Source of the DNA: Candidatus Brocadia sp.
Lineage (GTDB): Bacteria; Planctomycetota; Brocadiia; Brocadiales; Brocadiaceae
Assembly: GCA_021650915.1 (NCBI GenBank)
Contig: CP091279.1
Coordinates: 1,590,001 to 1,622,000 of the forward strand
Length of the DNA stretch: 32,000 bases
Direction of reading: 5' to 3'
In this document: one piece after another, positions 1-32,000 of the stretch
How the letters are laid out: each line of letters opens with the position of its first letter
How positions within the stretch are numbered: the stretch's first letter is position 1
Program-made: the position numbers and the translations under genes
The notes under the pieces: model-generated
The model's database searches: none
Seen by the model: the letters and a program-made list of their open reading frames with translations, nothing else
What the model was told of the DNA's origin: nothing

Positions 1-98
1 TAAAAGGGTAAAATATGGCGAAAATGAAGGGATTCTGGGTATAAAGAGTCCAAATATTCGGTTCATTAACCCACTAGCCAAAGGACATTCGATAGAAG

Positions 99-1562
99 AT
101 GAGAAAGAGATTTGAGCAGCAATTGAAGCTTGGCATCATACCCATTTCAGGGGTAAAACTGCCAATAAAGAGTCGAGATGAGCTACCACCGATACTGAGG
201 GCGTTGCAACATATCTATGTTACACCGGAGTTGAACGAGGAGGTATTCCGGATATTAGAGGCGAAGGTAACGAAGGGGAAGAAAAAGACGGGAAGATATG
301 GGATGGATTTATGGCATATTTTGGTGTTGTCGGTGGTAAGATTAGGGTTAGATGCCGATTATGACAGGTTGGAGGATTTTGCCAACCATCACAAACTTAT
401 CAGGCAGATAATGGGGGTTGAGACGGCATTTGGAGAGGCGAAGGTTTTTTCGATGCAGAGCATCAAGGACAATATAAGATTGTTGGATGAGGAGACCCTC
501 AGGCAGATAAATGAAGTGGTGATATCATCGGGGCATCAGTTGGTTAAAAAAAAGGACGAAGGACTGTGTATTAAGGTGGATACGTATGTGTTAGAGACGA
601 ATGTACACTTTCCGACCGATATGAATTTATTGTGGGATGCGGGACGCAAGAGTCTGGACATGATAGAGGATGCAATAGAGGAAGGCATCCTGGCGGGGAA
701 AGGATGGCGCAAGAGCAAATATTGGAGGAGAGAGTTAAAAAAGCTGATGAGGATAAGCGCAAAGGCGTCAAGCAGCGGGGGGAAAAACAAGGAAGAGCAT
801 GTGAGGAGTTACTTGGAATTATCGAGGGGTTTGAGTGAAAAGATAGGAGCGAGTCTGTTAGCCATCTACGAAAAGGTGCTAACGACGAACCAGGTAGACA
901 AGCATGCAGGGAAAATAGGGACACTGGAGTATTTTCACGGGATGTTGAATAAACAGATAGACCTGGTGGAGAGAAGGGTGATCCGGGATGAGGTAATACC
1001 GGCGGCAGAAAAGGTTCATTCGTTGTTTGAGCCGCATACGGAGTGGCTGTACAAAGGCAAGTCAAACAAAAGGGTAGAGTTGGGACATAATATTCTGGTA
1101 GCAAGCGATCAGTGGGGTTTCATCGTGGACCATGTGGTAGGAGAAAAACAGGCGGATGTATCGTTGGTAATTCCATTGGCAGATAGGTTGTTGAGCCGTT
1201 ACGGAGAAGGCACAATAAAGAGTATAAGTTTTGATAAAGGTTTTTACAAGAAAGAGAATAAAGAGTTGCTGAGTTTGTATATACCAGAGGTAATCCTTCC
1301 CAAGAAGGGCAAGAAGAATAAGGCGGAACAGGAAGAGGAATCGGGTAAGACATTTAAGAAGCTAAGGCACAAGCACTCGGCGGTAGAATCGGATATCAAT
1401 CGTTTGGAGCATCACGGCTTGGATAGGTGTCCGGACAAAGGGCTGCATGCCTTTAAAAGATATTGTGCAATGGGCGTGTTAGCTGCGAATTTGCACAAGC
1501 TGGGAAACGTGCTGCAGGAGAAGGCACGGAAGCAGTGCGAAAAGTTGCGAAAAGCCGCCTAA
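99..1562 (+). CDS. DDE transposase, intact (487 aa)
   Basis: Uninterrupted ORF. Motifs read as IS4/IS5-type DDE: VDTYVLETNVHFPTDMNLL (D1), SISFDKGFY (D2), HSAVESDINRLEHHGLDRC...VLAANLHKLG (E region). From memory, the element size (~1.85 kb) and a possible 6-bp flanking repeat fit the ISNCY/ISDol1 group; this is unverified. Confidence 0.85.
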   Translation: MRKRFEQQLKLGIIPISGVKLPIKSRDELPPILRALQHIYVTPELNEEVFRILEAKVTKGKKKTGRYGMDLWHILVLSVVRLGLDADYDRLEDFANHHKLIRQIMGVETAFGEAKVFSMQSIKDNIRLLDEETLRQINEVVISSGHQLVKKKDEGLCIKVDTYVLETNVHFPTDMNLLWDAGRKSLDMIEDAIEEGILAGKGWRKSKYWRRELKKLMRISAKASSSGGKNKEEHVRSYLELSRGLSEKIGASLLAIYEKVLTTNQVDKHAGKIGTLEYFHGMLNKQIDLVERRVIRDEVIPAAEKVHSLFEPHTEWLYKGKSNKRVELGHNILVASDQWGFIVDHVVGEKQADVSLVIPLADRLLSRYGEGTIKSISFDKGFYKKENKELLSLYIPEVILPKKGKKNKAEQEEESGKTFKKLRHKHSAVESDINRLEHHGLDRCPDKGLHAFKRYCAMGVLAANLHKLGNVLQEKARKQCEKLRKAA

Positions 1563-1727
1563 GCAAGCAAAAAACACGAAGAAAAACAGTCTGCCGGGAG
1601 GCAGGTACGCCCAGACAAGGCTAAAATAAAGGGGAAAACAAGGGAAATATGTAAAAGAACAGTATTTTTGCCAAAAACCCTAATCTCAAATCTTAAAATT
1701 ATCTATTGGTAAATAGAAAATCGACCT

Positions 1728-1752
1728 CGCACTTTTACAAAAAGTGCGTTTT
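1728..1752 (+). terminator. Hairpin plus T-run inside the IS right arm (intrinsic-terminator-like)
   Basis: CGCACTTTT-aca-AAAAGTGCG forms a 9-bp stem followed by TTTT, just inside the right inverted repeat. The same hairpin occurs at 3582-3606 and 31128-31152. Confidence 0.5.
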
Positions 1753-1767
1753 CGTTCAGACACTAAC

Positions 1768-3619
1768 TAGTGTTTGAACGGAAACCCCCCAGAGCCCTGT
1801 AAAGTAAGGAGAAGCTGGTGAAAAATGTTCATGAAAGTCATTGAATTTTTTCGGGTAAAAGGGTAAAATATGGCGAAAATGAAGGGATTCTGGGTATAAA
1901 GAGTCCAAATATTCGGTTCATTAACCCACTAGCCAAAGGACATTCGATAGAAGATGAGAAAGAGATTTGAGCAGCAATTGAAGCTTGGCATCATACCCAT
2001 TTCAGGGGTAAAACTGCCAATAAAGAGTCGAGATGAGCTACCACCGATACTGAGGGCGTTGCAACATATCTATGTTACACCGGAGTTGAACGAGGAGGTA
2101 TTCCGGATATTAGAGGCGAAGGTAACGAAGGGGAAGAAAAAGACGGGAAGATATGGGATGGATTTATGGCATATTTTGGTGTTGTCGGTGGTAAGATTAG
2201 GGTTAGATGCCGATTATGACAGGTTGGAGGATTTTGCCAACCATCACAAACTTATCAGGCAGATAATGGGGGTTGAGACGGCATTTGGAGAGGCGAAGGT
2301 TTTTTCGATGCAGAGCATCAAGGACAATATAAGATTGTTGGATGAGGAGACCCTCAGGCAGATAAATGAAGTGGTGATATCATCGGGCATCAGTTGGTTA
2401 AAAAAAAGGACGAAGGACTGTGTATTAAGGTGGATACGTATGTGTTAGAGACGAATGTACACTTTCCGGCCGATATGAATTTATTGTGGGATGCGGGACG
2501 CAAGAGTCTGGACATGATAGAGGATGCAATAGAGGAAGGCATCCTGGCGGGGAAAGGATGGCGCAAGAGCAAATATTGGAGGAGAGAGTTAAAAAAGCTG
2601 ATGAGGATAAGCGCAAAGGCGTCAAGCAGCGGGGGGAAAAACAAGGAAGAGCATGTGAGGAGTTACTTGGAATTATCGAGGGGTTTGAGTGAAAAGATAG
2701 GAGCGAGTCTGTTAGCCATCTACGAAAAGGTGCTAACGACGAACCAGGTAGACAAGCATGCAGGGAAAATAGGGACACTGGAGTATTTTCACGGGATGTT
2801 GAATAAACAGATAGACCTGGTGGAGAGAAGGGTGATCCGGGATGAGGTAATACCGGCGGCAGAAAAGGTTCATTCGTTGTTTGAGCCGCATACGGAGTGG
2901 CTGTACAAAGGCAAGTCAAACAAAAGGGTAGAGTTGGGACATAATATTCTGGTAGCAAGCGATCAGTGGGGTTTCATCGTGGACCATGTGGTAGGAGAAA
3001 AACAGGCGGATGTATCGTTGGTAATTCCATTGGCAGATAGGTTGTTGAGCCGTTACGGAGAAGGCACAATAAAGAGTATAAGTTTTGATAAAGGTTTTTA
3101 CAAGAAAGAGAATAAAGAGTTGCTGAGTTTGTATATACCAGAGGTAATCCTTCCCAAGAAGGGCAAGAAGAATAAGGCGGAACAGGAAGAGGAATCGGGT
3201 AAGACATTTAAGAAGCTAAGGCACAAGCACTCGGCGGTAGAATCGGATATCAATCGTTTGGAGCATCACGGCTTGGATAGGTGTCCGGACAAAGGGCTGC
3301 ATGCCTTTAAAAGATATTGTGCAATGGGCGTGTTAGCTGCGAATTTGCACAAGCTGGGAAACGTGCTGCAGGAGAAGGCACGGAAGCAGTGCGAAAAGTT
3401 GCGAAAAGCCGCCTAAGCAAGCAAAAAACACGAAGAAAAACAGTCTGCCGGGAGGCAGGTACGCCCAGACAAGGCTAAAATAAAGGGGAAAACAAGGGAA
3501 ATATGTAAAAGAACAGTATTTTTGCCAAAAACCCTAATCTCAAATCTTAAAATTATCTATTGGTAAATAGAAAATCGACCTCGCACTTTTACAAAAAGTG
3601 CGTTTTCGTTCAGACACTA
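1768..3619 (+). mobile_element. IS element copy 2, head-to-tail with copy 1
   Basis: Full-length copy from TAGTGTTTGAACGG... to ...GTTCAGACACTA. TAACTA is present at both boundaries (1764-1769 and 3618-3623). This reads as either a 6-bp TSD with ends GTGT/ACAC, or a 2-bp AC repeat if TA belongs to the element. Confidence 0.9.
1954..3416 (+). pseudogene. DDE transposase, frameshifted (GGGG->GGG at 2385-2387)
   Basis: The ORF track splits it into 164-aa and 340-aa pieces. Copy 1 has CATCGGGGCATC at 530-533 and copy 2 has CATCGGGCATC. Copy 2 also changes FPTD to FPAD (acc->gcc, about 2468). Confidence 0.85.
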
Positions 3620-4155
3620 ACTATTTTAAAATTCATGTCAATAATTAAGTATGGTGTCCGTACGCAGTAACATTTGTTTATTCTTACGGGTTAAAGTCCC
3701 GTCCGGGGAATTATCCGTTCACCCCGGTAGTTCAAGGGAGCGGCGTCTGAGCAATCAGGGGTCGTAAGTTCCCAATTGGCAAAACCGCAGGCCGCAGCGC
3801 AAGCGAACCTACAAGTAGCCTCGTCAATACAAATTGAAGATGCCGACCCCGTGGACACGTGGGGAAGGCCGAAGATTGCAGACTCAGGCAACGGAAGGAG
3901 TCTGTAATATCTTCCGGGGTAGCAGGGGCGGTATGCAGTGGAAGATAAACAGACCAGTGCTGGAGACCCTATGCAGTAATGTTTGAGGGGCATAAACCGC
4001 TCTGTATAAGGAAACGAAATCACAGCGGGCTGTATAGGGAGTCGGAGGGGTTCATGATACCGTTTGAGGACAAGGGACAACAAAACCCTGTTCGAGGAAA
4101 GGAACCCTGCTTTGTTCATGCAACCGAAGAGTAGAGGAAAAGGGAGATTGCAGAA

Positions 4156-5472
4156 ATGCTAACAACCCCGGAAAAGATCAGGATACTACAGAGGAAGCTA
4201 TACCGAAAGGCCAAGCAAGAACCAACCTACCGCTTCTACGCCCTCTATGACAAGGTATTCCGGGCAGACATCCTCAGTCATGCTTACACCCTTGTCCGTG
4301 CCAACAAAGGGAGCGCCGGGATAGACGGCGTAACCTTCGAGGCCATCGAGGAAAGAGAAGGGGTATCCGCCTTTCTGGCGGAACTGCAAGAAGCACTCAG
4401 GAGCAAGACCTATCAAGCAAGCCCTGTAAAACGAGTAATGATACCCAAGACGGACGGAACGGAACGCCCGTTAGGCATTCCCACCATCCGTGACAGGGTA
4501 GCGCAGATGGCCGTAAAACTGGTCATAGAACCCATTTTTGAAGCCGATTTCTGCGAATGTTCATACGGGTTCAGGCCGAAGAAATCTGCCCACGATGCCG
4601 TAGATGACGTAGCATATACCCTCAACAAGGGATATACCGAAATCATAGACGCCGACCTGTCCAAATACTTTGACACCATCCCCCATGCCAAGCTTATGGC
4701 TGTGGTAGCAGAGCGCATCAGTGACGGTGAGATACTGCACCTGATAAAGACGTGGCTCAAGGCTCCGGTCATAGAAAAAGGCAGAGACGGAAAACAAAGG
4801 AACATCGGCGGAGGTAAAGGGAACCGGAAAGGCACACCTCAAGGAGGAGTAATCTCACCGTTACTAGCCAATCTCTACCTGCACCTCCTGGACAGGATAT
4901 GGGAGAGACATCGACTGGAGAAGAAACTCGGAGCCAGATTAGTACGCTTTGCCGATGACTTTGTCGTACTGTGCAGGCAAGGAACTGAACAGCCAATGGC
5001 GATAACAAAGCGGGTGCTGGACAAACTGGGACTGACGTTAAACGAGGCAAAGAGCCGTGTAGTAGACGCCATGAAAGAGGGATTTACCTTTCTTGGGTTT
5101 GAACTTCAAAAGAGGAAGAATTGGCGCACGGGGAAGAGTTATCCCCATGTTCAGCCGTCGAAGAAATCTCTCAAGAAGATAAAAGACCACATTACGGCAC
5201 TTACCAGCAGGAACAGGTCCCCTCTACCGTTTGAAGCGATAGTCAAAGAGGTGAATACGGCACTGATAGGATGGACAGGATACTTCCATTATCGCAATTG
5301 CAGCAGAGTCCTCAAGCAAGTAAGAGAACACGCTCAATTCCGGCTTCGGATACACCTGTACAGACGTCATAAAATCAGAGACAGGAAGACAGGGCTTAAG
5401 CGATACACAAACAGCATGTTATATGAGAGATATGGTCTTTACAAAGTGCCGACCACAGCGGTATGGAGATAG
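4156..5472 (+). CDS. Group II intron reverse transcriptase/maturase (438 aa), no endonuclease domain
   Basis: RT motifs: RPLGIPTIRDRVAQ, TPQGGVISPLLANLYL, VRFADDFVVL (YADD variant), FTFLGF. X/maturase motif: GWTGYFHY. The protein ends about 60 aa later without a CxxC/HNH block. Confidence 0.92.
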   Translation: MLTTPEKIRILQRKLYRKAKQEPTYRFYALYDKVFRADILSHAYTLVRANKGSAGIDGVTFEAIEEREGVSAFLAELQEALRSKTYQASPVKRVMIPKTDGTERPLGIPTIRDRVAQMAVKLVIEPIFEADFCECSYGFRPKKSAHDAVDDVAYTLNKGYTEIIDADLSKYFDTIPHAKLMAVVAERISDGEILHLIKTWLKAPVIEKGRDGKQRNIGGGKGNRKGTPQGGVISPLLANLYLHLLDRIWERHRLEKKLGARLVRFADDFVVLCRQGTEQPMAITKRVLDKLGLTLNEAKSRVVDAMKEGFTFLGFELQKRKNWRTGKSYPHVQPSKKSLKKIKDHITALTSRNRSPLPFEAIVKEVNTALIGWTGYFHYRNCSRVLKQVREHAQFRLRIHLYRRHKIRDRKTGLKRYTNSMLYERYGLYKVPTTAVWR

Positions 5473-5500
5473 CGCATGCCTTATGGTGAAGGGCATCGGA

Positions 5501-5533
5501 AAGCCGTGTGCGGGAAAACCGCAAGCACGGTTT
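5501..5533 (+). ncRNA. Group II intron domain V (catalytic hairpin), copy A
   Basis: AAGCCGUGUGCGG-GAAAA-CCGCAAGCACGGUUU. It has a lower helix of 9 pairs, a 2-nt AA bulge and an upper GCGG/CCGC helix. The AGC triad is at the base. Confidence 0.8.
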
Positions 5534-5659
5534 GATGAGGGAGGACTGGCGAAATAGCATGGTGAGGCTACTGAGGCACTGCCAGACGAAAGGGGCAGAA
5601 ACAGATAGGCCAACCTAAACTATAGATAGCCAGTTCCCTACTCTACCCAGAATCCCCCA

Positions 5660-5688
5660 TTGACAATGTGTAGCCTTCTGGCTACAAT
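5660..5688 (+). promoter_or_regulatory. Sigma70-type promoter with embedded palindromic operator for the TA pair
   Basis: TTGACA (5660-5665), a 17-nt spacer, then TACAAT (5683-5688). The perfect palindrome GTAGCC-ttct-GGCTAC (5670-5685) spans the spacer and the -10 element. Confidence 0.65.
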
Positions 5689-5985
5689 ATGGTCATGATT
5701 GAAATTCGCAAGACTGAGATCTTCACCAAATGGCTTGATGGTTTGCATGATATTCGCGCACGCGCCCGGATTCTTGCCCGGATAGAAAGATTAGCGGCTG
5801 GAAATCCCGGGGATGTTAAAGCTTTAGGTGGAGGCGTTTCAGAGATGCGGATAGATTATGGTCCAGGTTATCGGGTATATTACATAAAGCACGGCCTAGA
5901 GGTGGTAATTTTACTGGCGGGTGGTGACAAGCATACCCAAACCAGAGATATCAAAACCGCCTTACGCTTAGCAAGGAATTTATGA
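5689..5985 (+). CDS. RelE/ParE-superfamily toxin (addiction module killer, HigB-like)
   Basis: MIEIRKTEIFTKWLDGL...GDVKALGGGVSEMRIDYGPGYRVYY...VVILLAGGDKHTQTRDI matches the killer-protein pattern of this TA family. The true start is probably ATG 5695, since the -10 hexamer ends at 5688. Confidence 0.8.
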   Translation: MVMIEIRKTEIFTKWLDGLHDIRARARILARIERLAAGNPGDVKALGGGVSEMRIDYGPGYRVYYIKHGLEVVILLAGGDKHTQTRDIKTALRLARNL

Positions 5986-5996
5986 GGAGGTGTATC

Positions 5997-6383
5997 ATGG
6001 CAAAAACAATTACTTCCAGATACGATGTGGCAGAACATCTTCGCACACCAGAGGAAATGGCTGCTTATCTTGAAGCATGTCTTGAGGAAGCAACTGAAGA
6101 TGCTGCATTTATTGCTAAAGCTTTGGGTGATATTGCACGGGCTAAGGGCATGTCACAAGTTGCGCGTGATGCAGGACTGTCTCGTGAAAGCCTTTACAAA
6201 GCGCTTTCAGGAGAACGAAGTCCTGGCTTTGACACAATATTAAAAGTTATAGCTGCACTCGGTTTGAAATTGCATGCAGAAGCAATTCACGTAAATAGCC
6301 AAAATACCCAACAAAACACTCTACCGGATACCGAGAAACGCGCCGAGGCGCTACGCGGCAATGTTCCTTGCCGGCGCCGGTGA
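5997..6383 (+). CDS. HTH antitoxin (addiction module antidote, HigA-like)
   Basis: GGAGG lies 6 nt upstream of ATG 5997. The HTH segment is GMSQVARDAGLSRESLYKALSGERSPGFDTILKVIAALG. It lies immediately downstream of the toxin, the toxin-first order typical of HigBA-type modules. Confidence 0.8.
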   Translation: MAKTITSRYDVAEHLRTPEEMAAYLEACLEEATEDAAFIAKALGDIARAKGMSQVARDAGLSRESLYKALSGERSPGFDTILKVIAALGLKLHAEAIHVNSQNTQQNTLPDTEKRAEALRGNVPCRRR

Positions 6384-6412
6384 GCTTGATCGTTAGGCCG
6401 CACAAAAAGATA

Positions 6413-6433
6413 GGGTAATTCCTGGGTAATTCC
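6413..6433. repeat. Direct repeat GGGTAATTCC x2 next to intron B 3' junction
   Basis: GGGTAATTCC occurs at 6413-6422 and 6424-6433, separated by one T. Confidence 0.7.
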
Positions 6434-6548
6434 GGGTAGAGTAGGGAACTGGCTATCTATAGTTTAGGTTGGCCTATCTGTTTCTGCCCCTTTCGTCTGG
6501 CAGTGCCTCAGTAGCCTCACCATGCTATTTCGCCAGTCCTCCCTCATC

Positions 6549-6581
6549 AAACCGTGCTTGCGGTTTTCCCGCACACGGCTT
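6549..6581 (-). ncRNA. Group II intron domain V, copy B
   Basis: Exact reverse complement of 5501-5533. Confidence 0.8.
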
Positions 6582-6609
6582 TCCGATGCCCTTCACCATA
6601 AGGCATGCG

Positions 6610-7926
6610 CTATCTCCATACCGCTGTGGTCGGCACTTTGTAAAGACCATATCTCTCATATAACATGCTGTTTGTGTATCGCTTAAGCCCTGTCTTCCTG
6701 TCTCTGATTTTATGACGTCTGTACAGGTGTATCCGAAGCCGGAATTGAGCGTGTTCTCTTACTTGCTTGAGGACTCTGCTGCAATTGCGATAATGGAAGT
6801 ATCCTGTCCATCCTATCAGTGCCGTATTCACCTCTTTGACTATCGCTTCAAACGGTAGAGGGGACCTGTTCCTGCTGGTAAGTGCCGTAATGTGGTCTTT
6901 TATCTTCTTGAGAGATTTCTTCGACGGCTGAACATGGGGATAACTCTTCCCCGTGCGCCAATTCTTCCTCTTTTGAAGTTCAAACCCAAGAAAGGTAAAT
7001 CCCTCTTTCATGGCGTCTACTACACGGCTCTTTGCCTCGTTTAACGTCAGTCCCAGTTTGTCCAGCACCCGCTTTGTTATCGCCATTGGCTGTTCAGTTC
7101 CTTGCCTGCACAGTACGACAAAGTCATCGGCAAAGCGTACTAATCTGGCTCCGAGTTTCTTCTCCAGTCGATGTCTCTCCCATATCCTGTCCAGGAGGTG
7201 CAGGTAGAGATTGGCTAGTAACGGTGAGATTACTCCTCCTTGAGGTGTGCCTTTCCGGTTCCCTTTACCTCCGCCGATGTTCCTTTGTTTTCCGTCTCTG
7301 CCTTTTTCTATGACCGGAGCCTTGAGCCACGTCTTTATCAGGTGCAGTATCTCACCGTCACTGATGCGCTCTGCTACCACAGCCATAAGCTTGGCATGGG
7401 GGATGGTGTCAAAGTATTTGGACAGGTCGGCGTCTATGATTTCGGTATATCCCTTGTTGAGGGTATATGCTACGTCATCTACGGCATCGTGGGCAGATTT
7501 CTTCGGCCTGAACCCGTATGAACATTCGCAGAAATCGGCTTCAAAAATGGGTTCTATGACCAGTTTTACGGCCATCTGCGCTACCCTGTCACGGATGGTG
7601 GGAATGCCTAACGGGCGTTCCGTTCCGTCCGTCTTGGGTATCATTACTCGTTTTACAGGGCTTGCTTGATAGGTCTTGCTCCTGAGTGCTTCTTGCAGTT
7701 CCGCCAGAAAGGCGGATACCCCTTCTCTTTCCTCGATGGCCTCGAAGGTTACGCCGTCTATCCCGGCGCTCCCTTTGTTGGCACGGACAAGGGTGTAAGC
7801 ATGACTGAGGATGTCTGCCCGGAATACCTTGTCATAGAGGGCGTAGAAGCGGTAGGTTGGTTCTTGCTTGGCCTTTCGGTATAGCTTCCTCTGTAGTATC
7901 CTGATCTTTTCCGGGGTTGTTAGCAT
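6610..7926 (-). CDS. Group II intron reverse transcriptase/maturase (438 aa), identical to 4156-5472
   Basis: The 438-aa translation is identical in the ORF track. Confidence 0.92.
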   Translation of the reverse strand: MLTTPEKIRILQRKLYRKAKQEPTYRFYALYDKVFRADILSHAYTLVRANKGSAGIDGVTFEAIEEREGVSAFLAELQEALRSKTYQASPVKRVMIPKTDGTERPLGIPTIRDRVAQMAVKLVIEPIFEADFCECSYGFRPKKSAHDAVDDVAYTLNKGYTEIIDADLSKYFDTIPHAKLMAVVAERISDGEILHLIKTWLKAPVIEKGRDGKQRNIGGGKGNRKGTPQGGVISPLLANLYLHLLDRIWERHRLEKKLGARLVRFADDFVVLCRQGTEQPMAITKRVLDKLGLTLNEAKSRVVDAMKEGFTFLGFELQKRKNWRTGKSYPHVQPSKKSLKKIKDHITALTSRNRSPLPFEAIVKEVNTALIGWTGYFHYRNCSRVLKQVREHAQFRLRIHLYRRHKIRDRKTGLKRYTNSMLYERYGLYKVPTTAVWR

Positions 7927-8439
7927 TTCTGCAATCTCCCTTTTCCTCTACTCGTCGGTTGCATGAACAAAGCAGGGTTCCTTTCCTCGAACAGGGTTTT
8001 GTTGTCCCTTGTCCTCAAACGGTATCATGAACCCCTCCGACTCCCTATACAGCCCGCTGTGATTTCGTTTCCTTATACAGAGCGGTTTATGCCCCTCAAA
8101 CATTACTGCATAGGGTCTCCAGCACTGGTCTGTTTATCTTCCACTGCATGCCGCCCCTGCTACCCCGGAAGATATTACAGACTCCTTCCGTTGCCTGAGT
8201 CTGCAATCTTCGGCCTTCCTCACGTGTCCACGGGGTCGGCATCTTCAATTTGTATTGACGAGGCTACTTGTAGGTTCGCTTGCGCTGCGGCCTGCGGTTT
8301 TGCCAATTGGGAACTTACGACCCCTGATTGCTCAGACGCCGCTCCCTTGAACTACCGGGGTGAACGGATAATTCCCCGGACGGGACTTTAACCCGTAAGA
8401 ATAAACAAATGTTACTGCGTACGGACACCATACTTAATT

Positions 8440-9117
8440 TTAGAGATTCTTATTTTTCTTTTGAAGCACCTTTGGGCCGGGTTTCTGCTTATTGAGCATT
8501 CTCCCAAGGACATTTTCAAGCCTGACTATAAAACGGTTAGTGCCCAGAGGTCTTCCGGTTCGCTCGTGACATCGAAACCTTTCGACTTCTTCATCTGATA
8601 GACCTCTGGAAAGAAAATCACTCCACTTGCCAAACATTTCAAGCAACGGAGCTACATGCACAAGCCGATCATCTCGTCCAGCAATGTGTGCAGATGCACT
8701 GCTCCATCGGTACCCCTGTGGTTTCTTAACCAAATTTGCCCTCACAGGATTCAGTTCAACATAGCGTGCGGCTACGTACAGATGGGTTTTGTCCATGGGA
8801 AAAGAGGCAAAACGTCCTTGCCATAGGTGTCCTCCCCAGCCTTCCCGGAAGTTTACGCGACGCGTGTAGCGCCGATGCGTTTCGCCAATTGCCTGACTAA
8901 GTGCCTTTTCAGACGGCGGAACTGCAATCAGGTGTACATGGTTTGGCATCAGGCAATAGGCCCATACTTCAACGTTCCAGTGTGTACACCACTGAGACAT
9001 CAGGTCTATGTACGCCTCATAATCCTCGTCGCAGAAGAATGTCTGTAAACGTCGATTTCCCCGCTGAGTAACATGATGTGGAACTTCCGGTACGACTACA
9101 CGAGCAATTCTGGACAT
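8440..9117 (-). CDS. IS200/IS605-type Y1 (HUH) transposase, REP-associated tyrosine transposase-like
   Basis: ARVVVPEVPHHVTQRGNRR at the N-terminus, the HUH motif in LMPNHVHLIAV, WQGRF, and the Tyr region AARYVELNPVRANLV...YRWSS. The ATG at 9117 is preferred over the GTG at 9123 (homologues begin M-x-R-x-AR). Confidence 0.75.
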   Translation of the reverse strand: MSRIARVVVPEVPHHVTQRGNRRLQTFFCDEDYEAYIDLMSQWCTHWNVEVWAYCLMPNHVHLIAVPPSEKALSQAIGETHRRYTRRVNFREGWGGHLWQGRFASFPMDKTHLYVAARYVELNPVRANLVKKPQGYRWSSASAHIAGRDDRLVHVAPLLEMFGKWSDFLSRGLSDEEVERFRCHERTGRPLGTNRFIVRLENVLGRMLNKQKPGPKVLQKKNKNL

Positions 9118-9140
9118 GCACACATCTTAACTATTTTCGG

Positions 9141-9176
9141 TTCTTCTCCCAATTAGTCAATAAGAATTGAGAAGAA
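9141..9176. repeat. Imperfect palindrome upstream of the Y1 transposase gene
   Basis: TTCTTCTCCCAATT - agtcaataag - AATTGAGAAGAA: 12 bp pair, with a 2-nt bulge. Confidence 0.5.
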
Positions 9177-9230
9177 AATCCTTTAAATCAGTGAAAAGAG
9201 TGGACATTTGGTGTTTCCTATAGATAGATA

Positions 9231-10324
9231 TAGTTCGTTGCATTGATTATGTTAAATAATTCTCAAAGAATTTCTTGGTCAATTCAGGGTTCTTCTGTAT
9301 TTTTCTAAGCGCTCCAATGACTAAACGTCCAAGTTGTTTTTTGTCCTGTGCCTGGTGATTCTTTAGCGTGACATGCTTCATATGCCGCCAAACTTTTTCA
9401 TCCGGATTCAGATCCGGTGAGTACGGCGGCAGATGGAATACGCGTAGCTTCGATGACCCCTCATTCAATGCTTTAATTCTTTTGGCAACATGGCAAGGCG
9501 CTTGGTCCATGATCACCGCCACCTTACGCCGCGGATGTTGCACGCTAATTTGATTCAGAAATTCCATAAGAACCTGGGCGTTAACTTTTCGTTTCTCCAG
9601 ACGGAAACACATCCTGCCAGATGGCGAAATCGCCGACATGGCCAAAACGCCGCCCCGTTTCCCGGTCACACGCACAACGGGGGTTTCTCCTATCGGAGCC
9701 CATGTTTTTCCAATAACAGGCGCAAGGGAAACGCCCGACTCATCCTCAAAATAGATAATAGCCCGGTTTTTCTGAGCCCACTTCTGAATTTCAGGCCACT
9801 CCTTGCTAATCCATGTCTTTACCAAATCCATGTCTTGCTGTGAATAACGTTTTTCCGGCTTTTGAAAACTCAAACCCAACCGAACCAGATATCGCCATAT
9901 TGTGCTGCGATCCAAATTCACTTTTCCTTCTCGCCGGAAAAGAATTCTAACATATGTTCCGGTCCACAGCGGAGTCGAAAAACCATATTTTGTCGCGACA
10001 TTCTGCAAAACACTTTGCAACCATCTTAAATCATCCGCATTTACAATTCGCGCCTTGCCCTTTGCTTTGCGTTCCTTAAGCGCCTCTATACCACCACGAC
10101 GGTATTGAGAGAACCACCTTGAGACACTTTCATACTTAATGCCAAATATCTCGCCTATTTCTTTAACGGAATAATGCATCTTATCCCTGAGCGTGATCGC
10201 CCGGATTCGATAAGACTCCAATACCTCCCTTGACAGCTTCCTTCCGTCATCTTTCATGCTCCTATTTTACAACATTTTATCTAGCAATGAAACTAATTAT
10301 TAACTTAATTAATGCAACAATCTA
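9231..10324 (-). mobile_element. IS630-family insertion sequence (1094 bp)
   Basis: Terminal inverted repeats TAGTTCGTTGCATTGATTA (9231-9249) and TAGATTGTTGCATTAATTA (reverse complement of 10306-10324) match 16/19. A TA dinucleotide flanks both sides (9229-9230, 10325-10326), the family's characteristic target duplication. Confidence 0.85.
9247..10257 (-). CDS. IS630/Tc1-mariner-type DDE transposase (336 aa)
   Basis: N-terminal HTH (YSVKEIGEIFGIKYESVSRWF). Catalytic blocks IIYFEDESG, VIMDQAPCH and PPYSPDLNPDEKVW. Confidence 0.9.
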   Translation of the reverse strand: MKDDGRKLSREVLESYRIRAITLRDKMHYSVKEIGEIFGIKYESVSRWFSQYRRGGIEALKERKAKGKARIVNADDLRWLQSVLQNVATKYGFSTPLWTGTYVRILFRREGKVNLDRSTIWRYLVRLGLSFQKPEKRYSQQDMDLVKTWISKEWPEIQKWAQKNRAIIYFEDESGVSLAPVIGKTWAPIGETPVVRVTGKRGGVLAMSAISPSGRMCFRLEKRKVNAQVLMEFLNQISVQHPRRKVAVIMDQAPCHVAKRIKALNEGSSKLRVFHLPPYSPDLNPDEKVWRHMKHVTLKNHQAQDKKQLGRLVIGALRKIQKNPELTKKFFENYLT

Positions 10325-10426
10325 TAGTTTAGCTAAAATAACGAAATAGCGTTGCTGGTACAAGTGCTTTTTAAAGATTCTCATTTAAACTCATTCCTTA
10401 GCAAATGGTATTTTTTGATATTTTAT

Positions 10427-12556
10427 TTACTTGGCTATATCAAAGCGCAAGTTGCTGCTTCCTTCGCCTCTTCCAACTCTTTTTGTCCGTCCAATCCAAA
10501 GATGTGTCGAGCCATCTACCCACCGACATAAATATGCTTGCCTTGTTACTTGCACACCAGCTCGTGGAATTTCTTCCTCGAGTATACAGTAATTTTCTTT
10601 CTGAATACTCGGATTTAAAAGCCTGATACTTGGATTTAAAATCCTGCCATACGACGGTAATACAAATCTATTTATCTGTTCCCCTACCCCAGGTTGCAGA
10701 TAAGGGCGATCTACTAAGTCCAACATAGCCGCCCGTTCTAATATAATAGCACGATTATCTCCATCACTTTTATGTACCGGAACAAAGGGTATCCAATGAT
10801 CTGGAACCGTGGTTTGTATAATATAGCGCAATAATTTCGCTTGTTCGGTATTTTGATCTTTCTCTTTTGCTTTAGGTTTCCCTTCAATAAATCGTTCATG
10901 TCCTAACCAAGGATTTCCAATCCCATTCTCAGTCGTATGTTCGATTGCCCAAACCATATTTGCCATTTCATCCCGGATAAAGCGCACCTCTTCAATCTCC
11001 TCACCTTTTCTTACGGCTGTAACAATTGATGGGGGAAGAATGAAATAATCTGCAAAGCGATTCCCATCGTTTTGCAGACTGGTAGAAAACATGGACCACC
11101 TTCTGTTTTCCGAAAATTCTTCTTTATCTGCCCGTTCTATGCTGACTTTGCCGCCAAATACATCATGAACTTCCAAGGTAGTTATTTTACATAATGTTCC
11201 CAATTCCTGAGTGAAAGGCAAAACGTACCAATCAATTCCGTGAATTAGCATAAAATCAATAACAGCCAATTTGGCAAGATCTATTTTGCCTGGCTCAATA
11301 TTGCCAAAGTTAACTAACCGGTTTTCAAATTGCCAGAAACGGGAATGGGCCATACCCCTGAAGTTTACATTTGTGGGTATTACGGTCCGATTAATTTGCT
11401 CTGTCTCTCCTGGTTGACGGTCTCTAATAGAATCCATCTGTTCAAAGGTATACCAGTCATATAAACCTTTGCGACTAGGGTCAGCAGAAAACGTGACAAT
11501 CTCATTATCTGGTGTCGTAGCTAAAAATTTAGCCTGATATTCTAATCGGTTCGCCTTCCAATTCTTGCTGTCCTTTCGGTCTATTTCTTTTCCGAAAACT
11601 TTTTCAACCCACCCCTGGAATGCGCTGAGCGCTGATATAAGTTCATCTTTCTTTTGTTGATCTTCGAAAAGAGTAATAATGGGAACGACTTCGTCTCGGC
11701 CTTGATAGAATATTGTTACTTCAGCTGGGAATTTGGCTATTATATCATCGGCGCTTCCTAATGCTTGATAAACAGTTACACCATCAATCGAACTATTAGC
11801 GCAAACACATAAGAAATCCTGTGTTTCCTGATCAATAATTTGGGCTTTGTAAACCCACCACCGATTTGGAAACTCGGCAAAGGAGACCAGGGCATAAATT
11901 TCTGAATTGTTTAAATCTTTAATAACCCAATGTGTTTTCCACTGGACTCCGCTACCTTTCCATTGAGCGAAACTATTATTTGATAGAGAAATGTTTTTAT
12001 TCCGGAATATGTCAACAAATTCATCTGGTACCAATTCACCGGCCATCAAATTTCGATCGGGATCCTGTTGGGGATTTTCCACCGAAAAATCAAAAAGCCG
12101 TTTATTTAAACGAATGGAGCTTCCCTGAGGGATAGGAAAAGCTATTTTAAAGGCTTCTCGAACGGCTAATTTTTCACGGTCGCCCAGCGTTAATTTATTA
12201 AGATACGTTTCTAACCGCTGGCCCAATTCTACACAGGTAGAAATATCGGGTGTGAAGGGTTCATGGTTGACCAATGCCTCCATGGGTTTTGTAGTATGGT
12301 TGAAATCTCCCAAAAGAGGCACTTCTCCTCCTTCTCCAGGAAGCCATGCCTCGAAGCGAGAGATCGTTGCGTTAAATTGTATAAAAATTGGAGATGCAGC
12401 ATCTTCACCTATGAATTCTCCAACTTGCCATTGTCTGGCCAGAAACCAAAGTGGATCACGAACACGAGCTTCTACCCCTCGCTTTAATGATAAATCACGA
12501 TTAGTGCGCGGTCTTGGTTCAAGACGATTCCATGTAGTAATAGTAGGTCCGCTCAT
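10427..12556 (-). CDS. Hypothetical protein (709 aa), last gene of the giant operon
   Basis: Long ORF. AAGGA overlaps the upstream stop, with a 15-nt gap to the 1810-aa gene. No domain recognised. Distinctive strings: RVRDPLWFLARQWQVGEFIGEDAASP, HSRFWQFENRLVNFGNI, GRGEGSSNLRFD. Confidence 0.8.
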   Translation of the reverse strand: MSGPTITTWNRLEPRPRTNRDLSLKRGVEARVRDPLWFLARQWQVGEFIGEDAASPIFIQFNATISRFEAWLPGEGGEVPLLGDFNHTTKPMEALVNHEPFTPDISTCVELGQRLETYLNKLTLGDREKLAVREAFKIAFPIPQGSSIRLNKRLFDFSVENPQQDPDRNLMAGELVPDEFVDIFRNKNISLSNNSFAQWKGSGVQWKTHWVIKDLNNSEIYALVSFAEFPNRWWVYKAQIIDQETQDFLCVCANSSIDGVTVYQALGSADDIIAKFPAEVTIFYQGRDEVVPIITLFEDQQKKDELISALSAFQGWVEKVFGKEIDRKDSKNWKANRLEYQAKFLATTPDNEIVTFSADPSRKGLYDWYTFEQMDSIRDRQPGETEQINRTVIPTNVNFRGMAHSRFWQFENRLVNFGNIEPGKIDLAKLAVIDFMLIHGIDWYVLPFTQELGTLCKITTLEVHDVFGGKVSIERADKEEFSENRRWSMFSTSLQNDGNRFADYFILPPSIVTAVRKGEEIEEVRFIRDEMANMVWAIEHTTENGIGNPWLGHERFIEGKPKAKEKDQNTEQAKLLRYIIQTTVPDHWIPFVPVHKSDGDNRAIILERAAMLDLVDRPYLQPGVGEQINRFVLPSYGRILNPSIRLLNPSIQKENYCILEEEIPRAGVQVTRQAYLCRWVDGSTHLWIGRTKRVGRGEGSSNLRFDIAK
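10605..10646. repeat. 21-bp in-frame tandem duplication inside the 709-aa gene
   Basis: ATACTCGGATTTAAAAGCCTG / ATACTTGGATTTAAAATCCTG (19/21), encoding ILNPSIR/LLNPSIQ. Confidence 0.8.
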
Positions 12557-12571
12557 ATTAATATTTTATCC

Positions 12572-15500
12572 TTAAGGTTTTTTAAAAATACAGTCATCAA
12601 AATCTGTGGAAACGGTATCACAACCATCATCTTGTGGGTCTGCCCCTTTGTTATCAGCCAAACATATCATGGGAAGAAAAGTAAAATTATCCTCCCAATC
12701 ATAATAAGCATGTGTCATTATTTTACCCTCACTTACAAGAAGAGTATCACCGCTTGATTCAACATCCGCTTCATGCTCCCCATCAAATGCCCTGATTTTT
12801 GCATTATCGAGCGTTTGGTTTAGCGAATCAATGATTATATTATGATTCCAATTAGCCACAGGCTGAGGAGGAACGGCTATCAGTACTGCTTCAGGGGCTT
12901 CTGCGCCTGGGCTATCATAATTAAACACTACACCCGGATTCTCCGCGCAATTAGGTATGCTCTCTTCCCAAAAATCCAACAGCAAACCCCCGAAAGGTTC
13001 ACCTTGATTTAATATATTTTGATCTTGCAAAAAAACATGTATGGCTAAACGACCGAATTGCGGTTGGCCATTAAGATTACCAAAAGTGGGGCCGTTTCTG
13101 GGATTACCGAATTCTGCTCCAACCCACCGTGCATTTATTACAGGAAGCTGGATAACCTTTTCAACCATATTCTGGTTTGTATTGAGAGATTTATTGTAGA
13201 GCACAAGCTTTCTCCAACGGCCCAATTTGTGGCTTACTCTTACTACTCGTGCAAACCACTTAGAAAGCGCTTCGTCTCTGTCCTCTCCAAAATCGGGTTC
13301 TTTGTTAAGGGCGTTCTGGAGTTCTTCGACTCGATAAGGCCGGAAAACAGGGATCACTACAAATTGTTTTCCAAATGCCATCTTTATCTTTATTTTTCCG
13401 TCTGAATCTTTTTGACTCTCCATATTTTCGAGACTCTGTTCAATTTTTGCAATAGTTCGTTCTGCATTTTGAACGAGAATTTCTTTATCATCTGTAATAT
13501 ATGGGTATACAGTAGATATTCCGAGGTGAGAGGCACTCTTCAACGATTCTTTCACTTCCTCTATACTCATACTATCGGGATTAGCTTTGTAAAGCCTTAC
13601 CTGAATATCGAGGTCATTTTTAATATGAGTTATTCCTGAATCAAGCTCGATTGCCCGACTGTTCAGTTCATGAGTTTGATGCAGAAAGATAGTATCAACT
13701 TTTTTTACTTTGTTTTCCTCATCAGCAAACCATAGGTCTTCCGGACGAATCGGCCTGGAAACACTTAAGGTATCATAAGCGGCAAGGCATACTTTAAGAG
13801 CAGTGGCTAAATTAATCGTACCTTCTTCCGCTAACATAGAATTGGGAATGTCATAATGAATAAAAAGTATGGAAGCCAATCCTCCTGCTTTATTTTCATG
13901 AGCAAATTGAACAATGCGTTGATAAAGTTCTCCTCCCTCCAGATTACTTTTAGCATTAATAGACATATACAATAAATCTATAGGTTCAACCTCTAAATCA
14001 CTAACCCTGACAGAGACCCTTTCATTATCATCAAAAACAACCTGACATTCAATTTTGTCAGGACGAGGAAGCATGGCGCCCATCCAGGCATTAATCGATG
14101 GCTCAGCACGAGAACGAAGATTGCCACCGGTATTCCAATAATCATTATTAGCATTCATAAGAACAGCTACGCGTTGAGAAAACGAATAACTTCTTCGCGG
14201 TGTTTTGGTCACCAATGGCTCTGGTAAAGCAGCTCCGCGAGACATGGCATCCAATATTGAAGAACCGGCCTCATAATCACTACTAACCAAACGAAATACG
14301 CTTTCAGCCATAAGTAAATCTGTAAGCGCATCAACATTAGTTTCTAAATCAATTAACGCATCTACTAAAGCATCTACTAAAGCAGTCTTTTCAGCATCAG
14401 TGGGCTGAATTTTGACTTCGTTATTTAAGAATGCTTTTATTTTATCTTTTTTTTGATTTTCATCGGTGATATTTTGCAATATTTTCCTCAACTTTTCCCA
14501 CATGGCAAAACCATCTACCACATTTCTGGCGGCAACCATTTCTACTGCCCCATCTATTTTGGATAGCTTCCCTGCTACAACGGGGAATTTTGCACGGAAA
14601 TCGTCAATAAATTTATCTAGCTCAACCCCTTGTTTTTCATGAAGATACCTTTCAAAGAGATACCCTAGTCCGGCGCCAATCGGTTGTCCTTGTCGAATCA
14701 TGTCGATCAAATAGTGGGCTTTGCGGACCCTTGCAGAGGATAAATTAACCGCAAAGGGTTGCTTATCGTTATCCTTGCCGCGCACCAACCAGGCATTTCG
14801 AAGCACGGCTGCTGCGTTTGCTTGTTGCATAGAAGGGGCATAAACATAATCTCCCTTATTAATCATGTAGGCAGAAACTTCCCGTCCACCATCTTGTCGA
14901 ATTATGATTTTTTCGGCACCGCTCTCATGGGGATAAACTGGGCGAATATTCTCTACCCATCCATAGGCCCCGATATAGTTTCTATTGGGGTTATTTTTCC
15001 GTAAATCTTCCAACCTTTTGGCAGCCAGGGAAGTGATCCAGGCATCCAACCGGTAAGCACAGGTATCGAGAGTTTCAGTCATGAGACGTTCTAATTCTGC
15101 TGTTGGTAAATCTGCAAGAATTTCAAGGCTTTTTTTGAAATCGTCAATCCTGCGAAAATTTGGGTTCAATAGATTCAGATTATCAGTAAAAATATATTCT
15201 TCCAAGGTTTTCCCATTGGTTATTCCTGCAACAGGCAGTTTAAAGCGCGACCAAAGGTTAGGTTGTTTTTCTGTTCCTGTCTCTATTCTATGCATCTCAA
15301 ATTCATAGATTTCGGAAGCATCTATCATTTTGGTTTCAAGCAAAATACTATTGCATGAATTAACATATTCCAAACAGGCGCTATGGCGAAGGAGAATGAA
15401 GAACAAAGGTTTCTGTTGCATTTGTTCACCCAAAGCACAAAGCCCTCCAAAGTCAATTGCTGTTCGAATTGCTCGAATATAATTCCTTATATACACCCCA

Positions 15501-18004
15501 TTAAATTCCAAACCACTCCCTTCTTTCCAAAAATTGAAGGAATCATCGAGCGTTTTGGTTTCTGATAGGGGTTCAATAGTTTCTTCTTCCTCAGTTGCAG
15601 GAAGTTGTTTAATAACAATAAGTCCACATTTAAACAAATCTGCATTATCAAAAAAGGTAGCTTTGGAATTTTTAGAGAATTTTGAATATCCTGATGGCAC
15701 TATTATGTTGTAAAGCAAAGAACCCATTCCTGGTTGTTGAGAATATTGTCTAGAATAATAGGAGAAACTGTTACCATCTGGATGCACCTTGGCTGGATAA
15801 TCTTTAAGTTGTGGATAGACCTGATTAACTTTTATAGGATCAATTGGATTTTTCGAGATAGAAACAGAACCAGAATCAGGACCGAAGGGTCCTTTCGTAG
15901 AAACAACCCTTTCTGCATCAATTGCTGTATTATCAACACCATCCGGATCTCCCAAAGACACAATTATACCATCTGTAACTTCTCTTCCTAGAATCTTTCT
16001 CACGTAGTATTCCAGTGAACTGGCACTTGTTGATAAAATTAGTTTGAGATCTTCGAAAGGGTCGCCCCTTAGTCCAACTCTTGGTGCATAATTATTGATA
16101 TAACGCAATAAAATACTTGTTCTCAATAGACTTAATTGCCAATAAAAATAATCAAATGAAAACGAACTGGAATAACTTAGATTGGCTGGATTAGGCACTT
16201 GTAATTGTGTAACAGGAAGAATTCCATAAGGAACATCTCCTATCCGTATAGCAGGAATAGGTCCACGGCCACGAACATAGCGTTCAAAATGCTCTCGAGC
16301 TTTTAAAATTTCATCTTCGGTAAACTGAATGGGAGGATTATGTCTCTGGTCAAAGTCAGGCGCCATCATATGCTTTAAAAAGTATTCAACGGTTGAAGGC
16401 CACAATACCCTCGCCATAGCCATTGCATTGCGCTGTTCCTGCAAGTCAGTACCATAAATGTGATAAATTGTTTGATGAGAGATCCCGATTGCTTTTGAAA
16501 AAACTACTCCATCACCTTGAGGATGTGAAAATCTGTCTCGCCTTTCTCTTCGAAAGCTATTCCTCGTCCTTGGGTCATTTTCTGGAAAACCCGTTTTAGT
16601 ATCTGATGTATTATTTGTTGGTGTACCTTGGGGAATAAATGCCCATCCTTTTGCATAATGATGATTCTCCAATAATTCCCCTATGGTTGCAGTTGCGTCA
16701 TCAGGTTCCATTGAGTGTTTTATTCCAAAAACGAGAATTCTGTCAAATCCCTTATTGAGTTGTTCATGGTCAAGTTTGATTGTCTTTGCCATTCCAACTT
16801 CTTCAGCTTTCGCAAAGTTGAACTGCCATTCCAATTCTTTGGGTACAGCCAAATCACTACCGGGCAATTGATAAAGGTCAGACATATCGACACCAGGTGC
16901 TACCTTTAAAAAGTCTGAGCTTAATGAAAAGGACAATGCTAATCCGTCTGGAATAGGGTTAGAAGTAACAATTTCTGCTTTTTGGAATCGGTCAATACTA
17001 TCGAATTCGTTATTATAGGGCTCGTATTCTTTATACAGTATAATAATCCATCTTTCAGGAAGAAGCCGGGTTTCTGGCATTCGCTGGTGGTTGGGCGACC
17101 GTTTTTGAAGATTTTCAGGAAAGACAGGGTTACTATCGTTTACCGGTAATTCTGCAAAATCATCAATATTCGTGGGTTCGGTCTGCTTTATAATCCAGGC
17201 TGCCCGATTCATGCCAACATTACCAAGTAATTTTGCCCAGGACTCCTGGTGCGCTAATGCCATAGCGGCGGCAGCTTCCCAATATGCCTGACCTTTTTGT
17301 CGCTCTCCTTTATTCAAAGATATTGTACCGGAGCCACCCGGTTCTGAAAGGATTTTGAATTTCAAATCCCCTTCATGTTCTGTCTTGATATGAACGGGCT
17401 TTAATTTATTAATTATTTGCATGGCACGCTGTTCTCCATAGGCGCTAACTATTGTTTGTTTTTTCTCTTTTAATTTATTTGCTTCTGCCCAGGCAGCGGT
17501 CCAGTAGCTTCTACCTTCTGCATCCTCTTGTTCGGTGAGTACCGGCTCATGCATGTCAGCCACAATGGCATCAGGAATAATTCGAATTTTTAGCTCTCCG
17601 TGATACTCCACTGTGTTCCCGCCCTGACTCTCAACTTCTGGTTGGCTATAATGAAAGAAACGGGTTTCCAATTTAACAGGGAAAAAAATAATTGGTGTTT
17701 CTCCATCTAATGACCCCATTTGTAGGAATACATCTACCTCATCAACCTCTTTTCTTTCTTTTTTAATTTCTAAATCCAATTCATTTATTTTATTGCTCGC
17801 GAGTTTAATTTTCTTGATTTGTAACAAAAATTCTTCCCTTTTACCCGCACGGCGCAACTCCAAACTCTCTTTTTTCAAGAGAAGCAGTTCATCTTTCAAT
17901 TGACTAACACGACCTCGTAAAGTCTTTAATTTTATATTTTTTTCTGAAAATTTTTTCATTTTTTTTATCTCATGAATTTTAGGGTGGTAACATATCAGAT
18001 CCAT
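12572..18004 (-). CDS. Hypothetical giant protein (1810 aa), N-terminal coiled coil
   Basis: Uninterrupted 5.4-kb ORF. The maximal start at 18004 overlaps the upstream gene by 26 nt and has no SD. The ATG at 17959 (MKKFSEKN, A-rich leader, 19-nt gap) is more plausible. Residues ~16-95 are K/E/L heptad-rich. Confidence 0.8.
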   Translation of the reverse strand: MDLICYHPKIHEIKKMKKFSEKNIKLKTLRGRVSQLKDELLLLKKESLELRRAGKREEFLLQIKKIKLASNKINELDLEIKKERKEVDEVDVFLQMGSLDGETPIIFFPVKLETRFFHYSQPEVESQGGNTVEYHGELKIRIIPDAIVADMHEPVLTEQEDAEGRSYWTAAWAEANKLKEKKQTIVSAYGEQRAMQIINKLKPVHIKTEHEGDLKFKILSEPGGSGTISLNKGERQKGQAYWEAAAAMALAHQESWAKLLGNVGMNRAAWIIKQTEPTNIDDFAELPVNDSNPVFPENLQKRSPNHQRMPETRLLPERWIIILYKEYEPYNNEFDSIDRFQKAEIVTSNPIPDGLALSFSLSSDFLKVAPGVDMSDLYQLPGSDLAVPKELEWQFNFAKAEEVGMAKTIKLDHEQLNKGFDRILVFGIKHSMEPDDATATIGELLENHHYAKGWAFIPQGTPTNNTSDTKTGFPENDPRTRNSFRRERRDRFSHPQGDGVVFSKAIGISHQTIYHIYGTDLQEQRNAMAMARVLWPSTVEYFLKHMMAPDFDQRHNPPIQFTEDEILKAREHFERYVRGRGPIPAIRIGDVPYGILPVTQLQVPNPANLSYSSSFSFDYFYWQLSLLRTSILLRYINNYAPRVGLRGDPFEDLKLILSTSASSLEYYVRKILGREVTDGIIVSLGDPDGVDNTAIDAERVVSTKGPFGPDSGSVSISKNPIDPIKVNQVYPQLKDYPAKVHPDGNSFSYYSRQYSQQPGMGSLLYNIIVPSGYSKFSKNSKATFFDNADLFKCGLIVIKQLPATEEEETIEPLSETKTLDDSFNFWKEGSGLEFNGVYIRNYIRAIRTAIDFGGLCALGEQMQQKPLFFILLRHSACLEYVNSCNSILLETKMIDASEIYEFEMHRIETGTEKQPNLWSRFKLPVAGITNGKTLEEYIFTDNLNLLNPNFRRIDDFKKSLEILADLPTAELERLMTETLDTCAYRLDAWITSLAAKRLEDLRKNNPNRNYIGAYGWVENIRPVYPHESGAEKIIIRQDGGREVSAYMINKGDYVYAPSMQQANAAAVLRNAWLVRGKDNDKQPFAVNLSSARVRKAHYLIDMIRQGQPIGAGLGYLFERYLHEKQGVELDKFIDDFRAKFPVVAGKLSKIDGAVEMVAARNVVDGFAMWEKLRKILQNITDENQKKDKIKAFLNNEVKIQPTDAEKTALVDALVDALIDLETNVDALTDLLMAESVFRLVSSDYEAGSSILDAMSRGAALPEPLVTKTPRRSYSFSQRVAVLMNANNDYWNTGGNLRSRAEPSINAWMGAMLPRPDKIECQVVFDDNERVSVRVSDLEVEPIDLLYMSINAKSNLEGGELYQRIVQFAHENKAGGLASILFIHYDIPNSMLAEEGTINLATALKVCLAAYDTLSVSRPIRPEDLWFADEENKVKKVDTIFLHQTHELNSRAIELDSGITHIKNDLDIQVRLYKANPDSMSIEEVKESLKSASHLGISTVYPYITDDKEILVQNAERTIAKIEQSLENMESQKDSDGKIKIKMAFGKQFVVIPVFRPYRVEELQNALNKEPDFGEDRDEALSKWFARVVRVSHKLGRWRKLVLYNKSLNTNQNMVEKVIQLPVINARWVGAEFGNPRNGPTFGNLNGQPQFGRLAIHVFLQDQNILNQGEPFGGLLLDFWEESIPNCAENPGVVFNYDSPGAEAPEAVLIAVPPQPVANWNHNIIIDSLNQTLDNAKIRAFDGEHEADVESSGDTLLVSEGKIMTHAYYDWEDNFTFLPMICLADNKGADPQDDGCDTVSTDFDDCIFKKP

Positions 18005-21000
18005 GGACTAAAGCCCGGAAAGGAGGCTGAAATGTGATATGAGCAAAATGAGCAGCAGTACTTGAATATTTTGCTTCTAATTGAGTCAAGTCGATATAAG
18101 GAGCAACCGTATTCCAATCATTGATATCTGGAAAGACATCTTGCCAGCCAAGATTCTCCCAGCCGTCAAATTCCTTTTTTTTATCTGGTGCATCCAGTCC
18201 AAAACGAGCGCCTGTAGGATTCTCTTCAATTACGAAGAAATATCCTTGGTCTTCAACGCCGCGCACCTGGCTAGGGACTAACTGAAAACCCAAAAAATAG
18301 ATATCCGGCTTAATTGTGCCCTTAAAAATCGGATATTTTTGATTTTCTAAACCAGGTGCTTTTACACGTTGTCCATTTTGAGTTTCTGCCTTCTGAGCGT
18401 ATATAATCGCATTTGGATAGCGCTGAAGCAATTCACCACGAATCAAGAATACGATGTTTTCTTCAGTCGCATTGACCGGAATCATATCATCCCTGTGATG
18501 CCCGCCAAGCTCTTTCTTCCAATCAGTTATAGGAATAATATCATTAACCTTATTTTTGAACAATTCGTCTCTGGCAAATTGAAGTGCTAATGGTTTGTCC
18601 TCATCAGAAAGTTCATTAAAATTGACACCTTTTTCTTGCAACCAATCTTTTGCCATTGTCTCCATAGCAGCTTCATCAGTTGGATCATTGTCTACATAGC
18701 CTCGCACATCCCAAAACTGTCGAAAGCAAGTACCACGCTGATCAGTAGGATACTCTCGCCATAAAAGCTCTCTAGCCATCTCATGGTTTAAACCGGCCAT
18801 AAAGCTTTCAACAAATTTCTTATTTGTTATAAGAAGCGACACGGTGTTTTGCTTAATTTCTTCCACTCCAGGGAGTAACCATTCAACAGAAAGATCGCGA
18901 ACGGCTTCATACATAGGTTGATTAAATGTAGGAGCCGCCATAACGGGTTCACAATATCGTTCATCAATCTTCCATCCCGTCCATGGGGCAATCTGTATTC
19001 TCCCCTTTATCAGGTTCTTTAAATTTACTTCCGGCTTGATTTGGTCAATAATATTTTTATGTATTTCATCTAAATCTATTGGATTTACATTGCCATTAGC
19101 CATCCCTGCAGTATTGAAACCGCCCGTTCCCAAGCCAGTTGAAGAAGCCAGACGGGCACTTTCAAAATGCCTTGCAATAGTTGATCTAAAACGCTGCATG
19201 CTTTTACGGTTAACAGCAGCCTCTTGGATTTTTCCAAATAAGCCAGGTTTTTTCACTGGTGGTTTAGAACGGCTTCGTTCCGATGGCCTAGCATTTAAAG
19301 GTATGGGTGTTTTTTTGATGATATCGGCGTTTAGTGTTCCTTTCCTTACGCTATTTTTATATGTTAGCAATCGTTGGTATTGACGAAACTGATAGGTAAA
19401 TACCAAGGCAGAAAGCCCGAGCGTAAAAGATCCAATACCTTGTACCCAGACAATTTTAGTAATCAGTCCTGCTGCAAGTGCAATAGAACTAAGGCTTCCT
19501 GCGCTCACACTTCCTATGAACCACTTTTGAAATTGCTTAGGTACCCCTCCATCGGGTTGTAAATGCCTTGTAAGTCTGCCCCAGGTTCGCAGGAAATATG
19601 CCCTCTTCGGGGCAATTGTTCTATACTCACCCCGGTTCATTTTCTTTAAATAATCCCTTGGATAAACTTGGCCTAATCGTCGTATCCTTTTTCTTATTGC
19701 CTCACTGGTACGAACCATTTTTCTAAACGGCGCCTCCAGCACAGTGCTTGAAATGGGACTTTGAGAAATTCTTGCCTTAATGGTAGTAGGGCTATTGGTT
19801 ATTTTGCTGTGTAAGGGACGTGTCATTTCAATGAGTGTATCCTGATTTAACGCCAAAAAATCCCTTTCGTAAAGCCTGTTTGAAACAACACAGGCGGCTT
19901 GAGCCTCCACCAGATACTTGTTTATCGCCAAGATTCCTTCTACCTGATCCCAGGCGCTTGCCATTAATTGTTCTTGCTGCTCCTGAACTACCAATGTTCC
20001 GAGCCCGGCAATAACCCTTAACGGAGGGGCGCTATTCAGTTGATGAAACCAGTGATCCGGGATAGGTAATCCTTCTAAGGAATTTTTTGCTGCATGCCAT
20101 CTCCCATAAAGTGGAGGTGCTACCACTTTAATAGTTTTATCACCAAGTGTTATTTCCCTAGCAGGAGTATTTACCACTGCCTGTAAAGCGGTAAAGAATT
20201 CTTGTTCTTGAGAAGTATTCCACCTCGTGATATTATTAGCTTTTCTGCTTTCTGGTGAAACAAGGGCGCCTTCCAGAGCCACGGCATTAGAACTTAGAGA
20301 TGGCAATCCTAGCCTGGGATCAGAAATATATAAATCTCGACGTCCTACTGTAGCAGGCAAATGTTTTGGCGGGGGATTAATTAACTTTTTTACCAGTGAT
20401 TCAAAATCACCTTCTAAGCCGATTTGAAAGGACCAATGGTAGTATACTGGTAACTCAATCACAACCTCATCATGAGGTTGTGAATCCGTTTTTGACCATG
20501 ATTTTTTTGTAGCTGTATCACTGGCATCAAAAGTCTTCTTCAATCCGGCCTTTCTACCCCTTTCGTAAGCAGGAACCAAAAAGGCTGTATAACGAGTTCG
20601 TGGTTTAAGGTAACGAGGGCACATCAGGCGGGAAAGAGCACGCTCAGGTTCTTTTTCAATAATATCTAAAATTGTTTTTTCACTCGCCGGTTCGTCATCT
20701 CCCATAGCGCTGATTTGCACATGTGCCCAAGCCCAGGATTGAGAAAGGTCTGGTAGAAATTGGTTTTCGACCTTCAGCATAGGGAGCTGCCCTGCCTGAT
20801 TTCCCTGATTTCCTTCCCTAGTTGCCGGAAATTCTGAAATTTCGGTATCATCAAGAACAATCAGACAGAGCCACGGAGGAAGTCTGTCTGGTGGTTGTGG
20901 AGCTTCCGGAGTAGTCACTTCAGGAGTAGGCGCTTCCGGAGTGTATCTCCAGGGAAAGTCAGGCTGATCAAATTCCACAAAGGGAAAATAATTGGGTTCT

Positions 21001-21251
21001 ACATTGCCTGCATTATGTTCCGGGTATGTTCGAAGGATTACACGAGGATCGATACCCTCGACTTCTCCAGGCCCATATAATGCCAACTTTATCGAGGCTT
21101 CTCTCTTTTCATGGTTTTCCTCACTGAAATCTAACTTTACTTCAAACTGTGCATGAGTTCCGCTTCCAGCCACACTAGAGGTGATTAGATTATTGGCAAT
21201 CCCTATTCGGTACCATGGTAAAAAGGTAAGTTTTCCTAGTTGTTCACTCAT
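17979..21251 (-). CDS. Hypothetical protein (1090 aa) with central two-helix TM hairpin
   Basis: The ORF starts 1 nt after the upstream stop. A Pro-rich repeat TPEAPTPEVTTPEAPQPP is at 20874-20945. Hydrophobic segments FIGSVSAGSLSSIALAAGLITKIVWV and GIGSFTLGLSALVFTYQF are at ~19387-19520. Confidence 0.8.
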   Translation of the reverse strand: MSEQLGKLTFLPWYRIGIANNLITSSVAGSGTHAQFEVKLDFSEENHEKREASIKLALYGPGEVEGIDPRVILRTYPEHNAGNVEPNYFPFVEFDQPDFPWRYTPEAPTPEVTTPEAPQPPDRLPPWLCLIVLDDTEISEFPATREGNQGNQAGQLPMLKVENQFLPDLSQSWAWAHVQISAMGDDEPASEKTILDIIEKEPERALSRLMCPRYLKPRTRYTAFLVPAYERGRKAGLKKTFDASDTATKKSWSKTDSQPHDEVVIELPVYYHWSFQIGLEGDFESLVKKLINPPPKHLPATVGRRDLYISDPRLGLPSLSSNAVALEGALVSPESRKANNITRWNTSQEQEFFTALQAVVNTPAREITLGDKTIKVVAPPLYGRWHAAKNSLEGLPIPDHWFHQLNSAPPLRVIAGLGTLVVQEQQEQLMASAWDQVEGILAINKYLVEAQAACVVSNRLYERDFLALNQDTLIEMTRPLHSKITNSPTTIKARISQSPISSTVLEAPFRKMVRTSEAIRKRIRRLGQVYPRDYLKKMNRGEYRTIAPKRAYFLRTWGRLTRHLQPDGGVPKQFQKWFIGSVSAGSLSSIALAAGLITKIVWVQGIGSFTLGLSALVFTYQFRQYQRLLTYKNSVRKGTLNADIIKKTPIPLNARPSERSRSKPPVKKPGLFGKIQEAAVNRKSMQRFRSTIARHFESARLASSTGLGTGGFNTAGMANGNVNPIDLDEIHKNIIDQIKPEVNLKNLIKGRIQIAPWTGWKIDERYCEPVMAAPTFNQPMYEAVRDLSVEWLLPGVEEIKQNTVSLLITNKKFVESFMAGLNHEMARELLWREYPTDQRGTCFRQFWDVRGYVDNDPTDEAAMETMAKDWLQEKGVNFNELSDEDKPLALQFARDELFKNKVNDIIPITDWKKELGGHHRDDMIPVNATEENIVFLIRGELLQRYPNAIIYAQKAETQNGQRVKAPGLENQKYPIFKGTIKPDIYFLGFQLVPSQVRGVEDQGYFFVIEENPTGARFGLDAPDKKKEFDGWENLGWQDVFPDINDWNTVAPYIDLTQLEAKYSSTAAHFAHITFQPPFRALVHGSDMLPP

Positions 21252-21252
21252 G

Positions 21253-24200
21253 TTAGTGGCTGATAAATTCGTTTACAGGAAGAATTTGGATAAAACCACG
21301 CTTTTCCGGATGAAGTTGCAAATGTTGCTCCATCCATTCGAAAGCTCCAGCTCTGGTCAATGGTCCGAGGTTCTGCCGGTCAAATTCATTATCTTTCGAT
21401 AAATTATCAGTATTTGCCACAATAAATATTTCTTCTTTAATAGAAAATGTTTTGGGCCTAATTACACGATCTTTATATTTATTTGTTCCAGAACGGAATA
21501 AGTTAGAATACGCCTTAGTTCCGCTATGGGTTTTTGCCAATAGAATTTCTCTGGATTCTCCTTCGGCTAATTGGCTAGGTTCTTCTCGATCAATGTATTT
21601 TTCTTCGTATTGAAGAGCCCTTTCTTGAATATTTGTGGAATCTCCTTTAATTGTATATGCACCTCGATTGCTCCCAATACTAATGCCAGCCATCATAAGT
21701 TCAAAGGAACTCCTCTGAAGCTTTTCTTGGTCATCGAGATCTTTAAATTGTCCTGGGGCGAAATAATCTTCAACCTTAGCATAAAATGTCCCGAGTTTAT
21801 CAGAATCGTTAGCAGTTTCTTTTGGTTCTACGGTTTCTTCTCCAATCGATACATTTCTCAGTTGAAACGTGTGCTGACCTATGATGGAGTATTCCCGGTA
21901 TTTATCCAGCATACGATTAAGTGGAAGAACTTTTTGGCGCATTTCAATGATTCCCAGGGGATGGACCATCAATTGGGCGCCTACCTCAGGTTGACGAAAA
22001 CTGCCGGCTAGATATGCACTCGGTGGCAAAGAGGCCTTCCAGCTTTCTTCACTTTGTATGGCGTCCTGTAATTCCGGCCATGGGTCCAGGGGCGGAAGCT
22101 GTGTGGGGTCTTCATCTCCAAATGTACGTGAAAATCTAATAGGAATATCAAAAAACAATATTGAAATACGAGCCTCTCCGTTAATTCGAAACGGGGAAGG
22201 ACCGGATAAACTACCAGAAATGGAAATGCCCAGAAATGAAGCTCCAGCCACCTCTACCTCAAAGCCCTGACTAAATGAAAATGTAAAATGGAAAGGCGAA
22301 AAGACGATTAACCCATCAAAAATAAGCCACCCATTGATATTGATCTCGTCTATCCCAACAAAAATTTTGACGTCAGCGCCAAATTGGAAAGAATTAGAGG
22401 AGATTGCAAAGTAACCTTCAACACTCAGTCGAACAATATCCTCAAAATTAAGGGCAACCCGGACGCGATCCATATCCGGGAAATTGGGAGGTGGGTTGAA
22501 AGCTGGGTGATACCCTCCAACTGAGAGCAAAAAATTGGAATTGCTTCCCCAATTTACGAGAAAAGCCATACTCCCTTCCATCTTAAAAAAGGCCAGGCGT
22601 GAATCACGCAGGTTTACAAGGATAGAAAGTTGTTTCTTTTCAAAGTTTAGTTCTCCTCTTACATCAACGTGTAATTCGACTATAGGAAAGTCATCTGCAG
22701 GCAAGAGGGCCTCCAACTGACCTAATATGACAATTATTATGGGTGAGGGGAATATTATTAAAATTCCTACTTCAATTTTAAATATTGCCGGTCTCCCCCA
22801 TACAATCTGTGCTAATGGCCCAAATACAAACTGGTCCATCTGGGCAGGGAATACCCGATCCACATCATTGATGATCTTTGGCATATTATTTAATGGGTCA
22901 TCAGGAAACATAATACTATCCAGTGCCCCTTGCCGAATACCATCTTCAAGGGCGTCGCTGGAATAAGTTCTGTGAATACCGACCAACCCGCCAACCCCAT
23001 CAAGGATAAAACCAAATCCGAGTTGGATAAATAACTTTTCAGCAGTGATAATAATGAGAAATGAGAATCCGGGAGGTGGCAAGTCTCTGCCATTACTATC
23101 TTTTGTTGATAAAATACCAATTGCCGTAACTTCAATCGCAAGCAGATCAAGGTATAGCATACCGGCGTATTGGCCACGATCTTTATCAAAGCGAATAAAA
23201 CCCCCACCGGCAACCGGTCCGGCATCTATGCTTAAACCAAATCCACTAGGAGGACGAAATTCCATTCTGGCATCAACCGGTCCAAGATTCCCGTCTTGCT
23301 GTTTAATAAGAGTGGTGGTCAGACCCATACCTTCAACTACGCCAACCACCGGACCCAGCGTTAATCGGGCACTTTCAAGGATAAAATCAATTTCATTCCT
23401 GTCACGGGTCTTATTAATATTAATCTGAATGGTATCCAGATAGAAAATACTCCCGATATCCTTATTTATAGGGATATAAAAACGTATTCCGGTATCGCTA
23501 TCTCCTGACACCGATAATCCGCTTGCCCAACGAAAATCAAGAGCAAACGAAAAATCATTATTCAAATAACTTAACTTATTTATGGTTAATTCAACAGGTA
23601 ACAAATCTTCAACCATCGGAACTCTCACATAATTCACTATTCTTCCGCTCAAAGCAAAATCTATGTTATTGCCGCTTCTTCCTAGAATTAAACTCTTCAA
23701 GAAAATATCGATGAAATTTGCAATATGTAAGACTTCTATTCCATCGTCGTCAGAAATCTGAACCTCTATTTTAAAGCCATCTTCCAAGATACTTAAAATA
23801 AATTCCAAGGCAATAGGGGTATTATTCCGATCTTTGAAAGCGGGCAGTTCGATTCTTCCGCGAATGGTGCTGTCGTTGTTAATAATACCGGATGAATTAA
23901 AGGTAACCTCTAATTGATCCAGATAAATTTTAACACCTTGAAAATTAATAGGTGCATTGGATTGCAATAAGGAAATACGATAGATTCCACCGTCATATAT
24001 TTTGAAACTTATATCAATCAGCTTCGGCTGATTCTGATCGTTCTTCCAATCTGGAATGGTTATGGTTCCCTGAATAGTGGAATCAATGATTCCATCCGCA
24101 TTAAAAGAAAAGGAAAAGTTTGATATCTGCAGTTTAAATATAAATAAATCAATCTCAGCCGGTATATTTGAAGCATCAATGCGAAATGTATCATTGCTTA

Positions 24201-25212
24201 TAGAAATACGCACATCAATTGGCACATGTTCTCGTTGGTTGTCAGATGTTTTTTTTTCGAAAAAGGGAATATAAATCCGTCCTTCAAGGCTAAAGCCGTT
24301 AAGATTATTACGAAGCATTTCCATTTCGAATTTATTTAAACCCATACTAATTCCAAATAGCGTACCGGACGCATCCCCGGTAAATTGTCCTGTATCAGGA
24401 TCAAACCCAGGGGTAAAAACTGCTGATATTGAGCCGCTGACTCCACCGGTACCTATAATGAAATTTGAAGCGTTAACAGGGGGTAAAATATCACCGAGTT
24501 CACCGTCAAAATAAACGCTTAGAGTTTGTACATATATACCTTGAAAACTTTCATCAAAACCGGCATCTATAATTTCTTGGATTGAATCCTTTTTGGAAAG
24601 GTCGAGTTTTAGATTTTGAAATGTTAAGGCAATTGGAATATTCCTTAACTTACATGGGGTAAGATTTAAGGAGTCGAATCCTCTCGCTGATATATTGAAA
24701 TCTTTGTCGAGAAGAAGGCTTCCGACTGTTGAAATAGTGGCTTTTGAACTCCCATTGATTTCCACGAATTTCTTATCAACTTTTAGAGGCACACCATCTT
24801 GGCCAATTTCAATTGGAATCAATAAATCGCGCCCGAATTTAATGCCAAGCTCGACATTAGATAAATTTAAATAAAAACTTTCGGTTCTTATTTCAACAGA
24901 TATCTTGAAAGGAAAGTATCCTGCGCGACCAATCTCGAAAGTTATAAAATCAAGACCCACGATCGAGATTTCAAGTTTTTCCAAGAGCAGCATATCGATT
25001 GACATGCTTATAAAGTCATCGCCAAAATTTATCCGGTAGTCTGTATAACAAACGTAATCTAGAAACGACCTTTCATCTTCTCCTGCCCCTAAGTCAGATT
25101 TCTGAAATAACTGGAATGGGAATGCATCTATATCCATTAAGTTGCTGATAGGTTTTGCTCTCAGCAGTAATTTGTCATCTTCACTAAAATTACTTAAATC
25201 AAAATCTGGCAT
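21253..25212 (-). CDS. Hypothetical beta-repeat protein (1319 aa)
   Basis: The ATG lies 3 nt after the PLD stop, with GGAG 9 nt upstream. Internal ~60-75-aa repeat units span ~23530-24640. A Gly-rich hydrophobic C-terminal block spans ~22180-23225. Confidence 0.8.
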   Translation of the reverse strand: MPDFDLSNFSEDDKLLLRAKPISNLMDIDAFPFQLFQKSDLGAGEDERSFLDYVCYTDYRINFGDDFISMSIDMLLLEKLEISIVGLDFITFEIGRAGYFPFKISVEIRTESFYLNLSNVELGIKFGRDLLIPIEIGQDGVPLKVDKKFVEINGSSKATISTVGSLLLDKDFNISARGFDSLNLTPCKLRNIPIALTFQNLKLDLSKKDSIQEIIDAGFDESFQGIYVQTLSVYFDGELGDILPPVNASNFIIGTGGVSGSISAVFTPGFDPDTGQFTGDASGTLFGISMGLNKFEMEMLRNNLNGFSLEGRIYIPFFEKKTSDNQREHVPIDVRISISNDTFRIDASNIPAEIDLFIFKLQISNFSFSFNADGIIDSTIQGTITIPDWKNDQNQPKLIDISFKIYDGGIYRISLLQSNAPINFQGVKIYLDQLEVTFNSSGIINNDSTIRGRIELPAFKDRNNTPIALEFILSILEDGFKIEVQISDDDGIEVLHIANFIDIFLKSLILGRSGNNIDFALSGRIVNYVRVPMVEDLLPVELTINKLSYLNNDFSFALDFRWASGLSVSGDSDTGIRFYIPINKDIGSIFYLDTIQININKTRDRNEIDFILESARLTLGPVVGVVEGMGLTTTLIKQQDGNLGPVDARMEFRPPSGFGLSIDAGPVAGGGFIRFDKDRGQYAGMLYLDLLAIEVTAIGILSTKDSNGRDLPPPGFSFLIIITAEKLFIQLGFGFILDGVGGLVGIHRTYSSDALEDGIRQGALDSIMFPDDPLNNMPKIINDVDRVFPAQMDQFVFGPLAQIVWGRPAIFKIEVGILIIFPSPIIIVILGQLEALLPADDFPIVELHVDVRGELNFEKKQLSILVNLRDSRLAFFKMEGSMAFLVNWGSNSNFLLSVGGYHPAFNPPPNFPDMDRVRVALNFEDIVRLSVEGYFAISSNSFQFGADVKIFVGIDEININGWLIFDGLIVFSPFHFTFSFSQGFEVEVAGASFLGISISGSLSGPSPFRINGEARISILFFDIPIRFSRTFGDEDPTQLPPLDPWPELQDAIQSEESWKASLPPSAYLAGSFRQPEVGAQLMVHPLGIIEMRQKVLPLNRMLDKYREYSIIGQHTFQLRNVSIGEETVEPKETANDSDKLGTFYAKVEDYFAPGQFKDLDDQEKLQRSSFELMMAGISIGSNRGAYTIKGDSTNIQERALQYEEKYIDREEPSQLAEGESREILLAKTHSGTKAYSNLFRSGTNKYKDRVIRPKTFSIKEEIFIVANTDNLSKDNEFDRQNLGPLTRAGAFEWMEQHLQLHPEKRGFIQILPVNEFISH

Positions 25213-25215
25213 TAA

Positions 25216-27738
25216 TCAAACTCCATCTATTTGTAAAAAGCGAACATGATGTGTCTTGTTGCTACTTCTCCAGTATTTGTTAAAAGCTATTAAAGGGTCT
25301 TGAAGATAGGGATCTGAAGCTTTTAAGCCTAAATGCTCCGCCCACAATCTTGTGCGTAAATTTTTAGCAAATTCCCTCGCACCGCTTGCATCGACTTTTT
25401 CATCTATAATCATAACGTTACATTCTTGACTGCATGTATCCGACCTAATAATACTACGATTGTTATTATCAAGCTTAACACCAAGACCACGGCTATCCAA
25501 ATTAGCACTTCCGCATGAAACAAAAATATCATCTATGATTTGGAGTTTTGTATGCACATAGATATTTCTCCCTACCGCAACTTCTAAAAAGCAAATCCTG
25601 ACCTTTGCGTTAAAAACTTGTTCTCCAACACCAACACTATTTCTGATAGCTCTCAGCCGATCTCGCGCATCTGGTTCACCCGGGGTATTATTTGTCCAAT
25701 TCCTCAGGGGAATTACAATAATAACAAATTCTACTCTGCTAATTGCAGTTGTGAGCAATGGTATTAATGCATCGCTGTTGAAATATTGATCTTCTATATA
25801 AATATAATGCCTTGCGTTCTGGACAGCCTGCTGTATTGTATTCCATATTGTGTAATCCCCGTTTTCAGCAAATGAATAATTATTTGGTCCCAAAGCCATT
25901 TGAGGATCCTTCGGTGTTGTCCTTGCCACTTGAATTATATGTTTTCCTATTGGCATTGCGGATGCATCTGATGGCGCGCTGAATGCAGCAGTAGGTCTCA
26001 CGCTGAAGGTTCTATGGTCAGCCCATCTTTGATATAAAACAAGATCAAGTTCGTTTGTTGCTAAACCTTCCACTTTTATTGTAACATCATGCACTGCCCA
26101 CTCTTCATCTCTTGCAAATTCGTGGGAACCGTCAGTAAGCCTGTTCGGCCAAAGATCCATTCCTCCACAATAACCAATCAAATTATTCGCATTTTTAATG
26201 GTAATGACTTTCATATGTATGGCAGAGGTATTACTCACCTTATCATCACGTCGCCAACGAGTTTGATGGATTTGCCAGCCCATCAATGCATTTTCAAGAG
26301 CATCTGCTTCAGAATCTTGGTTCCAGAAAGGTATAGTATCAGGGTCATAAAATAAAATAACTAAATTATTTGCATAATTACTTAATAAGGTTAAAAGTTT
26401 ATTATTTGGGTTGCTATCGACAAGCATTTGATAATCAGTTCCGTAACCATCACTATAGTTTGTGCCATTAAAATTACTTGTCAGATCTTTCAATACAAGG
26501 TTTGTATAGAATGCCCATCCAGCAATATGAATAAATTGATTGTCAGAATCACTGCCCTGAATAATTTTTCCAATAGCAGAACTTAAATCAGCAAAATACT
26601 CGAATCCGTCTATAAGATAATCAGCTTTATTTCCTTCTGTATACCGCCTCAATACTCTTCTTCCAGCCGGTGGATCTGTAGGATAACCGTTAGTGAATTC
26701 GTTTATATTTACGTCTTGTTCAGCAAACCAGTCAGCTGGTTTAAAAACATAAACTATCATGTGATTCGGTGGCGTAAACATTAAATCGACTTCAATAGAC
26801 GTATTCTTTTGATTAATTCTTTCTTGAAAAAAAAATTTATCATCCTCAGTATTTAACAAATCTCCGGTACTTTTTTTACCGGAAATTTTAATATTAGCTG
26901 TTGCGGCACCTTCAACAACAACGGAGCCTCTCACTAGTTCAGTGCCTCTTATCATGGTAAGAGTTGTTCCATCAGATTTTCTAAAATGTAAAGCCACATC
27001 AGTGGTTAACTCGAATAGATCATTACTTGAATCAGATGTTATTGGACAGTTAAATTCATCTCTCAATTCTATAATACCTCTCTGGAGGTTATTGTTAAGT
27101 AGCGTATTATTAATTAAGGTCTTGTCCTGCTCGGAAATAGTAAAGGAATTATTGCTAATTATTTCTTCCCAGAAAAATAAAGGATCCATATTGTTGAATT
27201 TTATTGAAGAACCGTTGAATGAAAATTCTCGCTTAACTCGAGTTGTTTCAATTCTGAATGTTATTTCTTCGGATGGTATAGCAATAATAGGAGGAGGCCA
27301 AATTTCATCCCAAGGGTTTAAGTCATAAAAACTATTATCGTCAGCGACAATAGCATCAAAATATTCATCACGGTTTCTAATCAATTTTCGTTGAAACATT
27401 AATTTTTGTGGCGATTTAAGATTATTGAAGGCAGCTTCCTTAAAAGCATCAGTTAAATTCTTTACACCTGAATAAATGAAAGCCGATATATTTTCAAACC
27501 CAGGAACCTCAATTTTTTCAACAAGCTCAAACTTTAATTCATACTCATTATTAATTTTTGTTACATACAATTTACTCTTACAGATTGCTTTAAGGGTATT
27601 CTGAGAAGAATAGTTGTTGATTCTAATTTTTATACCGTCAGAAAAGATATTGGAAGCTTTGGGACCATATAGCTCGGTTACACTATATGAAGAACCCCCT
27701 ATCGGAGGTGATAGGAAAAATTGCATCTCAATAGCCAT
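25216..27738 (-). CDS. Phospholipase D-superfamily protein (two HKD motifs) with unknown ~390-aa N-terminal region (840 aa)
   Basis: AAGGAG lies 5 nt upstream of the ATG. HKD1 is SAIHMKVITIKNANNLIGYCGGMDLWPNRLTDGSH (His codon 26215-26217). HKD2 is IYVHTKLQIIDDIFVSCGSANLDSRG (His codon 25552-25554). Confidence 0.85.
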   Translation of the reverse strand: MAIEMQFFLSPPIGGSSYSVTELYGPKASNIFSDGIKIRINNYSSQNTLKAICKSKLYVTKINNEYELKFELVEKIEVPGFENISAFIYSGVKNLTDAFKEAAFNNLKSPQKLMFQRKLIRNRDEYFDAIVADDNSFYDLNPWDEIWPPPIIAIPSEEITFRIETTRVKREFSFNGSSIKFNNMDPLFFWEEIISNNSFTISEQDKTLINNTLLNNNLQRGIIELRDEFNCPITSDSSNDLFELTTDVALHFRKSDGTTLTMIRGTELVRGSVVVEGAATANIKISGKKSTGDLLNTEDDKFFFQERINQKNTSIEVDLMFTPPNHMIVYVFKPADWFAEQDVNINEFTNGYPTDPPAGRRVLRRYTEGNKADYLIDGFEYFADLSSAIGKIIQGSDSDNQFIHIAGWAFYTNLVLKDLTSNFNGTNYSDGYGTDYQMLVDSNPNNKLLTLLSNYANNLVILFYDPDTIPFWNQDSEADALENALMGWQIHQTRWRRDDKVSNTSAIHMKVITIKNANNLIGYCGGMDLWPNRLTDGSHEFARDEEWAVHDVTIKVEGLATNELDLVLYQRWADHRTFSVRPTAAFSAPSDASAMPIGKHIIQVARTTPKDPQMALGPNNYSFAENGDYTIWNTIQQAVQNARHYIYIEDQYFNSDALIPLLTTAISRVEFVIIVIPLRNWTNNTPGEPDARDRLRAIRNSVGVGEQVFNAKVRICFLEVAVGRNIYVHTKLQIIDDIFVSCGSANLDSRGLGVKLDNNNRSIIRSDTCSQECNVMIIDEKVDASGAREFAKNLRTRLWAEHLGLKASDPYLQDPLIAFNKYWRSSNKTHHVRFLQIDGV

Positions 27739-27929
27739 TACAACTCCTTATAAATATTGGATGAATAGAAATTGCTTTTATGAATCAGGAAAACGTTTCT
27801 CTGTTGAGATAAGAGGCCATATGTGTAATAAGGGATTGCCAAAATGCATGGTAACATTACTTTGTTAAAAAACGCATATAAAATTAAAGATTTTTCATGT
27901 CGTCAGCGCCATCCACCTCACTTCTTCCT

Positions 27930-28610
27930 TCAGTGGAGTGCCCCTAGTGCAGCGTCTGCTGCTACGCGTATTTCCGAGAGCTTACTCTGGAGACCGGAGC
28001 GTTTTTGTCTCATAAGCTTTACAAGTTCCTCTCCCTTTGTTCTCAATGTTGCATTGTTTTCCCACGGGACCTGCGTGGCAGTTTCTGCACTATCCCGTAC
28101 ATCATCAAGGAATTCGGAAAAACTTCTAAGATAATTCCGTTCGCCCTCTATGAGTCCATGAAGTACGTTCGCCATGCTGTTGGATCGAGAAAAGAAAGTT
28201 CTCACGTTCTCCCACCAGCTTACGCCGGATGTGGTTTCCTTAGAAAACGGTTGCTCGAACCGGTCGCCTAGCTTATGCAGTTCTCCGCAGACTGTACCTT
28301 CATGCAATAAGAGCCGCAAGGAAGGTTCAGAAAATTTTGTTGCTACTCTCTCGAAATATGCTTGGAGCACTTCTTCCTTCTCCGGTCTAATTCGATTAAA
28401 TTCTGTAATGCTGGTCGACAACTCCTTGGAGATTAGGTCGGAAGCTAATTGAAGGGCATCACACATTTCATTTATCGTTTGTATTACCCCGTCACGCGTT
28501 GTCGCTTGTTCTTCCCCTTTCGCAATGGCTTTGTTCAGGTCTGGTGCGAGATTAACTACCTCTCTTATTGCGTCTTTAGCCAAATTTAAGTACTGCATGT
28601 CAATGCCCAT
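27930..28610 (-). CDS. Hypothetical helical protein (226 aa)
   Basis: AAGGAG lies 7 nt upstream of the ATG. The sequence is helix-rich with no recognisable motif. It lies 191 nt upstream of the PLD gene on the same strand and looks more GC-rich than the operon. Confidence 0.6.
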   Translation of the reverse strand: MGIDMQYLNLAKDAIREVVNLAPDLNKAIAKGEEQATTRDGVIQTINEMCDALQLASDLISKELSTSITEFNRIRPEKEEVLQAYFERVATKFSEPSLRLLLHEGTVCGELHKLGDRFEQPFSKETTSGVSWWENVRTFFSRSNSMANVLHGLIEGERNYLRSFSEFLDDVRDSAETATQVPWENNATLRTKGEELVKLMRQKRSGLQSKLSEIRVAADAALGALH

Positions 28611-28794
28611 AGCATATCTCCTTGCTGTAAGCTCCTTGGTTTAAGCTGAACGAGTGGAACACATAATATAAAGTGAAGCTGTATCTTCATGTACCATCCG
28701 GCAAAAAAACATAGTGTTGTGTAAAATTAGATGGTCTCAGTATACATTTCTGCCTTTTGATGGCTTTTTTTTGTTTATGCGTTGGCTCTATAAA

Positions 28795-29264
28795 TTAAAA
28801 ATCAAACCTATCGGTGATATATCCACTGAAATGCCAACTATTTTTATTGCAATTGCGGTCTCCCACATAAATTTTAAAGTAGTTGTTACCAGCACCAACT
28901 GGTCGGTTCAGCTCGTATGCCTTTCCAACACAGCCGCTCTACAAACCAGGGTTCCTGAACGCTTAATATCCCAGAGTCCTGTAATACTTTCGGCATCGCT
29001 ATTACCTATTGCAATCAGAATAAACTCATATGTCTTGCCTGGAGAGACCTCAGCCCAAGCACGAAAATAGCCATTACGGCTCTTTTCTGTCCATGTTGTG
29101 GCAGCATATCCCTTTTGGAAGGAATTATAAGTAGTTTGGGTATCTCCATCTATAACTAAAAACGGCTTTTGCGACCAAATGCTGTGTGTTTGAGCCAGGG
29201 CAGTAACAGAGAAAAGAATAAAAAATGTGAATACGAAAAGAATACGGACTTATAGCCTAATCAT
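28795..29264 (-). pseudogene. Decayed small secreted-protein gene (in-frame stop at codon 5 plus a frameshift)
   Basis: GGAGGAG-aataact-ATG, then MIRL-TAA(29250-29252)-VRILFVFTFFILFSVTALAQTHS..., a signal-peptide-like sequence. This frame ends at the TGA at 28908-28910. A protein-like continuation ...KAYELNRPVGAGNNYFKIYVGDRNCNKNSWHFSGYITDRFDF runs in another frame to the TAA at 28795-28797. Confidence 0.4.
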
Positions 29265-29311
29265 AGTTATTCTCCTCCATTCAGGTAGATATGATATGCA
29301 AAATCTATACG

Positions 29312-31165
29312 TAGTGTTTGAACGGAAACCTCCCAGAGCCCTGTAAAGTAAGGAGAAGCTGGTGAAAAATGTTCATGAAAGTCATTGAATTTTTTCGGGT
29401 AAAAGGGTAAAATATGGCGAAAATGAAGGGATTCTGGGTATAAAGAGTCCAAATATTCGGTTCATTAACCCACTAGCCAAAGGACATTCGATAGAAGATG
29501 AGAAAGAGATTTGAGCAGCAATTGAAGCTTGGCATCATACCCATTTCAGGGGTAAAACTGCCAATAAAGAGTCGAGATGAGCTACCACCGATACTGAGGG
29601 CGTTGCAACATATCTATGTTACACCGGAGTTGAACGAGGAGGTATTCCGGATATTAGAGGCGAAGGTAACGAAGGGGAAGAAAAAGACGGGAAGATATGG
29701 GATGGATTTATGGCATATTTTGGTGTTGTCGGTGGTAAGATTAGGGTTAGATGCCGATTATGACAGGTTGGAGGATTTTGCCAACCATCACAAACTTATC
29801 AGGCAGATAATGGGGGTTGAGACGGCATTTGGAGAGGCGAAGGTTTTTTCGATGCAGAGCATCAAGGACAATATAAGATTGTTGGATGAGGAGACCCTCA
29901 GGCAGATAAATGAAGTGGTGATATCATCGGGGCATCAGTTGGTTAAAAAAAAGGACGAAGGACTGTGTATTAAGGTGGATACGTATGTGTTAGAGACGAA
30001 TGTACACTTTCCGACCGATATGAATTTATTGTGGGATGCGGGACGCAAGAGTCTGGACATGATAGAGGATGCAATAGAGGAAGGCATCCTGGCGGGGAAA
30101 GGATGGCGCAAGAGCAAATATTGGAGGAGAGAGTTAAAAAAGCTGATGAGGATAAGCGCAAAGGCGTCAAGCAGCGGGGGGGAAAAACAAGGAAGAGCAT
30201 GTGAGGAGTTACTTGGAATTATCGAGGGGTTTGAGTGAAAAGATAGGAGCGAGTCTGTTAGCCATCTACGAAAAGGTGCTAACGACGAACCAGGTAGACA
30301 AGCATGCAGGGAAAATAGGGACACTGGAGTATTTTCACGGGATGTTGAATAAACAGATAGACCTGGTGGAGAGAAGGGTGATCCGGGATGAGGTAATACC
30401 GGCGGCAGAAAAGGTTCATTCGTTGTTTGAGCCGCATACGGAGTGGCTGTACAAAGGCAAGTCAAACAAAAGGGTAGAGTTGGGACATAATATTCTGGTA
30501 GCAAGCGATCAGTGGGGTTTCATCGTGGACCATGTGGTAGGAGAAAAACAGGCGGATGTATCGTTGGTAATTCCATTGGCAGATAGGTTGTTGAGCCGTT
30601 ACGGAGAAGGCACAATAAAGAGTATAAGTTTTGATAAAGGTTTTTACAAGAAAGAGAATAAAGAGTTGCTGAGTTTGTATATACCAGAGGTAATCCTTCC
30701 CAAGAAGGGCAAGAAGAATAAGGCGGAACAGGAAGAGGAATCGGGTAAGACATTTAAGAAGCTAAGGCACAAGCACTCGGCGGTAGAATCGGATATCAAT
30801 CGTTTGGAGCATCACGGCTTGGATAGGTGTCCGGACAAAGGGCTGCATGCCTTTAAAAGATATTGTGCAATGGGCGTGTTAGCTGCGAATTTGCACAAGC
30901 TGGGAAACGTGCTGCAGGAGAAGGCACGGAAGCAGTGCGAAAAGTTGCGAAAAGCCGCCTAAGCAAGCAAAAAACACGAAGAAAAACAGTCTGCCGGGAG
31001 GCAGGTACGCCCAGACAAGGCTAAAATAAAGGGGAAAACAAGGGAAATATGTAAAAGAACAGTATTTTTGCCAAAAACCCTAATCTCAAATCTTAAAATT
31101 ATCTATTGGTAAATAGAAAATCGACCTCGCACTTTTACAAAAAGTGCGTTTTCGTTCAGACACTA
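29312..31165 (+). mobile_element. IS element copy 3
   Basis: Full-length copy with the same inverted-repeat ends. TACGTA is present at both boundaries (29308-29313 and 31164-31169). Confidence 0.9.
29498..30962 (+). pseudogene. DDE transposase, frameshifted (G6->G7 at 30176-30182)
   Basis: The ORF track splits it into 246-aa and 253-aa pieces. Copy 1 has G6 at 777-782 and copy 3 has G7. Confidence 0.85.
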
Positions 31166-31269
31166 CGTACTTGTAAAACCTTGATTACAATTATTTTGTC
31201 GATTGTTTTCCGTACGTCTGTCAACCCTCCATTCTGCAAAATGCTTTTGAAGTTTACACAAAATAAAAA

Positions 31270-31325
31270 AGCCTTACTGCAAAAATGTTCATCCAAACAT
31301 CTTCGGCAGTAAGGCTATCTTTTTG
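31270..31325 (+). terminator. Long hairpin with flanking A/T runs (bidirectional-terminator-like)
   Basis: AGCCTTACTGC (31270-31280) pairs perfectly with GCAGTAAGGCT (31306-31316). The 25-nt loop contains an inner ATGTT/AACAT stem. The hairpin is preceded by AAAAAA and followed by ATCTTTTT. Confidence 0.45.
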
Positions 31326-31449
31326 TCGCTACAGCAAGTTCGTCTTTCGCTACCTACGTCCGTGTACGTCTGGAAAAGACCCTTTACTTTGCGTCCCCTG
31401 ATCACTCAGGGTTTGCCCTTATCGTGATATATTTTATTTCATAATCTTT

Positions 31450-31487
31450 GTGTTAGTGTGTTAGTGTGTTAGTGTGTTAGTGTGTGT
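31450..31487. repeat. Octanucleotide tandem repeat (GTGTTAGT) x4 plus partial unit
   Basis: GTGTTAGTGTGTTAGTGTGTTAGTGTGTTAGTGTGTGT, read directly from the sequence. Confidence 0.9.
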
Positions 31488-31597
31488 AAAATACAATACG
31501 AATCGTATTTCTGTCAAGCAAAAAATAAAAACCATTTTTAAATGAGTATTCAGAATCGTTCAGGATGACTAAAAAGAAATCCCGAATGTAAAATGTA

Positions 31598-31625
31598 TTG
31601 CCATAAGCATCAAAAAGAGTATAAT
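31598..31625 (+). promoter_or_regulatory. Sigma70-type promoter upstream of the second TA pair
   Basis: TTGCCA (31598-31603), a 16-nt spacer, then TATAAT (31620-31625). The 12-bp perfect palindrome AGTAACGTTACT at 31681-31692 lies between the promoter and the RBS. Confidence 0.55.
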
Positions 31626-31708
31626 TTTAAAAGACTCCTTAGTTAATGCACTTTAATAAACTTTACTTTGGTAATGGTCTAGTAACGTTACTTCTAAAGG
31701 AGAAAAAT

Positions 31709-31930
31709 ATGGCTACAACCATGAAGCAAGAAAATAAATCAATCAAGGTTAAGCAATATATAATAGATGATAATGGACGAAAGGTAGCTGCAATTATTGA
31801 GATGGAAGAACTCAACCGATTAGAGGAATTGCTTGAGGATTTATCAGATATAAAATCTATTGAAGACAGAAAAAATGAGCCCGATGAGGATTATGAAACC
31901 TATAGCACCAAAAGAAAGTCACAATTATAG
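31709..31930 (+). CDS. Putative antitoxin (Phd/YefM- or RelB-like)
   Basis: AAGGAG lies 8 nt upstream of ATG 31709. It is a small acidic protein with GRKVAAIIEMEELNRLEELLEDLSDIKSIEDRKNEP, typical of antitoxins paired with RelE/ParE toxins. Its stop overlaps the next start (TAGTG). Confidence 0.55.
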   Translation: MATTMKQENKSIKVKQYIIDDNGRKVAAIIEMEELNRLEELLEDLSDIKSIEDRKNEPDEDYETYSTKRKSQL

Positions 31931-32000
31931 TGTATAAGTTAATTATGAAAAAATCGGCAAGGAAGGAACTTGATAATATCTCCAACCCCTTCTTCTTAAA
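31930..32000 (+). CDS. Putative RelE/ParE-family toxin, 5' fragment (runs off window)
   Basis: The GTG at 31930 overlaps the antitoxin stop. The translation (M)YKLIMKKSARKELDNISNPFFLK resembles the N-termini of RelE/ParE toxins (YK..f.kSA.KEL.kl). Confidence 0.45.
   Translation, partial: MYKLIMKKSARKELDNISNPFFL

Follow-up and report, generated by a model that had tools for sequence, protein, structure and literature searches.

Two inverted group II introns flank a toxin-antitoxin pair

Analysis of the window, i.e., the whole 32,000-nt stretch of the Candidatus Brocadia sp. genome studied here (contig CP091279.1, positions 1,590,001 to 1,622,000), revealed two nearly identical group II introns in inverted orientation around a toxin-antitoxin (TA) gene pair. 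They adjoin parts of two TIRtrons (here #1 and #2), elements with TIR-associated tyrosine transposases (TIRYT) (Di Nocera et al. 2013, PMC3733652) that form subclass 2.1 in Quentin et al. 2018 (PMC6006769). The features are as follows:

1..3617, +, IS of the ISNCY family, present as a tandem dimer; transposase ORF 2394-3416 (NCBIfam NF033593, 315 bits)
3618..3659, +, TIRtron #1, left end, made up of the Y1 5' UTR (reverse complement) and the inner repeat; 5' exon for intron A
3660..5646, +, group II intron copy A, 1987 nt, 5' GUACG ... CUCUAC 3' (from Rfam, empty sites, and aligned relatives)
3853..3858, +, EBS1 GGACAC, loop of a hairpin in domain I (Rfam structure); partner IBS1 GUGUCC
4156..5472, +, intron-encoded protein (IEP) of copy A, 438 aa, reverse transcriptase (RT) plus maturase, FADD active site (Pfam RVT_1 and GIIM)
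5647..5654, +, repeat of TIRtron #1, outer tip, CCAGAATC; 3' exon for intron A
5689..5985, +, toxin, RelE/ParE type (HigB-like, "upstream of HI1419" family); TIGR02683, 130 bits (cutoff 62.85); Pfam Gp49
5982..6383, +, antitoxin, HTH, HI1420 family; TIGR02684, 122 bits (cutoff 53.7); Pfam PF21716 and HTH_3
6428..6435, -, outer tip of the TIRtron #2 right repeat, CCGGAATT; 3' exon of intron B
6436..8422, -, copy B of the group II intron; IEP ORF 6610-7926 (-), EBS1 8224-8229
8423..8439, -, inner 17 nt of the TIRtron #2 right repeat; 5' exon of intron B
8440..9137, -, TIRYT gene plus 5' UTR; Y1/HUH, RAYT-like, 227 aa, ORF 8440-9123 (Pfam Y1_Tnp)

The arms of the inverted repeat extend from 3635 to 5659 and from 6423 to 8447 (2025 nt each). 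An earlier, sequence-only reading of this DNA had described two near-identical inverted introns at this place, and indeed ~2-kb copies enclose the 789-bp TA segment. It had also listed at least three substitutions between them, and exactly these were found in an ungapped comparison (3862/8220, 3932/8150, and 4128/7954). The same identity counts were recovered for the exons, with a common 5' flank AATTAAGTATG (11/11) and 3' flanks CCAGAATCCCCCA (A) and CCGGAATTACCCA (B) that agree at 10 of 13 positions. The two genes between the introns overlap by 4 nt and constitute a type II TA pair, both products scoring above the cutoffs of the paired families.

Both copies matched the Rfam models for D1-D4 (RF02005, 79.9 and 74.5 bits, cutoff 49; subfamily group-II-D1D4-6) and D5-D6 (RF00029, 47.7 bits each, cutoff 40), with matches at 3693-3929 and 5499-5646 in copy A. 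The 438-aa IEP ORF is intact in A and B, and its product reached 396.8 bits against TIGR04416 (cutoff 300), with FADD instead of YADD as active-site motif. It consists of RT and maturase without an endonuclease domain, which bears out the earlier description as an En-less intron, and among solved structures it is nearest to class C (IIC) RTs (7uim, 194 bits; 6ar1, 193 bits). With ribozyme domains, an RT/maturase in D4, and EBS1-IBS1 pairing all present, this is a mobile group II intron.

The intron boundaries had to be shifted by 6 nt relative to the sequence-only reading, which had placed the 5' end of A at 3654 and the end of B at 8428; the corrected positions are 3660 and 8422. The hexamer in question, GTGTCC, is exon: it varies as G/A/C-TGTCC between otherwise near-identical copies, and in empty repeats GTGTCC, ATGTCC, or GTATCC is joined straight to CCRGAAT with no intron between. 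Since this hexamer varies, occurs in empty sites, and pairs with a covarying EBS1, the intron was set to start at 3660. The resulting 5' end GUACG belongs to a lineage-wide GUAYG, a variant of the consensus GUGYG, and related introns can be aligned at their 5' ends from GUAYGC onward. The 3' end (...CUAC) fits the AY consensus, and D5 begins with AGC.

The introns sit in terminal inverted repeats of TIRtrons

The intron targets a 25-bp sequence, AATTAAGTATGGTGTCC|CCGGAATT, which is the terminal inverted repeat of an element with a Y1 (RAYT-like, TIRYT) transposase. In reverse complement, AATTCCGGGGACACCATACTTAATT, this repeat contains GGGGACAC, which fits the motif GGGG[AT][CG]A[CG] published for TIRYT repeats (PMC3733652, PMC6006769), and the intron cuts this GGGGWSAS core as GG|GGACAC. 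The sequence-only reading had considered that a dispersed repeat might be the homing site and had suggested a genome-wide search for occupied and empty sites; the 25-bp sequence was found at 14 or more places, in both states. The similarity of the targets of A and B is thus far beyond chance, as the 25-bp sequence recurs at least 14 times, in each case with extended context. The 3' exons were likewise correctly suspected to be more alike (CCRGAATT) than EBS/IBS pairing requires, because the target is a transposon end repeat whose tip they share. Occupied and empty sites are alike in this CCRGAAT(T)-type tip and diverge past it.

In TIRtron #1, the inner 17 nt of the repeat (AATTAAGTATGGTGTCC) lie at 3643-3659, and the context of 3618..3659 matches the left ends of Y1 copies at genome positions 1678600, 1676780, and 386391. 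The ISNCY dimer sits at TAACTA in the 5' UTR and splits this end repeat from the Y1 gene remnant, which lies to the left of the window (genome 1589582-1589920). Its junctions, ...ATCTTAACTA|GTGTTTGAACGG and GTTCAGACAC|TAACTATTTT, agree with uninterrupted Y1 elements. In TIRtron #2, the context of 8423..8439 is identical at right ends with an intron (five) and without one (two), and a tandem copy of the tip (6413-6427) adjoins the right repeat. No other TIRYT gene copy in the genome is intact; the left repeat of this element is missing, and another repeat family adjoins at 9139.

The Y1 protein matched Pfam Y1_Tnp (55 bits, residues 17-123 of 227) and carries the HVH motif and a conserved Tyr. 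Its best NCBIfam match was NF047646 REP_Tyr_transpos with 66 bits (cutoff 80), compared to 24 bits for IS200, and the ~100-aa C-terminal extension (residues 124-227), which in subclass 2.1 is HTH-like, had no Pfam match even at an E value of ≤1. Given the score below the cutoff and the unmatched extension, assignment to TIRYT is based on the repeats and their motif. Described TIRtrons (PMC3733652; PMC6006769) likewise encode a RAYT-like Y1/HUH protein that is extended at the C terminus, and their nonpalindromic terminal inverted repeats contain GGGG[AT][CG]A[CG] and are found in solo and tandem form as well. In contrast to those, the copies found here are mostly decayed and their usable ends are mostly occupied by introns. 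The only two-ended element left (genome 1677866-1678623) has terminal repeats complementary at 21 of 25 positions around a frameshifted Y1 gene; the other copies are single-ended.

Pairing of EBS1 with the target

IBS1 of intron A was located at 3654-3659. In 28 distinct combinations of EBS1 and IBS1 from related introns, 5.57 of 6 positions pair, versus 3.97 in shuffles, and the observed value was reached in 0 of 2,000 shuffles. Position -3 alone is represented by T-A (11 cases), A-T (9), and G-C (3). Of the two exon-binding sites that the sequence-only reading had proposed to locate, EBS1 was hence identified by covariation, whereas no EBS2 pairing could be demonstrated, with 159 of 2,000 shuffles being equally good. 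The C at +1 (IBS3) probably takes part in target recognition beside EBS1. No stable hairpin was detected in the 60 nt upstream of the introns (-0.6 and -2.7 kcal/mol; z = +1.1 and 0.0).

Intron copies in the genome and origin of the inverted pair

The 4.05-Mb genome harbors seven full copies and one 5'-truncated copy of the intron, all eight in TIRtron repeats. CCRRAAT follows directly 3' in every case (CCRGAAT(T) in six), and all seven full copies are directly preceded by AATTAAGTATG-NTGTCC. Of the full copies, five come right after the 3' end of a Y1 gene, and the other two follow its 5' UTR in reverse complement. At least six repeats are empty; among six of these, IBS1 is mismatched in three, position -10 carries T>C in two, and the target is perfect in the remaining one (genome 3907870-3907893), which is nonetheless unoccupied.

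We consider it probable (roughly 85%) that the En-less intron retrohomed independently into the end repeats of two neighboring TIRtrons. The EBS1 loop GGACAC of the intron RNA would pair with GTGTCC in the DNA just upstream of the insertion point, and the intron would thereby split the GGGGWSAS core as GG|GGACAC. Each TIRtron end bears one such homing site, pointing outward. As two tandemly oriented, decayed TIRtrons happen to flank the single-copy TA pair, their facing sites have opposite orientations, which gives an inverted intron pair. Insertion presumably occurs by reverse splicing primed at replication forks, by analogy to other En-less introns.

Alternatively, the introns could have spread passively on moving or duplicated TIRtrons, or by gene conversion, with no independent retrohoming. 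This would be in line with the same Y1 3' end upstream of five copies and with the co-orientation of Y1 gene and intron at right ends, where a composite could in principle move, yet several observations make it unlikely. While the introns are 99.85 to 100% identical (0 to 3 differences in 1,987 nt), the host Y1 elements are only ~88 to 96% identical to each other, differing from the copy in the window by ~4 to 12%, and the 60-nt intron-proximal flanks differ at up to five positions. Moreover, introns are found at left ends, right ends, and truncated remnants, and most empty sites have mismatched targets, as expected under sequence-specific homing. A split repeat core should also hinder recognition by the transposase, and occupation by the intron would be expected to disable the repeat for that enzyme. 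No evidence for a joint intron-TIRtron mobile unit was found. Independent retrohoming thus accounts best for a spread that was recent, although gene conversion could have contributed to the near-identity of the copies. The intact ORFs and this near-identity suggest that the intron may still be active.

The sequence-only reading had named, as the first of two alternatives, a MITE-like mobile TA cassette bounded by ~24-bp inverted repeats, into the ends of which the introns had homed. Removal of the introns in silico does place the TA pair between inverted repeat copies that are 23/25 identical, but the genome contains a single copy of the TA segment, and such repeats are absent on both sides of the 77%-identical homologues that two relatives (G005 and G013) carry. 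Homology to these relatives begins only at 5658, past the repeat tip. Furthermore, the outer tips of both repeats point toward the TA genes, and the far sides run into TIRtron body (Y1 3' end at B, Y1 5' UTR at A), which is opposite to the topology of an intact element. With tips facing inward and TIRtron body on the far sides, the TA pair is outside both elements and lies between two decayed TIRtrons; the cassette was rejected as very improbable. An attractive but wrong mobile unit is thereby replaced by a tested explanation, with corrected intron boundaries and a covariation-supported EBS1. Inversion of the TA segment between the 2-kb arms is plausible.

An assembly artifact, or a local inverted duplication of a single insertion, is hardly credible: although inverted 2-kb repeats with 99.85% identity and a spacing of 789 bp are notorious for causing misassembly, the genome forms one closed contig, the outer flanks (Y1 5' UTR versus Y1 3' end) and the 3' exons differ, and the three substitutions group A with the copies at 1.10 and 1.67 Mb (no difference) and B with that at 3.44 Mb, with which it has two variants in common besides a G>A at 8220 private to B.

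Comparison with known introns that target mobile elements

RmInt1 of Sinorhizobium meliloti is an En-less group II intron with its natural homing site in the insertion sequence ISRm2011-2. The intron described here resembles it as an En-less RT/maturase intron that recognizes its target by EBS/IBS pairing, homes sequence-specifically into another mobile element, and multiplies wherever this host element has spread. Unlike in RmInt1, whose site lies inside a DDE transposase gene, the site here is the terminal repeat of a Y1/HUH element (GGGGWSAS core), the two element ends both being targets, and no EBS2 pairing is demonstrable. For general context, see PMC5894124 and PMC4424553.

IIC introns insert after intrinsic terminators or in integron attC sites (PMC4424553; PMC7923331) and are defined by a short IBS1 of 3 to 4 bp, no EBS2, and a position downstream of a terminator- or attC-type stem-loop (PMC7923331). 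The present intron shares with them the lack of an endonuclease domain and the nearest RTs of solved structure and, with those at attC, a target that is the DNA motif of another recombination system. In contrast, its EBS1/IBS1 pairing comprises 6 bp, all covarying, and the Brocadia target has no hairpin upstream of IBS1, so that it does not fit the IIC mode of insertion; the AGC start of D5 and the GUACG 5' end differ as well. IStrons, chimeras of group I introns and IS200/IS605 elements (PMC4227781), also join a self-splicing intron physically to the end of a Y1-family transposon. However, in IStrons a group I intron is fused to the element and both move jointly by transposition, whereas here a group II retroelement would enter preexisting ends by retrohoming.

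In the literature searched, we found no description of TIRtrons or TIRYT as the homing site of a group II intron. These barely studied elements thus gain a natural marker, and an intron that reads their core may neutralize their ends.

Related introns in other genomes

In another Brocadia species and in Jettenia, the intron interrupts the TIRtron repeat at the position seen here. A Nitrospirota MAG contains an intron in this repeat family whose IEP is 72% identical, beside a 62%-identical Y1 gene. Relatives from Nitrospirota and Desulfobacterota likewise reside in Y1-associated repeats. As a further point of resemblance to IIC introns, some relatives (L043, L075-L088) have a perfect palindrome or a REP-like hairpin as their target. 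Among 43 related introns with both junctions, 21 have a second target copy within ~5 kb (0.03 expected per locus); one MAG accounts for 14 of the 43 and 10 of the 21, leaving 11/29 outside it, some of them weak matches with 5 to 6 mismatches of 22. For one intron (L045), no second copy was found anywhere in its genome at ≤3 mismatches.

Tentatively, and at somewhat less than even odds, these introns could represent an En-less lineage (IEPs 55 to 94% identical to the one described here) specialized on Y1/HUH repeats, both GGGGWSAS ends of TIRtrons and REP-like palindromes. Such a lineage would span Planctomycetota, Nitrospirota, and Desulfobacterota, and probably Pseudomonadota. If so, group II introns would have a further target class, of the motif type, besides genes, terminators, and attC sites, and the repeat family of a genome would be predictable from the EBS1 loop sequence. 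The lineage would also offer a tractable example of a mobile-element family being systematically parasitized, or policed, by another selfish element. A Y1 gene lies within 3 kb at ten of the related-intron loci, and according to our reading of the site table, GGGG[AT]CAN spans the junction at about half of the sites of closer relatives.

Two inverted group II introns flank a toxin-antitoxin pair
Analysis of the window revealed an inverted repeat of 2,025 nt with arms at 3635-5659 and 6423-8447, both of which match the Rfam models group-II-D1D4-6 and D5-D6 and carry an intact 438-aa open reading frame (ORF) with RVT_1 and GIIM domains. Domain searches revealed no endonuclease (En) domain in the intron-encoded protein (IEP) ORF of either arm. 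Hence, the sequence-only reading was right in describing two En-less group II introns, here named A and B, in inverted orientation around a toxin-antitoxin (TA) pair. The features, with the intron boundaries as corrected below, are as follows.

3660-5646, plus strand: intron A, 1,987 nt, 5' end GUACG, 3' end ...CUAC
5689-5985: toxin gene, RelE/ParE-type, above the NCBIfam cutoff
5982-6383: antitoxin gene, HI1420-type HTH, above the NCBIfam cutoff
6436-8422, minus strand: intron B, 1,987 nt, 5' end GUACG, 3' end ...CUAC

In an ungapped comparison, the arms differ internally at exactly three positions (3862, 3932, and 4128), the same three substitutions that had been listed as a minimum. The description of the flanks likewise held: the 5' flank AATTAAGTATG is the same in A and B, and the 3' flanks are identical at 10 of 13 positions. 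At the reverse transcriptase (RT) active site, the motif is FADD in place of the usual YADD (IEP ORF 4156-5472, residues about 273 to 276).

Intron boundaries and target recognition
The start of intron A had originally been placed at 3654, which proved to be six bases too early. Empty repeats in the genome read AATTAAG(T/C)ATG, followed by GTGTCC, ATGTCC, GTATCC, or GTGCCT, and continue straight into CCRGAAT, so that the first six bases formerly assigned to the intron are exon. The G/A/C variation among the near-identical copies is confined to one position, which lies within these six bases (G/A/C-TGTCC). Furthermore, related introns of other genomes can be aligned from GUA(C/U)GC on, while the sequence ahead of it is unrelated. 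The hairpin loop sequence GGACAC (3853-3858) in domain I can base-pair with GUGUCC, and the Rfam structure shows a variable 9-nt loop here. Over 28 distinct intron/target combinations, pairing between this intron loop (EBS1) and its 5'-exon partner (IBS1) averages 5.57 of 6 positions versus 3.97 when shuffled, and none of 2,000 shuffles equaled the observed value. Compensatory changes occur at position -3 from the insertion point (T-A in 11, A-T in 9, and G-C in 3 cases) and also at -5. The empty sites, the aligned relatives, and the covarying EBS1/IBS1 pairing thus place the introns at 3660-5646 and 6436-8422. A start at 3654 would require an EBS1 complementary to AAGTATG, and domain I has none.

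At 37 of the 45 related sites, the 3' exon starts with C (+1), in keeping with an IBS3 contact. The loop AUACAAAUU (3829-3837), immediately 5' of the EBS1 hairpin, could pair discontinuously with AAUUAAGUAU (-17 to -8), a pairing that would be disrupted by the T>C exchange at -10 in two empty sites. In 32 related introns, the best complementary run for EBS2 was no better than shuffled pairings (159 of 2,000 shuffles), and EBS2 is therefore not claimed. Of the two exon-binding sites that the sequence-only reading had proposed to identify in domain I, EBS1 was thus located at GGACAC by covariation, and EBS2 was not. A search for an IIC-type hairpin upstream of the insertion site found none. The solved structures nearest to the IEP are IIC RTs; the 6-bp EBS1 and the absent upstream hairpin do not fit the definition of this class.

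The target repeat is the end of a Y1 transposon
The window corresponds to positions 1590001-1622000 of a closed genome (4.05 Mb, 45% GC), which contains seven full-length copies of the intron and one 5'-truncated copy. Five of the eight lie directly 3' of one common sequence of about 60 nt. It forms the end of a 227-aa ORF, located in the window at 8440-9123 on the minus strand. Two further copies, A among them, are preceded by ...AAAAT(T/A)(C/A)ATGTCAATAATTAAGTATG. CCRRAAT follows all eight copies, in six cases as CCRGAAT(T). The 227-aa ORF encodes a Y1/HUH transposase (Pfam Y1_Tnp) that scored 66 bits, under the cutoff of 80, with the NCBI model for REP-associated tyrosine transposases and 24 bits with the IS200 model. 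BLAST detected three full-length and seven partial copies of the Y1 gene region in the genome, 88 to 96% identical to the window copy. The gene at 8440-9123 is the only intact one; the other two full-length copies, at genome positions 3907883-3908584 and 1677880-1678584, carry frameshifts that leave open frames of at most 105 and 93 aa.

The sole two-ended element (genome 1677866-1678623) has 25-bp terminal inverted repeats, 21 of 25 positions being complementary, and in it the second intron context is the reverse complement of the Y1 5' UTR. The target repeat is AATTAAGTATGGTGTCCCCGGAATT; its reverse complement includes GGGGACAC, which fits the motif GGGG[AT][CG]A[CG] reported for repeats flanking TIRYT genes ("TIRtrons") (Di Nocera et al. 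2013, PMC3733652). In Quentin et al. 2018 (PMC6006769), TIRYT is discussed under subclass 2.1. The proposal of a dispersed repeat as the homing site is therefore confirmed, the repeat being a TIRtron end with occupied and empty copies genome-wide.

Homing of group II introns into other mobile elements is a familiar phenomenon, with RmInt1 in ISRm2011-2 as the standard example. Three types of bacterial intron targets have been distinguished, namely, homing sites, terminators, and attC sites (PMC4424553). The Brocadia case is that of a homing-site intron whose site is the conserved core of a Y1 transposon end repeat. Searches of the literature for group II introns together with RAYT, REP, tyrosine transposase, Brocadia, or Kuenenia yielded no account of such an association.

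Spread of the intron copies
While the introns differ at 0 to 3 of 1,987 positions, their host Y1 elements differ by about 4 to 12% from the window copy. Intron A has the same sequence as the 1.10-Mb and 1.67-Mb copies, and B, which carries a change of its own at 3862 (8220), has its variants at 3932 and 4128 in common with the 3.44-Mb copy. Since A and B match different genomic copies, they arose by separate events and not by a local inverted duplication. The polymorphic sites of the eight copies all lie within the 475 nt from 3654 to 4128, 5' of the ORF; the ORF and the 3' domains (1.5 kb) contain none.

Among six clear empty repeats, three have EBS1 mismatches, T>C at -10 is found in two, and the last is perfect. 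This pattern would be expected if retrohoming was recent and sequence-specific and the repeats were older and already diverged. The perfect one, a right-end repeat at genome 3907870-3907893 (ATGTCC/CCGGAAT, the slash marking the insertion point), is identical to an occupied site and thus represents a natural unoccupied homing site; both T>C sites have a perfect IBS1. For priming, the intron would use primers at replication forks, as other En-less introns do (PMC4424553). With replication strands taken from cumulative GC skew (minimum at 3.08 Mb, maximum at 0.75 Mb), the eight copies are evenly distributed (4:4), without strand bias.

Related introns in other genomes
In another species of the same genus (L014), an internally deleted intron occupies the same position of the right repeat, with an empty left repeat nearby. 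A 94%-identical IEP is present in a Candidatus Jettenia ecosi record, the intron of Jettenia lies in AATAATTAAGTATGGTGTCT/CCGGAATT (L066), and two other genera of the family harbor 5'-truncated remnants followed by CCRGAATT (L009 in G017 and L011 in G023). A Nitrospirota MAG (L027) carries a 72%-identical IEP in ...AATTAGGTATGATGTCC/CCGGAAAT, adjoining a 62%-identical Y1 gene, with an empty tandem repeat copy 9 nt downstream and more solo copies elsewhere in that genome. In a Deltaproteobacteria MAG (L091), a solo repeat of the kind that flanks a neighboring Y1 gene on both sides hosts a related intron, and in a Geobacteraceae MAG (L043) a perfect palindrome, GGGGACAGCATATCTAAT...ATTAGATATGCTGTCC/CC, provides the target with its 3' arm. 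Fourteen copies of a related intron (61% aa identity) lie in dense REP-like hairpin arrays of a Desulfobulbaceae MAG (CAXXDG01, L075 to L088), where the target is GTGCGTCATACGCAC/C and EBS1, GTGCGT, matches the 3' arm of the GTGCGTCATACGCAC hairpin.

Both junctions are defined for 43 related introns, of which 21 are accompanied in the same locus by another copy of their own target, versus 0.03 expected per locus; 14 of the loci and 10 of the 21 matches come from one genome, and some remaining matches are weak. A Y1 gene lies at most 3 kb away at ten loci. For L045 (Desulfuromonas), no second target copy was found genome-wide at up to 3 mismatches, so that the generalization to the whole lineage is not universal. 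We consider it a tentative proposition, at slightly below even odds, that the intron represents a lineage-wide specialization on Y1-associated repeats, which would make it a more interesting variant.

The TA pair lies between two transposon ends
Intron B is located 17 nt past the Y1 stop codon, co-oriented with the gene and within the right repeat of a TIRtron (#2) that has no left repeat and at 9139 borders on a 94-nt repeat of another family. The latter repeat (9139-9232) has at least 15 near-identical genome copies (95 to 100% identity), adjoins the Y1 5' UTR where the left terminal repeat should be, and is probably a MITE or IS end. Intron A occupies the left repeat of another TIRtron (#1), which is broken: an ISNCY-family IS, present as a tandem dimer (window 1-3617), interrupts its 5' UTR at TAACTA, and its gene continues at genome 1589582-1589920. 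Both Y1 genes being encoded on the minus strand, #1 and #2 face each other across the TA pair with their left and right ends, respectively, and both point the homing site at it, so that geometry alone suffices for the inverted orientation of the introns. The 2-kb arms may allow inversion of the TA segment between them.

The repeat ends on both sides had suggested a MITE-like TA cassette, a reading that we did not find supported. The TA segment is single-copy in the genome, and its homologues in two species of the same genus (77% identical) have no repeat on either side, their homology beginning at 5658, after the repeat tip and just ahead of the TTGACA promoter box. Also, the repeat tips, not the inner ends, are directed towards the TA pair, the opposite of the arrangement in the two-ended element. 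Rather than being MITE-like cargo, the TA pair is a bystander located between the ends of two transposons.

Homology to the TA loci L022 and L023 (window 5658-6288) stops at 6288, within the antitoxin gene; the last about 30 antitoxin residues, which follow the HI1420 domain, and the spacer as far as 6412 have a different origin. Tandem copies of the outer repeat tip occur beside intron B (6413-6435, CCGGAATTACC-CAGGAATTACCC) and downstream of the truncated intron copy (genome 352590-352620, CCGGAATTCA-CCAGAATTCA-CCAGAATTCA), a duplication that Y1 transposase action or slippage may have left behind. Elsewhere in the window, 31301-31426 on the minus strand matches the c-di-GMP-I-GGC riboswitch (RF03167) with 64.6 bits versus a cutoff of 59.

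What the first reader, a model, noticed from the sequence alone, without database searches (positions are those of the whole stretch)
10427..27738. Five-gene, 17.3-kb operon of giant proteins headed by a phospholipase D: candidate undescribed system
Five minus-strand ORFs (840, 1319, 1090, 1810, 709 aa; 5768 codons) are tightly packed. The junctions are 3 nt (25213-25215), 1 nt (21252), either a 26-nt overlap or a 19-nt gap depending on the start used (18004/17959), and 15 nt with AAGGA overlapping the stop (12557-12571). This indicates one translationally coupled unit. Only the first product is recognisable, as a two-HKD PLD. Reading the other four, I see no canonical Walker A (GxxxxGK[ST]), no N-terminal signal peptide or lipobox, and no YD/RHS or adhesin-type repeats. 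There are also no small sheath, tube or baseplate-like genes. The operon therefore does not fit T6SS/eCIS, Tc/ABC toxins, two-partner secretion, or the ATPase/helicase-based defence systems I know. What is visible is a lipid hydrolase, a beta-repeat protein, a protein with one central TM hairpin and a coiled-coil giant. That combination suggests a self-contained membrane-targeting complex for toxin delivery, membrane remodelling or membrane-directed abortive infection. The IS, intron and TA context is typical of accessory or defence islands.
Basis: partly seen in the sequence, partly recalled or inferred. Interest (0 to 1): 0.92.

Follow-up and report, generated by a model that had tools for sequence, protein, structure and literature searches.

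The report
Unknown four-protein machine, swappable hydrolase
This operon from an anammox bacterium encodes four very large proteins with no recognisable relatives that recur together and in the same order in hundreds of bacterial and some archaeal species, each time next to a different degradative enzyme (here a phospholipase D), which points to an undescribed enzyme- or toxin-delivery complex.

Summary
The unit is better read as a conserved four-gene core plus a variable head gene. The core is O2 (DUF6603), O3, O4 and O5, about 4,700 aa in typical relatives (4,928 aa here). O3 relatives occur in at least 577 species-representative genomes across many bacterial phyla, haloarchaeal megaplasmids and one Asgard MAG. 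In 60 of 62 loci long enough to judge, the four core genes are colinear on one strand. The head gene varies: PLD here and in two other loci, elsewhere PhoD-like phosphatases, serine or metalloproteases, a glyoxal-oxidase-like enzyme or unknowns. A crude scan found no signal peptide on any of them. O3, O4 and O5 have no Pfam, NCBIfam, PADLOC, PHROG or PDB-sequence hit. Confident AlphaFold models of O3 and O5 match nothing in the PDB, and the O3 model matches nothing in BFVD. There is no conserved NTPase. Most O3 homologues carry a hydrophobic helical hairpin. Rare homologues add extracellular-type binding domains to the C-termini of core proteins. My best reading (about 0.42) is a self-contained complex that delivers a swappable hydrolase to an external target. 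The main rival (about 0.25) is an intracellular abortive-infection system. It belongs to no apparatus in the libraries searched and looks like a new kind of system.

The parts
25216..27738 (-). O1, 840 aa: the variable 'head' or payload gene. It has an N-terminal region of about 480 aa of unknown function and a C-terminal two-HxK phospholipase-D catalytic region (about residues 496-825, window 25264-26253).
   Evidence: Pfam PLDc_2 at E=3.6e-8 and TIGR04265 spanning residues 508-757. The HKD motifs lie at 26146-26217 (degenerate) and 25483-25554 (canonical). The closest solved relatives are human PLD1/PLD2 and plant PLD. Homologues head only 2 other cassettes, L056 and L076. It has the lowest GC of the operon, 0.359.
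21253..25212 (-). O2, 1319 aa: core protein 1. The DUF6603 domain covers residues 583-1162 (window 21727-23466), and the N-terminal region is longer than in most homologues (about 1140 aa in total).
   Evidence: Pfam PF20248 at E=8e-130. A homologue sits immediately upstream of O3 in 61 of 62 testable loci. No paper in the searched library mentions DUF6603 or PF20248.
17979..21251 (-). O3, 1090 aa: core protein 2. It has a conserved N-terminal beta-rich domain (about 30-340), a helical middle and a conserved C-terminal alpha/beta domain (about 770-1090).
   Evidence: No family or PDB-sequence hit, even with a family profile. The AF2 model has pLDDT 80.1 and pTM 0.72. Foldseek finds nothing in the PDB or BFVD. 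The family has 6,775 representatives at the 50%-identity cluster level and relatives in at least 577 species genomes.
19389..19520 (-). The hydrophobic helical hairpin of O3 (residues 578-621). It is moderately hydrophobic here.
   Evidence: Sequence FIGSVSAGSLSSIALAAGLITKIVWVQGIGSFTLGLSALVFTYQF, with a 19-residue Kyte-Doolittle window mean peaking at 1.6-1.7. The model places helices at 584-603 and 609-637. In 64 of 78 homologues the same position scores ≥1.8 on that measure; the homologues inspected there carry one 38-41-residue hydrophobic stretch or two of 15-23.
12572..18004 (-). O4, 1810 aa (1795 aa if it starts at 17959): core protein 3. It has an N-terminal coiled-coil-like segment at residues about 23-96 (window 17717-17938) and conserved blocks at about 400-600, 950-1150, 1200-1350 and 1650-1750.
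   Evidence: No family hit. There are 104 homologues across phyla, all unnamed.
10427..12556 (-). O5, 709 aa: core protein 4, the last gene of the operon.
   Evidence: No family or PDB hit, including by family profile. The AF2 model has pLDDT 81.7 and pTM 0.81. Foldseek against the PDB gives a best E of 0.035 with TM 0.1. The most conserved stretch, residues 7-57, is predicted disordered in the monomer. There are 575 homologues.
27739..27929 (-). The 191-nt spacer upstream of O1, with GGAG 8 nt before the ATG. It is the likely leader or promoter region.
   Evidence: Read directly from the sequence. The consensus promoter scan found no more sites than in shuffled sequence, so no promoter is assigned.
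27930..28610 (-). A 226-aa ORF on the same strand, just upstream of O1. Its membership of the unit is uncertain.
   Evidence: A gene precedes O1 at this position in 5 of 6 contigs of this species (226 aa where complete, cut at the contig end in two); the sixth contig starts too close to O1 to show it. It has no Pfam hit, and the iterative search seeded with O1-O5 flagged no comparable upstream gene in the loci from other species.

Best explanation
O2-O5 encode a conserved, NTPase-free, multi-subunit apparatus built from four unrelated protein families. O3 and O5 have folds not seen before; O2 and O4 were not modelled. The gene in front of the core encodes an interchangeable hydrolase payload. 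In this Candidatus Brocadia locus the payload is a eukaryotic-type phospholipase D. I propose that the four core proteins assemble into one complex. The complex carries or positions the payload and engages a membrane through the hydrophobic helical hairpin of O3. It acts on a target outside the producer's cytoplasm, either another cell's envelope or extracellular material. In logic it would be a self-contained toxin or exoenzyme delivery complex, comparable to Tc/ABC toxins but not related to them. What is shown: operon coupling, strict co-occurrence and colinearity of the core, swapping of the head gene, absence of known domains, folds or an NTPase, the hairpin, and extracellular-type accessory domains on some homologues. 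What is inferred: physical assembly, payload loading, export or release, and the external target.
For: 1. It is one unit. The junctions are 3, 1, -26/+19 and 15 nt. Junctions are similarly tight or overlapping in Chitinophaga, Acidobacteria, Cellulomonas, Streptomyces and other loci. Of 62 loci with room for the whole core, 61 have all four genes and 60 are colinear on one strand.
2. The head gene is swappable. Among 64 immediately upstream genes Pfam finds PhoD in 6, NAL1-like serine protease in 6, S8 subtilase in 5 (best E 1e-45), M64 in 5, trypsin in 4, PLD in 3, M10 in 1 and glyoxal/galactose-oxidase-like in 1; the rest are unknown. A 1519-aa protein with a peptidoglycan-binding domain heads one Streptomyces cassette. 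By my own knowledge these are classes typical of secreted enzymes and toxins. No nuclease, TIR or SIR2 family is among the families listed. None of the 64 has a signal-peptide-like N-terminus in a crude scan.
3. Some homologues add binding domains to the core proteins. C-terminal additions are Fasciclin on O3, PASTA on O4, and two lamin-tail domains or Hcp on O5. Insertions are FG-GAP/VCBS repeats in O3 and a haloarchaeal surface domain in O4. This suggests exposed C-termini and an extracellular setting.
4. 64 of 78 O3 homologues carry a central hydrophobic segment; those inspected show a tight hydrophobic helical hairpin.
5. The most conserved N-terminal segments of O5 (residues 7-57) and O3 (residues 8-17) are low-confidence in the monomer models. 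That is expected for segments that fold against a partner subunit.
6. The same core occurs in diderm bacteria, monoderm bacteria and archaea. This argues against a machine that spans one particular envelope type and fits a released or self-inserting particle.
7. O1 is closest to true phospholipases D. By my own knowledge that is the enzyme class of the T6SS Tle5 toxins.
Against: No export route is visible. The 18 neighbourhoods with Pfam or RefSeq gene annotation show no signal peptides, no secretion ATPase, no lysis cassette and no conserved immunity gene. Some accessory domains are typical of cytoplasmic proteins: a WD40 insertion in O4 and EF-Tu fused to the N-terminus of another O4. No adaptor or packaging domain shared between payload classes was found by BLAST or profile-profile comparison. 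Assembly, localisation and activity are all untested. O2 and O4 were not modelled. The accessory-domain evidence rests on a few percent of homologues.
Confidence: 0.42

Rival explanations
1. It is an intracellular conflict system, either anti-phage or abortive infection. O2-O5 would form a large sensor or scaffold tethered to the inner face of the membrane by the O3 hairpin. On infection it would release a swappable hydrolase that destroys host membrane (PLD here) or host proteins (proteases elsewhere).
For: A conserved core with an interchangeable effector is, by my own knowledge, the hallmark of many defence systems. No protein has a signal peptide. No immunity gene is needed in this model. 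This locus sits among IS elements, group II introns and a HigB/HigA-like pair. Copies on Streptomyces plasmids have integrases or transposases nearby. The distribution is patchy and includes megaplasmids. A WD40 insertion and an EF-Tu fusion in O4 homologues could serve as sensors or decoys.
Against: PADLOC-DB gives no credible hit; the best are E=0.011 for the PLD against DrmC and E=0.032 for O4. There is no conserved NTPase or nucleic-acid-binding domain. The families listed for the 64 head genes include no nuclease, TIR, SIR2 or pore former. Instead they are families known mostly as secreted enzymes (S8, M64, M10, PhoD, glyoxal oxidase). Core proteins in some lineages carry Fasciclin, PASTA, LTD, FG-GAP or a haloarchaeal surface domain. 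Eight chromosomal neighbourhoods show no defence genes. IMG/VR holds no relatives.
Confidence: 0.25
2. It is a housekeeping or adaptive cell-surface assembly. In this reading it is a non-classical secretion or display scaffold that anchors exoenzymes (protease, phosphatase, lipase, oxidase) at the producer's own surface for nutrient acquisition or envelope remodelling, and not a weapon.
For: The head genes belong to nutrient-scavenging enzyme classes: PhoD, proteases, PLD and glyoxal oxidase. O3 has a membrane hairpin. Adhesion or surface domains are appended in some lineages. The neighbours are ordinary metabolic genes. No immunity genes are present.
Against: The tight hairpin puts both O3 domains on the same side of the membrane, and no component has an export signal. 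Conservation of the core across diderm, monoderm and archaeal envelopes is hard to reconcile with a surface-anchored scaffold. A 4,700-aa core is a very costly anchor for a single enzyme. The patchy, plasmid-borne and sometimes decaying distribution is accessory in character, not housekeeping.
Confidence: 0.12
3. It is an accessory module of a contractile injection system (eCIS or T6SS). The core proteins would be cargo, chaperones or target-recognition parts used by a sheath-and-tube machine encoded elsewhere in the genome.
For: In Chitinophaga filiformis the cassette lies directly upstream of an eCIS cluster with Pvc16_N, sheath, gp19-like tube, CIS_tube and VgrG genes. One O5 homologue carries a C-terminal Hcp domain at E=1.5e-21. 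By my own knowledge the phyletic range resembles that reported for eCIS.
Against: eCIS genes are adjacent in only one genome (loci L005 and L006) among the roughly 90 loci held at that point, and the Hcp fusion is a single case. The window itself contains no sheath, tube or baseplate gene. Other loci have unrelated neighbours.
Confidence: 0.05

Closest known systems
Tc (ABC) toxin complexes (TcA/TcB/TcC)
   Same: Both are a few very large proteins, about 5,000 aa in total, encoded in one operon. Both lack an ATPase and signal peptides. Both are self-contained membrane-inserting assemblies with a variable enzymatic payload and receptor-binding add-ons. The properties of Tc toxins stated here come from my own knowledge.
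   Different: No TcA, TcB or TcC signature domain (VRP1, TcA_TcB_BD, SpvB, RHS/YD repeats) is found in any of the five proteins. The O3 and O5 models match no solved structure. The payload is a separate upstream gene and not the C-terminus of an RHS cocoon protein. The core has four families and not three.
Extracellular contractile injection systems and T6SS
   Same: Both have swappable effectors without signal peptides and occur in bacteria and archaea. One cassette is adjacent to an eCIS cluster and one O5 is fused to Hcp.
   Different: The cassette encodes no sheath, tube, baseplate, spike or AAA+ ATPase. The association with eCIS or Hcp is seen in 2 of about 90 loci.
T6SS Tle5-type phospholipase D effectors (PldA/PldB)
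   Same: O1 is a two-HxK phospholipase D of the eukaryotic type. By my own knowledge that is the enzyme class Tle5 toxins use against membranes.
   Different: The window has no VgrG or Hcp gene and no immunity gene next to O1. I made no direct sequence comparison with Tle5. O1 also has a 480-aa N-terminal region of unknown function.
Defence systems with interchangeable effectors (for example Lamassu, Avs, CBASS)
   Same: Both have a conserved core plus an effector that is swapped between lineages, and both are patchy and often on mobile elements.
   Different: There is no NTPase, SMC, cyclase or STAND module and no PADLOC hit. The effector repertoire is proteases, phosphatases and lipases, with no nuclease, TIR or SIR2 among the listed families. 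The core is far larger and carries extracellular-type add-ons in some lineages.
Streptomyces umbrella toxin particles (UmbA/B/C)
   Same: Both are multi-protein particles with a long coiled-coil-containing subunit, trypsin-like subunits and lectin or binding modules. This comparison rests on my own knowledge only.
   Different: By my own knowledge, Umb proteins are Sec-secreted, restricted to Actinomycetota, and carry the toxin as the C-terminus of UmbC. Here there are no signal peptides, the system spans many phyla and archaea, and the hydrolase is a separate gene. I did not test homology directly.

Membership tests
Tc/ABC toxin complex | A TcA-type subunit with VRP1, TcA_TcB_BD or neuraminidase-like domains | tested here: not met
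   Pfam scan of all five proteins at E<=0.1 finds only PLDc_2/PLDc in O1 and DUF6603 in O2.
Tc/ABC toxin complex | A TcB/TcC cocoon built of RHS/YD repeats with a C-terminal toxin | tested here: not met
   No RHS, YD or SpvB hit in any ORF. The payload is a separate upstream gene.
eCIS / T6SS | Sheath, tube (Hcp/gp19), baseplate/VgrG and AAA+ ATPase genes within the cluster | tested here: not met
   None is present in the window. phmmer with eCIS proteins from Chitinophaga filiformis (locus L005) and an Hcp domain against the roughly 90 loci held at that point hits only L005 and L090 themselves.
Known anti-phage defence systems (PADLOC-DB v2.0.0) | A significant match of at least one core protein to a defence-system profile | tested here: not met
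   The best hits are DrmC for the PLD at E=0.011 and a type I specificity subunit for O4 at E=0.032. O2, O3 and O5 have none.
P-loop NTPase-driven machines (secretion ATPases, STAND, helicases) | A conserved Walker A motif or NTPase domain | tested here: not met
   No NTPase family is found. The only [AG]xxxxGK[ST] string, at O4 residue 926, is not conserved in 67 homologues.
Phospholipase D superfamily (O1 only) | Two HxK(x)4D catalytic motifs and a PLD-like domain | tested here: met
   PLDc_2 scores 33.8 bits against a cutoff of 27. Motif 2 is canonical. Motif 1 keeps HxK but lacks the D. The best PDB relatives are PLD1, PLD2 and plant PLD. Catalytic activity was not tested.
DUF6603 (PF20248) (O2 only) | A full-length match to the Pfam model | tested here: met
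   E=8e-130, covering profile positions 2-501 of 502. The family has no assigned function, and no paper in the searched library mentions it.
Polymorphic toxin systems / two-partner secretion | An N-terminal secretion signal or TPS domain, a toxin at the C-terminus of a large carrier protein, and an adjacent immunity gene | tested here: not met
   No signal-peptide-like N-termini in 64 head genes and only 1 among about 280 core proteins in a crude scan. No haemagglutinin or TPS domains. The hydrolase is a separate ORF, and no conserved small gene follows it.
Phage-derived structural module | Sequence or fold similarity to phage or viral proteins, or presence in viral genomes | tested here: not met
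   PHROGs finds nothing for O2-O5. BFVD Foldseek with the O3 model gives a best E of 0.076. IMG/VR holds no relatives. The single 'phage' record is an unverified 75%-GC scaffold.

The most novel reading that the evidence does not exclude
O2-O5 form a previously unrecognised, ATPase-free protein-delivery nanomachine built from four new protein families, with new folds for the two that were modelled. It is shared by many bacterial phyla and by archaea. It loads one of many interchangeable hydrolases (lipase, protease, phosphatase or oxidase) and delivers it across or onto a target membrane. That would make it a new class of toxin or effector delivery system alongside Tc toxins, contractile injection systems and umbrella particles.
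Probability: 0.38. Interest if true: 0.92.

Novelty: categorically new. Interest (0 to 1): 0.83.

Why it matters
A four-gene core of about 4,700 codons is held colinear across at least 577 species, and O3 alone has 6,775 cluster representatives at 50% identity. It spans most major bacterial phyla, haloarchaeal megaplasmids and an Asgard MAG. That much conservation implies a strongly selected function, yet none has been described. Three of the four families are absent from Pfam, and the two confident models match no solved structure. If it is a delivery machine, it adds a new mechanism of interbacterial or anti-eukaryote antagonism, and the modular payload slot could be engineered. If it is a defence system, it would be among the largest known and would work without an NTPase. 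Either way, cultivable hosts such as Streptomyces, Chitinophaga, Algoriphagus, Bradyrhizobium and haloarchaea make it directly testable. For anammox biology, it marks a large accessory weapon or defence locus in Candidatus Brocadia that sits among mobile elements.

Tried and rejected
- Sequence families. Pfam, NCBIfam, PADLOC and PHROGs give nothing for O3, O4 and O5.
- PDB by sequence. phmmer with each core protein and family profiles for O5 and O3 find nothing. The BRIL-fusion GPCR hits at E of about 0.5 are helical noise.
- Fold search. Foldseek against the PDB for O5 and O3, and against BFVD for O3, gives nothing at E<0.03 and TM no higher than 0.1.
- Structure prediction limits.
- A shared adaptor or packaging domain among payload classes. 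BLAST and hhalign between clusters are negative, apart from a 40-residue motif shared by two unknown classes.
- Paralogy among the four core families. hhalign is negative.
- eCIS or Hcp linkage as a general rule. Rejected: it holds for one genome and one fusion.
- Phage origin. Rejected.
- A P-loop in O4. Rejected, because the string is not conserved.
- Internal repeats in O2 by self-BLAST. None found.
- Literature. Searches for DUF6603, PF20248, eCIS with Chitinophaga, generic descriptors, and Brocadia with PLD return nothing relevant.
- Linking the upstream c-di-GMP riboswitch to the operon. Unresolved, because related contigs all break about 1.6 kb upstream of O1.
Full report
**1. The observation**

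Five ORFs lie head to tail on the minus strand at 25216-27738 (O1, 840 aa), 21253-25212 (O2, 1319), 17979-21251 (O3, 1090), 12572-18004 (O4, 1810) and 10427-12556 (O5, 709).

- O1/O2: a 3-nt gap.
- O2/O3: a 1-nt gap.
- O3/O4: a 26-nt overlap, or a 19-nt gap if O4 starts at 17959. Public gene calls use the latter start.
- O4/O5: a 15-nt gap with AAGGA overlapping the stop.

No consensus terminator scan result stands out between the genes. O3 is 99% identical to a protein fragment from Candidatus Brocadia fulgida (BROFUL_01532). An identical O5 occurs on a contig of assembly GCA_000987375.1 and on several Logan assemblies. The window therefore comes from a Candidatus Brocadia anammox planctomycete.

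**2. What is recognisable**

- O1 has a PLD-like domain (PLDc_2, E=3.6e-8, above the gathering score; a weak cardiolipin-synthase profile spans residues 508-757).
- O1 has two HxK motifs. H729-T-K-LQII-D...GSAN is canonical. H508-M-K-VITI-K lacks the aspartate.
- O1's closest solved relatives are human PLD1, PLD2 and plant PLD (E down to 6e-7). It is a phospholipase-type PLD, not a Nuc-type nuclease.
- O2 matches DUF6603 over the full model (E=8e-130).
- O3, O4 and O5 match nothing in Pfam, NCBIfam, PADLOC-DB or PHROGs.
- None of O2-O5 matches any PDB sequence, and family profiles of O3 and O5 do not either.
- The one Walker-like string, in O4, is not conserved in the family.

**3. The unit is a four-gene core plus a variable head**

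Homologues of O4 are found in Bacteroidota, Acidobacteriota and Actinomycetota. Their neighbourhoods show the same series each time: a variable protein of 640-940 aa, then DUF6603 (about 1,150 aa), then a protein of about 1,000 aa, then one of 1,400-2,100 aa, then one of about 600 aa.

The 80 fetched loci cover these groups:

- Acidobacteriota, Bacteroidota, Chloroflexota, Planctomycetota and Verrucomicrobiota
- Actinomycetota, Gemmatimonadota, Chlorobium, a Heliobacteriaceae MAG and Myxococcota
- Alpha-, Beta- and Gammaproteobacteria (Ruegeria, Bradyrhizobium, Nitrosomonas)
- One Asgard MAG

Iterative profile searches over the ORFs of the loci held at that point (L001-L089) labelled the core genes. 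Of 62 loci with room for the whole core, 61 have all four genes and 60 are colinear on one strand. An exhaustive HMMER search finds 6,775 O3 representatives at the 50%-identity cluster level, 3,759 of them at E<=1e-30. The cassette also sits on megaplasmids of haloarchaea (Salinigranum, Natrinema, Halalkalicoccus, Halobellus) and on plasmids of Streptomyces, Gemmatirosa and Rhizobium. The four core families are unrelated to one another.

**4. The head gene is swappable**

Only two other loci have an O1-like PLD, and the similarity is confined to the catalytic region. Pfam families among the 64 immediately upstream, same-strand genes are as follows:

| Family | Loci |
|---|---|
| PhoD-like phosphatase | 6 |
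| NAL1-like serine protease | 6 |
| S8 subtilase (best E 1e-45) | 5 |
| M64 metallopeptidase | 5 |
| Trypsin-like | 4 |
| PLD | 3 |
| M10 | 1 |
| Glyoxal/galactose-oxidase-like | 1 |

The remaining head genes fall into several unknown classes.

- The commonest class is about 500 aa, often present in 2-4 tandem copies, and only weakly NAL1/trypsin-like.
- One Streptomyces cassette is headed by a 1,519-aa protein with a peptidoglycan-binding domain.
- A haloarchaeal cassette is headed by a PhoD-like protein.
- No nuclease, TIR or SIR2 family is among the families listed.
- None of the 64 has a signal-peptide-like or Tat-like N-terminus in a crude scan.
- No domain common to the payload classes was found by BLAST or profile-profile comparison.

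**5. Structure**

AlphaFold2 with alignments of 111 and 107 sequences gave confident models for O5 (pLDDT 81.7, pTM 0.81) and O3 (pLDDT 80.1, pTM 0.72).

- Foldseek against the PDB gave no significant match: best E 0.035 for O5 and 0.36 for O3, with TM no higher than 0.1.
- O3 against predicted viral structures (BFVD) gave a best E of 0.076.
- O3 consists of a beta-rich N-domain, a long helical middle and an alpha/beta C-domain.
- In 64 of 78 homologues the middle of O3 carries a central hydrophobic segment. In the homologues inspected it is a tight hydrophobic hairpin: one stretch of 38-41 residues, or two of 15-23 separated by a few residues. That geometry puts both conserved domains on the same side of a membrane. 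By my own knowledge it also resembles the buried hairpins of some pore-forming toxins.
- In the window protein the hairpin (residues 578-621) is only moderately hydrophobic.
- The most conserved N-terminal stretches of O5 (residues 7-57) and O3 (residues 8-17) are low-confidence in the monomer models. I read these as likely inter-subunit contacts. This is an inference.

**6. Clues to location**

A few homologues carry extra domains, and profile mapping shows they are additions to intact core proteins.

- C-terminal additions: Fasciclin on O3, PASTA on O4, two lamin-tail domains on a haloarchaeal O5, and Hcp on another O5.
- Insertions: FG-GAP/VCBS repeats in place of the O3 hairpin region, a haloarchaeal surface domain in O4, and WD40 and biotin-lipoyl-like inserts in O4.
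- One O4 has an EF-Tu fused at its N-terminus.

By my own knowledge most of these are extracellular binding modules. WD40 and EF-Tu are not.

**7. Context**

- An eCIS cluster directly follows the cassette in Chitinophaga filiformis. This is the only such case among the roughly 90 loci held at that point, and the Hcp fusion is also unique.
- Other neighbourhoods hold metabolic or regulatory genes.
- Two Streptomyces plasmid copies lie next to integrases or transposases.
- IMG/VR has no relatives.
- The single 'phage' record is an unverified 75%-GC scaffold carrying the whole cassette.
- Some copies are fragmented by frameshifts.

**8. Interpretation**

The following are shown:

- A translationally coupled operon.
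- A four-protein core under strong co-inheritance across domains of life.
- A swappable hydrolase gene.
- No NTPase.
- No known fold for the two modelled subunits.
- A membrane-type hairpin in O3.

My best-supported mechanism (confidence about 0.42) is a self-contained complex that carries the hydrolase to a target outside the producer's cytoplasm. In this Brocadia locus the hydrolase is a phospholipase D that would attack a target membrane. The support is fourfold:

- The payload families are classes normally secreted, yet they lack signal peptides.
- Nucleic-acid-directed effectors are absent.
- Some core proteins carry extracellular-type add-ons.
- The core is indifferent to envelope type.

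The main rival (about 0.25) is an intracellular abortive-infection system with swappable effectors. A surface exoenzyme scaffold (about 0.12) and an eCIS/T6SS accessory module (about 0.05) are less likely. The rest of the probability is reserved for functions I have not thought of. Assembly, export and target are all inferred.

**9. Comparison and novelty**

In logic the system most resembles Tc/ABC toxins and other effector-delivery particles. It fails every membership test for Tc toxins, eCIS/T6SS, PADLOC defence systems, NTPase-driven machines, polymorphic toxins or two-partner secretion, and phage modules. Only O1 (PLD superfamily) and O2 (DUF6603, function unknown) belong to named families. 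No paper in the searched library mentions DUF6603 or PF20248. I rate it categorically new, with one caveat: the function is still unknown, and a more sensitive fold comparison of O2 and O4 could still reveal a distant link.

Noticed in passing
window 3635-5659 and 6423-8447, with 5689-6383 between them: There is a perfect 2,025-nt inverted repeat, 100% complementary. Each arm is a complete group II intron, with Rfam D1-D4 and domain V/VI matches and a 438-aa RT/maturase ORF. The arms flank a 763-nt segment that carries a Gp49/HigB-like toxin (98 aa) and a HigA-like HTH antitoxin (133 aa). Two identical introns bracketing a TA pair look like a recent duplication or a composite mobile unit.
   Followed up: partly
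window 1-~1700 and 1856-~3500: Two tandem copies of an IS4-like DDE transposase element are present. The repeat register shifts by 1 nt between positions 300 and 531 of the copies. This probably explains why copy 1 has an intact 487-aa ORF while copy 2 is split into 164-aa and 340-aa ORFs.
   Followed up: partly
window 31301-31426 (minus strand): A c-di-GMP-I-GGC riboswitch aptamer (Rfam RF03167, 64.6 bits, above the gathering score) lies on the operon's strand, about 3.6 kb upstream of O1. Between them are two overlapping plus-strand ORFs (29498-30238 and 30201-30962) that look by eye like a frameshifted transposase, and a 226-aa ORF. Whether the riboswitch once controlled the operon could not be resolved, because related contigs all break about 1.6 kb upstream of O1.
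   Followed up: partly
window 8440-9123 and 9247-10257 (minus strand): An IS200-like Y1 transposase (227 aa) and an IS630-like DDE_3 transposase (336 aa) lie immediately downstream of O5. The cassette is therefore bounded by mobile elements on this side.
   Followed up: no
P0103 (O4 homologue, 2036 aa): A complete EF-Tu (GTP_EFTU, D2 and D3; residues 13-390) is fused to the N-terminus of an otherwise normal O4 core. The cluster has 4 member sequences. It could be a real fusion, for example a decoy or sensor, or an assembly chimera.
   Followed up: partly
P0195 / L090 10001-12193: An O5 homologue carries a C-terminal T6SS Hcp domain (E=1.5e-21) within a normal O2-O3-O4-O5 cassette. This is the only such case seen.
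   Followed up: yes
L001 (Ca. Brocadia fulgida LAQJ01000158.1) and L096: In the B. fulgida draft, O3 and O4 are split into several ORFs (628+305+175 aa and 877+918 aa), although O5 is identical to the window's. In L096, O4 and O5 are fragmented by frameshifts. These are either decaying copies or assembly errors.
   Followed up: no
L067 (Flavihumibacter MAG): This is the only locus with room for the core that lacks a detectable O2. Its PhoD-like gene lies downstream of O5 rather than upstream of the core.
   Followed up: no
L093 (Streptomyces europaeiscabiei plasmid, locus 3762-7916 and 25184-29470): The cassette is bracketed by two sets of adjacent tyrosine recombinase/integrase genes. This suggests carriage on a recombinase-driven mobile element.
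   Followed up: no
window 25216-27738 compared with the rest of the operon: O1 has the lowest GC of the operon, 0.359. O2-O5 range from 0.393 to 0.427 and the window as a whole is 0.423. This is consistent with the head gene having been acquired separately from the core.
   Followed up: no
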